Assembly: GCA_963817895.1 (NCBI GenBank)
Contig: CAWFQB010000005.1
Span: forward strand, 192,001 to 256,000
Length of the DNA: 64,000 bases
Origin: an uncultured Chthonomonadaceae bacterium
GTDB lineage: Bacteria; Armatimonadota; Chthonomonadetes; Chthonomonadales; Chthonomonadaceae
Direction: 5' to 3'
The notes under the pieces were generated by a model. The model ran no database searches and was not told where the DNA came from. It saw nothing but the letters and a program-made list of their open reading frames with translations. Every line of letters begins with the position of its first letter. The stretch's first letter is position 1. The position numbers and the translations under genes were made by a program. This document shows, piece by piece, positions 1-64,000 of this stretch.

Positions 1-303
1 CGGTTTGGGGCAGGCGGCAATCGCGGCGAACATGCGCTGTAGGTTGGCCGCGTCCGCCCGGTTTTCTTCCTCCGAATAATCGGCCATGCGCCGCATCCAG
101 TGTAAATCCGCGCCCGCGCAGAACGACTCGCCCGCCCCCCGCAATACAATCGCCCTGACGCCGGTATCGTCGCTCAACCGTTCAAAGCAGGCGGTTATCT
201 CTCCTATCAATGTCTCATCAAAAGCGTTATGTGCCTGCGGACGGTTCAGCGTTATGGTTGCAATTGGGTTGTTTTGTTCTACGAGCAAACAGTCATTAGT
301 CAT
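1..303 (-). CDS. Enoyl-CoA hydratase/crotonase family, probable methylglutaconyl-CoA hydratase (runs off window edge)
   Basis: Hand translation from ATG at 303: MTNDCLLVEQNNPIATITLNRPQAHNAFDE...GAGESFCAGADL (crotonase motifs). Lies downstream of the MCC beta subunit. Confidence 0.85.
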   Translation of the reverse strand, partial: MTNDCLLVEQNNPIATITLNRPQAHNAFDETLIGEITACFERLSDDTGVRAIVLRGAGESFCAGADLHWMRRMADYSEEENRADAANLQRMFAAIAACPKP

Positions 304-315
304 ATCTTCTCGCAT

Positions 316-465
316 TGTCTTGAACCATGATTAGGCATGATTTTAATGATTAACATGATGTTGCGCTATTGGACGTGTAATTGTTCTGATTAGAGATAAA
401 GAGCAGTCGCGCGCTTCCTCAATCATGGTAATCACTAAAATTATGCCTAATCATGGTTCAAGACA
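316..465. repeat. Intergenic inverted repeat with 44-bp arms
   Basis: 316-359 is the reverse complement of 422-465 with 3 mismatches. Arms contain recurring (C)ATGATT units. Confidence 0.9.
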
Positions 466-468
466 TTC

Positions 469-2078
469 CTACATCCTGAAGACGCCGAACTTTGTGTCGG
501 GAAGGGGCGCATGGTACGCGGCGGCAATGCCCAACCCGATAGCCATGCGCGTGTCGAGCGGGTCGAGAATGCCGTCGTCCCACAGGCGGGCCGCGCTGAA
601 ATAGGGGCTGCCCTCCTGCTCGTAGGTTGCCACCGTGGGACGCTTGAATTCTTCCTGTTCTGCGGGCGTCATGGTTTCGCCCCGCGCTTCTAGTTGGTCT
701 TGTTTTACGGTCAGCAGGACGCCCGCCGCCTGTTCGCCGCCCATGACGGAGATACGCGCATTGGGCCACATCCACAGTTGGCGCGGGCTGAACGCGCGCC
801 CGCACATGCCGTAATTGCCCGCCCCGAACGAGCCGCCGATGATGACGGTGAATTTGGGAACGCGGGCATTCGCGACCGCCATCACCAGTTTCGCGCCGTG
901 TTTGGCGATTCCCTCTTGCTCCACTTTCTGCCCGACCATGAAGCCCGTGATGTTCTGCAAAAAGACGAGGGGGATTTTGCGCTGGCAGCAGATTTCGATG
1001 AAGTGCGCCCCTTTTAACGCGCTTTCGGAAAACAAGACGCCGTTGTTGGCAAGCATCCCGACGGGAAAACCCATCCACCGCGCCCACCCGCAGACCAATG
1101 TGGCGCCATAGCGCGGCTTGAACTCATGGAAGCGGCTGCCGTCCACCAGCCGCGCAATGATTTCGCGGGCATCGAACGGCTGCCGCAAATCGCGGGGCAA
1201 AATGCCGTAGATTTCTTCGGGAGGATAAAGCGGTTCTTCGGGCGGGGTCATGTCGGGAACATCGGGCCGGGGCAGGTTCAGCGTTTCCACCATTTCACGG
1301 ACAATGCGCAGCGCATCGGCTTCGTCTTCGGCATAGTAGTCCGCCACGCCGCTCAAGTCGCGTATGCATATCCGCGCCGCCCAATTCTTCCGCCGTGACC
1401 ACTTCGCCCGTTGCGGCTTTGACGAGCGGCGGGCCTGCCAGAAAGATGGTTCCCGCGCCCTTAACGATCACGGTCTGATCGGACATGGCAGGCACATACG
1501 CCCCACCTGCCGTGCAGCTTCCCAACACAGCGGCGAGTTGCGGAATTCCCTGCGCCGACATTTGCGCCTGATTGTAGAAAATCCGCCCGAAGTGGTCGCG
1601 GTCGGGAAACACTTCCGATTGCAGGGGCAGGTACGCGCCGCCCGAATCCACCAGATAGATGCAGGGCAGGCGGTTTTGTTCGCGCGATCTCCTGCGCCCG
1701 CAGATGCTTCTTTACCGTAAGCGGAAAATACGTGCCGCCCTTCACCGTCGCGTCATTGGCGACAAGAACGCAGGGCTGCCCGTGTATCGCGCCGATCCCC
1801 GTAACAATTCCCGCCCCCGGCGCTTCCCCGTCATACAGGCCATGCGCGGCAAGCGGGCTGAATTCCAGAAACGGCGCGCCGGGATCAAGCAGGGCGTCAA
1901 TCCGTTCGCGGGGAAGACGCTTTCCTCTTGCGCGGTGTTTGGCAACGGCCTGTTCGCCGCCCCCCTGCTTCACGTTGGCAAGGTGGACGCGCAGTTCCGC
2001 TACCAGAGCGCGGTGATGCGCCTGATTGTCGCGAAAACCCGGCGCGGAAGTATCTACCTGCGTTTCCAGTATTTCCAA
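469..2078 (-). CDS. Methylcrotonyl-CoA/acyl-CoA carboxylase carboxyltransferase (beta) subunit, split by 2 apparent frameshifts
   Basis: Three ORF pieces carry [29 protein letters not shown] and [26 protein letters not shown] start at 2078 is inferred. Confidence 0.9.
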
Positions 2079-2308
2079 GCGTTCCTGCCTTTCCGCGCCC
2101 CGGCAAAGATTGTGTCGCAGAGCAGTAGAGAATTCAAGCATACACAGGAGGAAATCCTCCTGTATAACGAATAACTGCCCATGAGAATTATGCGGGGAGG
2201 CCGGGGTATCTGACGTATTCGCTAATCCCCGCGTGGCGAATAAGCTCTTTAACCCGGCCCCTCACCCAAAATTGGGAAGAGGGGCTTTTCAACGCGGAGG
2301 CGCATTTT

Positions 2309-3425
2309 ATGTCCCCAATTACTCTTTCCAATCTCTGGCAGAAACGCTTTACCAGTGAGCGGACGCGCCTGCTTGCCGCATTGGGCGAACTGACGGACGG
2401 CGGCGTTGTGGAAGCCTTGCAGCCGATTAGCGCGGCGAGTTTTGAAACCGGGGCAAAAGCAACGAACGCAGATACCCAAACGCGGCTGGACATTGGGCTT
2501 GCCGTGTGGCCGTTTCCGCCGGAAGCGCGCGAAAGGGCCGCGTTACAGACGCTTGGCTACGCGCCCGTTTCCGGCTACGAGGCCGCGCCCGAACAGCGGT
2601 TTCAACACAACACGCTTCCGTTTCAGTTGTTCCTCGTCGAAGCGGGCGGTGAAAAATGGACGGACTGGCTTGTGCTGCGGGATTACCTACGCGCCAACGG
2701 GGAAGCGCGTAACCGCTATTTCACGGTCAAACGCGATATTGCCATGCGGCGCTACTTCAGTGAGGAGGGCAGGGCGCGAGCCAAAACAGAGTTGTTTTCG
2801 GAAATCTTGCAGGTTGCGCGGCAATGGTGGATAGAAACAAAAGGGTTTGCCCCGCTGCTGGAAGTGTCTCAGGAACTGGAAGGGTTTACGGGCGCGTGGC
2901 ACATCGCGGGCGGGTGGGCAATTGACTGCTTTTTGGGCCGAACCACGCGCGTTCACCACGATATTGACATCCTCATTGCCCGAAGCGATCAACTCGCCGC
3001 GCAGGAACACATGCACAGCCAAAATTGGAAGTGGGTCGCGCCCCATGACAACAGATTGGAATTCTGGCAACCCGGCCTGTTTCTGGAACCGCCGCGCCAT
3101 CAGGCCCACGCGCACCGCAACGACCAAATGCGGGACTTTCTGCTCGGAGAGATAGCAGACGGCGTGTGGAAATTCCGCCGCAATCCGAACATCCTGCGGA
3201 CAACCGAACAAATTTTCCTGCGTACCGATACCGGCATCCCCTACATCGCGCCCGAAATCGCGCTGCTGTACAAAAGCCGGTCAGGAAAATCGGGAATACG
3301 CGACCGGGATCAGGCCGACTTCGACCAAACGCATATCCATCTGAAATCCTGAACAGCGGGCATGGCTGCGCTGGGCGCTCACTGTCACCGACCCACAGCA
3401 TATATGGCTGCCCTCGCTGGAGTAG
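2309..3425 (+). CDS. GrpB-like domain fused to aminoglycoside/lincosamide nucleotidyltransferase-like domain
   Basis: N-terminal DIGLAV...LRDYLRAN..R..Y..VK (GrpB-like). C-terminal WHIAGGWAIDCFLGRTTRVHHDIDI, APEIALLYK, RDQADF. A frameshift near 3345 extends the ORF to TAG 3425. Confidence 0.7.
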
Positions 3426-3489
3426 CCTGTGGTGTTGTCGTGCCGCCCGTCTGGATGAGGCGTTGTTAATAATCCTGAAAGGAACAACC

Positions 3490-3855
3490 ATGCAGAAAGT
3501 CACGATTACGGAGAAGTTGGCGCAATTTACTGATCACTGGCAGCCGCGCATTGTTGGGGAACTCAACGGGCAGCACGTCAAATTGGTGAAATTTCAGGGC
3601 GAGTTCGTGTGGCACAAGCACGACAACGAGGACGAGATGTTTCTTGTCATCAGCGGGCGGTTCCGCATGGAATTGCGTGACCGGGAGGCCATTGAACTGA
3701 ACGCGGGCGAGTTCCTTGTCGTGCCGCGCGGCGTGGAGCATCGTCCCGTCGCGCTCGAAGAAGTCGCCGTAATGCTGTTTGAACCCGCCGGAACGCTCAA
3801 CACGGGCAACGCGCCCGCCAACGAACGGACTGTCCGCCAACCCGAAACTCTCTAA
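3490..3855 (+). CDS. Cupin domain protein
   Basis: FVWHKHDNEDEMFLVISG...VPRGVEHRP cupin motifs. Confidence 0.9.
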   Translation: MQKVTITEKLAQFTDHWQPRIVGELNGQHVKLVKFQGEFVWHKHDNEDEMFLVISGRFRMELRDREAIELNAGEFLVVPRGVEHRPVALEEVAVMLFEPAGTLNTGNAPANERTVRQPETL

Positions 3856-3891
3856 AATTGCGGTGTTATGGCTTGAGTTTATGAGGTTGAT

Positions 3892-4764
3892 ATGGACAGC
3901 AACACCGATTCAAAAGTAGATGCACCGCAGATCATCCGGCGTATGGGAAGTGAGGATGCGCGGGAACGCGGCGAGGCGCAGCGGGAACTGCAACAGTGTG
4001 GGTTGAACACCATCGAAGCCCTGTTTGCGCTGCTCAACGCGGAACATCAGCGTCGGCGTAAAATGCGGCGCGTCATTGAAGTCGGCAAATACGCGGTGTG
4101 CGGCGCGCTTTTTGCTCTGTATGCGGTTTTGTTCAGGCATCTCCCTTCCGTCAGCATGGCGGTAATTCTTACCATCCTCAACGATTTTGTCTGTACCACT
4201 CTGTCTATGCGCAAAACCCGCGCTTTTCAGCGCGGCATGACCGTTGCTTTGTCGCAATTCGATCATCTCTCGCTGGTCGGGCCGTTGCTTGACATGTACT
4301 ACTCAGGGGAGAGAGAGTTGGTAAAATCCACGCTGACTCGCCTGCTGCCGCAACTTCAAGCGACGGACGCGGCAAAACTAAACGCCCATCAGCGCGAACG
4401 TTTGTATCGTCAATTAGATATGTGCGACAGCCGTTTGCTTTACAAAGCTGCCAACATTGAGTTTATACTCGCCATTCTCAAATCTCTGGAACAAATCGGG
4501 GATGAAAAAGCATTGGCGCATGTCGAGCCGCTTGCTCGTAAAGCCAGAAACGCGCGCATACGCGAGGCCGCGCAAAACTGCCTGCCTTACCTGCAAGCGC
4601 GGAACGAGCAGGAACGCGCCCGAATGAACCTGCTGCGTTCTGCCGATGCGGCAAACAGGCCAGAAGAGCTTATGCGCCCCGTCTCTTACAACGTAGACGA
4701 CAATGCCGCGCAGCTTCTCCGCGTCTCTATCCCGAACGAAGCAAGCAGTCACGAGCAGCCCTGA
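3892..4764 (+). CDS. HEAT-repeat membrane protein, hypothetical
   Basis: Two hydrophobic segments; ILKSLEQIGDEKALAHVEPLA HEAT-like repeat. Confidence 0.6.
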   Translation: MDSNTDSKVDAPQIIRRMGSEDARERGEAQRELQQCGLNTIEALFALLNAEHQRRRKMRRVIEVGKYAVCGALFALYAVLFRHLPSVSMAVILTILNDFVCTTLSMRKTRAFQRGMTVALSQFDHLSLVGPLLDMYYSGERELVKSTLTRLLPQLQATDAAKLNAHQRERLYRQLDMCDSRLLYKAANIEFILAILKSLEQIGDEKALAHVEPLARKARNARIREAAQNCLPYLQARNEQERARMNLLRSADAANRPEELMRPVSYNVDDNAAQLLRVSIPNEASSHEQP

Positions 4765-4888
4765 GCCAATATCCTGTCAGCGTGTTTATCTCTAGAAATT
4801 ATGTGTTGCACACCCTCTATGACATAAAAAGCCCCTCTCCTAGCGCGTTGCGCGACAAGGAGAGGGGTTGGGGTGAGGTAGAAAAACG

Positions 4889-5788
4889 CTACTTCGCTGC
4901 CACGGTGTTCGTCAATGTGCCTAAACCGGAAATGGTGACGCTCATGGTATCTCCCGCTTTGAGGAAGACGGGCGGGTTACTGTACACGCCCACGCCGCCG
5001 GGTGTGCCTGTGGAGAGAATATCGCCCGGGCGCAGGGTCATGGTTTGCGACAGGTAGGAGATCAGGAACGGGATTTTGAAGATCAGGTTGGACGTATTGG
5101 ATTTTTGCCGCGTTTCGCCGTTCAGCGTGAGAGAAATATCCAGATTGTGCGGGTCGGGAATTTCATCGGCTGTTACCAGATACGGGCCGATGGGAAAGAA
5201 CGTATCGGGAGATTTGCCCCGCACCCATTGCCCGTCGCCCTTTTGAATGTCGCGGGCCGTCACGTCGTTGGCGCACAGATACCCGGCAACATGGTTGAGC
5301 GCGTCCGCTTCGGCAATGTCACTGCCGCCCCCGCCCGCGCCGCCAATCACGACCGCCAGTTCCGCCTCGTAATCGTTCATGTCCGAGATTTTCGGCAGTT
5401 TGATAACGCCGTTGGGCTGGTTGATGGTGTTGCTGTATTTGGCGAACAGAATGGCGCGTTCGGGAATCGGTTGGTTCTGCTCTTCGCAGTGGTCGCGATA
5501 GTTCTGCCCGATGCACATAATTTTGCCCGGATCGCCCACCGGAGCCAGCAGTGTCACCGCGCTCAGGGGCAGTTTCAAATTGTCCCCGGCTTCCGCCACC
5601 ACGCGCTTCGCGTCCTCGATGCCCTCCTGCCCCCGCGCCAGAAACCCCGACATGGACAAAGGGAATCGGTGCGCCGTATTCCCGATATGACTGGTCACTT
5701 CCGATGCCGTCAGGTTGACGACCGTATTCTCATCTGACAGGGCGCCCAGCAAATCCACGCCCTGATATTCAAATCGAATCAATTTCAT
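4889..5788 (-). CDS. Fumarylacetoacetate hydrolase family protein
   Basis: KIMCIGQNYRDH, DYEAELAVVIG, NDVTARD, GDILSTGTPGGVG. Confidence 0.92.
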   Translation of the reverse strand: MKLIRFEYQGVDLLGALSDENTVVNLTASEVTSHIGNTAHRFPLSMSGFLARGQEGIEDAKRVVAEAGDNLKLPLSAVTLLAPVGDPGKIMCIGQNYRDHCEEQNQPIPERAILFAKYSNTINQPNGVIKLPKISDMNDYEAELAVVIGGAGGGGSDIAEADALNHVAGYLCANDVTARDIQKGDGQWVRGKSPDTFFPIGPYLVTADEIPDPHNLDISLTLNGETRQKSNTSNLIFKIPFLISYLSQTMTLRPGDILSTGTPGGVGVYSNPPVFLKAGDTMSVTISGLGTLTNTVAAK

Positions 5789-6104
5789 TGTTGTCTGCTC
5801 CTTTGAAGTTAAATATGCCGCGCTTCCGGCAGGCATGTTCGCGTTTTCCTGCCGCTTTCCCTTCCTGAATGTTAAAAGCAATTTAGCCGCGAATGAACGC
5901 GAATAAACGCGAATGGGAAGAAGCGGGGAAGAGGGAAAAGGAAAAGAGAAGAGGCAATGCGTAATCGAAAATCGAAAATCGTCAATCCTGTAAAAGATGG
6001 GACTGGTTCCTGTCGCAATTGGGACTTTGGGCGGATGTGAATGGCAGCAGGACAGGTTATAATGAGGCAGGAATACGGAGTAGAAAACGGGAAGGATAGG
6101 GGAC

Positions 6105-7040
6105 ATGACGCAATCAACGCGCAATTCGCATCAACCGAATATATCACGGGAACCACTCGATGTAATTTTGCCTGCCGGAGGGCGCATCACGGGCGAGTTC
6201 GCGCAAATGGCGGGTACGGACATCAAGGCGCTGATCGAATTCAACGGGCAGACGATTTTACGCCGCGCCATACTCACGCTTCGCGCCACCAACCGCGTCG
6301 GGCGCATCGCCGTTATCGGCCCTGAACCCGTCATGACCGAAGCGCGGGAATGTGGCGCGGAGTTGCTATTGCCCGAAGGCGACAGCGGCCCTGATAATAT
6401 TCTGCGCGGGTTGCATGGGTTACAGGGAACAGGAGAGATACGAGATACGAGATACGAGATACGAGAAGAGGAGGGTTCATCCTTCATCCTTCATCCTTCA
6501 TCCTTTGCCAAAGTCCTTATTCTAACGACGGATTTACCGTTCCTGACGGCGGACACGCTGACGGCGTTTCTGGATGCCTGCCCGCCAGACGCGGATATTG
6601 CGGTTCCTATTATGACCGAGCCGGAATTTAACGGGCGTTTTCCGGGTACGCAAAATGAATATGTTCGGCTGCGGGATGGCGGGTATACTTTGGGCTGCGC
6701 GTTTGTCTTGAACGGCGAAATCCTGCTGCGCAACGAGGCGCATCTACGCGCGCTGTTCGCGGCCCGCAAAAACCAGTGGCAAATGGCGCGGCTAATCGGA
6801 TTCGGAACCATACTGAAGTTCGCCACCCGACGGCTGACCGTAGAGGAATTGGAAACGCGGGCGAGCGCGATTGCCGGATGCAGGGGCGTTGCCGTTCGCC
6901 ATTCTCCGCCCGAACTGGCCTACGATATTGACCTGCCCGCCGAATACGAATATGCCCGCCAACAGGCCGCTAAGAGAGCGCAGCCCGATTTAGCCATTGC
7001 CGCGCCCACTCTTGAGGGCGTTCAGGAGATACCCCGATGA
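6105..7040 (+). CDS. MobA-like NTP-transferase family protein with in-frame repeat insertion
   Basis: ILPAGG..KALIEFNG, TTDLPF, YDID motifs; insert at 6423-6505. Confidence 0.8.
   Translation: MTQSTRNSHQPNISREPLDVILPAGGRITGEFAQMAGTDIKALIEFNGQTILRRAILTLRATNRVGRIAVIGPEPVMTEARECGAELLLPEGDSGPDNILRGLHGLQGTGEIRDTRYEIREEEGSSFILHPSSFAKVLILTTDLPFLTADTLTAFLDACPPDADIAVPIMTEPEFNGRFPGTQNEYVRLRDGGYTLGCAFVLNGEILLRNEAHLRALFAARKNQWQMARLIGFGTILKFATRRLTVEELETRASAIAGCRGVAVRHSPPELAYDIDLPAEYEYARQQAAKRAQPDLAIAAPTLEGVQEIPR
6436..6503 (+). repeat. Intragenic module (AGATACG)4-N12-(TTCATCC)4, copy 1
   Basis: Read directly; translates [24 protein letters not shown]. Confidence 0.95.
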
Positions 7041-8374
7041 GTGTTCCGCCCGAAGAGCAACGGCAAGCCGCCACACCCGAAGAACCTCCGTTTGGAAATG
7101 CCGAAGTAACGGAAGAAGCCCCTCCCCTGCCGTCCGGCGAGTTCACTGCCAGAACCCTGTTGTACAGCCTTGCCAATCTCGGCTACGGCATGTTCTTCGC
7201 GCTCAACAACTACGTGCTGACGCTGTATTTGCAGCATTTGGGCGCGGGCGGCGTTCTCATCGGGCTGATGGGCAGTTCTCATTCCATTGAGGGCGCGGTA
7301 ATTCAGCCGATTATCGGCGCGGCAAGCGACCGCCTGCGCACAAAATGGGGGCGTCGTCGTCCGTTTATACTGCTGTTCACGCCCATTTCCGCGCTGTTTT
7401 TGCTGCTCACGCCTTACGCCAGTCACCTTCCGACGCAGCCGCATGTGTTGGGCGCGCCCCTGTATTTAGCCGTTGTTGTCGTGTGCGTGTTTCTGTTCAC
7501 GATTGCCTTTAACGTCGCGCAAGACCCCTATCAGGCGTTGATGCCCGACATTATACCCAAACCGCAACGGGGGCGGGCGGCGGGAATATGGGCGTTCATC
7601 GGCGTCATCGGGCAGGCGTTGCTGCTGCTGCTGCCCATGCCCGCGTATCAGAAATTCGGGCTTTGCGCGGTTGTGATGCTGATAACGACCCTGCTGACAT
7701 GCTGGCAAACGCGGGAACCGAACCTGCCGCCGGAACCACACAAACTCGGAGCCTACGCGCAAATCGCGGTTGCGCTCAACGGTCTGCAAACGCTGCGGCA
7801 GGCGCGAAAATCGCTGCTCACCCTGTTCTTTTCCGGGCTGGGCATCGGGGCCGTGCTGCCGTTTCTAACCGTTTTTGTGGTTGCCATCACCAAATGCTCG
7901 GATCAGGAGGCGCAAAAAATGGCGCTGGTTCTGATGGTTGCCACCGCTATTTTCGTTCTGCCATTCGGCTGGCTGTGCGACCGCATTGGCCCCAAGCGCG
8001 TGTTGATGATCGGATTGGCCTTGATTGTGGTTGCCGCTTTGAACGGGCTTTGGGTACATACATTGCCGCAGATAGCCGCGATTCTGGCGATTGCCGGGAT
8101 GGGCAACGCGGCGCAATCGGCCTCGGCGTATCCCCTGCTGACGCGACTTGTGCCTCGTGACGAAGTAGGGTTTTATACCGGGCTGCAATCCACCGCGCTT
8201 TCTATAGCGCAGCCTGCAACGGCTGTGATTACCGGAATATTGGTGGACAGGGGCGGGTATCGCTGGATATTCGCGGTTTGCGGGGTCAGCATCGGCATCG
8301 CCCTGTTCGTGCTGTCACTGGTAAAAGTGGAACAGGCCGCGCAGGAAGTGCGCGTTCGCGAGGGGGAACACTGA
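7037..8374 (+). CDS. MFS transporter (GPH/sugar-symporter-like)
   Basis: About 12 hydrophobic segments; GAASDRLRTKWGRRRPF motif; ATGA overlap with the upstream gene. Confidence 0.85.
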   Translation: MSVPPEEQRQAATPEEPPFGNAEVTEEAPPLPSGEFTARTLLYSLANLGYGMFFALNNYVLTLYLQHLGAGGVLIGLMGSSHSIEGAVIQPIIGAASDRLRTKWGRRRPFILLFTPISALFLLLTPYASHLPTQPHVLGAPLYLAVVVVCVFLFTIAFNVAQDPYQALMPDIIPKPQRGRAAGIWAFIGVIGQALLLLLPMPAYQKFGLCAVVMLITTLLTCWQTREPNLPPEPHKLGAYAQIAVALNGLQTLRQARKSLLTLFFSGLGIGAVLPFLTVFVVAITKCSDQEAQKMALVLMVATAIFVLPFGWLCDRIGPKRVLMIGLALIVVAALNGLWVHTLPQIAAILAIAGMGNAAQSASAYPLLTRLVPRDEVGFYTGLQSTALSIAQPATAVITGILVDRGGYRWIFAVCGVSIGIALFVLSLVKVEQAAQEVRVREGEH

Positions 8375-9321
8375 TGGCGAAACGCGCCCTGAGCGCCCTT
8401 GTCGGCGTCTGCATTTTTCTTGGATTGTGCTTCGGCGGGCTGCTGCCGTTTACGATTGGCGCAACGGTGGTGGCACTGTTGGCATCGTGGGAGTGGATCG
8501 CGGCGTATGGCAAAGCGCGGCAAGCAGAGGCTACTCCCGGTTACGCCCCGCGCCTGCCCGCCCTGCAAAATGGCGTCAATATTCTGCTTACCTGCGCGGG
8601 CGTAGCGATTCCGTTTCTGGCGTATGCCGCGCAGCAAAAAAATAATGGACTTGGCAAGTGGTCTTTAGCGGACGGCCTGAACGCCTTCGCCCTGTTCGCG
8701 CCCGTGCTGTGGTTTGCCATGCGAACCCGCCTCGCCGCCCACACGGGTAAAGCGTTGGGCTACATGCGCCAATGGTACGGACTGGTCGGCTTTGTGTACA
8801 TCGGCCTGCTGATGAGCAGCCTTGTGTGGATGCGCGGCCTCAGTTTCCACTACGCGCAAACCAGCGATCTCGTGTCCTTCAACCTGCTCAACGTTGTCCC
8901 GTTCGGCCTGACGGAAGTGGGCGCGTGGCTGATGCTGTTCGTCGCCGTGTGCGTGTGGGCGACGGATACGGGCGCGTACCTGTTCGGCAAACGCTTCGGC
9001 AGGCGCAAGCTCGCGCCCACGCTGTCACCCGGCAAAACCGTTGAGGGTTCCCTCGGCGGAATCGCGCTGGCGCTATTAACAAGCGCCCTCTTCGGCGCGT
9101 GGATACATCTTCCCCTCGGCCACAGCCTCGTCATCGGCGCGATTGCGGGCATCATGGGGCAGTGGGGCGACCTGTTTGAGTCCGCTCTGAAACGCGAACT
9201 CGGCCTCAAAGACTTCGGCAACATCATGCCCGGACACGGGGGGGTTTTAGATCGCTTCGACAGCCTGCTCTTCGTCACCCCGCTCGCCTACTGCTACCTG
9301 CACTTCCTCGCGGGCTTTTGA
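8374..9321 (+). CDS. cdsA: Phosphatidate cytidylyltransferase
   Basis: DTGAY.FGK.FG.RKLAPTLSPGKTVEG; GDLFESALKRELGLKDFGNIMPGHGGVLDRFDS signature. Confidence 0.93.
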   Translation: MAKRALSALVGVCIFLGLCFGGLLPFTIGATVVALLASWEWIAAYGKARQAEATPGYAPRLPALQNGVNILLTCAGVAIPFLAYAAQQKNNGLGKWSLADGLNAFALFAPVLWFAMRTRLAAHTGKALGYMRQWYGLVGFVYIGLLMSSLVWMRGLSFHYAQTSDLVSFNLLNVVPFGLTEVGAWLMLFVAVCVWATDTGAYLFGKRFGRRKLAPTLSPGKTVEGSLGGIALALLTSALFGAWIHLPLGHSLVIGAIAGIMGQWGDLFESALKRELGLKDFGNIMPGHGGVLDRFDSLLFVTPLAYCYLHFLAGF

Positions 9322-9325
9322 GGCA

Positions 9326-9511
9326 GAAGAGATTTCACCACCAAGACACAAAGAACACCAAGAAATACAAAGAAGAAAAAAATAAGAACATGCCACAAAT
9401 GCGGATTGCGCATAAAGATACCGAATACAGCGCAAGCGAACCGGTATTAGCAGGCTTCATACCTTCTTGTATTTCTTGGTGTTCTTTGTGTCTTGGTGGT
9501 GAAATCTCTTC
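9326..9511. repeat. Near-perfect ~49-bp inverted repeat between convergent genes (MITE/terminator-like)
   Basis: gaagagatttcaccaccaagacacaaag... at 9326-9376 pairs with ...ctttgtgtcttggtggtgaaatctcttc at 9463-9511. Confidence 0.9.
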
Positions 9512-9523
9512 CTGTTTGCCGGT

Positions 9524-10351
9524 TTACTCACGCATTATCTGGCGCAACGCGAGAACGCGGGCGGGGTCAACGGGGTTGGCGACCTGCCCGTCGTGTTTGA
9601 GGCTGGTTCCCACAATCGCGCCGTTCGCGTGGGCGAGCAATCCGGGCGCGGTTTGAACGTCGAAGCCGCTGCCGACAAGCACGGGCGTTTGGGGTACGGC
9701 CTGCTTGACGCGGCGAACGTCGTCCGAGGCGGTGGCGTGGCCGGTTGCGGTTCCGCTGACAATCAGGGCGTCGGCAAGCCCGCGCAGAACGGCGTCTTTC
9801 GCGGCGTCTTCCAGCGTGTTCGTTCCCAATTGCGCGGCATGTTTCACAAACACATCGGCCCACAGTTGAACATCGGCGCGGAGTTCTCGGCGGTACAGGT
9901 TGGCGGCTCGCGCCGCGCCCTCGATGATGCCCTGATCCGTGACCGCCGCGCCGACAAACACGTTGATACGGACAAACTGCGCGCGGCACACATGGGCAAT
10001 CGCAAGGGCGGCAAGGGCGTCGTTGCGCAGGGCGTTGACGCCAATCGGCAGATTTGTCGCGTCGCGCACAGACTGCACAGCGCGGGTCAGGGCGGCAATG
10101 GTATGCGGCGGCAGATGGTCTTTGGCGAACGGCGCGTCGAAGAAGTTTTCCACCATGATGGCGTTTGCGCCCCCGGCTTCCAATGCCTGCGCATCCGCGA
10201 CGGCGCGTTCCAGCAGCGCGTCCATCGGTTCGCCCGTATCGCGCGGACTTCCCGGCAACGCGCCCAGATGTACCATGCCAATCAGCGGCTTACGCTTCCA
10301 AAATTTGGCATCCAGAATCAATTCATGTCTTGAGTTTGTCATTTGCGGCAT
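9524..10351 (-). CDS. BtpA/SgcQ family protein
   Basis: IGMVHLGALPGSP, ENFFDAPF, GVNALRND, ADVFVKH, VSGTATG. Confidence 0.9.
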   Translation of the reverse strand: MPQMTNSRHELILDAKFWKRKPLIGMVHLGALPGSPRDTGEPMDALLERAVADAQALEAGGANAIMVENFFDAPFAKDHLPPHTIAALTRAVQSVRDATNLPIGVNALRNDALAALAIAHVCRAQFVRINVFVGAAVTDQGIIEGAARAANLYRRELRADVQLWADVFVKHAAQLGTNTLEDAAKDAVLRGLADALIVSGTATGHATASDDVRRVKQAVPQTPVLVGSGFDVQTAPGLLAHANGAIVGTSLKHDGQVANPVDPARVLALRQIMRE

Positions 10352-10365
10352 TCTGAAGGCGGCTG

Positions 10366-10701
10366 TTACGCGAGGGCGAACTCCGTGTAGTGACGGATGG
10401 GCGGATGATGAAAGCCAAGCACGATTTCAGAAGCCGGAATGCCCGCGTCGAGGAACATGCCCGGTATGTCTATGTCCGTGCCGTTATGTTCCAGATAAAT
10501 CTTGTCGTTGTAGATGTCGCAATGGAACAAAACGCCGTGGATGCGACGTTTGTTCTGCCAGCCGATTTGTATCAGTTCATAATGACCCTGAGCGTCATCA
10601 CAAACCATCTCCGTGCGGATATTCTCTTCCGGTGGAATCTGCGCGGCAATCAAGCAAACAGCCTGCCGAATTACTCCCCGGTACTTTTCTATTCTATCCA
10701 T
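10366..10701 (-). CDS. xisI: XisI family protein
   Basis: HYELIQIGWQNKRRIHG..HCDI..KIYLEHNGTD...GIPASEIVLGFH.P..R.YTEFA. Confidence 0.88.
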   Translation of the reverse strand: MDRIEKYRGVIRQAVCLIAAQIPPEENIRTEMVCDDAQGHYELIQIGWQNKRRIHGVLFHCDIYNDKIYLEHNGTDIDIPGMFLDAGIPASEIVLGFHHPPIRHYTEFALA

Positions 10702-11104
10702 TGAACTATCTCCTCTTGCGCCAATCAAACACCAGCAATCGCAACGTTTCGTCTTCTATAAGGTTGTGTCCCTCCAACGTGTCGAAATATTCGTTGTAAG
10801 CAATATCAGACACAGCCAAATAGAGAGCGCGCTGCGTATCCAGTCGCCGCAACAGACTGCGATATAATATATACTGCCCCAATGCGCGTTCCAATTCCGG
10901 CATTTCTGTGCGGCCGATCAGGCTCTTGATTTCAACGGCGATTTTGCGCCCCTCTCGTTCCGCAGACAACAGCAGTTCCGCGCCGAGATCAATGTACAAA
11001 TTTTGTTTGCCGCGCTTGATAGTAAAAGGATCATGCGTGATTATCCATCCCCCTTTAATCAACGCGTTTTTGCAGGCATCGTGATAGAGATCAGGTCTTG
11101 ACAT
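10689..11104 (-). CDS. xisH: XisH family protein (PD-(D/E)xK fold), frameshift near C-terminus
   Basis: DLYHDACKNALIKGGWIITHDP, IDLGAE, IAVEIKS, ALGQYILY. Alternate frame ends QEEIVQWIE*. Confidence 0.88.
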
Positions 11105-11235
11105 ACACTTTAGATACGATGTTATGGCGCGAAAATCCTTCTGGCGATTGCGATGAATTGCCAATATTATGCAGGATTCGCCGCCTGCTCTGCCGAATGT
11201 AAAGGCGTACCCATTGCCCGAAAGGAACGCTGCCC

Positions 11236-12990
11236 GTGACTGCCGACAACCCGCTTGATATTCGCTTTGATACCTATTATAACTACGCTGATTTGACCGC
11301 GCGCTTGCAGGCGCTTGTGGCCGCGTATCCCGCTCTGCTGGCGCTGGAAAGCATCGGCAAGTCGCACGAGGGGCGCGATGTGTGGTGCGTGACCGCCACC
11401 AATACGGCTACCGGTCCGGCGGAAGAGAAACCCGCCTTCTGGTGCGACGGCAATATCCACGCGACGGAAGTTTCCGCGTCCTCGGCCTGCCTGCTGATTC
11501 TGCACAAACTCGCTACACGGTACGGCGCGGACGCCACCATTACTCGCGCACTCGACACCCGCGCCTACTACATCGTGCCGCGCGTCAACCCGGACGGCGC
11601 GGAGTTGTATTTTGCCGATAAACCCAAATATATCCGCTCTTCCACGCGCCCCTATCCCTACGACGAAGACCCCATTGACGGCCTGAAATACGAGGACATA
11701 GACGGCGACGGGCGGATGCTGCAAATGCGGATACCCGATGCCAATGGCGCGTGGAAAATTCATCCCGAACATCCCCGTCTGATGGTACGCCGCGAACCCG
11801 CCGATATAGAGGGCAGTTTCTACCGCATTTTGCCCGAAGGCGTGTTGGAAAACTGGGATGGCATGACGCTGGAACTGCAAAAGAACAAGGAGGGGCTGGA
11901 CCTGAACCGCAACTTCCCTGCCAACTGGCGGCAGGAGGGCGAACAGTTCGGGGCGGGACCGTTTCCGGGCAGCGAACCGGAAGTTTACAATCTGGTCAAG
12001 TTTATTTCCTCTCATCCTAACATCACGGGGGCGATCACGTTCCACACGTTCAGCGGCGTGATTTTGCGCCCTTATGGAACACAGGCTGACGACGCGATGC
12101 CCGCTGAAGACCTGTGGACGTTTCAGGCCATCGGCAAGCAGGCGACCGACATGACCGGCTACCCGACCGTGAGCGTGTACCACGATTTTCGCTACCATCC
12201 CAGAGAGGTGATTACGGGCGTGTTCGACGACTGGATGTACGATCATCTGGGCGTGTATGCGTGGACGTGCGAAATCTGGTCGCCGCAGCGTCAGGCCGGT
12301 TTGACGGAGGGCTTCGACAAGAACACCAAGCCGGGATCGTTCAAGTTCATTGACTGGCGGCGCAGCCATCCCATCGAAGACGACATTAAAATGATCGAAT
12401 GGTCGGACACGCAGTTGGATGGCAAGGGCTACGTGGAGTGGAAGCCGTTCACGCATCCCCAATTAGGGCAAATCGAACTCGGCGGCTGGGACGCCCAACT
12501 CGCCTTCCGCAACCCGCCCCCGCAGTTTCTGGAAAAAGAGATCTCTCCGCTTGTAGATTGGGCCATCTGGCACGGCCTCATTGCGCCGGAATTAAAACTG
12601 CATGAGGCCAAAGCTACCCAACTTGCCGACCTTGACAGACAGGATGCGGATGGATGCGCCACCTACTTAATCCGCGTCGTCGTGGATAACATCGGTTGGC
12701 TGCCGACGTACATCAGCAAGAAGGCGTTGGAAAAGAAGGCAGTGCGCGGCGTGGTGGCGGAAATAGAACTGCCGGAAGGCGCGACGCTGAAAACGGGCAA
12801 GAAGCGCGTGGAATTGGGGCAGTTGGAAGGACGCGCGTACAAAGCCGTCGCGCCCTATGGCTGGACAGCCGATACCACGCAGGAGCGCGTGAAGATCGAA
12901 TGGGTAGTTCGTGGCGCACCCGGCAGCGTCGTTAAAGTCGTTGCGCGTCACGAGCGGGCAGGCGTCGTCCGCGCTGAAATTACTTTGTAA
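11236..12990 (+). CDS. M14 zinc carboxypeptidase
   Basis: GNIHATE, RVNPDG, DLNRNF, SEPE, TFHTFSG motifs. Confidence 0.9.
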   Translation: MTADNPLDIRFDTYYNYADLTARLQALVAAYPALLALESIGKSHEGRDVWCVTATNTATGPAEEKPAFWCDGNIHATEVSASSACLLILHKLATRYGADATITRALDTRAYYIVPRVNPDGAELYFADKPKYIRSSTRPYPYDEDPIDGLKYEDIDGDGRMLQMRIPDANGAWKIHPEHPRLMVRREPADIEGSFYRILPEGVLENWDGMTLELQKNKEGLDLNRNFPANWRQEGEQFGAGPFPGSEPEVYNLVKFISSHPNITGAITFHTFSGVILRPYGTQADDAMPAEDLWTFQAIGKQATDMTGYPTVSVYHDFRYHPREVITGVFDDWMYDHLGVYAWTCEIWSPQRQAGLTEGFDKNTKPGSFKFIDWRRSHPIEDDIKMIEWSDTQLDGKGYVEWKPFTHPQLGQIELGGWDAQLAFRNPPPQFLEKEISPLVDWAIWHGLIAPELKLHEAKATQLADLDRQDADGCATYLIRVVVDNIGWLPTYISKKALEKKAVRGVVAEIELPEGATLKTGKKRVELGQLEGRAYKAVAPYGWTADTTQERVKIEWVVRGAPGSVVKVVARHERAGVVRAEITL

Positions 12991-13085
12991 AGCCCTCAAC
13001 CCCTAACCCCTTCTCCCAAAAAGCGTGGGAGAAGGGGAACCTGTTGAAGTAAACTCTCAGTTGTAATGTCAAGTTTGGAGAAAAT

Positions 13086-14291
13086 ATGCTCTGCGCTATC
13101 GCGCTTGTCGCCCTGCTTGCGCCGTCAAAACCTCATGCGGTGAAAACGCCGCCACCCGTGAAAATTTATCCCATCGTGGGCGCGTTCGCTAATTACACCG
13201 TTAAAAAGGGCGATACGCTGTACAAAATCGCCCGTTCGCACAATGTCAGCCGCTGGACGCTCACGCAATTAAACCACGTCAGCAGTAATCGCCGTCTCAA
13301 ACCCGGCAAAGTTCTGCTGCTGCCGACCATGCACATTCCGCCGCGCAATCCCGGCAACGGTATCGTGCTGAACGTGCCGGAACGGGCAGTGTACATCTTC
13401 CGCGACGGGCAGATGAAGATGCGCAACGCCTGCGCGGTGGGGCAGCCGGGATGGGAAACGGCCTTGGGCGCGTACCATCTGGAGCAGAAAGAGAAGAACC
13501 CGACGTGGCATCCCACGCCCACGATGATCGAGCGCGAAAACATCGTTATCAAGGAAGTGGCGGCGGGGCCGGGCAATCCGCTCGGCGACAGGTGGATGGG
13601 CTGGAGTCTGGGCGGGTACGGTTTCCACAGCACCAACCGCCCCGCAAGCATCGGCACAGCCGCCTCGCACGGCTGCGTTCGCCTCTACCCCGAAGCCGCG
13701 CACAAGATGTACGAGGAGGTGAAAGTGGGGATGCCGATCTTATCCGTCTATGAACCCATGACGCTGGGCAGGCAAAACGGCAACATTTACCTGAGCGTGT
13801 TCAACGACATTTATGGCCGGGGGCTGGTGTCGCGCAAACGCGCCAAAGCCATGCTGTCGCAAATGGGCTTGCTGCCGCTCGTGGATGGCGCGGCGCTTGC
13901 CGACATTGTTGCCGCGCAGGACGGCTACCCGCGCCGCTTGATTGGCTCGGACCAGAAACTACAGGTGAACGGCCAGCCGGTTACGCTGCCTGCCCCGCTC
14001 ATATATGCCAATGGACGCTGGCTCGCGCCCGTAGAAGCCGTCGCGCAGGCGTTGGGCGGGCAGGCCACCAAAACCGGCGCGGATGTCTCCGTCACGTCGG
14101 GGCATCACACCTTTGTGCTGCACCCCGCGCAAATGGCAGTGGAGTTCGACGGCCAGAAAAAAGCCAACTTCCCCTGCGCCACTCTGGACGGCATCGCCTA
14201 CGCTCCCCTGCGTTCCCTGTCCGACATGTTTAACACCGCCCTTTCGGAACCAACCAAAGGAACCCTGAATATACAGACAACGCAGAAATGA
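13086..14291 (+). CDS. LysM + YkuD L,D-transpeptidase with C-terminal copper-amine-oxidase-N-like domain
   Basis: YTVKKGDTLYKIAR (LysM); GFHST...SHGCVRL catalytic motif; C-terminal YAPLRSLSDMF. Confidence 0.88.
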   Translation: MLCAIALVALLAPSKPHAVKTPPPVKIYPIVGAFANYTVKKGDTLYKIARSHNVSRWTLTQLNHVSSNRRLKPGKVLLLPTMHIPPRNPGNGIVLNVPERAVYIFRDGQMKMRNACAVGQPGWETALGAYHLEQKEKNPTWHPTPTMIERENIVIKEVAAGPGNPLGDRWMGWSLGGYGFHSTNRPASIGTAASHGCVRLYPEAAHKMYEEVKVGMPILSVYEPMTLGRQNGNIYLSVFNDIYGRGLVSRKRAKAMLSQMGLLPLVDGAALADIVAAQDGYPRRLIGSDQKLQVNGQPVTLPAPLIYANGRWLAPVEAVAQALGGQATKTGADVSVTSGHHTFVLHPAQMAVEFDGQKKANFPCATLDGIAYAPLRSLSDMFNTALSEPTKGTLNIQTTQK

Positions 14292-14334
14292 ACCGCAAAG
14301 AAGCAAAAGGCGCAAAGAAAAAAGGAGTGAAATA

Positions 14335-14448
14335 TTCCCGTACGGTAATTAATCCGACAAAACTCTCGCTCAACGTGTATAATGTTACTGTACGGGAACA
14401 TTGTTGGTGTTATATCTTCCACCAAGACCCTGTATTCTCGCGCGGTAA
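14335..14448 (+). promoter_or_regulatory. Putative HipB operators (3 x 14-bp palindromes) around a TATAAT -10 box
   Basis: TTCCCGTACGGTAA (14335), TTACTGTACGGGAA (14385), TTCTCGCGCGGTAA (14435); TATAAT at 14378-14383. Confidence 0.7.
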
Positions 14449-14469
14449 CATGAAGAGGCGGAGGAGGCA

Positions 14470-14721
14470 ATGAAATACACGTCTGAGAATGTTGGAAAGT
14501 TGGTGAAATTGACCCGTACAGGCATGGGCCTCACGCAAGAGGCGCTTGCGCTGGCTGCCGGCACGGGCTTACGCTTCATTATTGATTTAGAAAAGGGGAA
14601 GCCTACCTGTGAACTTGAGAAATCTCTTACCGTGCTGAATACATTGGGCATCAAGATAAACTTCACCTCACCCGTAGCGGAAGTAAATAGCCACCTGAGT
14701 AATGAGTGGCAAGGTGGCTGA
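14470..14721 (+). CDS. hipB: HipB/y4mF-type XRE HTH antitoxin
   Basis: GLTQEALALAAGTGLRFIIDLEKGKPT; stop overlaps the hipA ATG. Confidence 0.8.
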   Translation: MKYTSENVGKLVKLTRTGMGLTQEALALAAGTGLRFIIDLEKGKPTCELEKSLTVLNTLGIKINFTSPVAEVNSHLSNEWQGG

Positions 14722-15891
14722 TGGCGCGGCAATTAAACGTCTATTTACATAATCGCCATGTTGGGCTGCTGACCCAGGACAATCACGGCGAGATTACTTA
14801 TCAGTACGATGAAATTTGGCCAGCCAGTCCATACGCTCTTGCTTTATCGCAATCCCTTCCTCTGAGAACAGAGCCGTTTTCGCGCAGGGAGTGCAGTGGC
14901 TTTTTCGGTGGTATTCTTCCCGAAGGAGAAAAACGCGCGATTATTGCCCGCAATTTAGGTATCAGCGCGAAGAACGATGTAAAGATGCTGGAGCGGATCG
15001 GGGGCGAATGTGCGGGCGCAATCACATTTATCCCTTCCGGTGAGAGTTTACCCGCGCAACGCGGTCAGTATCGCCCGCTGAGTGACCATGAACTGGCAGA
15101 CATTCTACGAGAACTGCCTCATCGCCCCCTGTTGGCCGGAAAGGATCACGTTCGTTTGTCTCTGGCAGGCGCTCAGGATAAATTGGCGGTTTATGTTGCC
15201 GATACACAAATCTCTTTGCCGCTCGATGGCGCTCCCAGCACACACATTCTCAAACCCGCGATTGAACGCTTTGCGGGCCTTGTTGTCAACGAACTGCTTT
15301 GCATGAAACTGGCAAAAGCGATTGGGCTGCCAGCTCCCTCTGTGGCAAGGGGAAGTGTGGAGGGAATCGAGTATCTTCTGGTCGAACGCTACGACCGATC
15401 AGGGCTGAAGGCCAGTCGTGGAACGGCTGCATCAGGAAGATTTTTGCCAGGCACTGGGGATTGTTTCCGAGAACAAGTACCAGAATGAGGGCGGGCCATC
15501 GCTTCAACAATGCTTTCAACTGCTGCGCGATGTCGCCTCCATCCCCGTCCTTGATTTGGGCCGACTGCTGGATGCAGCCGTCTACAATTTCCTGATTGGC
15601 AACAACGACGCGCATGGGAAGAACTTCTCGCTTCTCTATAGTAGAGAGAACACACAGGCTTGGACAAACTCTTTTGCGCCCCTTTATGATCTGGTCTGCA
15701 CGGCCTACTATCCCGACCTTTCGCCAAGGATGGCGATGAAAATAGGCGGGGAATACGAATCTGCGAGGGTGTCTCCTCAGCATTTTGATCGGCTTGCGGA
15801 AGAGGCCGGCCTGAACAAGCCGATGGTAAGACGGCGTATTCAATCGCTGTCGAAATTCGATTCAATCGAAACTACCTGCAGTAACGCCTGA
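14721..15891 (+). CDS. hipA: HipA family Ser/Thr kinase toxin (frameshift near 15410; true end may be ~15970)
   Basis: LSQSLPL, RLSLAGAQDK, LVERYDR, LHQEDFCQ, GNNDAHGKN, APLYD. Confidence 0.9.
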
Positions 15892-16137
15892 ACATCCTGT
15901 TGGTAACGGTGTCGCAGAGATTATCCACAGCCGATGTAACCGCGCCATAGAAATGTTTCAAAAAGTGACGCGGGGCGCGGACAAACGGCTCCTGTTTTAT
16001 CCTTTTGATTTTGGCGCTTTGTGTCCCGATGGTTTTTGGCAGGCATTGGAACAGGCTTGCGGTGGTTTGCGTCTTCAGGTGGAAAGGCCGCGCGTTCGCA
16101 TCCACTAGAGCAACATCGCGTGAAAACAAGCAATTTT

Positions 16138-17038
16138 ATGAAATCGGGCAAGTGGGCATGGGGCATTGGGTTGAGTATGGTAGCGGTTGGGGGAGTTCGG
16201 GCAAACGCCGCGATTGGCGTTGAGCCGATGGTGGGCGCGAACGCGAAATATAAAGCGCGCAAGGGGGATACACTGCTCAAAATCGCGCGGCGCAACAATT
16301 TGACCCTCTCGGAATTGACGCAGGCCAATCTTGGCAAGGGAAGCGCGTTCGTCCGGGGCAAACGATCAATCTGCCTTCCCTTTACATTCTGCCGCGTAAT
16401 CCTAAGGACGGCATCGTAATCAATGTGCCGGAACATCAGGTGTATTTGTTTGAGGGCGGCGTGCTCCGCGCCCATTATCCCGTTTGCGTCGGGACAGCCC
16501 AACCCCAAATGGCAGACCGCGACTGGAACCTTCAAACTGATTGAAGAAAAAGACCAATCCTACCTGGCATCCGACCAAATCTATTGTGGAGAGTTCCGGT
16601 ATCAAAGACGAACCGGTTCCGCCGGGCAAGGAAAATCCGCTCGGCGACCGCTGGATGGGCTGGAGCAAGCCCGGTTTCGGCTTTCACAGCACCATTGCGC
16701 CGCAGAGTATCGGGACATCCTCATCACACGGCTGCGTTCGCCTGTATCCCGAATCCGCCCACGCCATGTACAACCGCGTAAAAGTTGGCATGACCATCTT
16801 CTCGGTGTACGAGCCGGTGAAATTGGGCAAAAGCAACGGCAAGGTGTTCCTGAGCGTATTTCCAGACATCTACCATCAGGGAATCACCACCCTGCCGCAT
16901 GTTCAGAAGATACTGAAGCAGTTCGGCCTGCTGGGTTCCGTAGAACCAACTCGCCTGCGCCATATCGTCCGCAGTCAAACGGGCATCCCGCAGGTCATCA
17001 GCGTAGGCAAAATAGAACAGGATATTACAGATGCTTAG
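16138..17038 (+). CDS. Second LysM L,D-transpeptidase (frameshifted)
   Basis: YKARKGDTLLKIARRNN; NPLGDRWMGWS.GFGFHST...SHGCVRLYPE; clear paralog of 13086-14291. Confidence 0.85.
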
Positions 17039-18336
17039 AGAGAAGTCACGAGAATTGTTTGCGCAGGCGACGCGGTTATTCCCGGCGGCGTGAATTCGCC
17101 CGTGCGGGCGTTTCGAGCGGTGGGCGGCGATCCCCTCTTCATCGAGCGGGGCGAGGGCGCGTACCTTATAGACGCGGATGGCAACCGCTATCTGGACTGC
17201 ATCGGGTCGTGGGGGCCGCTGGTATTGGGACACGCGCACCCGCAGATTATGGAAGCCATTCAGGCGCAACTTGCGAAGAGGAACCACATTCGGAGCGCCG
17301 ACCGCGCTGGAAGTGCAGCTTGCGCAGATGATCTGCGAGGCGGTTCCGAGCGTACAAAAAGTGCGGATGGTATCGTCCGGCACGGAAGCCACGATGAGCG
17401 CGATTCGGGTGGCACGGGGCTATACGGGCCGGGATAAAATCGTTAAGTTTGAAGGGAATTATCACGGCCACGCGGATTTTCTGCTTGCCAAAGCCGGTTC
17501 GGGAATCGCCACATTGGGACTGCCGGAGTGCGCGGGCGTTCCCGTTGCTGCCACAGCCGACACGCTCACACTTCCTTACAATGACGCGCAGGCGGTTCGC
17601 GACCTGTTCGACGCGCAGGGCGATACCATCGCCTGCGTGATTGTGGAACCCGTTGTCGGCAACATGGGCTGTGTGCCGCCCCATGCCGATTTTCTGCCCG
17701 CCCTGCGCGAAGTGACGGCCGCCAACGGCAGCGTGTTGATTTTCGATGAGGTGATGACCGGCTTTCGGCTGGCATACGGCGGGGCGCAGGAGCGCTACGG
17801 CATTGTGCCCGACATGACCACGCTGGGCAAAATCGTGGGCGGCGGTCTGCCGCTTGGCGCGTATGGCGGCCATGCCGAAATCATGGACGCGGTTGCGCCT
17901 GTCGGCCCGGTTTATCAGGCGGGAACCCTTTCCGGCAATCCGGTTGCGGTGACGGCAGGGTTAGCCATGCTGCGCCTGCTGCGCGAACACAAATCCGAAC
18001 ATCTACCCGCGTCTGGAAACCATCGGGGCGCGTCTCGCGGACGGCCTGCGCCGACTCGCCCGAAACCACAACGTTCCCGTCGTCGTCAATCAATTTGGCT
18101 CGATGGTGACGGTGTTCTTCACGGACGCGACCGAAGTAATCAACTACGCCGACGCTAAAACAAGCGACACGGTTCGTTTCGGCAACTGGTTCCGCGCCCT
18201 GCTCGAAGCTGGCGTCTACTGGCCCCCATCCCAATTTGAAGCCGCCTTCCTGTCCGCCATTATGACGGACGACGACATCGCGTTCCTGCTGGCGGGAGCG
18301 GAGAAGGCTTTTGATGAGATACGAGATAGGAGATAG
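17031..18336 (+). CDS. hemL: Glutamate-1-semialdehyde 2,1-aminomutase (frameshifted)
   Basis: [56 protein letters not shown]. Confidence 0.93.
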
Positions 18337-18395
18337 GAGATACGAGTAAATACCGTTGGTTTTACTGCCTCGTATCTCGTATCTCCTATCTCATC
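18313..18395. repeat. Palindromic heptamer element (AGATA[C/G]G)n...(C[G/C]TATCT)n; supplies the hemL stop codon
   Basis: Arms at 18313-18346 and 18369-18395. Confidence 0.9.
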
Positions 18396-18411
18396 CCTCT
18401 CGGAGTGTGCA

Positions 18412-18969
18412 ATGCGAAAACCGCGTTATGGACGGCCCAACCGGGCGAGTTTGTTTGGCGTGATGCTGCTCAACGGGCTGGTCGGGGCCGTTGTGTTGTA
18501 TCTCGTGTGTACCCTGTTCGGCGTCAGCTCGATTATTATGAGTCAGTTGGCGACGCATCATATTCAGGTTTCCGAAAAGTGGAACGTGGTGCTGCCAATG
18601 CTGCCCGGAATGGGAATCGGCATGGGTTGCCTCTGGTTCTGGCTGGTGCTTATCGGGCGGCTGCGCGGGGTGCAGTGGGGCGGCGCGATGGTGTACGGCG
18701 GCATCCTCACTTGCTGCAACGTGCCGATTGCCGGCCTGCTGCTCGGCCTGCTGGATGGCGTTCCCACCAACGAACTGCCCCTTCTGATGCTGATCGCGTT
18801 TGCCCTGATGCTGCTTTCCCCCGCCATGATCGTAGCGATGATGCTGTCCGGCGGCATCATGGGCCTGTTCAACGCTCGACTGGCGCATGTATGGATTGCG
18901 TGGTACAAAAGAAGGATAGAAAGTAGGGAGTGGGGAATAGGGAGTAGAATAAAACTTTTCTGTTGCTAA
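18412..18969 (+). CDS. Hypothetical multi-pass membrane protein
   Basis: 4-5 hydrophobic segments; C-terminus runs into an (AGTAGGG)n repeat. Confidence 0.6.
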   Translation: MRKPRYGRPNRASLFGVMLLNGLVGAVVLYLVCTLFGVSSIIMSQLATHHIQVSEKWNVVLPMLPGMGIGMGCLWFWLVLIGRLRGVQWGGAMVYGGILTCCNVPIAGLLLGLLDGVPTNELPLLMLIAFALMLLSPAMIVAMMLSGGIMGLFNARLAHVWIAWYKRRIESREWGIGSRIKLFCC

Positions 18970-19033
18970 TCTATACGAGAATATCAAACATGAGCGAAAC
19001 ACAACTCCCCACTCCCTACTCCCTACTCCCTAC
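18922..19033. repeat. Palindromic heptamer element (AGTAGGG)n...(CTCCCTA)n spanning a gene junction
   Basis: Arms at 18922-18947 and 19005-19033; both are translated (ESREWGIGSR / [11 protein letters not shown]). Confidence 0.88.
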
Positions 19034-21167
19034 ACCCTGTATTATCGGCGTTGACACCGGCGGGACGTTTACGGATTTGGTGATACGGGGCGCGGACGGC
19101 GGGTTGACTGTGCGCAAATTGCCCTCCACGCCGCAAGACCCTTCGCAAAGCGTCCTGCAAGGCATTGCGGAGGCGTTGCGGGACGGGCTGATACAATCGC
19201 CCTTCAGCGTGGCGCACGGCACGACGGTCGCCACCAATGCGCTGCTGCAACAGCGGGGGGCGCGTACCGCCCTGATTACCACGCAGGGCTTTCGGGATGT
19301 ACTGGAAATCGGCAGGCAGACCCGGTCGCGGTTGTACACGTTCCACCCTACCAAACCCGCGCCCCTGCTTGCGCAGTCCGCCCGCTTTGAACTGCGGGAG
19401 CGATTGGACTGGCAGGGAAAGGTTCTGGTTCCGCTGGAAGAGGCGGGAACTATCGCGCTGCTGGACGATCTCAAGGCGCAGGGATACGAGTCGCTGGCGG
19501 TTTGTTTCCTCTTCTCCTACCTGAATCCGGTTCACGAGCGTCTGGTGGAACGGCTGGCGCGCGAACGCGGCTTGCCTGTTTCTCTCTCCTGTGACGTTGC
19601 CCCCGAACCCCGCGAATACGAGCGTACAAGCACAACGGTTGCCAACGCCTTTGTCGCGCCCATGATGGCGCGGTATCTGAGCAATCTGGAAACGCGCCTG
19701 CGCGAAATGGGCGCGACGCATTTCCGCGTAATGCAGTCGGACGGCGGGGCGTTGTCGGCAGGCGAAGCGTCCCGCCGCGCTATTTCTACGGCTTTGTCGG
19801 GACCGGCGGGCGGCATTGTGGCGGCCACTCAGGTAGGGAACGATGCGGGTTTCCCGATCTGCTCACTTTCGACATGGGCGGCACAAGCACGGATACAGCC
19901 CTGATTCACGGCGGGCAATGCGCCATCGTCACGAACGGCGTACTTGGCGACTTTCCCCTGCGCGCGCCGATGCTCGACATTCATACCGTCGGCGCGGGCG
20001 GCGGTTCACTGGCGCGTATAGACCGGGCGGGCGGCCTGCGCGTCGGGCCGCAAAGCGCGGGAGCCGATCCCGGCCCGGTCGCATACGGTAAGGGCGAAGT
20101 GCTGACAGTGACGGACGCCAATGTTCTGCTTGGACGCCTGCCGGACGATTTGCGGCTGGCAGGACGGCTCCCACTCGATGGGGCGCGAGTTCGCGCGCAA
20201 TTCACCGCTTTTGCCGCGCAATTGCAATGTAGCCCCGAACAGGCCGCGCTGGGCATTGTGGATGTCGCCAATGCCACCATGGCGCGCGCCCTGCGGCACG
20301 TCAGCGTGGAGCGGGGGCACGATCCCGCGCGGCCTTGACGCTGCTGAGTTTCGGCGGCGCGGGCGGGCTTCATGCCTGCGCCCTCGCCCGCGCGCTCGGC
20401 ATGACGCGAATTCTCATTCCCCGCTTTCCCGGCGCGTTTTCCGCGCTCGGCCTGGCCCTTGCAAACCCTCGCCGCGAGTACGCGCAGGCGATTCCGCCCC
20501 TGCGCCTCGACCCTGCCGATCTGGACAGTGCCGCCCGCCTGCTGGAACCTATTCAAACTAGACTGCGCGAACGCGCCGAACAGGACATGGCGCGGGAAGG
20601 GATTGCAGCCGGACGCATGGCAGGCGCAAATTCTGCTGGACATGCGCTACGTCGGGCAATCCTTTGAACTGCGCGTGTCCACGTCCTGCTCCCGCTAAAC
20701 TTCCCCTGCGCTTACCGAAGCCGCTGCCAGCCTTCCACGCGCTTCATGCACAGCGATTTGGCTACGCCGATACGCGGGAACCAGTTCAAATTACCGCCGT
20801 CCGCCTGATCGCAAGCGGTACGCAATCCCACCCGACAACCGCGCCCCTCATTCCCGCTTCTGCCTTCGGTTCCGCTTCCGATCCTGTCATAAATTTCCGC
20901 GGATACCCAACTTTCTCTCCCCGGAAACGACAAAGGTAGGGACGCAGGCGGGTGTATGTGGAATCCGATTGGCAGGAGATTCCGCTGCATTCGCGCGGGG
21001 CTTTGCTGTCGGGCAGACGTTTGCCGGCCCCGCGCTCATCGTTCAGGAGGACGCCACCACCTATCTTGCGCCCGACTGGCAGGCGCGAAACTGATGCGAA
21101 CTACAACCTACGGCTCATCTATCTCCGCACAGGCATAAAATCGACTTCCGGCAGGAACTTTCCTTGA
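18990..21167 (+). CDS. Hydantoinase A/oxoprolinase family protein (several frameshifts; end approximate)
   Basis: [59 protein letters not shown]. Confidence 0.88.
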
Positions 21168-21413
21168 AGAAATGTTTGTTCATATTTATACCAGGATGGG
21201 TTGACACGATGGTATGCCAAAGGGTATAGTGAAGTTGAGGGATTAAAAAAGTTAAAACTTATAAAATTTATAATATTACGCTCATGACAGGGTTTGTCGC
21301 TGATTTCATTGTCCATACTGCACCCCGGAGTAAGCCATGAGCAGAGACTGCGCGCGCGCTGATTTCATGAAACGACATGGAATGTCGAAACTATCGAAGT
21401 CGGTTCCCTCGAA

Positions 21414-22937
21414 ATGGAACGGGCAGAAACCGGACCATCAGAACACCGGACATTCAGGGACGAACACTGTATGACCGGACGTGCGGCATCAGCATTGACG
21501 TTGCGCCCGTTACCGAAACGCGCTGTTGGGGAAAGCGACCGTGTTCTCCACAGCCTTTATGCCAGCGCCGAGGCCATGATGGGCGTTGTGGAAATGGTAG
21601 ATGAGGATTTGCGTTTTCTGGATTTCAGCCCCACGACAGCCAGATTCCTGCACCGCTCCCCAGCAGAGATACAGGGCAGGCTGCGCCTCTGAATTAGGAC
21701 TGGAAGAGGAGGCCCGCCTTTTCTTGGTGGCGCAGTATCGCGAGTGTCAGGCTTTCCCCGCGCCGCTGGTATTTGAGCGGCTTATTGTCTGGGATCTGCC
21801 GGACGAAGTCCGTTCCGAACATTGGCTTTGCATTACGATTTCCTACATCGGACAGGGCGAGAACGGCTGCGCCCGCTTCACCTTTGTGGCCGAAGATGTT
21901 TCCGAGCGCAAGCAAATCGAACAATCCCTCAAGGCGGCGCAGTTCGCTCTTCACCAGTCCGAACGCGCCCGCCGCAAAGCCAACAAGCGCGTCGCCACCA
22001 TTCTGGACAGCATCCACGACGCTTACATCGCCCTTGACCGCGATGGCATCATTACCTACACCAATGGCCGCGCCGAAGACCTGCTGCGCCGTCCGCGCGC
22101 CGAATTCCTGGGCCAGAACTTCTTTGACGCCTTCACAACCCTGCGCGATATGCGTATCCACGAGGAGATTCAGCGCGCCCTGTCCCGGCAGGCGGACATT
22201 CACTTTGACGATTATTACCCCATTTCCGACCGCTGGATCGAAGTCAATATTTATTCCGCTCAGGAGGGCTTTTCATTTATGCCCGCGACGTGACCGCCCA
22301 GTATAAAACGCAGGAGGAGTTGCAGCAGGGCGTGGCGAAACTACAGCGCAGTCTGGACGGATTTGTGCGGGCCATGTCGCTTGCCGTTGACATTCGGGAC
22401 CCTTATACCGCCGGCCATCAGCGTCGCGTCAGCGTGCTTGCGGCTCGCATCGCGCGGCAAATGGGCCAGTCGCCCGCCCAGGTAGAGGGCATCCGCATTG
22501 CCGGCCTGCTGCACGACATCGGCAAAATCGCCGTGCCCGCCGAAATTCTCAGCCGTCCCGGCAGGCTCACGCCGCCCGAAATCAGCCTGATACAAGCCCA
22601 TGCTCAAATCGGCTATAATATTCTGAAGGATATTGAATTTGCCGCGCCCGTTGCCCTTGTCGCCCTTCAGCATCATGAGCGACTGGACGGGTCAGGTTAT
22701 CCCAATCAGTTGCGCGGAGGCGACATTTTGCCGGAAAGCCGACTGCTCGCCGTTGCCGATGTTGTGGAAGCCATGTCCTCGCACCGTCCGTACCGCCCCG
22801 CGCTCGGCCTGCCTGCCGCGCTGGAAGAGATTTTACAACACCGCGATGTTCTCTATGACCCTGTTGTCGTGGACGCCTGCTTCGAACTCTTCCGCGCCAA
22901 CGGTTTCGACTTCGAGCAGGCGATAGAGGAGGAGTAG
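21414..22937 (+). CDS. PAS-domain HD-GYP phosphodiesterase (frameshifted; start uncertain)
   Basis: PAS segments EDVSERK and ILDSIHDAYIALD; DPYTAGHQRRV, LHDIGK, HHERLDGSGYP. Confidence 0.85.
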
Positions 22938-22942
22938 GGATC

Positions 22943-23054
22943 AGGTTGTTAGGTTGTTAGGTTGTTAGGCGTTTGGTTTGCAGAGACAAAGAGTATGCGA
23001 GTAACCCCATTGCCTGACAACTAACAACCTAACAACCTAACAACCTAACAACCT
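22943..23054. repeat. Palindromic octamer element (AGGTTGTT)n...(AACAACCT)n
   Basis: Arms at 22943-22969 and 23013-23054; ends immediately before ATG 23055. Confidence 0.9.
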
Positions 23055-24212
23055 ATGAAACCCCCAACCCTTACCGGCCTTGACGCGCTACAGCGCGACG
23101 ATTTTAAGCCGCTGCATGACCGACGCATTGGTCTTGTCACCAACCATACGGGCCTGAACAGCGCGGGAATGGCAACCGCCGATCTGCTTCACGCGCACCC
23201 GAAAGTGCATCTTGCCGCCCTGTTTGGCCCGGAACACGGCATACGCGGCGCGGTAGATGACAAAGTGGCGGACAGCGTGGACGCGCAAACCGGCCTGCCC
23301 GTTTACAGTCTGTACGGGCAGCGGACGCGCCCCCTGCCCGAACAGCTTGCCCCTCTGGACATGCTTGTTTTCGATATTCAGGATGTGGGCGCGCGGTATT
23401 ACACCTACATCAGCACACTTGGGTTGTGCCAGGAAGCGGCGGCGCAGGCCCGTTTGCCGTTTCTCGTGCTGGATCGTCCCAATCCTATTGGCGGGCTTGC
23501 CGTCGAGGGGCCGTTAGCGGACGCGGATAAACTCAGTTTCACCTCCCATCATCCTATTCCCATTCGGCACGGCCTGACGGTAGGGGAGATGGCGCGGTTG
23601 TTTCAGGCGGAAAAACCTGCCCTGAACCCTGCAAACGAACCGCCCTCCCCGCTGATAATCGCGCAGGTGGAGAACTGGCGGCGCGCGGAAGCGTGGGATC
23701 AAACTGGCCTGACGTGGACCAACCCCTCGCCCAACATGCGCTCGCTGACGCAGGCGTTTCTCTATCCCGGTGTGGGCCTGCTGGAATTCACCAATGTTTC
23801 GGTCGGGCGCGGCACGGACACGCCGTTTGAAATTGTCGGCGCGCCCTGGATGGACGGGCGACAACTGGCGCAGCATTTGAACGCGCAAAACCTGCCCGGC
23901 GTCCGATTCGTGCCTGTTCACTTCACGCCCCATTCCAGCAAACACGCCAATCTGCCGTGTGGCGGCGTCAACATCATCATTACGCGCCGCGACCAGTTCC
24001 GCCCTGTCCGAACTGGTTTCGCCCTTGCCTGCGGATTGCGCGATCTTCATTCCGAACAGTGGGAACACGCGCGCTACATCACCCTGCTTGCCAACACTTC
24101 TCTTTACAACGCCCTGCTGCAAGGAGCCGATGCCGCCAAACTGGAGCAACTCTGCGCCCCCGACACGCAAGCCTTCCGCAAGCGCTGCGCGGGGCATTTG
24201 CTGTATGAGTGA
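23055..24212 (+). CDS. DUF1343 / NamZ-like exo-beta-N-acetylmuramidase
   Basis: GLVTNHTG, LFGPEHG, FDIQDVGARYYTY, LDRPNP, PSPNM, SVGRGT. Confidence 0.88.
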   Translation: MKPPTLTGLDALQRDDFKPLHDRRIGLVTNHTGLNSAGMATADLLHAHPKVHLAALFGPEHGIRGAVDDKVADSVDAQTGLPVYSLYGQRTRPLPEQLAPLDMLVFDIQDVGARYYTYISTLGLCQEAAAQARLPFLVLDRPNPIGGLAVEGPLADADKLSFTSHHPIPIRHGLTVGEMARLFQAEKPALNPANEPPSPLIIAQVENWRRAEAWDQTGLTWTNPSPNMRSLTQAFLYPGVGLLEFTNVSVGRGTDTPFEIVGAPWMDGRQLAQHLNAQNLPGVRFVPVHFTPHSSKHANLPCGGVNIIITRRDQFRPVRTGFALACGLRDLHSEQWEHARYITLLANTSLYNALLQGADAAKLEQLCAPDTQAFRKRCAGHLLYE

Positions 24213-24279
24213 GATACTAGATACGAGATACGAGTAAATTCCTCTGGCTCTCGTATCTCGTATCTCGTATCTCGTATCT
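24211..24279. repeat. Palindromic heptamer element (AGATACG)n...(CGTATCT)n
   Basis: Arms at 24211-24234 and 24250-24279 fill the whole intergenic gap. Confidence 0.9.
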
Positions 24280-24280
24280 T

Positions 24281-25199
24281 ATGCCTACCTACGACCTCAT
24301 CGTATACGGAACCATCTGCCTGGACGCCATCTGGCGCGTGAACAAACTCGCGCCGCCGGGTGGCTACGTGTCCATTCTGGAAGCGAAGCAGATGATTGGC
24401 GGAGAAGCTTGTAACACGGCGATTGCGCTTGCGAAGTGGGGCGCCCGGGTCGCGCTGGTCGGCAATGCGCTGGGCGATGATGAAAATGGCCGCTTGCTGC
24501 GCGCGTTGCTGGCCCGCGACGCGCCCGAACTGGATACCCGCTTCCTCCGAACTCTTCCCGACGCGCAGACGCCCTTTTGCGCGTGTATCGCCACGCCGGA
24601 CGGCGAACGAACCATGTACGGCACGGGCTTTTCCACGATGCAGTGCGCGGAACTGGATGCGGAACTGGCGCGTTCTGCCCGGTGGTTCACGCTGGACCCG
24701 AACGCCTGGGAACCCGGACGCGCGGCGGCATTGAAAGCGGCGGAATGGGGCCTGTCCGTGCTGGCAATGGACTACACCCGTGACCCCGAAGTAAGCCGAA
24801 GCGCCGCGCTGAACGTCACGTCCCGCGAACATCTGCCCCATCTTCAAACAATCAAAGAACTCGCCCGCTATGTCGCTGACCTGCGCGACAGGTATGGCCC
24901 CACCGCCATTGTCACGCTGGGGGCAGCAGGCTGTCTGGTAGCGGAACGGGGGCAAACCGGCTTGCCGCTTCACGTTCCGGCGTATGTGGCCCCGGCAATG
25001 GTGGACGCGACGGGCTGCGGCGATGTATTCCGCGCCGGATTGCTGTACGGGCAGTTACAGGAGTGGGAACTCCTGAATTGTGTTCGATTTCGCGTCCGCC
25101 GTTGCCGCGCTCAACTGCGGCGCGATGGGCGGCTGGGGCGGAGTTCGAACCGTCGCGGAAATCGAAGCCTTTTTGCAAACGGCGCAAATACAGGAGTAA
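24281..25199 (+). CDS. PfkB/ribokinase family carbohydrate kinase (frameshift near 25088)
   Basis: GGEACNTAIALAKWG, VTLGAAG, DATGCGDVF; shifted frame continues FASAVAALNC...IQE*. Confidence 0.85.
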
Positions 25200-25302
25200 A
25201 CCACGGAGGACACGGAGAACACGGGGAAGAACAAACGAGGAGAGTGGGAACCGCGAACCACGCGAAACAAACGAAAAAAGAACAAGAACAAAAAGGGAAA
25301 AG

Positions 25303-26808
25303 ATGGCAACAGACGAACCAAACGCGGAAGATAAGAAGCAAGACGACAAAAAGCCGGAAGATAAGAAGCCGGAAGACAAGCCAATGGTGGAAGAACCGCC
25401 GATTGTCACGCAGCATGTTGTTACCGTGGACGGGCAGGAGTTGCGCTATACGGTAACGACCGGGATGCTGCCCATCAAGAACGAGAAGGGCGAGATTGAG
25501 GCCAGTCTGTTCTTCATGGCGTATACGAAAGATTTTGCCGAGGAAGACACGGAGGCGAAACAGGATCGGCCCCTGATGTTCAGTTTCAATGGCGGCCCCG
25601 GCTCGTCGTCGGTGTGGCTGCACCTGGGCGCGCTTGGCCCAAAGCGGATTCCCATGCTGGAAGACGGCAATCTGCCCCCGCCGCCCTTACCGCCTTGTGG
25701 ATAACCCGCATACCTGGCTGGACAAAACCGATCTGGTCTTTATTGATCCCGTCGGCACGGGGTACAGCCGCGCGGCGAAGCCGGAGTTGGGCAAAAAGTT
25801 CTGGAGTCTGGAGGGCGATATTGCCAGCGTGGGCGAGTTTATCCGCCTGTACCTGACCCGTTATGAGCGGTGGGCGTCGCCCCTGTATCTTGTCGGCGAG
25901 AGTTACGGCACGACGCGGGCGGCGGGACTGGCGGGGCATCTGATTGACCGGGGCATCGCGTTCAGCGGCATTCTGCTTGTGTCTTCGATCCTGAATTTTC
26001 AGACCGCGCTGGCGGCAAAAGGCAACGACCTGCCCTACATTCTGTTTTTGCCGTCGTTTGCCGCAGCCGCGTGGTATCACAGGAAACTCGCGCCCGATTT
26101 GCAGGCCGATTTACAAACTACCCTGCGCGAAGTGGAAGCATGGGCGGCAGGGGAATACACGCTGGCCCTGATGCAAGGCGATGCGCAAACGTGCGGACGA
26201 GCGTCGCGCTGTTATCGCAAAACTGGCGCGTTACACCGGACTGGCGGAACAATTCATCGAAGACAGTGACCTGCGCGTTGACCAGTCCCATTTTTGCAAG
26301 GAATTGCTGAGAAACGAGAAGCGCACGGTTGGGACGATTGGACAGCCGCATCACGGGGCGCGACGCCCGCGCCGTTGGCGAACATTATGAATTCGATCCG
26401 AGCATGAGCGCGATACGCCCGCCCTACACATCCGCTCTCAACCACTATGTTCGTACTCAACTCGGCTACAAAACCGACTCGCCGTACTTCATTTTAGGCG
26501 AAGGCTATGAACTTTACAAGGAGTGGAACTGGAACATTCGGCAGGGATATGTGGATACCAGCGAAGCTCTCCGAAGCGCGTTCGCCAAAAACCCTTATAT
26601 GCGCCTGTTCGTCGCGTCCGGCTACTACGATTTCGCCACGCCCTACTTCGCCACGCAATATACGCTCAACCACAGCCAATTAGATCCCGAAACCCGCGAA
26701 AAAGTTGTCACCGCTGAGTACGAAGCGGGTCACATGATGTATATCCACGCGCCCTCCCTCGCGAAATTGAAGGCAGACGTGGCGAAGTTTTTGGAAAATA
26801 GCGCTTAA
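25303..26808 (+). CDS. Serine carboxypeptidase S10 family (frameshifted)
   Basis: FNGGPGSSS, FIDPVGTGYS, GESYG, YEAGHMMY. Confidence 0.9.
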
Positions 26809-27722
26809 CTGTTCTTGAGCGGCCAGATGGTCTGGGCGAAGAGGTCGTAATGAACCCGTCCGGGCAGGGCGACGCTGACTTTGGCTTTGAGGTCGCGGCG
26901 GGCGCAGGAGGCGCGGACAGCGCGGACGATTTCTTCATCCGTGTAGCGTTTGGAGATGTGGTACAATGCGAGATGAGACACATTCGCGGCCTGCGCCATG
27001 TCCAGCACTTCGCCCAGGCAGGAGTGGGCGTGGCCGCGTTCACAGGCTTCCGCCTGACTGACTTCATCGGTGTCCAGAAACGTGCATTCGTGAAGCAGGA
27101 AGCGGGTTTGGGCGTATGTTTCGGGAGCTAAAGGGCGGGTGTCGCCGGATACGCTGAACAGAATCTCTTCTTCGCGTTGCGTGAGCGCGTCGCGCCCGTT
27201 TTCGGCGCGAAAGCGGTCTATTTCCGCCTGCGATTTGCCGCGCAGTTCCGGCTTCAGGCGATCCACCATGCGCCCGACGTGGTAGCCCAGGCTGCGAATG
27301 TGCGTGGGGTCGGGGTCGGGAATGTGCAGCGTGGCAAACGGACGCAGAAAATGGTCGTCGCCGATGTCCTGCTGTTCGCCCGGTTTCAGCGGCTGCCACT
27401 GCGTTTGCCCCGCCGTGACGGGATCGAACTGCGCCAGAAATCGTCCGAACGCCATCAGGGAACCGCTGCCTTCGGGATGCAGCACTTGCAGGGGCGTTCC
27501 CGCGCCGAACGCCACAGAGCCGCGCAAATTAAGCAGTTGCGGCAGTCCGGCGATATGGTCCCGGTGCGCGTGGGTCAGGGCGACATGATTGGCCTTGTTG
27601 ATTTTGCCTTCCAGCAGCGCGGCGCAGCCATCCCCCGCATCAAAGAGGATGCGGTGGGTTTCATCGAGTACCCAGGTGGCAACTAATGGCGTGGAAAATA
27701 CGATCAGGCGGGGCGGGTGCAT
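26805..27722 (-). CDS. Metallo-beta-lactamase fold, RNase Z-like protein
   Basis: LFDAGDG, THAHRDH, SGDT, HECTF, YHISKRY. Confidence 0.75.
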   Translation of the reverse strand: MHPPRLIVFSTPLVATWVLDETHRILFDAGDGCAALLEGKINKANHVALTHAHRDHIAGLPQLLNLRGSVAFGAGTPLQVLHPEGSGSLMAFGRFLAQFDPVTAGQTQWQPLKPGEQQDIGDDHFLRPFATLHIPDPDPTHIRSLGYHVGRMVDRLKPELRGKSQAEIDRFRAENGRDALTQREEEILFSVSGDTRPLAPETYAQTRFLLHECTFLDTDEVSQAEACERGHAHSCLGEVLDMAQAANVSHLALYHISKRYTDEEIVRAVRASCARRDLKAKVSVALPGRVHYDLFAQTIWPLKNS

Positions 27723-27851
27723 GGTAGGTGTCAGGTATTAGGTGTCAGGTGTCAGGTATCAAGCAATGCGCGGCGCATTATGGCGTCCATTGCTCTGTCC
27801 GGTGTTACTATGTGTATTGTACCATGAATGGCCGAATACAAGGAAATACAA

Positions 27852-30800
27852 ATGGCGTCACTCCGTTCTTTCCAAACCATCTCTGTCTTGTCTTCCGGTG
27901 GATTACTCCTCGGCGCGTCCCTGTGTTTGCTGGCCGCCTGCGCCGCGCCGGGGCAGGGGCAAAAGGCAGCAGGACAGGGACAGGAAACAGGGAACACGGA
28001 ACAGTAGACAAGGCTTCATCCCTCATCCCTCATCCCTCATCCCTGAACATTCCCCTTCCCCACCCGGAACGCCGCGCTTTCTGGTCGTTTCAGCCGGTCA
28101 AGAACCCGAAATTGCCTCCGGTGAAAAATATGGCATGGTGCAAAAACCCGATTGACCGCTTTATTCTGGCCGGACTGGAAGCGAAAGGTTTGAAGCCCGC
28201 GCCGCCTGCGGATCGCCGTACCCTGATCCGCCGCGCGAGTTTCGACCTGGCCGGCCTGCCGCCAACCCCCGAAGACGTGGAAGCGTTTGTCGCGGACAAA
28301 TCCCCCAACGCCTGGGAAAAAGTCATAGACCGGCTGCTGGCCTCGCCCGCGTATGGCGAACGCTGGGGGCGGCACTGGCTGGACGTGGTCCGCTACGCCG
28401 ACAGTCTGGATGCGCGGGGCGTGGGCAGCGAGGGCGACATCAGCGAAGCCTGGCGCTACCGCGACTGGATTGTCAACGCCTTCAACCGCGACTTGCCGTA
28501 CAACGAGTTCATGAAGTATCAGGTGGCAGGCGATTTGATGCCAGAGGGGTCAGGGAGACAAGGAACAGAACGCGCATCCAACCACCAACCACCAACCACC
28601 AACCACCTCAACCCTGACGGCATCGTCGCTACCGGTCTGCTGGCTATCGGCAACTGGGGGAACGGGGACGCGGACAAGGATAAAATTCTGACGGACATTG
28701 CCGACGATCAGGTGGATGTTATCAGCCGGGGCATGATGGGCCTGACGGTCGCCTGCGCCCGCTGCCATGACCATAAATTCGATCCGATTTCCACCAAAGA
28801 CTATTACGGGTTGGCGGGGATTTTCTTTAGTACGCACATTCTGCCCAAACTCGCGCCCAAAGGCGCGGGGGAGGGAATTCCTGCGCGTTTCGCTTGACAC
28901 TCCCGAAGCCAAAGCGCGGCGCGAACAGTACGCGCAGGAGATGGCGCAGGGCGCGGCTGAAATTCAACGAGAGCGCGAAAAGATTTTGAGCGCGTATGCG
29001 CGGGGTTTGTTGCCGCAAACCGCCCGGTACGTGCAGGCCGCGTGGCAGTACGCGCACCGTCCGCATCTCGCAGGCCGCGCAAACGCCGGAAGCCTTTGCC
29101 GTCTCGCAAAACTTGCAGCCCTGGGCGTTTCGGCAGTGGAACGATTTTCTGAAACCGGGCGGCTACCCGCTGATGCTGCTGCCGCAGGCGGAAGTCTCCG
29201 GCATGAAGGGCGTGAGCGCGTGGCGCGGCAAGGCGGACTGCCCGAACCTGCTTGTCAACGCCAACGATACGCCGCGCAGCCTCAGTTCCCTGACCCTTCC
29301 GCCCCGTTCCGTGTGCGTCCATCCCGGCCCGACGAACGGCGTGGTCGTGGCGTGGCAAAGCCCGATTACGGGAACCGTGCAGATTACCGGGCGCGTCGTG
29401 GATGCCGACCCCAACGGCGGCGACGGCATCGCATGGGCATTGGATCAGCGGAGCGCGGGCGGAGCGCGGGAACTGGCGACGGGCGAGTTTCCCAACGGCG
29501 GGGCGCAGGATTTCGCGAAGGGGCATAACGCCAACGCTCTGCAAACCGTATCCGTGCATTCAGGCGACCGCATTGAACTGGCCGTCCTGCCCAAAGAAAA
29601 CTACGGCTTCGACACAACCGTTGTAGACCTGACTATTATAGAAGTTGGCAGTAACAACAGTTCGCCTTCTTCCAAATTGGCAGTCAACGGCATTAACAAC
29701 TCTTTGCTGTCAACATTGGGAGTGAGCTTTATCAACAACTCTTTTCTGCCACCAGTGGGAGTGAACCTGAATAACGATAACTCCCCTCTCCCAAAATTGG
29801 GAGAGGGGTTGGGGTGAGGGCCACTCCTCGCAGTTGGAACCTCGCGCATGACCTGATACCCGACCCGCTGCAAGGCGGCAAGGGCAACCCGCACAACGAC
29901 AGTTACGGCAATGCGGGCGTGTGGCGCTTTGAGGATATGGCGGATCGGCATCGCAGCGCCACACCCGGCGCGGTCTTCAATCCCGCTCTGGCGCGGGTGC
30001 AGCAGCTTGTTGGAGACGGAAGCGGGGCGGCAAGCGCGATTCCCGCCGACGCGCAACAGGCCATTGACACGTTCGCGCGTTCTTTCACGATCAGCGATTC
30101 AGGCAGCCCGTTCGCCATCCGCAACGCCTCGGAAGAAACACTGTTGTCTGCCGGAATCCCGAACGCTTCTGGCGGGTTTGCAGGCGAAACTGGACGCATT
30201 GCGCAAAAACGCGCCGCCCATGCCCGGCTTCGCCAACGCCGCGCAGGAGGGTGGCGTTCCCGAAAGCCCACACGCGGGCGTTCACGACGTGCGCGTCCAC
30301 ATCCGGGGCAGTTACGCGCGATTGGGCGACATGGTTCCGCGCCATTTCCCGGTTGTGATTGCGGGCGAAAACCAACTGCCGATTACGCAGGGCAGCGGTC
30401 GCCTGCAACTGGCCGAGTGGCTGGCAAGCGACACGCACCCGCTCACCGGTCGCGTGTGGGTCAATCGCGTATGGCAGCACCACTTCGGGCAGGGCATTGT
30501 CCGCACCCCAAGCAACTTCGGCTTTCTCGGGGAAAAACCCACGCACCCGGAACTGCTGGACTGGCTGGCAAGCCACTTCGTTGCAAAGGATGAAGGGAAG
30601 ATACGAGATACGAGATACGAGATACGAGGTGGGGAGGATTCATCCTTCATCCTTCATCCTTCATCCTTTGCCTGCGGTTGGTCTACCAAAAAGCTGCACA
30701 AGCTGATGCTGATGTCGGCCACCTATCAGCAGGCGAGCGAGGGGCGGACGGAAACTCTGAAGGCGGACCCGGACAATCGGCTGGTGGGGCGCATGAGTCG

Positions 30801-31296
30801 GCAGCGTTTGGAGGCGGAGGCCGTGCGCGACAATCTGTTGGCCGTGTCGGGGAAACTGGACACGAGCATGGGCGGGGTGGCGTACCGCGATTTTGCCATT
30901 CCGCGCCGGACGCTGTATTATATGACTATCCGTTCGGACAGAGCCGGGTTTGGAACGCTTTTCGACGGGGCCAATTCGACCGCCTGCGTGGAAAAACGGA
31001 CGGTATCTACGGTTGCGCCGCAATCGCTGTACCTGCTGAACAACCCGTTCGTTCTCGACCAGACCCGCGCTTTTGCGCAACGGCTGGCGAAAGAGATTCC
31101 CGAAGGCGCGACAAGCGATCCTGCCCGTATCCGTCGCGCCTACTTACTTTTGTACGCCCGTCCCGCCACAGCGGAAGAAGTTCACATCGGCCTTTCGTTT
31201 CTACAGCGCGTCCGCGCTACTGTAAAGGATAATGGCGCGTGGGAGCAGTATTGCCATATTCTGCTGTGCGCCAATGAATTTGTGTACGTGGACTGA
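27852..31296 (+). CDS. DUF1549/DUF1553 (PSD1) planctomycete-type protein, probable lipoprotein; several frameshifts and repeat inserts
   Basis: Signal peptide ending LAAC; WSFQP, NPIDRFI, YGERWGRHWLDVVRYAD, CARCHDHKFDP, RVWVNRVWQHHFGQGIV, APQSLYLLN, NEFVYVD. Confidence 0.85.
29653..29822 (+). repeat. Degenerate 39-42-nt tandem units ending in an intact CTCCCCTCTCCC-N-GGGAGAGGGG..GGGGTGAGGG palindrome, inside the CDS
   Basis: Units begin AACAAC at 29653, 29695 and 29734, and AACGATAAC at 29773. Confidence 0.7.
30599..30666 (+). repeat. Intragenic module (AGATACG)4-N12-(TTCATCC)4, copy 2
   Basis: Translates [24 protein letters not shown] inside the DUF1553 domain. Confidence 0.95.
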
Positions 31297-31365
31297 TGGG
31301 CTGACCGGGAAAAACGTATTCGTCGCACGGGGCGTTTGTCCGTAGCGCCGGGAATGACCGCGCGC

Positions 31366-31551
31366 CGGGTACAGAGAACGTACCCGTCTGTGTAGCCTGC
31401 GGCTAAGCGTCCTTCGGACGCAAATGCCTGAGAAGAATGGAAACATTGTTCGGGAACGGGATTATCGGGAAAATTAAACGTATGTTGTACCCTCCGCGTC
31501 CGAAGGACGCCTGGCGGAACGCCACACAGATGGGTACGTTCTTTGTACCCG
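31366..31551. repeat. Inverted doublet of 56-bp REP-like units
   Basis: 31366-31421 (reverse) and 31496-31551 (forward); hairpins GCGTCCGAAGGACGC and GGGTAC-N7-GTACCC. Confidence 0.9.
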
Positions 31552-31646
31552 GAAATCATTGCGAGCGACTATAACCAACAACACCCGGCGCGTGTTCCAC
31601 CATACTAACGCTTTACCCACACAATTATCAAGCAGGAGCCTGAAGA

Positions 31647-32069
31647 ATGAGGCGCAGCAAAAATGAGATGGACCTTCATATTGTATGGGCAACCAAACAC
31701 CGCGAAGAGTTGCTGACTCCGGAGGTTGAACGGGCGGCGTACCGTTGTATCATCAGCGAGGCGCAAAATATGAAATGTAACATTCGCGCCATTAATGACA
31801 TGCCCGACCATGTACACTTGCTGATGAAAATGCCGCTCACGCTCGCCCTTTCCGATGTAATGAAGCGGCTTAAAGGTATTTCTTCAGCCATGATCAATGA
31901 TTTACCTGCGCAACCGCGCTTTCGCTGGCAGGAAGGCTATGCTGTTTATTGTGTCTGTCCCTCCCATGTTCAGGAAGCGGTGGACTATATTGCCAACCAA
32001 AAACAACACCATGCCGACGGAACCACAATCTCGGAATGGGAAGAAGCCGACGAAGAAGTAGAACCCTGA
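31647..32069 (+). mobile_element. tnpA: IS200/IS605-family (Y1 HUH) transposase, RAYT-like
   Basis: HIVWATKHRE, MPDHVHLL (HUH), RWQEGY, YIANQKQHH (catalytic Tyr). Confidence 0.9.
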
Positions 32070-32095
32070 CACCTATTCAGCGCAACGACGCATCC

Positions 32096-32151
32096 GCGTC
32101 CGAAGGACGCTTAGCGGAACGCTACACAGACGGGTACGTTCTCTGTACCCG
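32096..32151 (+). repeat. 56-bp REP-like unit, copy 3
   Basis: gcgtccgaaggacgcttagcggaacgctacacagacgggtacgttctctgtacccg. Confidence 0.9.
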
Positions 32152-32187
32152 TCCTGCGCCTGATATATCCATACGGACAAGCTCACT

Positions 32188-33639
32188 ATGAAACAAACCG
32201 ATCCCCGCCACAATCAACAACCCGCTTTCCTGTCCCGCCGCGATATGCTGCGAACCTGCGGAACCGGCTTCGGCATGCTAGGTTTAGCAAGTTTGCTATC
32301 CAGCGAATCGAAGGCTGCAGGAGCAGGACACTCTCAACCCTCACCCCCTCTTACCGGAAAAGCGCCCATGTATCCGGCGCGGTGCAAGAGGGTGATATTC
32401 CTGTTCATGGCGGGCGGGCCGTCGCATGTGGATACGTTCGATCCCAAGCCGCGCCTGATAACCGACAACGGCAAGCCGCTCCCCTTCGCCAAACCTTCGC
32501 TGGAGCGCACCAAAACCGGCAATCTCCTCGCGTCGCCATTCGGCTTCAAGAAGTACGGGCAGTCCGGCATTGAGGTGTCCGACCTGTTTCCCCATGTGGC
32601 GCGGCATGTGGATGACCTGTGCGTTATCCGCTCGATGGTGGCGGACAACATCAACCACAACGGCGCGTGTCTGCAAATGAACACGGGCGAACAGGCGTTT
32701 TCGCGCCCCAGTTTGGGTTCGTGGCTCACCTATGGGCTTGGCAGCGAAAACCAGAATCTGCCCGGTTTTATGGTTATCAGCCCCGCGCAGCCCGCGCAGG
32801 GCGCGCCCCTGTGGAGCAGCAGTTTTCTGCCCGCTACCTATCAGGGGACGCTGGTTTCCGACCTGAAAAACCCCATTGCCAACCTGACGCATCCCGGCCT
32901 GACGGACGGACAGCAGCGCGACCAACTGGATACTCTGCGCCAACTCAACGAACTGCATCACCAACAGCGTCCCGAAGACACGCAGCTTTCCGCCCGCATC
33001 GCCAGTTACGAACTTGCGTACCGGATGCAGATGCAGGCCCCCGAAGCGTTCGACGTGGGGAGTGAAAGCGCGGAAACCAAAAAACTGTACGGTATGGACG
33101 AGAAACCAACCGAGATTTTCGGTACGCAGTGTCTCATGGCGCGGCGGCTCGTGGAACGGGGCGTCCGATTCGTGCAGGTGTACCATACCGAAACCGCCAA
33201 ACGTTCCAGTTGCCAGTTGTGGGATCAGCACGGTGGCCTGAAAACGGAACTGCCCGCCAACTGCGTGGCAACCGACAAGCCTATCGCCGGACTGCTGGCC
33301 GATTTGAAAGCGCGGGGATTGCTGGAAGACACGCTTGTTATCTGGGGCGGCGAGTTCGGGCGGACGCCGACAGCCGAAAGTCAGGACGGGCGCGAGCATC
33401 ACCCGTTCGGCTTCACGATGTGGATGGCGGGGGGCGGCGTCAAGGGCGGAATCGTACACGGCGCGACCGATGACTTCGGCTGGCACGCCGCGCAGGACAT
33501 CGTTCACGTCCACGACCTCCACGCCACCATTCTGCACCTGATGGGACTTGACCACGAAAAACTCACGTACTTTTATGGAGGCCGTAATTATCGCCTGACG
33601 GACGTTTACGGGAAAGTTGTAAAAGAGATTCTGGCATGA
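32188..33639 (+). CDS. DUF1501 family protein with Tat signal
   Basis: SRRDML twin-arginine; IFLFMAGGPSHVDTFDPKP, GEFGRTP, HVHDLHATILH. Confidence 0.92.
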   Translation: MKQTDPRHNQQPAFLSRRDMLRTCGTGFGMLGLASLLSSESKAAGAGHSQPSPPLTGKAPMYPARCKRVIFLFMAGGPSHVDTFDPKPRLITDNGKPLPFAKPSLERTKTGNLLASPFGFKKYGQSGIEVSDLFPHVARHVDDLCVIRSMVADNINHNGACLQMNTGEQAFSRPSLGSWLTYGLGSENQNLPGFMVISPAQPAQGAPLWSSSFLPATYQGTLVSDLKNPIANLTHPGLTDGQQRDQLDTLRQLNELHHQQRPEDTQLSARIASYELAYRMQMQAPEAFDVGSESAETKKLYGMDEKPTEIFGTQCLMARRLVERGVRFVQVYHTETAKRSSCQLWDQHGGLKTELPANCVATDKPIAGLLADLKARGLLEDTLVIWGGEFGRTPTAESQDGREHHPFGFTMWMAGGGVKGGIVHGATDDFGWHAAQDIVHVHDLHATILHLMGLDHEKLTYFYGGRNYRLTDVYGKVVKEILA

Positions 33640-33657
33640 CCCTGTTACTCAAATGAG

Positions 33658-33698
33658 CAAAGTGCGCCCACATCAATCTATGTTGTGGGCGCGCTTTG
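33658..33698. terminator. Hairpin between convergent genes
   Basis: caaagtgcgcccaca...tgtgggcgcgctttg. Confidence 0.55.
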
Positions 33699-33739
33699 TT
33701 GTCTCTGATGAATAAGCCACTTGAATCTTGGACGAATCC

Positions 33740-33795
33740 ACGTCCGAAGGACGTTTAGCCACAGGCTACTCAGACGGGTACGTTCTCTGTACCCG
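33740..33795 (+). repeat. 56-bp REP-like unit, copy 4
   Basis: acgtccgaaggacgtttagccacaggctactcagacgggtacgttctctgtacccg. Confidence 0.88.
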
Positions 33796-33803
33796 GAAAT
33801 TTG

Positions 33804-34721
33804 CTACTTCGCGTCAGCCTTCTTGTCGTCCTTCTTCGCCGGCTTGTCTTTACCGTCGTCTTTGAGGAGGACAACAGACATTTCAGACGTGCTTTTCTTG
33901 CCGAAAATACCGCCTTCGCTTTCGGTTGTGGCAACCGCTTTAATCAGTTTGCCGGACGCGACTTCGAGGTTGCTGACGCCCGTTGTATGCGATTTGACAT
34001 CCAGTTTTTCGCCGGGATTGAACGGATTGTCCATAGAAACCTGGCTGTCGGATATGGTTTTAATTTTCAGCGTGGGTACGCCGTCTACGGTTTCCAGTCC
34101 CACCAGCGTAGCCGTGCCGGTCATGCTCAACGGGGCTTTCTCCCCGGCCTTCGGTTTGGCCGCGTCAATCTTCCACGTATCGCCGATTTTCACGGGCTTT
34201 GACGGGTACAAACCCGGCTGCGTGACGCTGTTGAGCATTTGCGCGCCCGGTCCCTGCGTGACCTGTGGCCCGCCACCCTCGATTTTGGTTGTCAGGATAT
34301 GTCCCGTCTTGTCTACGGTTGTCGTGACCGTCGGCATCTGCGAGGTCATGTCCTGATCCAGTTCATTGAATTTCACGCTGGCGGATTCAAACTCGCCCAG
34401 CAGCGTGGCTGTGCCGTCCGGGGTGACGCTTTGCACCGTCTCTTTTTGCAGCAGCGTCGTCACAATGTTCACATCCCCGCCCGCCGCGGGAATGTTTCCT
34501 TTGATGTTTACTTCGATTTTGTAGCGGTTCGTTTGTTTGGCGGTGTAAGCGCGCGCGATGGTATAGGTTTTGTCGCCGGCTTTCGCCGCGTCGGCGTCCT
34601 GAAGCGCCAGAGTAGGACGGGCGGCCAGTGTCAGCGCGCCGGTGAGCAGCACGGGAACAAGCGCGAACGCGCTTCCAACAGAAAGGGCGCGGTTATTCGC
34701 GCGTGAAAACAGGGTCGGCAT
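33804..34721 (-). CDS. Secreted hypothetical beta-rich protein
   Basis: Signal-peptide-like N-terminus; PSKPVKIGDTWK motif; Lys/Asp-rich tail. Confidence 0.65.
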   Translation of the reverse strand: MPTLFSRANNRALSVGSAFALVPVLLTGALTLAARPTLALQDADAAKAGDKTYTIARAYTAKQTNRYKIEVNIKGNIPAAGGDVNIVTTLLQKETVQSVTPDGTATLLGEFESASVKFNELDQDMTSQMPTVTTTVDKTGHILTTKIEGGGPQVTQGPGAQMLNSVTQPGLYPSKPVKIGDTWKIDAAKPKAGEKAPLSMTGTATLVGLETVDGVPTLKIKTISDSQVSMDNPFNPGEKLDVKSHTTGVSNLEVASGKLIKAVATTESEGGIFGKKSTSEMSVVLLKDDGKDKPAKKDDKKADAK

Positions 34722-34825
34722 CGAAAATTCTCCTCGGATCAGCATGGCAAATGCAGCGAACAAACGCCGCTTTATAGGAATATGATACATCATTTTCAGG
34801 AATCTTGCGGCGCGGCAACCCTGTG

Positions 34826-35704
34826 TCAGGGAAGCAGGCTCGAATCAGCAGACGAGGCGGGAGGCAGCGCCGTTTCACTATCTGTGGATGGCGCGGCAGG
34901 CGGAACCGGTGAAGACCGCAGGGGACGCAGCGCGAACAGCATGGGGCGGCCTGTGACGGGATTGCGGCCCACCTGCGCTTCGCCCCCGTATGCTGTTCGC
35001 AGATGCTCCGGCAGCAGGGTTTCTTCAGCCGTACCCTGCGCCAGTATCTGCCCGTCGCGCATCAGTATCAGCCGGTCACAAAACTCCGCCGCCTGATTTA
35101 GATCGTGCAGGGCGGCAAGCGCGCCGACAGGCTTGTTCGCGTCTCGCGTGATGGCCCGCGTCCGTTCCAGCAGTTCCACCTGATGCGTGATGTCGAGATG
35201 CGCGGTCGGCTCGTCCAGTAGGAGGAGGGGCGTTTGCTGCGCCAGTCCCCGCGCCAGCAACACGCGCCGATGTTCCCCGCCCGACAGTTCCATAATGGAA
35301 CGCGCTTTCAAATGCGTAATGTCCACCTCTTCCAGCGCGCGTTCCACAATCGCGTAATCTTCGGGAGTTGGTCCGCGCCGTCCCTGCCGGTGTGGAAATC
35401 GCCCCATCAAAACAACATCCTGCACCGTGAATTCAAATGCCGCTGTTTCCTGCTGCGGCACGAAGGCAACGCGCCGCGCAATGTCTCGACTGGCAAATTC
35501 CGTCAGCCGCCGCCCCTCCAGCCACACGCTGCCGATTCGCGGACGCAGCACGCCTGACAGCAGGCGCAGCAACGTGGATTTGCCGCACCCGTTAGGCCCG
35601 ATCAACCCGACAAACTCGCCCGACGCGACGGCAAGGCTGACATCGCGCACAACGTCCTTGCTTCCATATCCCCCGGTTACGCTCCGCGCTTCCAATCGCA
35701 TCAT
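34826..35704 (-). CDS. Iron-siderophore/cobalamin-type ABC transporter ATP-binding protein
   Basis: GPNGCGKST, LSGGEHRR, LLLDEPTAHLD, LHDLNQA. Confidence 0.9.
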   Translation of the reverse strand: MMRLEARSVTGGYGSKDVVRDVSLAVASGEFVGLIGPNGCGKSTLLRLLSGVLRPRIGSVWLEGRRLTEFASRDIARRVAFVPQQETAAFEFTVQDVVLMGRFPHRQGRRGPTPEDYAIVERALEEVDITHLKARSIMELSGGEHRRVLLARGLAQQTPLLLLDEPTAHLDITHQVELLERTRAITRDANKPVGALAALHDLNQAAEFCDRLILMRDGQILAQGTAEETLLPEHLRTAYGGEAQVGRNPVTGRPMLFALRPLRSSPVPPAAPSTDSETALPPASSADSSLLP

Positions 35705-35722
35705 GTTTATGAGTATACCAGC

Positions 35723-35839
35723 AGGAGTAGGTTGTTGAGTTGTTAGGTTGTTAGTTGTGAGGCGCTACAAACAAGTATAGCCCCTGAAACCATATTAACC
35801 TAACAACCTAACAACCTAACAACTCAACAACCTACTCCT
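35723..35839. repeat. Palindromic (GGTTGTTA)n...(TAACAACC)n element; contains the stop of the BadF-type gene
   Basis: Arms at about 35723-35762 and 35797-35839. Confidence 0.88.
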
Positions 35840-36824
35840 TAAACATAGAATGTGGATGGACACGCAAACGGGTTATGATAACTTCGTCGGGGGCGATGTT
35901 GATTTGTTTCAGTGCCAGCAGAATGGCTCCGGCAGATGAGGACAGGACAGGCGTTGCCAGATGATACGTGTTCGGGGCGCAGGCATACAGATGTTCGGCG
36001 ACGGCCTGCTGCATGTACGGACTGCGGGCCGCGCTGCCGATCAGCGCAACCGAAATGGGGCGCAGAGCAAACCCGGCTCCGAGCAGACGAATGCTGACGC
36101 TGATCTGCTCTGCGGCTTCCCGGCAAACAGCGCGGGGCAGGGGCGCTCCCGCCTGCGCGAATTGCGTGACAAGGGGAGCCATGCGGCCCCATTTGTGAAT
36201 CTTGTCCGTCCACGCCTGCGCGCCCCACAGGGACGCGGCCTGCCACAGTTCTGCAACGCTTGCCGCTTCCCAGAAGTGCAGGACGGCCTGCGCGAACGCG
36301 CCGTCCTCCTGTCCATAGTCGCCCGCGAGAAGCCGATGCAGGCAGCGCAATGTCAGGGCGCGGGCGGCGGTGTCCGCGTACTGGTTGAAATCATAGTTGC
36401 GCAGTTCGCGCCCGGTTTCGTTGACGCCGAAAGTGATGGCTCCCGTGCCTGCGATCACAATGATGCCGGGTTGGGAAAGCAATGCGCCCGCATGGGCTAC
36501 AACCGAGTCGTTGACGTGAAGGCGCGGCCCACCCATCGCGTCATTGTGGGTCAGGCGTTGCGCCCACTCCTGATCTTCGGGTTTGTCCAATCCCGCCAGT
36601 CCCGCGACGAGGGCGCGAACATCGGCAAGGCTGCGCCCCGCATGGTCCAGCGCGGCCTGCGCTGCCGTTTGCAGATGCCGACGCGCATCCTCTTCCCGAT
36701 TGTGAGAAACGCTTGCGCCGCCCGCTTCGGCGTACCCAAGCGGCTGCCCGTCCAGCCCGCAGCACAATGCCCGCGTCACGGTTCCGCCCCCGTCAAGTCC
36801 GACAACAACACCGCGCTCGTCCAT
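35832..36824 (-). CDS. BadF/BadG/BcrA/BcrD ATPase family (GlcNAc-kinase-like)
   Basis: GLDGGGTVT, GLAGLD, VNDSVVA, IAGTGA. Confidence 0.82.
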   Translation of the reverse strand: MDERGVVVGLDGGGTVTRALCCGLDGQPLGYAEAGGASVSHNREEDARRHLQTAAQAALDHAGRSLADVRALVAGLAGLDKPEDQEWAQRLTHNDAMGGPRLHVNDSVVAHAGALLSQPGIIVIAGTGAITFGVNETGRELRNYDFNQYADTAARALTLRCLHRLLAGDYGQEDGAFAQAVLHFWEAASVAELWQAASLWGAQAWTDKIHKWGRMAPLVTQFAQAGAPLPRAVCREAAEQISVSIRLLGAGFALRPISVALIGSAARSPYMQQAVAEHLYACAPNTYHLATPVLSSSAGAILLALKQINIAPDEVIITRLRVHPHSMFKE

Positions 36825-36839
36825 GCGTCGCTTTCTCTC

Positions 36840-37043
36840 CTATTTGTCCTGCGGGGTTGAGGGCGCAGGCGTACCGGATTTCGGGGCGGATTTCGGTTTG
36901 ACGGTTCCATGTGGCGCGGAGGGTTCGGGCGCATCCAGCGCGTCCTCGGCTTTATGCAGCGAACCGATATACGCATTGATGCCCAGTGCGCCGGCAAGGA
37001 TGACTGCCAGCAGAACGATAATTATCTTCGCGTTTTTGCCCAT
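36840..37043 (-). CDS. Small membrane-anchored hypothetical protein
   Basis: GAGGGAGG RBS upstream; N-terminal hydrophobic helix; co-directional with the next gene. Confidence 0.6.
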   Translation of the reverse strand: MGKNAKIIIVLLAVILAGALGINAYIGSLHKAEDALDAPEPSAPHGTVKPKSAPKSGTPAPSTPQDK

Positions 37044-37290
37044 CGCGGTTTGCCTCCCTCAAATAAATCAAAAATAAAAACAGTGGAGTGTGATGCTTCA
37101 GAATACCTCAAAACCTCTGCATGAATGTTGCGACATTCCATATCGCCAAATTAGGCCCTGTTCCACGCCGCGTGTGCTACAATATCTTTTGCCTGAATCC
37201 TCAAAGCAACCATCTCCCCTTGCCCATGCTTTTTTGGGAGAGGGGCCGGGGTGAGGGCCTTATTCAAACTTGCTTTAGGAATTTGAACTT

Positions 37291-40071
37291 ATGCCCTCTC
37301 TGACAGAAGCGATTTACAGCCTGCCGACGGAACGCCTGCGCAAACTGGTGCAGGCGCGGCGGCTGGACGCGAAAAAACTCGCGCTGATTCCCAACAAACG
37401 ACAACTGGCGCAGTTTCTCAGCGGTGAATTGAACAAGCCCGTCTCGGTCTCGGAAGCCATTACGCAGTGCAACGCCCGCGAACTCCGCCTGCTGCAACTG
37501 CTGATGGTGACGGAACTCGGTCAGGCGATGTCGTGGGAGAAACTGCTGGAGATGGCGGGCGGCGCGGCTCTCAACGATGCTATCGGCGCGGTCATGGCGC
37601 GGCTGGAAGAGCTGGGACTGGCGTTTCGAGTAGGCAAAAACGTCCTGATGCCCGACCCTGTGCGCTCCTATGTGCCGGCTTCCCTGTCGGACCGCTACAC
37701 GCTGGAACGCTGTCTGGAACAGTACGACGCGATCAGTCTCAAACGCATTTGCGCCACTCTGGGATTGCCGCAGGACACCAAGCCGATCAACATCAGGGCC
37801 ATCAAAGCGGTTCTGCTGGAACCCAACGGCATCGCGAGCATGAAAAAACCGCTGACGGAAGACGAAGTGGCGGTGCTTGAGTTCATCATGCAATCCAACG
37901 GGGACGCGACGGCTCTGGAAGTGGCGACGGTCGTGCTGAAGGGACAAACGGAAGATTTCTTTCGCTACGACTGGCAAAACCGCTGGAAAATGGGCAATGA
38001 GCGCAACGCCATTGACACCCTTCTGGCGCGGGGTATCCTGCATGTCGTCGCGTATGGCTATGGCTACAATCTGTTTCTGATTATACCCGGCGACCTGCTG
38101 CGGGTTCTGGCGGGCGGCGGCGACATGACTTTCTGGACCGCGCCGCCCCTCGCGCCGGTTCCCCTGAAAGCGCCCCCGGATTATACCACGCGGCATCCGG
38201 GCCTGCTGCGCGATGTGGTGAGTTTAATGGGGTTTGTCAGCGTTCAGGACGCCGCGCGAACGAGTACTGGTCATATCCATAAAACAAGTTTGAAAAATCT
38301 GGCGCGGACGCTGAGTATTCCCGAAGAGCGCTATGCCAGTTTCCTGTACGCCGTGTGCCGCGAATCGGGCCTGGTTTCCGCGCAAACCGAACGGCAGGTT
38401 TATAAAATGACGGATACGGGCGCGTCGTGGCTGCATTGGGACAGCCTGACGCAACTCCAAACCCTCGCGGACGCCTGGCGCAAAGGCATGTTGTGGAGCG
38501 AGATGTACAACGACCCGCTGCATAAAGCCAACGATTACCGTTCACAGGAGGCCGTTGTTCGGATGCGGCAGTCCGCGCTCAGTATCGTCGTCCAGACGCC
38601 CCCGCAAAACGCCCCGTCAGGCGTTGCCGCACCCATCACCGCAACCGGCAAAGCCGTCGGGGGTAAGGCTGCGGCAGGGAAAGTCTCTGCGGCACAAACC
38701 GCGCCCCTCGCCGCGCCAACGACAGAAAGCGCCGCGCCCCCGGCAACAAACGACACGGACGCGCTGTTCTACAATCTGGATTCCATTACGGAAACGCTGG
38801 CGTTCCAAACGCCCCTCCTGCTGGCGCAAAGCGCGTCTATGGGACCCGATCTGGTTCCCGCGCCCAACGTGTTTATCCGCCTGCTCGTGTGCGAGTGCCT
38901 GTACTGGCTCGGCCTGGTGGAACTGGCGGGGGAGGGGAGCAGGGAGCAGGGAACAGGGAACAGGGAAGAGCTGCAATCGGCAATCGGCAATCGAAAATCG
39001 TCAGTAGAGAATTCCTCAACTCGTGGCGCAGCCGGTCAGAAGCAAATGTTGCCGCAGGCCGAGGGGTACCGCCTGACGCCGATGGGAAGGTTTTTGCTGG
39101 GCGTAGAGGGCGCGGCGACGCCCCCGCCCGATCCTCGCGAAGACCAGCTTATCGTGCAGGCGAACGGCGAGATATTTCTGTCGCCCTATCTGGAACCCGC
39201 CACTCTGTACCATCTGCTTGCCATGACTGACCCGCCCGCGAAGGGAGGAACGGGCAACACGGTCAGCCTGACACGCGAAAGCATCCGCCGCTGTCTGGAT
39301 CAGGGCGCGAACACGCGAGACATTCTGGCGTTTTTGCAGGCGCATGCGCGAACGGGGATTCCGCAAAACGTGGAATACCTCATCAACGACGTGGGCGGCA
39401 AGCATGGTCATATCCACATCGGCAGGGCGCAAATGTACGTGCAGGTGGATACGCCCCTGTTGCTCAAAGAACTGGAAGCCCGCCGGGAACTGAAGCCCTA
39501 TTTCGTGCGCAGCCTGAGCGATACCGTCGCCATTTTGAAGGCGGACGATCCCGATAAGCTGCTGCGCGAACTCCGCAAAGCCGGGTATCTGCCCGTTTCC
39601 GACGATGAAACGCCGCGCACCGCGCTGAACCTCAAACCCAAACCCGCGCCGCCCGCCGCGCCCCCGATCACGCATGTAGACGACAAGAGGACCAACCGCC
39701 CCGCCAAAGCGGATGCCACTCTGGATTGGGATCGTATTGCGCAGGAGGATGGCAAGCCCTGGGAGAAAGGCAACACGGCGTCCACAGCCATTGTCGCCAA
39801 CAGCGGCGGACCCACTACCGGAACCACCAGCAACCTGGTACGCAATCAAACCCTGATAAAAACCCTGCTGATGCAGGCCAGCAAAACCAATACCGTTGTT
39901 GAAATCGAATATCTGGAAATGGGCAAGCCTACTCTGGCCCGCCGCGAAGTGGAACCGGAGCGCGTCATTGGCGGCATCCTCAGCGCGTATGACCGCCTGA
40001 CCGGAGAGCATCAAAACTTCAACATCTCCCGCATCCAGTGGGCGCGCCTGACCGGAGAAATATTCGAGTGA
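37291..40071 (+). CDS. XPB-type helicase-associated (Helicase_C_3) domain protein with C-terminal WYL-like domain
   Basis: IVQANGEI...LTRESIRRCLDQG...FLQAHARTGIPQNVEYLINDV; C-terminal VEIEY...RREVEP...AYDRLTGEHQNFNISRI. Confidence 0.78.
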   Translation: MPSLTEAIYSLPTERLRKLVQARRLDAKKLALIPNKRQLAQFLSGELNKPVSVSEAITQCNARELRLLQLLMVTELGQAMSWEKLLEMAGGAALNDAIGAVMARLEELGLAFRVGKNVLMPDPVRSYVPASLSDRYTLERCLEQYDAISLKRICATLGLPQDTKPINIRAIKAVLLEPNGIASMKKPLTEDEVAVLEFIMQSNGDATALEVATVVLKGQTEDFFRYDWQNRWKMGNERNAIDTLLARGILHVVAYGYGYNLFLIIPGDLLRVLAGGGDMTFWTAPPLAPVPLKAPPDYTTRHPGLLRDVVSLMGFVSVQDAARTSTGHIHKTSLKNLARTLSIPEERYASFLYAVCRESGLVSAQTERQVYKMTDTGASWLHWDSLTQLQTLADAWRKGMLWSEMYNDPLHKANDYRSQEAVVRMRQSALSIVVQTPPQNAPSGVAAPITATGKAVGGKAAAGKVSAAQTAPLAAPTTESAAPPATNDTDALFYNLDSITETLAFQTPLLLAQSASMGPDLVPAPNVFIRLLVCECLYWLGLVELAGEGSREQGTGNREELQSAIGNRKSSVENSSTRGAAGQKQMLPQAEGYRLTPMGRFLLGVEGAATPPPDPREDQLIVQANGEIFLSPYLEPATLYHLLAMTDPPAKGGTGNTVSLTRESIRRCLDQGANTRDILAFLQAHARTGIPQNVEYLINDVGGKHGHIHIGRAQMYVQVDTPLLLKELEARRELKPYFVRSLSDTVAILKADDPDKLLRELRKAGYLPVSDDETPRTALNLKPKPAPPAAPPITHVDDKRTNRPAKADATLDWDRIAQEDGKPWEKGNTASTAIVANSGGPTTGTTSNLVRNQTLIKTLLMQASKTNTVVEIEYLEMGKPTLARREVEPERVIGGILSAYDRLTGEHQNFNISRIQWARLTGEIFE

Positions 40072-40075
40072 AAGA

Positions 40076-40184
40076 TAGGTTGTTAGTTGTCAGGTTGTTA
40101 GTTGTCAGGGGCAGGCTATCGGCTTTGCTCACATCTGCCAACTAAATGAACTAACAACCTGACAACTAACAACTAACAACCTAA
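40076..40184. repeat. Palindromic (GTTGTTAG/GTTGTCAG)n...(CTAACAAC)n element
   Basis: Arms at 40076-40109 and 40151-40184. Confidence 0.88.
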
Positions 40185-40293
40185 TCCGGGCGCAGATTAG
40201 CGTCTGCAACACGTATAAGTAGAAGGAAGACCAAGATTTACAGGGAGTAGGGCCGACATTAAGCGCGAAACAAAAAATATCTCTGCGCCACGC

Positions 40294-41097
40294 ATGACAA
40301 ACTGCCGAAAGTATGTTAGAATAAACGGCCTGTGTGGGAAAGAAGAAGAGAAGACAAGAGAAGACGAGAAGACGCAACGCATATCTTCATCCTTCATCCT
40401 TCATCCTTCATCCTTTGCTTTCACCCTGATCGAGTTGCTCGTGGTCATTGCCATCATTTCCATTCTGGCGGCGATTCTGTTTCCCGTCTTTGCGCAGGCG
40501 CGGGCAAAGGCGCGGCAAACAGCTTGCCTGTCCAACATGCGGCAGATGGGGTTTGCCGTGCAGATGTACGCGCAGGACGTGGATGAAACCCTGCCGCTGG
40601 CCGCAACCGCGACGGCAACAGGTTTTCTGAACTGGCACGACCTGCTGGATCCTTACGTAAAGAATAAACAGGTGTGGATTTGTCCCGACTCGCAATCGCC
40701 CATCGTGGACATCTACGGCAAGCCGGTCTGCCACTACGGCTGGAACGCCTATTACCTGAACCGGAACGGATTCAATCCGAACGTTCCGATAGATGTAAAC
40801 AACATCTACACGATCAACAACGCGCCCGGCGTGACGCTGGCCGAAGCTATGAAACCCGCGCATCTTGTGATAATGGGCGACAACCGGGGCATTGACGGCA
40901 AGATACCCGCCAACCATCTCAGCACCTATATGCTGCCGCCCTCGCAGCCGGATGCCGATTACTGGGGTCGCCCGGAACCGCGCCACACGGCAGGCGTGGT
41001 CGTCGGCCTGATGGACGGACACGTAAAGTGGTTTCATCCGGGTGGCTTTTACGTAGGGCAAAATCCTGCCGATGATTGGTTCGCGCTGAATCAGTGA
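40294..41097 (+). CDS. Prepilin-type N-terminal cleavage / DUF1559 / H-X9-DG protein (start uncertain)
   Basis: [52 protein letters not shown]. Confidence 0.88.
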
Positions 41098-41310
41098 GAG
41101 GGTGGTTGCGTCTATTAGTCCGTTAGTGTAGAACATAGAGGTATATTGGTAGGGGTTCTGCTTGCTGAACCCTCCTACAAAGGGCTAAACCCCCATAAAG
41201 GGCTGAACCATCCTCATATCAAGGCGCAGCAACCGTTCGCAGAGGGCGCAGCAGCTATGTTGGGCGCAGCAAGCAGCGCCCCTACCTTGATAGGGTACTA
41301 ACCACCCTCT
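41097..41310. repeat. MITE/REPIN-like element containing an inverted GTAG-type REP pair
   Basis: Outer 11-bp IR agagggtggtt/aaccaccctct; inner GTAGGGGTTCTGCTTGCTGAACCC (41149) versus GGGCGCAGCAAGCAGCGCCCCTAC (ends 41285). Confidence 0.7.
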
Positions 41311-41980
41311 TTATCATGTGGCAGGCAAAATAACGATAAAGAGAATAGCCCGCGTGTGGCGATAATAGAACAGGGCGTTCGCCGCGTCAAGCGTTCTGCC
41401 GGCGTGGATAAACGCCATTGAGTGGGTTGGGTTCGATATTGCGCATCGGGTGGGCAGGCAGTCGGATTGCCGGCTGCAAAAATATCTCTTCTGATTTTCA
41501 GAAGAAGCGCAAACAAGCAGGATTCGCGGGCATGGTCTGCGAAATAGGGACTCTCACACAGTTTTCTGAGGATGCAGGAGAAGTGGAGATGTTGATGCGA
41601 GACGGAATTCTCACAGGGGTCAATAACCCGGCGCAAAGCGGCAGGCTATGCGAACACTGCCGTCTGCGGCGCGTAAACAGAAAACGCCGTTTCGCATTGC
41701 GGGGCGCTACAGTCCTCCTTCAGCATCAGGACAATCGCGGCACAGGGAGCAAAAGCATGGCTTGACACGGAGACTACAATCCGGCTAACCGCCTGAAACT
41801 TTTCCCCACCGCGCCCTGTCCATTTGGAACAGGGCGTAATTTTTCCTCTTGCGGCTAATCCGCAATTGATTTTAACTATAAACTCCAACGGATTTTCTGC
41901 GCTGCCGGAAGCAAAAATATGGGAGCGACAGAGACATAAATGTTTGGAATTGAGCGCGAGAAAGAAGAAGGGAGGGCGCG

Positions 41981-43099
41981 ATGCCCGCACAACTGGAAGA
42001 GACGCTGGCGCGTCCGCGGGATCGGGGCCGAAGGCAAGGACTCTTGACGGACACGAATGGTATCGGTTCGCATCAAGCGTTGAGCCGCAACGAAGACCTG
42101 AACGATCCTGAAGCAATGGAAACTCTGATTGAAAAAATGGGAACGATGGAAGCCGCTCAGATGAGACGGGCGTCCGGCGTGTCGCCTGCGCTCAAAGATG
42201 AGGCGGAGCCGACGCCCGAAGAGCTGGAACCGGCTATAGAGCTGGAGGAAAGCACTCAGGCATGGCTGCGTCGCGCGGGCAAGGTTTCCCTGCTCACGCA
42301 TGAGCAGGAAATCGCCCTGGCGCGGGGCATCGAGATCGCTCGCGCCCGCAACAGGCCGCTGGACGAGCAGCGCGACAAAGAGACGCTGATACTGGCGAAC
42401 CTGCGCCTGGTGGCGTCCGTGGCCCGCCGCTATCTGGGACACGGGATGCCGATTGAAGACCTGATGCAGGAAGGCACGATTGGCCTGATGCGCGCGGTCG
42501 AGCGGTTCAACTACCGCAAGGGCTACCGGTTCAGCACGTATGCCATCTGGTGGATTCGCCGCGCCATCAGCCGCGCGATTGCGGATCAGGCGCGTTTGAT
42601 CCGCCTGCCCGTGCATGTCACGGACACGCTGGGACGCATCAACAAAACCCGCAGCGCTCTGCGGGAGCGCCTGGGACGGATGCCGACCCGCTCGGAACTG
42701 GCGACCGCCCTGTCCATGACCGAGGAAAAACTCAGCGACCTGATGCGCGGGGCGATTGAGCCGCTGTCGCTGGAAATGCCGATTGGCGAGGAGGGCGAAA
42801 GCCGCCTGGCCGACCTGATTCCGGCGAAAGACGAGCATAACCCGGTTGTGGAAGCCACAAAGGGCGCTCTGCGCGACGAACTGATGATCGCGCTGGACGA
42901 ACTGACGCCGCGTGAAAAGGACGTTATCATGCTGCGCTACGGCCTGGATGGCGACGAGCCGCGCACGCTGGAAGAGGTAGGCCGCGCCCTGGAAGTGACC
43001 CGCGAGCGCGTCCGGCAGATCGAAGTCTTCGGCGCTGGGCAAACTGCGCAAGCGGGGCCGCAACCGCCGTATGCGCGAACTCATGTCGTAGCGCTATAA
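41981..43099 (+). CDS. RpoD/SigA-family sigma-70 factor (probably alternative; frameshift in the last ~20 codons)
   Basis: [50 protein letters not shown]...TRERVRQIE. Confidence 0.9.
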
Positions 43100-43302
43100 A
43101 CAACATACCCATGCGGGTATACTAAATATACATATCTCAGACGCTCCCCTCCCGGCCTTGAGCCGGTGATGAGGCTGAGATGGGAGATGATTGTATTGAC
43201 CTCTACGTTTGCAAAAGCGTAGAGGTTATTTTTGTTCTTCTTGTCAGGTTGCTTAAGAGACAATAGTATAGCACATCGTTGCAAATCAAAAACAGGCGCA
43301 AG

Positions 43303-43340
43303 AAAGCGGGGTAACGTTCCATGGAACGTTACCCCGCTTT
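43303..43340. terminator. Perfect 38-bp palindrome between convergent genes (bidirectional terminator candidate)
   Basis: aaagcggggtaacgttcca|tggaacgttaccccgcttt. Confidence 0.6.
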
Positions 43341-43708
43341 AGTTCAAGAATCATCAATCACTTCTACAAAACCTGGGCAAAACCAAACTGGGAATGATAA
43401 CAGGAATGACAAAAGAAAAGAGCGAACATGAGAGACTGTTCAGGGCAAATCCGCATCCGCCGTTGCGGGCCTGGTCAATTCCGGGTTGACGCAGACATTC
43501 TGCCGCGAAAAATCTCCCTGCCAGTAAAGGCAACGCCCGCTCTTCTTTCTTGACAAGACCGGCCTGCTCGGAACGAGCCAATCTATAATAGAAAAGTCGG
43601 CAGGAAAGGGATAAATACACATCTCTGCCGATTTTTAACAAAAATTTCACATTGCTCGCGTAATGGATATACCGGGTGAAATCCTGTCCACGTTTGACGG
43701 AAATAGCA

Positions 43709-44935
43709 TCACAGTTCGAGGAAGGAGGCGTCGAAATCAATCAGGCCGCCATCCTTGCCGCCTAACAGATTAAGGTACTGCGAATTCCACGCGTTGAGAT
43801 TATGCGAGGATTCGATAATCGCGTTACGCGCGTCATCCGGCTTGAGGCCGGGGGAGCAGGAAAACAGCAGCGCGGCCTGCGCCGCTACAATCGGCGCGGC
43901 AAAGGATGTTCCCGACCAGGTGGCGTAGCGTCCGTCCCAATACGTGCTGGTGATGTTGACAGCGGGGGCGCATACGCTTACGCCTTTGCCGTAATTGGAA
44001 AATGACGCTTTCTGGTTGTTGCCGTCCACGCCCGCCACCGTCAGCACGTTGGGAGTTCCCGCCGGCATCAGCAGCGTGGTGGAATTGGCGTTGCCTGCGG
44101 CGGCAACAACCAGAGCGCCTTTTTTGCGCGCGTTGTCCAGAGCCGCTTGCAGCAGCGGACTATTCTGGTTAAATCCGAACGACAGGCTAATGACCTTTGC
44201 GCCTTTTGCCACCGCGTAATTGACGCCATCCACGACGTTTGCCAGCGTTCCCCGGCCATCGCTGTTGAGGACGCGCACGGGCAGCAGCGACGCTTTGGGC
44301 GCGAAACGGGCGATCAGGCCAGCAATCATGGTTCCATGCCCTACGCCCTCATCCACCAGCCCATTCCCATCCGAGTCCAGATTGTACGGGCGGTCATCCG
44401 TATCGCTGTTGGCGTCCACAAAATTCCATCCGGGCAGGGTTTGCGCCGCCAGAAAAGCGTGGCGCAGGGAGATTCCCGTGTCCAGAACAGCGACAATCAC
44501 GCCGCTTCCAGTAACGTATTGCGCCGAATAGTTGTAGTCGACCTGCCCGACGGCGTACTGACCCGTGTAGAAATTGAACCCGGCGCCGGCATCAAACACG
44601 GCAATCCACTGCGGACTGGTTCTGGCCTGAAGCTCGACGGCATACCCGATGTAATTGGCGGTGGCCGAAGCGACTCGCGTATCCGCGCTCATCGTCGCGG
44701 CCAGAGTTTTGGGATCGGTCTTCGTTTTGGATTTCAGCACGTAGGTATTGGGAGTGGCGGCAGCCTGCGCCACAACCCCGTAAGCAGTGGCAAACTGCTG
44801 AACATTGGCGTTCTGCTGTAGTTGAACCAGCACATCCCCCGTATCGTCCGCGTTTGCCCCGGACGCTGTACCCGCCAACCCACTCCCGATGAGGCCACAC
44901 AGCAACAGTAACAAGCGAAAGCGTTGTGCCTTCAT
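43709..44935 (-). CDS. Secreted subtilisin-like S8 serine peptidase
   Basis: Signal peptide; triad VAVLDTG / GHGTMIAG / SGTSFAAP; AAAGN oxyanion Asn. Confidence 0.93.
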   Translation of the reverse strand: MKAQRFRLLLLLCGLIGSGLAGTASGANADDTGDVLVQLQQNANVQQFATAYGVVAQAAATPNTYVLKSKTKTDPKTLAATMSADTRVASATANYIGYAVELQARTSPQWIAVFDAGAGFNFYTGQYAVGQVDYNYSAQYVTGSGVIVAVLDTGISLRHAFLAAQTLPGWNFVDANSDTDDRPYNLDSDGNGLVDEGVGHGTMIAGLIARFAPKASLLPVRVLNSDGRGTLANVVDGVNYAVAKGAKVISLSFGFNQNSPLLQAALDNARKKGALVVAAAGNANSTTLLMPAGTPNVLTVAGVDGNNQKASFSNYGKGVSVCAPAVNITSTYWDGRYATWSGTSFAAPIVAAQAALLFSCSPGLKPDDARNAIIESSHNLNAWNSQYLNLLGGKDGGLIDFDASFLEL

Positions 44936-45195
44936 AACTTCCCCTTTGGATCGGAACCCTTCCCTGCAATCGTAAGAAAGCGGCTTCCTGTATTGAACGT
45001 CCGGTTTTAGTATAACGGCTGCAACGGCAACGCGGTTGCGCCTAGATTACCGGTTTTATTAAAATCCAGCACCATTGCGAGTAACGCTATTCAAAGTGAC
45101 ATGTGACGCCATTTTATGCCAATTTGAAAACTAATTTAATCAGATAAACGGGCGGCCAATCTATAACCAGGGCCTACAAGACGACTGGCAGGACG

Positions 45196-48127
45196 CTAAC
45201 GCGCTCCAATCAGCGCGAACGATGCCCAGTAGTAGGGATGCGGGAATTGTTCGCGCAATTCCAACTGCGATTCTCGCAGCGCGGCGGCTTTGCCCATGCC
45301 CCCCGCCAGACGCGCATAAAAGGCGGGCATCAATTGCGCGGTTGTCGCGTCGTGCGCGGCCCACAGGCAGGCCAGCACGGAACGCGCCCCCGCCGCCAGA
45401 AATCCGCGCGCCAGGCCGTGCAGTTCGTCCCCGGCTGTGACCAGATTCATGCCCGTATCGCAGGCGGCAAGCGTGGCGAGATCGCACTCCAGACGGCGAT
45501 GATGCAAATCGTAAGCGATAAGCCAACCGTCCCACAGGCGCAGGCCGGAAAACAGGGGATTGTCCTGCCGAAACAGCGCGTGCGTGGCAAAATGCAGATA
45601 GCGGTACGTCCCGTCCTGGGGTACAGCCGCAAGCGTGGCGTCCGCCTCCTGTAAGACATTCAGGTTTGCGATCTGCCCCCGCAGGGCGTCCGCTTCCGCC
45701 CGCACCTGCGCAATCCCCTCATCGGAAATGCCAAGCAGCAGCGAGTCGGCAGCGGTCACATCCGGGCGCAGGCGGCAGTTGTGCCAGATCGCGCTGCTCG
45801 GCGCCTGCGTACACTCCCAATCGTCCAGCACATAGCGTTCGCCGTCGTACAGCGCGTGAAACGGAATCTCGTGCAGAATGCCATGCGGAATAATGGTCAG
45901 TCTGTTTTCCGCTCCGTCTTCTAATCTGTTTTCTAACAGGAGCGGGACAACCGGTTCCCACAGCAGTTCATGCAGGCGATTCAGCACTGCGCGCGCCGCG
46001 TCGCCCATCTGCGCCGCGAAACGCTCTGAGTACACGCGCGAACGCATTTTCGTCCATTGAAAATGCAGGCGCTGAAGCAATTCCCGTACTTCAGCAAGGG
46101 AAGCGAGGCTGCGAACCATCTGTATTCGGTCGCGGCTGATGATACACGCCAGCACTTCTTCTTTTAGAAGCATATACTCGACAATCTGTTCCCCGTTTAG
46201 CAGGGTTTGCAGGCCGTCCAGCGTGAGCAGGGTCGAAGTCATGGCGTGTTGGTGGCTGCCATTGCGCGATTGCAGCCGCCGCTGAACGCGCAAGAACTCC
46301 TGTTCCAGATGCCGGCTTTGGGACGTGGGCTGCGGGTGGCTTCCATGCAGGCGCGCGTCGTTTTCGCCGAACTGTTCCCGCGTGGCGTGGTTCCAGTTCA
46401 ATTGGGCGCGTAAATCTTCCAGTTGCTGCCATTGCGCCTGCTCATCCGGTTCCGGGGAATGGGGCAGTCGCGTGGCGGACATCTGTTCCAGCAGGGTGCG
46501 CGATTTAACGCGCTCGATCAGGTGAAAAGCCTCTTCCCGCGATTGGGCCGCGTCACTATCCAGAAGCAGTCCCAGCATTTCTTCATGCAACCGCATCTTA
46601 TCCTGAAAGAAATGGATGCGGAAATCCTCGCCGGGCATTAATTGGCGCAGGCGCTCGACCGCATCCGAGGCGCGGCGATAGCGCGTCAGGGCAACGCGGG
46701 GCTTTTTCGCGTTCATGGCGCTGCGGGCCAGCGCGGTTTCGATACGCCACTCCAGAGAGACCCACCCATTCTCCTGCGCTTCCAGCAGCAACTGCTGTAG
46801 GGTGCGCGTGGGGCGCTGCCCCTGCGCAACCCCGTGTTCGGCGCGCAACAGCCGCGCCTGCGCAATCCCCAACGGCAATTTGTGCCGCCGAAACGTCCGC
46901 AGCGAAGCGTTGAGTTGAGGGTGAAACAGGGATGAAGGATGAAGGATGAAGGATGAATCCTCTTCTGCTCGTATCTCGTATCTCGTATCTCGTATCTTCT
47001 CTCCCCCTCTTCCCTCTTCTGCGGCACGGTGAAGATGCTGGGCGCGGAGGAGTTGGATACGCGCCGCGCCGACGGCATTTTGTTCCCGACTTCAGGGACT
47101 GCTCGGCCTCATCGAGAATCTGGAAGGCTTCTTCGGGGCGGGATTGGGCAAACAGCGCGCCTGCCATTCCGACCTGACAGCGTGAAATTTCCAGCGTCAT
47201 CTTGTACTCGCGCAAAACGGGAAGGGCGCGTTCGTAAGCCGCCTGCGCTTCGGGGATCAGGTTCAATGCCAGGTACACATCGGCAATTTCGCGGTCGCAC
47301 TTGGCGAGGTCTTTAGGCTGCTGAAGCGTTTCAAAACGCTGCCGCGCTTTCTCAAAGGATTGCAGCGCGTCGGCGTAGCGGCCCGACATGAACAGCAAAA
47401 AGCCCGTGTTGCCGTCTATCCCCGCCACCAGTAAATCTATGCCGCCCGCTTCCAGAACCGGGCGGGCATCGGCGTACATTTGCAGGGCTTCCGGCACACG
47501 GTTGAGGTGCGTGAGCATGTTGCCGATATTCATTTTCAGGCGCGCGATTGACAGTTGAACCGAGGGCGCGGCGGTGTCGGCGGATTGAAAGTAATCCAGC
47601 GCGCGCTGCCAGCAATTCAGGGCTTCCTGATACGATTCGCGGTGAAAGTAGACGGCTCCGGCATTGGCGACGGCTTTGGCCGCGTCTTCGTTCGCGCCCA
47701 GGTCGCGCAGGCGTTTTTCCAGATCACGCGCCTGCCGCGTGGCTTCCGCATAGCGCCCCAGTTGCGCCAGCGCTTCAATCCCGGCGATGGGAATTTGCGC
47801 GGCAAGAAGCGCGTCTCCGGCTTTATTCGCCCACTCCACGCCCTCCGCAAAGCACTTCAGCGCGGATTCCAACTGTCCCTGCGCCCGCAGCGCAACGCCC
47901 CGCGCCCGTAATGCCCAGGCGCGCGGTCTGGCCGTGTTCAGATGTTCTGCCAGTTGCCAGGCGACTTCGGCGATACGCACGGCTTCCGCAGGGTTGCTCC
48001 CGGCCACTCCCCGCGCCCGTTCCGCCAACTGGAACACGTCCTCATCCGCAGCCGCTTCGCTTTGAAGCAGTGATTGTCGCTTCTCCGGGGAAGCGTCCAG
48101 CAGGCGTTGTTGAAGTTCGGTAGACAT
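45196..48127 (-). CDS. TPR-CHAT caspase-like protease (~975 aa; one apparent frameshift near 47092)
   Basis: N-terminal TPR helices; ERVKSRTLL, IIPHGILHEIPFHAL, LHFATHA (His), TLAACDTG (Cys), HPYYWASF. Confidence 0.9.
46930..46997 (-). repeat. Intragenic module (AGATACG)4-N12-(TTCATCC)4, copy 3
   Basis: In the CHAT-domain frame it reads [24 protein letters not shown]. Confidence 0.95.
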
Positions 48128-48131
48128 AGTT

Positions 48132-48208
48132 TAGGTTTCAGGTTTCAGGTGTCAGGTTTCAGGTTTCAAGAGATGCTCTGCTTAACAAGCGCATTATCCT
48201 GACACCTG
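48132..48208. repeat. (AGGTTTC/AGGTGTC)n heptamer array with short CCTGACACCTG partner
   Basis: Five units at 48132-48168; a related array lies at 27723-27761. Confidence 0.8.
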
Positions 48209-48211
48209 CAT

Positions 48212-48832
48212 TTAATCCGGCAGCTCGACTTCGGGCAAAACGATCTCACGGGATGGGCTGCGCAGGGTAAAGGTGTACACGCCGGGGCGGAGTTCCGGCA
48301 GACGAAATTCGTTCCACTCGTCCGTGTCTACGCTTGTCTGCGCCCCGACGCCGTTGACGGATACCTGCCAGTTGGTGTCCAGAGCGGCAGGGGCGGCGGT
48401 TTCGGAAAGCAACTGTCCGGCCACGCGCCATCCGCCCTGCATCTGGTGGCAGAGCAGGCCGATATGAATTCCTTCAGCCTCATACAGCAGTTCCAGGGAG
48501 GGGGGCGCAGGGGCGTAGGTTCGCGCCGGCGAGGGTACGGCGAAGGCGCGACTGTCGTAGGTCAGCACGGCGACGATACGCTCCAGAAGCGTCGGTACAG
48601 GGGGCGCGGCCTCCATGATGGCGAAGGCGCGTTGTCGTATCGCGTCGGGAACCGCCTCGCCCCGCCCCGCTTCCAGATGCGCCAGCATTCGCGTCCAGAC
48701 GGCCAATTCATTCGCGCAGGAGCGGCATCCGGTGGCAATATGGACGCGGACGCGCTCCGCCGCTTCGCCATTCGCCTGGCCCTCCACATAGTTGAGCAAT
48801 TCCTCGCTTGCGATGTGATCTTGTCTGCCCAT
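48212..48832 (-). CDS. Putative soluble zinc-finger anti-sigma factor with carboxypeptidase-regulatory-like C-terminal domain
   Basis: H..EELLNYVEG...HIATGCRSC (zf-HC2-like); no TM segment; TDEWNEFRLPELRPGVYTFTL. Confidence 0.75.
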   Translation of the reverse strand: MGRQDHIASEELLNYVEGQANGEAAERVRVHIATGCRSCANELAVWTRMLAHLEAGRGEAVPDAIRQRAFAIMEAAPPVPTLLERIVAVLTYDSRAFAVPSPARTYAPAPPSLELLYEAEGIHIGLLCHQMQGGWRVAGQLLSETAAPAALDTNWQVSVNGVGAQTSVDTDEWNEFRLPELRPGVYTFTLRSPSREIVLPEVELPD

Positions 48833-49043
48833 TGTAATCCTCGACAGCGTTCGCGCGTTCTCCCCGGCGTTGAGAGACGGACCGCCAATCACTGTTCATA
48901 AACGCAAATGCGCCCTTCGTAAAACGAAGCGCGAGAATGGAGCGGAAGTTTGCATAAAAATCTATCTTATTATATAACAGGCGCGGCGCATCCCTGAAAA
49001 TACGTGTGTTTCAAACTAATTTTGCCTGCTACAACCTAATCCC

Positions 49044-49604
49044 CTAAAACCCCTGCTGTTCCAGCAGTTTTCGCAATTTTTGCAGGCAGCGGGCGCGCAT
49101 CGGGCCAATCGCGCCCTCCGCCACATTCAAGCGTCGGGCAATGTCGGCATACGAGGGGGGCGGGTCGGTATGGTAGCGCATTTGAAGCAGGAGGCGGCAG
49201 CTTTCCCCCAGACTCTCCATCGCGCAGCGCACCATCTGCTCCTCTTCCAATCGTATCACGACCCCTTCCGGCAACACGGCATCCGACTGAATGGACAGGC
49301 TCTGTTCCTCGGTTTCATTGTCCGGCAGGGGTTCGTGGCCGCGCTGCTGCCGGTGCAGTCGCCACACTTCGCGTTTGGTAGTCAGAATCAGCCAACCCGT
49401 CACATGCTGCTCGTTGCGCAGCTTGTGCAGGTTGCGGTACAGGGCGAGGCACACGTTCTGGAAGACATCCGCCGAATCATCGGAGGACAGGCCGCCGTGT
49501 CGGGCGATTTTATAAATCAGCCGCTCGTAGCGCGTGACCAATTGTTCCCAGGCGTTGCGCTCACCGGCCAGACACCGCTCTAATAAGAAACTATCGGAAC
49601 GCAT
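49044..49604 (-). CDS. ECF sigma-70 factor
   Basis: AWEQLVTRY, DSADVFQ, GWL; sigma4 SYADIARRLNVAEGAIGPMRARCLQKLR. Confidence 0.9.
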   Translation of the reverse strand: MRSDSFLLERCLAGERNAWEQLVTRYERLIYKIARHGGLSSDDSADVFQNVCLALYRNLHKLRNEQHVTGWLILTTKREVWRLHRQQRGHEPLPDNETEEQSLSIQSDAVLPEGVVIRLEEEQMVRCAMESLGESCRLLLQMRYHTDPPPSYADIARRLNVAEGAIGPMRARCLQKLRKLLEQQGF

Positions 49605-50058
49605 CAGAGGCACATCCCGGGTTTCATACAGCCGCCTGCAAACGCGCGGGTATGCGGATAAAGTAGATTGAAATGCGCTAACTTCAAAGATGTGTTCAGC
49701 ATAAGTGGCCTGCGCGTGGAACGGTAGAAACAAGCAAAACAAGCGCGCGTAAAATGCGTTGAATGGAACATGCGCCTGTAATGTCTGCGAGGAGATTACC
49801 GATCTGGAATGATAAAGATAGTTCAAAGATCAACAGCCTGTCTCCTGCCTGTTATCCATTTGTGGGCAACAAACGGACTGAAAAAAGAGGGCTTTTGTTC
49901 TCTAACTATACCAGTTGTCAGCCGTGTTGTGTGTCTTGCCCGCCTTAACATTTTCTAAGGTTTAGCGGGGTATTCCAAAAGGCATAGGACAATGTTGCTC
50001 GAAAGAACCCCCGCCCTCTCCCCTGTGCCTGATAAGCGCGACTGGTACCGCCGCTAAT

Positions 50059-50105
50059 AGAAATATCCGCCTTAGCAGTTTGTTGCTGCGAAGGCGGATA
50101 TTTCT
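50059..50105 (-). terminator. Hairpin downstream of the DUF4276 gene
   Basis: agaaatatccgcctt...aaggcggatatttct. Confidence 0.6.
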
Positions 50106-50141
50106 TAAATATCATCCATTATGCGGCGCGTAGGGCTGAGA

Positions 50142-50753
50142 TTATAGCTCGGCGAGGAGCCGCGCTATGTCGCGCCAGAGTTTATCGAATGAGGGGCTTT
50201 GGCGCGCGGCGTTCAGGTCGAGTAGTCGTGTGAGGGCGGCTTGATCTACGGTTTCTTTGTAGGTTCGGCTGCCCTCCATGTGCTTGCGCAGCCACTCTTT
50301 CGCGCCTGTTATGCCTTCCGGGTCAGGCGGCGGTTCCAGCGTGGAAGCAAGTCCCTGCTGACCTCGCAACGATTGCGCGGCGGCAAGGAACCACGCCTCG
50401 AACTCTTTGTGAGCCAGAACAACTGCAATGGGCATATCGTTACGCGCTACGCGAGCGCGTAACAAGAGTTGCGGAGCCAGCGTTGCCGGACAGTCTGCGT
50501 CCGCGTCCATGAGTAGCAGGATCGCGCCCGACCCGTTGTTCTTTTCCGCAGCTGCTTCCACTGCGGTTTCTAATTCCTGAGATTTGACAATCTTATCACG
50601 AGACACGCGAATTGGCGGCTGTGGAATATGCAGCAGTAGTGTTGGTTCCAGCGCGGTTACGATGCGCCGGATCAAAATGGGAACCGCAACAGAGTCGCCC
50701 TGTCCCTCCACGATGCAGGAGATCTCACTCGTCTCATGCGGCGTTCTCATCAT
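50142..50753 (-). CDS. DUF4276 family TOPRIM-like protein
   Basis: IVEGQGD, LLMDADADC (DxD), EFEAWFLA, SPSFDKL. Confidence 0.8.
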   Translation of the reverse strand: MMRTPHETSEISCIVEGQGDSVAVPILIRRIVTALEPTLLLHIPQPPIRVSRDKIVKSQELETAVEAAAEKNNGSGAILLLMDADADCPATLAPQLLLRARVARNDMPIAVVLAHKEFEAWFLAAAQSLRGQQGLASTLEPPPDPEGITGAKEWLRKHMEGSRTYKETVDQAALTRLLDLNAARQSPSFDKLWRDIARLLAEL

Positions 50754-50763
50754 AAGTGGGCGT

Positions 50764-51950
50764 TTACGCGGGCGCGATCTGCTGCAAGGTGTTTGTATCA
50801 GGCGCAAATTGACTCATGCGCAGCATTTCCCCTGCAGTATACAGGTGACGGCGCAGGATGCGGCGGCTTGCGTTATCAATCGGCCCGACCTCCGTTACCC
50901 CCTGATTGGAAGCAACGGCAAGCAGGGCGTCGGGATCAATGCGCTTGTTGTCCAGAAGGTCCGCGCTGTGACTGGTAACTAATACCTGCCGCGTCAAACT
51001 CGCCTCTTCCAGCGCGTCCAGCAAAACAGCGACGGCGGCAGGGTGCAGGGCTGTTTCCGGCTCCTCAATGCCGACAAGGGATACAGGAAGGTTGTTGCCA
51101 TTGCCTGTCTGAAATAGAGCCACAAGTATGCCAAACGCGCGTAATGTGCCGTCTGACATGCTGGCTGCATGAAAAGTCAGGGGAGGTAATTCATCAGAGA
51201 ACTGCTGTATAAATGCCAGTGATTCCTTTGGCCCATAGTTTAACACGTATACTCCCCGAATTCCGGGTACGATGACCGCTAAATACTCTTCGATGCGTTG
51301 CACTGCGCTGGACGGCTGCATATTCATTCTTTGTAAGACACTGGTAATATTATCACCATCATGGGTCAATATATCCCCCCGTCCGGCGTCTGAGCATCAC
51401 GGATTTTCTCCGGGTTCAGGTTATAGAACGCCAACCCTGAAAGGGCATCGTACACAGGACGAAACGCAGATAGTCCCGACACGGCAACAAGATACAGGCG
51501 ATCCGAAGCTGCCAGGGGCGCAACTGTTTCGCTTGTTGTTACTTCACCCTCGGACACGCGAAAGTACGATTCCTTGCTGTCAACATTGTGGGGGCAAATG
51601 TGACACTCCTCCCGCAGTACGCTGGCGCGACCAAACCCGTTCTCTCCAATGGAAAAGGAGTAGCTTCCAGTGTCGCCCGTCGCCAGGCGGAACTCAAGGC
51701 GCGTGGAAAAATGCAGCGTTCCTTCCTGTGGAAAGTGGAACACTCTGTCAATGCCGCTGCGTTGGCGAGTGGCGTGATCTAGCGAGGTATTGAGCGCATC
51801 GGACACGAAGCGTAGGGCATCGAGAAAGTTGCTTTTGCCCGCGCCGTTTGGCCCGACCAGAAACATGAGCGGGCGCATCTGCACATCGCAATGTTTTATG
51901 CTCTTGTAGTTTTCCAGAACCACTCTGGTCAGGAACGTGGAGTCAGGCAT
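50764..51950 (-). CDS. AAA_21/SMC-like ABC ATPase (frameshift near 51370)
   Basis: LENYKSI, GPNGAGKSN, MSDGTLR, IEEPETALHP, TSHSADLL. Confidence 0.9.
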
Positions 51951-51992
51951 CAGATAACCTGTGTTTCTCGTCTGTGTCGTGCCTAATGAAGA

Positions 51993-53213
51993 TTACTCCA
52001 GCACATGGGCGATGGCGTTACAGATGGCGGGCAGGTTTTTGGCGTTCATGGCGGCCACGCAGATGCGCCCGCTGTCCACGATATACAGACTGGACTCGCC
52101 CCGCAGTTTGTGAACCTGTTCGCGAGTCAGGCCGGAATAGGAGAACATGCCCTTCTGATGCGCGATGAAGCCGAAATCCTGCCGAACATTGCGCTCCTGC
52201 AAGCCCTGAACAAACAGGTCGCGCATACGCTGGATGCGGTTGCGCATTTCGGCCAGTTCCGATTCCCACAGGGTTCGCAGTTCGGCGTCGGCCAGAATCA
52301 GCGCAACCACGTTCGCGCCGTGCGACGCGGGGCTGGAATAGTTGGTGCGAATCACGCGCTTCAGCTGGCTCAAGACCCGTTTCGCTTCGCCCTCATCTGC
52401 GGTCACAATGGTCAATGCGCCGTCGCGTTCCCGGTACAGCGAAAACGATTTGGAAAACGAGTTGGCGATCAGGCAGGGGATGCCCGCGCTGGCAAACGCG
52501 CGAACCGCGTAAGCGTCCTCTTCCAATCCCGCGCCAAAGCCCTGATACGCGAAATCCAGATAGGGAATCAGGTCGGTGTTCTGAAAGAGTTCGACGAGCG
52601 TATCCCATTGCGCCGGGGTCAGGTCCGCGCCGGTCGGGTTGTGGCAGCAGGCGTGAAGCACGATGATGCTTTGCGCGGGCAAGCCTTTCAGCGCGGCCAC
52701 CATGCCGTCGAAATCCACGCCATGCGTTTGCGGGTCATAGTACGGGTAGGTCTGCACGGTGAAATTCGCCGCCTCGAACAGGGCGCGATGGTTTTCCCAA
52801 CTCGGATCGCTGATGTAAATGTTGGATTCGGGGAAGAAGCGGCGCAGAAAGTCCGCGCCCACTTTCAGCGCGCCCGTGCCGCCCAACGCCTGTATCGTTA
52901 CGGCCCGCTTTTCCGCCAGAAGGGGCGAGTCCGCGCCGAAAAGCAACTGCTGCACCTGTTTGTTGTACGCGGGTACGCCGTCAATGGGCAGGTAGCTTTT
53001 GGAGTCCTCGCGCTCGTGCCAGCGCGTTTCCGCTTCGCGCACGGCTTTCAGCACCGGCACTTTGCCGTTGTCGTCCTGATACACGCCCACGCCCAGGTTC
53101 ACTTTGGCGGGATTCGTATCGGCATTAAAGGCTTCCGTCAAGCCCAAAATCGGGTCGGCGGGAGCCTGCGCAATGTTATGGAAAGGGGACAGCATCGTTG
53201 TCGTCATGGTCAA
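51993..53213 (-). CDS. Aromatic amino acid/aspartate aminotransferase (AspC/TyrB family)
   Basis: APADPILGL, NLGVGVY, HACCHNPTG, DFAYQGF, SFSKSFSLY.ER. Confidence 0.92.
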   Translation of the reverse strand: MTMTTTMLSPFHNIAQAPADPILGLTEAFNADTNPAKVNLGVGVYQDDNGKVPVLKAVREAETRWHEREDSKSYLPIDGVPAYNKQVQQLLFGADSPLLAEKRAVTIQALGGTGALKVGADFLRRFFPESNIYISDPSWENHRALFEAANFTVQTYPYYDPQTHGVDFDGMVAALKGLPAQSIIVLHACCHNPTGADLTPAQWDTLVELFQNTDLIPYLDFAYQGFGAGLEEDAYAVRAFASAGIPCLIANSFSKSFSLYRERDGALTIVTADEGEAKRVLSQLKRVIRTNYSSPASHGANVVALILADAELRTLWESELAEMRNRIQRMRDLFVQGLQERNVRQDFGFIAHQKGMFSYSGLTREQVHKLRGESSLYIVDSGRICVAAMNAKNLPAICNAIAHVLE

Positions 53214-53869
53214 GGTTTCCTTTAATCGTAATTTCTTCTGAAGCGCTTACTTGCCGCATTCTGTCGGCAATTTCGTTGTCAAGGGCATGCCCGCTCTGTC
53301 GTAAGTGCGCGATAACACTCTCACGGTCTTCCGGTGAGCGGTTCTGGCTGAGTTTGAATTTGCCTTCCAGTCGCGTCAGGGCAATTTCAATTCCGACAAT
53401 GCCGCGAACCATGCCGTCCAGATAGTTTGAAGGCAGTTCCTGCATCGTCCAGGGCTGCGCAAAGCCGGATTCGTATACGCTTACCGTATCTTCAGAGCGT
53501 GTCCCGCAACTCCTCTTCGGAAAGCAGGCGCGGCAGGCCGTAAGCATGAACCACAGCGTAATTCCAGGTGGGTACGCTTGGATGTTTGACGTGCCACGAC
53601 GGAGAAATATAGGCGTGAGGTCCCTGAAACAGCGTCAAAACTTCCCGCGTTTCGGAAAGCATGCGCCATTGCGGATTTGCAAGCGCGACATGCGTTCGCA
53701 AAACGCCATGTTCGCCGCGTTCGGCATCCAGCACAAACGGCAGGTGACTTGCGAACAGTTCACCGCCTGTATCCATTGACTGCGTAATCAACGTGGCAAA
53801 ACTGAATTGCCGCATCAGGTCGCGCAGAACGGCGCGATTTTGTTCGTGAAACCAGACGGGAATGTACAT
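53176..53869 (-). CDS. PaiB / FMN-binding negative transcriptional regulator (frameshifted)
   Basis: MYIP..F, ASHLPF, GPHAYISPSW, VPTWNY, GKFKLSQNR. Confidence 0.88.
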
Positions 53870-54098
53870 GGATGATCCAAAAGCATCGGCAAACGCGCGT
53901 AAGGAACGCGCATGTTGGTATTGGATTATTAGTATACCTGTCTTCCCGTTCAATCTTTGCCATTGAAAGCGTGACGCCGCGAACGGGGTTTCGCCTGCTA
54001 TGAGGTATCATAAGAGAGTGCTGCGCTGTCGGTCGGTTCACGACGTTATGCCCGACTGCGCAGTTCCGAAAACCCAGGAAGGTTTATTATTGTCAGCT

Positions 54099-55751
54099 AT
54101 GCAGATTGAGCGCGAAACACAAAGCGCAACGGTTCCGCCTGCCCACGCGATTTCCCCCATCGGTCCCTCGCGCCGCCGCGCAATCATTACTATTGGACTG
54201 ATGCTAGGGATGCTGATCGCCGCGATGGAAAGCACCGTGATTTCTACGGCCATGCCAACCGTGATCGGCGACCTGCACGGCATCCATCTGTATTCGTGGG
54301 TGTTTTCCGCCTATCTGCTGACCAGCACCACCACGGTCCCCATTTACGGCAAACTGGCCGACCTGTTTGGCCGCCGCCGCATTTTCCTCATCGCCGCCGG
54401 TATTTTTCTGATCGGCTCCATGCTGTCCGGCGCGGCCCATTCCATGCCGCAACTGATCGCGTTTCGCGCCCTGCAAGGGCTGGGCGCGGGCGGCGTTTTG
54501 CCGATTACGCTGACCATCATTGGCGACCTGTATACCGCCGGGGAACGCGCCCGCGTGCAGGGATTGTTTACCGGCATGTGGGGGCTTGCCAGCCTGTCCG
54601 GGCCGATCCTGGGAGCCGTGTTGACGGAACAGCTTTCGTGGCGATGGGTGTTTTACGTGAATTTGCCGTTCGGCCTGCTTGCCATGTTGCTTGTCGGCGG
54701 ATTTTTGCGCGAACCGAAGGGCGCGGGCAACGGGAGCGAAGGCCAGAAGGCGCGTATTGATTACGGGGGATTGGTTCTGCTGACGGGCGCGGTTGTCGCG
54801 CTGTTGTGGCTGCTGCTGCAATTGGGAACCGGGCTTTCCCTGTTCGCGCCCCCGGTTTTCGCCCTGCTGCTGCTGACGGTCGCGTTGATTGCGCTGTTTC
54901 TGCGGCAGGAGAAGCGCGCGCCGGAACCGCTTTTGCCACTTGACATTGTTCCGCCATCCCATCATTGCCGCGTCCACCGTGGGCAACATTCTTATCGGCA
55001 CGATGATGTACTCCATAGACAGCTACATGCCGCTGTTCATGCAGGGCGTTCGGGGCGGCACGGCCCACAGCGCCAGTCTGGTTTTGACGCCTCTGGTGCT
55101 TGCTGTGGTCGCTGTCGGCGTATGCGGGCGCAAAGGCGCTGGAGCGTTTCGGGTTTGCCCGCGTGGCGATGTTCGGCGTCACCTGTATCCTGCTTGCCTC
55201 CCTCAGCCTGACGCTGATTTCGGCGCAAACGCCTGTGCCCGTGATTGTCGGTATCATGGCGCTGTTGGGAACGGGGATGGGGCCGAGCAGCATGGCTTTT
55301 CTGGTGTCAGCGCAAAACGCGGTTGCCGTGGCAGCAGCGCGGCGTGGTCACGGCCTCCGCGCAATTTTTCCGCATGGTCAGCGGCACTGTGGGCGTGGGC
55401 GCGTTGGGAGCCGTGCTGAACGCGCATCTCATCGGCGCGATTGGAAAGCCTTCCCGTAACTTTACGCCCAACGATCTGCTCAACGTGGAAGCGCGGGCGC
55501 GCTTATCTCCAACCCTGCTTGCTCTGGCGGAACATGCCCTCGCGGACGGGCTGCACCGCGTTTTTCTGCTGTTGTCCGCGCTGGCGTTGGTTGCTTTTGT
55601 TCGTGTCATGCAGCTTACGGCAAAAAGCCATTTGCTGGAGTCTTCACGGGAACAAACTCTTGCCGCTACGGAAACACAGGCAGTTTCCAAAACCTCGGAC
55701 GCCAGGGAGAATGAAACAAGCAAATTCGCGGTTTCGCAGGGTGGGGAATGA
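54099..55751 (+). CDS. DHA2 (EmrB/QacA-like) MFS drug transporter (frameshifted)
   Basis: STAMPT, GKLADLFGRR, RALQGLGAGG, WRWVFYVNLP. Confidence 0.88.
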
Positions 55752-56033
55752 GCGTATCCTCCTGAAAATAAATTTTGGGAAAGTTAATACCTGATTTTAA
55801 GTTACTGTATACGTAACATGCGCTATTGTGTTATAATGGTATTCAGCCCATGCCACAATACAGGGTTGGACGGTTTGTGATTACATCCCCAAAATTTCTC
55901 TAATATGTTCACATAACAGCCGTCTTTTTGTATACGCTCCGCCTTAATAAGCGGATGTTACGCTTCATCACAGTTGAAACACGCGCTTGAGTTACCGTTG
56001 AATACGGGCGCTATACCTGGTTCGGAAGACACA

Positions 56034-56648
56034 ATGCAGGACAATGACGCCTGCGCGCTGAATTGCCGGGAATCCGGTTCCGGCAAAATATCAGACGTCC
56101 GTGTACGGACGCGGAAGGGTGGGAGATTGGAAGCAATACAGGGTCAAGAGAGGCGCCGCAAATATATCGGCGTGGGCGGGGACGACGTGCCCTCGCTGGG
56201 TGTGCTGGAGGGCGACATTCTGCGCCTGTTGTGGGACGCGGGCGAGCCGCAGTCTTCGGTACAGGTTTATGAGGCGATGCACTTTGCGCGGCGGCGCGAA
56301 AAACGGGAGATGCAGTCTCCCTCCACCATCGCCGTAACGCTGAGTCGCATGGTGGAAAAGGGCCTGCTCACCGTTGAGCGACGCCCGCGCGGCGGCAAAG
56401 GCTATTATGGCCCAACGCGCACCCGCGCCGAAGTGGTTGCCGATGTTATGGACGACGTCAGCCGCCGTCTGACCGGCCAGCCATTGGGGTTCATCCTGAC
56501 GCGCCTTCATGCGGAAGTGGCCGGCAAGAAAGTGTCTGCCGCCGATGCGGCGGGCATGAGCGCGGGATTGCAGGAACTGATTGCCGCGCTGCGCAAACTG
56601 GAGGAAGAGGACAATCAGCCTCTGCCCATCGAAGTGGAAAAGTATTAA
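56034..56648 (+). CDS. BlaI/MecI/CopY-family winged-helix regulator (start uncertain)
   Basis: LGVLEGDILRLLW...STIAVTLSRMVEKGLL. Confidence 0.75.
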   Translation: MQDNDACALNCRESGSGKISDVRVRTRKGGRLEAIQGQERRRKYIGVGGDDVPSLGVLEGDILRLLWDAGEPQSSVQVYEAMHFARRREKREMQSPSTIAVTLSRMVEKGLLTVERRPRGGKGYYGPTRTRAEVVADVMDDVSRRLTGQPLGFILTRLHAEVAGKKVSAADAAGMSAGLQELIAALRKLEEEDNQPLPIEVEKY

Positions 56649-56653
56649 AATTA

Positions 56654-56714
56654 GTGAGAGTGGAGAGTGAGAGTGAGAGGACACATACTCTTTCTCTCAC
56701 TCTCCACGTCTCAC
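56654..56714. repeat. Palindromic (GAGAGTG)n...(CACTCTC)n element between convergent genes
   Basis: Read directly; a sister copy lies at 61429-61499. Confidence 0.8.
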
Positions 56715-57438
56715 TTCCTACAGCACGTTCCGCCGGTTTTCGCGGTTGCGCTCGACGCGCTTCCCGACAGGCTGAACTCGCCCAGATTGGCGTTTACGCC
56801 CTCATACTGAAGTTTGTTGCCCAGCGCGTCCGTGTAGGCAAAGCGCGTGGTCTTGCCCTTGATGAAGCGACGAACCGGCCAGGTCGTGTTGTTTTCCACC
56901 ACAATCGGGTTTTTGCCGTCCGCGCCAATCAGCACATCCGCCGTAAACCCGCCGCTTGTCGCCAAACTCCAACCGAAACGCGGCCGGAGCTGTCTTCCGT
57001 CACCAGTTTTACGGTTGTGAACGAACGCGGCCCCGATGACGCCCCGCCCTTGCCGAATACGGCCAGCGCCAGTTTTTCCAGCGCGGGACGCTGCGCGTTT
57101 GTGGCGCGCGAATCCACAAAGCCCATCGCGCCTTTATCGCCTTCGCCGCCGCCAAACACCAGCCCATCCAGCGTCACGCCGTTGTAACGCGCCGTTTTCA
57201 GCCGGTAGGCATAAATAGTATGGCAAAACCCGCGCGACGGCGGCTGCCCAAAGTTGCACGGACACGGCACGCTGCACGAACACGCCTCAAACAGCGTTCC
57301 TTTCGCCGTCCATTCCGATGTTTGCTTCGCTTCCATCCGGCGTGGCGCGTTTCCAGCCTGCGCCGAAGTGTGCGGCAGCATCAGCAACGCAGCCCCGCCC
57401 AACCCCGCCATTCTTATGACAGCGTTCCCTCTTCTCAT
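56711..57438 (-). CDS. DUF1326 family Cys-rich protein with signal peptide (frameshifted)
   Basis: W...G.LFEACSCSVPCPC; YNGVTLDGL; VDSRATNAQR.AL. Confidence 0.75.
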
Positions 57439-57594
57439 GCTATGTCCCGCCGTTTCTTGAAGATGCTCAATTTCAGTATTCCTACAGGTATTATATCAGA
57501 TAGCGCAGTTGTATGCGCAAACGCGCCACCCGTCACGACGCTCTATTACTCCCCCAACGTTCCACAGATTAACGAGATTGAGAGGAACAAAGAC

Positions 57595-58083
57595 ATGCTG
57601 CCATCCTTTGCCATGAAGTATGTGTTGACCGGATTGGAAGGGACGCCGGAAGTTGTGGAGGCTCTGCTTCACGCTTTGCCCGCCAATGATCCGCGCTGGG
57701 ATTTACGCCCCGACCCCGAACGCTTCACGTTGCGCGAGATTGTGGCGCATCTGGCGGATTGGGAGCCGATTTTCTCAGGGCGCATCGAGCGTATTCGGGA
57801 TGAAGCAACGCCCTTTCTGCCCGATATAGACGAGGGCGAGATCGCCATCCAGAACGACTATGCCCATAGCGACCCGCGCGCCTGTTTAGCCCGCTTTCAC
57901 GCGGGACGCGCCACAATGCTGGCAACTCTGCGCGGCGTTGTCCCTTCCGCATGGGCGCGAACGGGCAACCGCGACCCCATCGGCATCCTGACGCTGGAAA
58001 ATTTGGTCGTGCTTATCCTCGGACACGACAGCTACCATACCCGGCAAATCGCGCAATGGCAGACAGCAAAGGATGAAGGATGA
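57595..58083 (+). CDS. DinB family protein
   Basis: FTLREIVAHLADWE...GHDSYHTRQI; stop supplied by (GGATGAA)3. Confidence 0.85.
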   Translation: MLPSFAMKYVLTGLEGTPEVVEALLHALPANDPRWDLRPDPERFTLREIVAHLADWEPIFSGRIERIRDEATPFLPDIDEGEIAIQNDYAHSDPRACLARFHAGRATMLATLRGVVPSAWARTGNRDPIGILTLENLVVLILGHDSYHTRQIAQWQTAKDEG

Positions 58084-58152
58084 AGGATGAATCTGGCCGC
58101 GTGGTTTGTTTTCGCCTGTTGCGCCCTCTTTTCTTTCAGGAGATTGCTTCTT

Positions 58153-60329
58153 ATGTTGACACGTTCCGCCTTTCGTTTCGGGCTGACGCTGGCCTGTTTC
58201 GGTCCGGCTTTTCTACTCTTTATCCCGCTTCACGCTCAGAACGCTTCTTCGCCGCCCTCGCCTGCTGTATCCGCGCCAGGACGATTTCACCGCTCGGCTG
58301 GCAAAAGTGCAGAAAGACCTTGGACGCGAAACGCGAAGAGTTCCATGTTCCCGGCGCGGCGCTCGTGATTGTCAAAGACGATAAAATCGTTGCTATTCAG
58401 GGCATGGGGCTGCGCGATGTGGAGCATAAATTGCCCGTAACGCCGCAAACCCTGTTCGCCATCGGCTCTTCCACCAAAGCGTTTACCGCCATGACCGCGC
58501 TGATGAGCGTGGACGACGGCAAACTGTCCCTTTCCGATTCGCCCCGCAAATACCTGCCCTACTTCAAACTGAAAGACCCGGACGCGGACGCGAAAATCAC
58601 GGTCAGCGATCTGCTCTGCCATCGCTCCGGTCTGGACCGCACCGAACTGGCCTGGTACACGGGCAAACTCGCCCGCAGGAAGTGATTCAGGTGGCGGGCG
58701 AAGCGAGGCCGACGGCGAAACTCGGCGAAAAATTTCAGTACCAGAACGTGATGTTTCTGGCCGCCGGGGAAGTGGTTGCCGGGGCGCAGGAGCGTCCCTG
58801 GGCGGACGTGGTGAAAGACCGCATTTTCAAGCCGCTCGGCATGAGGGACACCACGCTTTCCGTACGCGAGATGCTGAAGCGCAGGGATTTCTCGCGGGGC
58901 TACGGGTACAACGGCGCGACAAAGGCCACGCGCCTGCTTCCCACCCGCGACATCAGCGTGATCGCGCCCGCCGGAGCCATCAATTCCGACGCGCAGGACA
59001 TGGCGCAATGGCTGCGCCTGATGCTGGGAAGCGGCAAAATCGGCGATAAGCGGCTGCTGTCGGAAGCGAGTTTTAATCAACTGGTCACGCCCCACATGAA
59101 CGTAGGCGGGGGAATGAACTACGGTTACGGCTGGTTCCTGCGCGACTGGCACGGGCATAAGGTGGTGGAGCATGGCGGCAACATAGACGGCTTTTCCACT
59201 GCCGTTGCCCTGATGCCCGATCAGAACCTCGGCTTCGTCCTGCTGACCAACCTGAACAACACGCCCCTGCAAGGCTTGTCGCCTGGATATTGTGTGGAAC
59301 GACCTGCTCGGCGCTCCCGCTGCGCCCACGCCCGCAGATACCGCTGCGGCTCCCACCGCGCCCGTCGGCGATCCGACCAGAGAAGTCGGCTCCTACGCCC
59401 TGCTCCCGAAGATGGACCTCAACGTCACGCTGAACAACGGCAAGCTGTTCATGCAGCCGACCGGACAACCCCTGCTGCTCCTGAAAAATGTGGGCGGGCG
59501 GCGCTATACGGTAGATGTGCCGGGCGTGACGGGCATTTTCCTGACGTTCCGGCCCGCTGACAACGCTCCCAACGCGACGGAACTCCTGTTCGAGCAGGGT
59601 GAGGCCAAAATGGTCGCCAAAGCGAAAGCCGCCGCGCCCGCTTTTGTGCCGCCGATCTCCGTAGAGGAGTTAATGGCGAAAGCGATTGAAGCCGAAGGCG
59701 GCGAGGCTAACCTGCGCAGGCACAAAAGCATGTTGTCGCGCACAACGCTGGAAATGCCCGGTCAGGGTCTGGTTGGCGAAGGCCTGGTATATAAACGCGC
59801 TCCCTGCCAGAGCGCGGAAATTATCACGCTGCGGGCGGCGGGCAAAAAAATCGCCACCATGCGCAAGTTCTTCGACGGCGCACAGGGGGGCGACGAAAGC
59901 AGTTTCACCGTTTCCACACCCCTGAGCGATGCAAACATCAACGATGCCCGTATCAGCGCGGACTTTTATCGTCAATTGAACTGGAAAACCACCTTCAAAT
60001 CCGTTGTCATCAAAGCGATTGCGAAAGTTGGCGACGAGGAAGCGTATGTTGTTGAGAGTACGCCCGAAAAAGGCAATTCCATCATCGAGCGCTACTCCAC
60101 CAAAACGTTTCTGCTGCTTCAGCGCGAAACGCAGGCAACCAACCCGGAGCTGGGCATCACCCTGACGAGCGTTGCCACGTACAGCGACTACCGGCCTGTA
60201 GATGGCGTGATGCTTGCCTTCAAACTCGTGGAAACCGCTTCGGGCAGCGAAACGACCACGCGGGTCAAAGAGATAAAATTCGACGCGCCCCTTCCCGACA
60301 GCGTGTTTCGGGCAGCGGGCAAAAAATAG
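58153..60329 (+). CDS. Beta-lactamase-related serine hydrolase with signal peptide and C-terminal extension (frameshifted)
   Basis: GSSTKAF (SxxK), DLLCHRSG, YQN (YxN), HGGNIDGF. Confidence 0.88.
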
Positions 60330-60373
60330 CCCCTTTCCCGACTTTGGGAAAGGGGGCGTGTAAGAATGAATTA

Positions 60374-60414
60374 GCCCCTCTCCCAAAGTTGGGAGAGGGG
60401 TTGGGGTGAGGGCC
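60374..60414 (+). repeat. CCCCTCTCCC-N-GGGAGAGGGG..GGGGTGAGGG palindromic element; relatives at ~2253, 4831, 12993, 29781, 37214, 60329
   Basis: Direct comparison of copies. Confidence 0.8.
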
Positions 60415-60438
60415 TGTACAGGCAACAAGGAGATTTTT

Positions 60439-61428
<990 letters not shown>

Positions 61429-61499
61429 AAGTGGAGAGTGAGAGTGAAGAGTGAGAGAAGATACCTGTTTACTCTCACTCTTCACTCTCACTCTCCACT
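61429..61499. repeat. Palindromic (GAGAGTG)n element between convergent genes; encodes the MFS C-terminus
   Basis: aagtggagagtgagagtgaagagtgagag...ctctcactcttcactctcactctccactt. Confidence 0.88.
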
Positions 61500-62713
61500 T
61501 GTGAATACTTTCTTATTTGCGGCCAGCGCAGGGCGGCTAAAGCGACAACGAGTATTGTGCCGATGCCGCCGCTGACGACCGTGAAAATGGGCGTGGTGCA
61601 CTGCGCGACAACGCCGGACTCGAAGCCGCCGATTTCGTTGGAGGAACTGATGAAAACGCTGTTGACGGCATTGACGCGCCCGCGCATTTCGTTGGGCGTC
61701 AGGGTTTGAACGAGAGTTTGCCGGACGACCACGCTGACCATATCCAGCGCGCCCACGCCGAACAGGGCCACAAGCGACAGAGATAGCGAACGGGACAGGC
61801 CGAAGACGATGGTTGCCACGCCGAAGCCCGCCACGGCCCACAACATGGCGCGACCGGGAAAGCGGAACGGGCGCAGGTGCGCCAGCATCAGCGCGGTAAG
61901 CAATGCGCCCGCAGAGGGCGCGGCCCGGAGCCATCCCAACACGTCCGGGCCGGTATGAAGAATGTCGTGGGCATAAATGGGCATCATGGTTGTCGCGCCG
62001 CCGAGCAGCACGGCGAACAGGTCGAGCGTGATGGTGGCGAAAACAATGGGCGTGTGGCGAATGTATTCCACGCCCGCAATCAGGGTTTTCCATGTCGCCC
62101 GCTCTTTGCCCGAAGGCGCGGGCGCGTGTTCGGCAACAAAACCCAGCAGCAACGCGCTGAATACGCCGAACCCCGCCGTTGTCGCGTACACAATCCAGGC
62201 ATGGCGGCTCCATGCCAGCAGCCACCCGCCGACCGCCGCGCCCGACATCACGGCAATACGGCGTATACTGGTGTCCCACGAAATCGCGTTTGGCAGCAGG
62301 GCGGGCGTCACGAGTTGCGGCAGCAAGGCTCCTCGCGCCGGGTTGCCGAACGTGCGGCACGCGCTTGCGGCAAACAGACACAGATAAAACCAACTAATAT
62401 TGGCGTGAACTGCGGACAGTCGGGCGAGAAGCAGGCTGCAAACGCAGACCGCGATTTGCGCCACAATGGCGATCCGCTTGCGCGAGTAGCGATCCGCCGT
62501 ATGCCCCGCATGAAGCGCGAATAGAAATATCGGCAGCGCCTGCGCCAAACCAACATACCCCAGCGTCAGCGGCTTGTTCGTGCGCAGGTATAAATCCCAT
62601 CCGATCACCACGCCCTGCATAGACTCGCCCAACCCCGATAGATTCCGGCCCAGAACAAATGCGCGGAATTCGCGCAGCCGCAGCGCGGCATAGGGATCAT
62701 GGCTGTCTCGCAT
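61475..62713 (-). CDS. MFS transporter (EntS/DHA3-like)
   Basis: AGHTADRYSRK, LDLFAVLLGGA, TPNEMRGRV, SNEIGGFESG. Confidence 0.88.
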   Translation of the reverse strand: MRDSHDPYAALRLREFRAFVLGRNLSGLGESMQGVVIGWDLYLRTNKPLTLGYVGLAQALPIFLFALHAGHTADRYSRKRIAIVAQIAVCVCSLLLARLSAVHANISWFYLCLFAASACRTFGNPARGALLPQLVTPALLPNAISWDTSIRRIAVMSGAAVGGWLLAWSRHAWIVYATTAGFGVFSALLLGFVAEHAPAPSGKERATWKTLIAGVEYIRHTPIVFATITLDLFAVLLGGATTMMPIYAHDILHTGPDVLGWLRAAPSAGALLTALMLAHLRPFRFPGRAMLWAVAGFGVATIVFGLSRSLSLSLVALFGVGALDMVSVVVRQTLVQTLTPNEMRGRVNAVNSVFISSSNEIGGFESGVVAQCTTPIFTVVSGGIGTILVVALAALRWPQIRKYSQVESESEE

Positions 62714-62818
62714 CGCATCACGCACTCATCTGCTCCCTAAAGAAAAAGGTTTGCTTTCGCGCAGGTATCACTTTTATTACGCCACGCGCCGAAACTTTTG
62801 CAGCACACGAAACCCTCG

Positions 62819-64000
62819 CTAATGTGGAACCATGAGGGTGAAGGGGTACACATAGGCTTGCAGCAGGACGAGCAGGCCCATAATCACCGCCAGAATGATG
62901 CTGTGGCGCAGAACCACTTTGAAAATGTCGGCTTCCGTGCCGATGCGTTCCGTTGCGGCAGTGGCGACGCAGATGGATTGCGCGTCTATCATTTTGCCCA
63001 TCACGCCGCCCGAAGAGTTCGCCACGCAAATCAGAACCGGATTAAGATGCAGTTGCAGGGCGGTGATCTTTTGCAAGCTGCCGAACAGAGCGTTGCTGCC
63101 CGCGTCCGTGCCGGTCAGGAACACGCCGAGCCAGCCAAGCAGGGCCGCGAAAAACGGATAAAACACGCCCGTATTCTTAAACGCCATGCCCAGCGTCGCG
63201 TCCAGTCCGCCAAGCCGCGTGATGGAACCCAAACCAAGCATGAATACAATGGTGGGAATGGGAACCCGCATCTGCTGCGCGGTTCGGTTGAGGGACGCTT
63301 GCAGTTGCGGGCGCGTCACTCTCAGCAGGGGCAGAATGACCAGCAGGGACAGCGCGACCGACGTTCCGGGCGTGGTAATCCAGTTCAGTTTGAAAACAGC
63401 GGCTTCCAGCGTGTTGGTTTCCACAACCGGAGGAACGCGCTGTACCTGCTTATCCAATCCGTGCAGATGCAGTTCGTACACGCCCTGAATCGGCCCGATG
63501 CGCAGGCCGTCCAGCCTCGCTTTGTTGGTTCCGATACCCACCATCAGGATGCAAAGCGCGATGAACGGCATCCACGCGGCCAGGGTCGCTTTCAGGCTGA
63601 CAGGCGGCGCGATATTCTCGCTGATCTGCCGCGCGGCAGTAAGGGCGTCGTTGCGCGAGTCAATGTCCCGCGCCTCGTACCGCCACATGCGCCGGGGCTT
63701 CCACACGCGCAGAAATCCGCCCGTGACCACAAGCGAAATCAGGCCGCCCGCCAGATCGGTGAGCGGATAATAGGGCGAGTGCGCGAAGATAAACTGGCAC
63801 AGCGCGAACGAGCCGCCCGCCACTGCAATCGCCGGAAACACTTCCCGCGTCTCTTTCCAGCCGCACATGCTGCGGACGAGCCACAGGGGAATGATACACG
63901 ACAAAAACGGCAGTTGGTTGCCCGCCATGTGGCTCAGAGCGCGAATGTCCAGCCCGGTCACGCCCTGCAAGGTGAGCAGCGGAGTCCCAAACCCGCCATA
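62819..64000 (-). CDS. lctP: L-lactate permease (partial, 5' end outside window)
   Basis: GWLGVFLTGTDAGSNALFGSLQ, ANSSGGVMGKMIDAQSI. Confidence 0.9.
   Translation of the reverse strand, partial: YGGFGTPLLTLQGVTGLDIRALSHMAGNQLPFLSCIIPLWLVRSMCGWKETREVFPAIAVAGGSFALCQFIFAHSPYYPLTDLAGGLISLVVTGGFLRVWKPRRMWRYEARDIDSRNDALTAARQISENIAPPVSLKATLAAWMPFIALCILMVGIGTNKARLDGLRIGPIQGVYELHLHGLDKQVQRVPPVVETNTLEAAVFKLNWITTPGTSVALSLLVILPLLRVTRPQLQASLNRTAQQMRVPIPTIVFMLGLGSITRLGGLDATLGMAFKNTGVFYPFFAALLGWLGVFLTGTDAGSNALFGSLQKITALQLHLNPVLICVANSSGGVMGKMIDAQSICVATAATERIGTEADIFKVVLRHSIILAVIMGLLVLLQAYVYPFTLMVPH

Follow-up and report, generated by a model that had tools for sequence, protein, structure and literature searches.

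We found that a 68-nt repeat module, which lies in three protein-coding genes of the 64,000-nt stretch of DNA analysed here (the window), is not a stand-alone element: of the combinations that a genome-wide family of short paired arrays currently forms within genes, it is the commonest. The explanation that we favour as a whole, with a probability of roughly 0.6, is that such inserts occupy old loop sites whose arms are replaced by copying of frame-adapted blocks between loci. In what follows, the module is a hybrid of a D arm, (AGATACG)4, a spacer and an H arm, (TTCATCC)4, and d denotes the complement of D; the genome analysed here is termed G000, and G001 and G002 are congeners.

The module and its hosts in the window

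The initial annotation of the window had described three exact modules of 4 + 4 heptamers around a 12-nt spacer, all in the sense orientation and all encoding the peptide [E/K]IRDTRYEIR-x4-SSFILHPSS[F/L]. Both observations held, with 0 mismatches in the arms and the same peptide upon translation (Table 1), and 100 shuffles of the sequence gave 0 module matches. The host proteins were confirmed by Pfam, which assigned them to NTP_transf_3, to DUF1553 (PSD1) and to TPR + CHAT. The further claim that all three copies are in frame has to be narrowed, as the TPR-CHAT copy shares a reading frame with only the CHAT half of its host; as assembled, this gene breaks into two frames (ORFs 46598-48127 and 45196-46878) some 80 nt upstream of the module. 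The G000 assembly is indel-rich, with gaps other than multiples of three in 226 of 567 genes aligned to G002, and an extra base at 30149 in the DUF1553 gene is absent from contigs of relatives in two sequencing runs (four runs have shares of 0.06-0.07 and consist mostly of other organisms). The breaks in the DUF1553 and TPR-CHAT genes are therefore probably assembly errors, which for TPR-CHAT falls short of proof.

Table 1. Hybrids, hairpins, arm remnants and host genes in the window (positions count from its first letter).
Feature	Position	Strand	Basis
Host gene, MobA-like NTP transferase (PF12804), intact	6105..7040	+	Pfam, alignment
GGGAACA-family left-arm remnant (QGTG), just outside the D arm of copy 1	6423..6435	+	sequence
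Hybrid copy 1: D arm, 12-nt purine spacer, H arm	6436..6503	+	no folding, z +1.85
D...d hairpin, non-coding, a palindromic parent of the D arm	18316..18392	.	RNA fold z -5.7
Another non-coding D...d hairpin, which begins at the stop codon upstream	24211..24279	.	RNA fold z -7.5
Host gene, DUF1549/DUF1553 protein, several ORFs as assembled	27728..31296	+	Pfam, ORFs
Further in-frame arms in the DUF1553 host, GTGNRE..SSLIPHPSS	27974-28044	+	sequence
Further in-frame arms in the DUF1553 host, NHQPPTTNH	28578-28607	+	sequence
Copy 2 plus remaining inverted ends of 14 bp (30583-30596 / 30658-30671)	30583..30671	+	sequence
Hybrid copy 2, within the DUF1553 domain	30599..30666	+	sequence, translation
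Related hybrid, GGGAACA arm + AATCGGC arm; REQGTGNREELQSAIGNRKS	38935..39000	+	within ORF 37291-40071
Related hybrid, purine-rich left arm + H arm, prepilin/DUF1559 gene	40341..40415	+	sequence, Pfam
Host gene, TPR-CHAT protein, frameshift near 47080 as assembled	45196..48127	-	ORFs, Pfam
Hybrid copy 3, read in the CHAT-half frame	46930..46997	-	no folding, z -0.13

Alignments agreed with the earlier view that the module is an insert in tolerant loops. In the NTP transferase it lies between LRGL.. and KVLILTTDLP, where 28 of 29 homologues from relatives have a short loop and the homologue 2dpw lacks the loop; we infer the secondary-structure context of this loop. Among DUF1553 paralogues matched in G000, 2 of 9 have a 7-residue loop. 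Orthologues of TPR-CHAT were found at 31-44% identity only, a distance at which an empty site is not definable.

The arms had been called non-complementary, and folding of copies 1 and 3 confirmed this. Copy 2 folds through its leftover inverted ends only (z -2.6), which are those of an older GGATGAA/TTCATCC hairpin with its left arm trimmed to one stop-free unit (KDEG). The GGGAACA family, of which a remnant adjoins copy 1, also fills the NTP-transferase site in G002. Of the two related hybrids, the one in the prepilin gene sits directly ahead of the FTLIELL motif; the other is probably in frame, which is not how the strict coding test classed it. The window also holds two palindromic parents of the module that had previously been overlooked.

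A family of paired, polar arrays

Across G000 we detected about 1,650 arrays of 7- or 8-mers, mostly of four units and paired with fixed polarity. Exact arrays had a period of 7 in 557 cases and of 8 in 174, compared with 31 of period 6 and 7 of period 9. The arms form 38 families, and a pair consists of a G/purine-rich left arm and a C/pyrimidine-rich right arm of about four units each. Among 569 adjacent arm pairs, 463 were left-right and 2 right-left; AAAATCG and AATCGGC were assigned wrongly by the initial rule for polarity, so the left-left and right-right counts of this set are inflated. Each of the 29 families in G000, and of the 21 in the examined part of G002, occurred in one orientation only, and none of the 88 in-frame inserts with several arms began with a right arm.

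Arms located outside genes are complementary to each other and fold into hairpins that begin at stop codons (181 of 233 distances fall within -15 to +25 nt of a stop); counted by unit, the palindromes of G000 include 55 of D and 14 of H. With a hexamer coding classifier built for this analysis, 68 of 162 hybrids in G000 were in frame, as against 8 of 248 same-family palindromes and 6 of 53 near-family pairs. An independent detector gave 60/167 for hybrids versus 12/196 in G000, and the congener G002 gave 34/84 versus 14/153. Non-complementary hybrids are the in-gene form of the array family. Left and right arms combine in many ways, of which the module is one, and D and H each pair with many other arms.

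The module is dispersed, as had been proposed, with 31 copies in G000. Fixed copy number and spacer length describe the three window copies but not the genome, in which 6 of 28 strict matches were exactly 4-12-4. Sixteen of the 31 copies are cleanly sense and in a single phase with both flanks, 11 fit one flank, 3 are unclear and 1 lies in an antisense gene; unrelated proteins that contain the same peptide number about 16-27. At least one copy that is antisense yet in frame has had its stop removed. The expected lineage specificity was also confirmed. The module was present in 1 of 41 genomes (G000 alone) and the D unit was absent from the 40 relatives, and the exact D-H pattern gave 0 matches in GTDB contigs and 0 in JGI metagenomes, from which the genome itself and very near genomes are perhaps excluded.

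To what extent the sites themselves are shared was seen in G002, where all 8 testable module sites hold other arms. On orthologue calls that are best flank matches and may pick paralogues, 34 of 37 in-frame sites carried an array in G002, versus 6 of 836 control genic sites, the two genomes had an exact unit in common at only 5 of the 37, and their length differences were multiples of three at 34 of the 37 versus 25 of 65 non-coding hairpins. At the NTP-transferase site, P0003 and P0004 carry EKEKRR.. followed by SSF.., the window carries D followed by SSF.., and the sister protein P0002, available as protein only, is empty; relatives have thus kept the right arm, swapped the left or left the loop empty. 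In an anthranilate synthase insert, the outer arm is kept and the inner part differs between relatives. Taken together, these comparisons show that the loop sites are older than their present content, and that arms are replaced, sometimes singly and sometimes as an inner block.

Selection within genes and proposed copying between loci

Within genes, one arm of nearly every complementary pair encodes stops or a hydrophobic stretch, so that it is two-family pairs that persist there and are held in frame. Stop-bearing arm forms (n = 19) are nearly absent within genes, and 9 of 9 in-frame GGATGAA arms contain a stop-free variant unit. The reverse strand of the module carries TGA in all three frames, so the shared sense orientation, largely forced by these stops, is weak evidence. 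Arm use in genes falls as hydropathy rises (Spearman -0.66 over 45 stop-free forms), yet the mildly hydrophobic H arm is the right arm most in use (30 uses), which counts against a pure hydropathy filter. Conserved frame together with purged stops and hydrophobic arms favours translation, and in-gene inserts are most likely translated as tolerated loops.

The inner unit of the D arm stands in one codon phase in 20 of 20 cases (H, 27 of 30), and this phase is not the most hydrophilic one; the junction that follows the arm is within 3 mismatches of AGAAGGAGAGG for 41 of 55 hybrid D arms versus 4 of 115 hairpin D arms. The common junction and the single register argue for copying of frame-adapted blocks between loci, in keeping with an earlier suggestion of homogenisation, and the earlier argument that independent slippage cannot explain the module also held. 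In the mechanism that we propose, non-reciprocal copying (ectopic gene conversion or template switching) would replace arms, with a frame-adapted D-spacer or D-spacer-H block from another gene's insert as the donor and a shared neighbouring arm of about 30 nt as the homology. Swaps preserve the frame only when they stay in the same register, so that one register and one peptide could sweep unrelated proteins. In this account the peptide is a passenger. Against this account stand the lack of an observed copying event and the fact that clean sense orientation and phase on both flanks are limited to about half of the copies (16/31).

A different and, in our judgement, unlikely route is that small complete hairpins repeatedly enter the centre of old inserts and that selection then removes the stop-bearing or hydrophobic arm locus by locus, leaving hybrids. 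In 13 of 14 compound inserts the left arm lying furthest inside is D, the unit new to this lineage; in-frame inserts of G002 include a complete hairpin nested within an older hybrid, and copy 2 retains the inverted ends of an older hairpin. Furthermore, spacers of non-coding hairpins compared between G000 and G002 at 27 sites resembled each other no more than shuffled pairs did, so that a fresh insertion replacing the whole interior accounts for those sites equally well. Rewriting in situ with the spacer kept is not general, though single cases were seen. Independent pruning, however, would not yield one 12-nt junction or one register, and it sits poorly with the use of the D complement in frame only once, versus 21 times for D.

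Still less probable is that the 68-mer inserts by itself into new genes in the manner of a MITE, as the initial annotation had allowed. Its 31 copies in one of 41 genomes, its uniform arms and spacer length, the empty site of P0002 and the purity of its arms (12 of 20 perfect, versus 27 of 104 in hairpins) would suit such an element. The G002 sites already filled with other arms count against it, as do the many partners of D and H; fixed ends were not found among the G000 copies, terminal inverted repeats were not found in the module, whose arms are non-complementary and whose ends vary, and target duplication was not visible at 75-87% flank identity. The module may nonetheless home into sites that already exist, a reading that merges with the copying explanation.

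The peptide had also been considered as a tag. A signal for binding, degradation or localisation, which the recurrence of one peptide with its frame kept might suggest, is very unlikely when close relatives carry unrelated peptides or none at the same sites, the hosts have no evident common function and D is absent from the relatives. It is just as improbable that gain or loss of 7-nt units toggles host genes: unit numbers do vary and many hosts look frameshifted, but D units before spacer and H number 1 (3 cases), 3 (1), 4 (21) or 7 (1), which preserves the frame in 25 of 26, and the frameshifts lie mostly outside the arms, matching the genome-wide indel load. Removal or bypass at the RNA level, as for intervening sequences, has an equally slender chance; non-coding members are strong hairpins running from a stop codon toward the next start and their design is common to IVP cassettes, but hybrids cannot pair and the evidence favours translation. 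Collapsed or homogenised repeats in an indel-rich assembly are scarcely credible: the flanks are unique and the spacer individual in every copy, and the system recurs, with different units at matching sites, in an independent genome and in many independent proteins.

A search for a co-distributed mobiliser had been suggested, with HUH, RT and four-helix-bundle genes as candidates. HUH and RT genes were rejected, being also present in G001, which lacks the tested arms; the HUH gene of the window, one of three in G000, is flanked by its own 59-nt repeat, unrelated to the heptamers. IVP (PF05635) genes fared better: both genes of G000 and one G002 copy, the three whose flanks were read, lie between inverted 8-mer arms, and G001 has neither IVP nor any of the four tested arm patterns. 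Genomes with at least 3 matches to a tested arm pattern were IVP-positive in 5 of 5 cases versus 18 of 41 overall, a comparison in which kin are not independent; most IVP genomes lack the tested patterns. For the pattern CAACYMT the reversed control matches too and is uninformative because the unit is near-symmetric. G000 has only two IVP genes, neither cassette uses D or H units, and the module encloses no gene. Inverted arms also accompany GxxExxY genes. Left-right pairs spaced 180-3000 nt apart number 46, and the 18 listed (gap up to 900) include one IVP gene. The family may perhaps have been seeded by repeat-bracketed cassettes with a four-helix-bundle (23S-IVP) gene. More speculatively, and with considerable doubt, a dedicated repeat-rewriting system could swap blocks of about 30 nt at hundreds of marked sites, recognising arms by polarity rather than base pairing and possibly using a four-helix-bundle ring with an RNA or DNA template. 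If so, it would generate combinations of peptide words, each 10 residues long, in the loops of proteins, and would explain the four-unit length of bacterial heptamer repeats and genome-wide changes of unit.

Relation to known repeat systems

Bacterial heptamer repeats are common and largely unexplained; here they take the form of persistent sites with replaceable polar arms. A new unit can spread over about 190 sites in one lineage, and selection inside genes converts hairpins to hybrids that do not pair and whose peptide vocabulary is fixed, a concrete route for repeat DNA to keep rewriting protein loops. The turnover mechanism is testable with a congener pair that has the system and one congener apparently without it. 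For annotators, SSFILHPSS and IRDTRYEIR are repeat read-through and not motifs. In the literature covered, which includes few subscription papers, we found no report of non-complementary heptamer pairs in genes or of unit replacement at fixed sites.

Cyanobacterial STRRs are heptamer arrays. REP/REPIN-RAYT systems comprise hundreds of short paired repeats, mostly extragenic and with lineage-specific turnover; the heptamer family differs in that the HUH transposase of the window is flanked by an unrelated repeat. The IVP cassettes share arm design and polarity with the G000 family, while the module has neither a gene nor complementary arms.

The paired heptamers of Xanthomonas (GGGAATC) and Nostoc are dispersed 7-nt units, mostly in four copies; each genome has 70-75 convergent inverted pairs, which lie near the end of the upstream gene, a minority of 7-11% is intragenic, and the repeats are not bound to the same genes across the two species, according to the accessible part of that report (PMC4692102). 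The G000 family resembles this type in its dispersed four-unit arrays and convergent inverted pairs near gene ends; the module keeps the polarity and has lost the complementarity. Within the same portion, the report has one motif family, compared with 38 in G000, where D and H are not G-quadruplex motifs, and does not describe non-complementary pairs, an in-frame peptide grammar or persistent sites with replaced units (PMC4692102). TAACTGA repeats of Beggiatoaceae and Cyanobacteria, as far as the excerpted source goes, also have their ORF orientation set by stop codons and encode 7-residue repeat peptides, but are mostly unpaired direct repeats located in ORFs mainly at the termini (PMC4679880); the G000 arrays, likewise of heptamers, are paired, polar, mid-domain and combinatorial. 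Rickettsia palindromic elements are described in the sections available as palindromes of about 150 bp with fixed content (PMC10969869). Their hairpin ability was not found in the three window copies, two being unfolded and copy 2 folding through leftover ends only. The module is similar to these elements in its lineage specificity and in encoding a single conserved peptide in the frame of many unrelated proteins, and differs from them in its 68-nt length, its tandem units, its non-palindromic structure and its sites that outlive their content.

The D-H module and its repeat family

Three 68-nt modules, each with four AGATACG units (left arm, D), a 12-nt spacer and four TTCATCC units (right arm, H), lie in the window at the positions initially claimed; none arises in shuffled sequence, and Pfam agrees with the hosts named (NTP-transferase, DUF1553 and TPR-CHAT). 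The D-H module is real. The genome containing the window (G000; 7.48 Mb, 14 contigs, 81% complete) has as its closest named matches a Chthonomonadales MAG, at 49% protein identity, and proteins of Chthonomonadaceae, which makes membership of that group probable. It comes from an indel-rich assembly, in which the TPR-CHAT and DUF1553 genes are both split between frames; the peptide claimed for TPR-CHAT is in phase with the CHAT half of that broken gene. Alignment to the array-bearing congener G002 revealed 451 clusters of gaps not divisible by three across 732 kb, hitting 226 of 567 genes. Such gaps occur at ~0.6 per kb of coding sequence, most of them one surplus base, and broken genes in the assembly deserve distrust; one extra base, at 30149, is missing from related contigs from two sequencing runs.

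By itself the module is nothing special; the point is the underlying system. A genome-wide search found it dispersed (31 copies), but as one combination within a larger family. Exact arrays of at least three units in G000 number 557 at period 7 and 174 at period 8, versus 31 at period 6 and 7 at period 9, with lengths peaking at ~30 nt; with mismatches permitted the count rises to 1,650 arrays, which represent 38 units and fall into 1,081 clusters. In adjacent arms of opposite type the G-rich one comes first 463 times and the C-rich one twice, no family has inverted pairs in both orientations, and the same-type neighbours (56 RR and 48 LL pairs) are in part arms mislabelled by the polarity rule. 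The D/H inventory comprises 55 D palindromes, 14 H palindromes, the 31 D-H hybrids and 187 arms paired with neither D nor H. Palindromes, whose arms are complementary, fold strongly; hybrids, whose arms belong to different, non-complementary families, do not fold. Non-coding palindromes begin where the upstream gene stops (median distance from the stop codon 1 nt; between -15 and +25 for 181 of 233), and their two arms have variant bases in common (150, versus 86 ± 6 for shuffled partners).

Repeat arrays and associated features (coordinates are of the window unless a contig is given)
Feature	Location	Description
D-H copy 1	6436-6503 (+)	NTP-transferase
D-H copy 2	30599-30666 (+)	DUF1553
D-H copy 3	46930-46997 (-)	TPR-CHAT
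Antisense in-frame D-H copy	G000 C3:342253-342322	in long ORF, reads KDKGGRMKDESSPSRISYLVSPI; stop removed by stop-free variant unit
Further paired arrays	22943-23055, 35728-35834, 40077-40180, 56653-56679, 61430-61499	intergenic; other units (AGGTTGTT; 13-nt AGTGAGAGTGAAG type)
IVP genes (four-helix bundle, PF05635)	G000 C2:440314-440628, C1:1459284-1459589; G002 C33:57207 (L060)	inverted 8-mer arms on both sides; start at upstream stop codon
GxxExxY genes (PF13366)	G000 C3:444817, C6:254500, C8:26422, C1:43927	4/4 bracketed by inverted 9-10-mer tandem arms; unit differs per gene
HUH/Y1 transposase (PF01797)	31647-32069; block 31359-32158	three flanking copies of a 59-69-nt repeat

Hybrids inside genes

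Hybrids are the form of the family found inside genes. A hexamer coding model trained on G000 itself placed 68 of 162 hybrids in frame; palindromes came out in frame in 8 of 248 same-family cases and 6 of 53 near-family ones. With a second detector the figures were 60/167 for hybrids and 12/196 for palindromes in G000, and 34/84 versus 14/153 in the 2.79 Mb of G002 (about a third of that genome). Inserts draw on a small vocabulary of left and right peptide words (left: EKEKRRKGEEE, KDEGGRMKDE, EIRDTRYEIR, GKGKREKGK, QGTGNREQ), and left word precedes right word in all 88 multi-arm in-frame inserts. Stop-bearing arm forms are almost missing from genes, and in-gene use falls as hydropathy rises (rho -0.66 over 45 stop-free forms); H, mildly hydrophobic, is nevertheless the most used right arm, which counts against a pure hydropathy filter.

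The initial annotation took the three copies of the window to be sense and in frame. Genome-wide this holds cleanly for 16 of 31 copies, which keep one phase on both flanks, and for 11 more on one flank; three are unclear and one is antisense. The common orientation is explained by the D-H reverse strand, which carries TGA in all frames. Two copies apparently provide the gene's stop codon. Separately, prepilin/DUF1559 genes (40294-41097 of the window; G000 C2:87568) carry arms immediately before the FTLIELL motif, within the leader peptide that is normally cleaved off, and one of them has seven D units.

Persistent sites and exchange of arms

D-H is present in 1 of 41 genomes, and the pattern had no match in GTDB or JGI scans. 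(AGATACG)3 occurs only in G000, G002 holding a rare relative one base different, and (TTCATCC)3 is equally common in both. For 274 clusters the examined part of G002 contains the matching site: 227 of these sites are filled by an array, and 30 share an exact unit with G000. Occupancy in G002 is 34/37 at in-frame sites versus 6/836 at control genic sites, and 60/66 at non-coding palindrome sites versus 56/250 in controls; all eight testable D-H sites carry other arms, and length differs by a multiple of three at 34 of 37 in-frame sites.

Alignments at copies 1 and 2 bear out the early reading of the module as an insert. The copy 1 site is a short loop in 28 of 29 relatives' homologues and carries different arms in G002; among closer proteins, the right arm is retained beside a different left arm in P0003 and P0004, P0005-P0009 have other arm pairs and the sister P0002 is empty. 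Arms at the copy 2 site are unrelated in G002; of nine G000 paralogues, two have an empty loop, one a short insert of another kind and six different arm combinations. Anthranilate synthase, a D-H host beyond the window, keeps its outer left arm in the closest relatives and differs in the inner part.

Two further observations concern such sites. Paralogues with a GGWTLEAAE motif have different repeat inserts at one site in 6/8 (G000 C1:1180116, C1, C3, C4:603451, C4:750725, C9). Orthologous hairpins (G000 C1:1679346 with L047; C10:82048 with L072) are equal in arm length and register and differ in unit; one of the G002 hairpins has an identical variant unit mirrored in both arms.

Arms are polar, filtered by coding, held at persistent sites and replaced both singly and in blocks; we infer that they are copied between loci. 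A common junction follows the D arm in 41 of 55 hybrids, 4 of 115 hairpins and 2 of 23 lone arms. One register is used (D 20/20, H 27/30) that is not the most hydrophilic, in-frame GGATGAA arms share one recurrent stop-free variant (9/9), and D unit number preserves frame in 25 of 26. These features fit non-reciprocal patch conversion anchored on an arm common to both loci, which would spread blocks; an arm of ~30 nt comes close to the shortest homology that allows RecA-type exchange. Whole hairpins also seem to be inserted in nested fashion, which may be a source of new units. At non-coding sites rewriting and replacement look alike, since spacers are unconserved between G000 and G002.

Candidate drivers and known systems

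The suggested search for a co-distributed mobiliser pointed weakly to IVP. Both IVP genes of G000 and one of G002 lie between inverted arms, and IVP is present in 5/5 array-bearing genomes versus 18/41 overall, in genomes that are not independent; this co-occurrence is a weak sign of a driver. G001, a congener with no IVP and no match for any tested arm, has RT and HUH genes, which speaks against those two. The repeat flanking the HUH/Y1 transposase has 105 BLAST matches in G000 and forms a REP/RAYT-like family of its own, with no relation to the heptamers; the block is absent from related contigs, where sequence joins 31292 to 32188.

A system in which polar sites persist while their arms can be swapped, with the encoded peptides as the filter, is well supported in two genomes. 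In the literature searched, neither non-complementary arm pairs inside genes nor replacement of the unit at a fixed site is described, and the system opens the turnover of bacterial heptamer repeats to testing. The module resembles Rickettsia palindromic elements (PMC10969869) in being read as a loop peptide, but differs in failing the palindrome test; its ends are also not of MITE type. It is among the paired heptamer repeats of bacteria (PMC4692102; for heptamer arrays, also PMC4679880) that the D-H module belongs.
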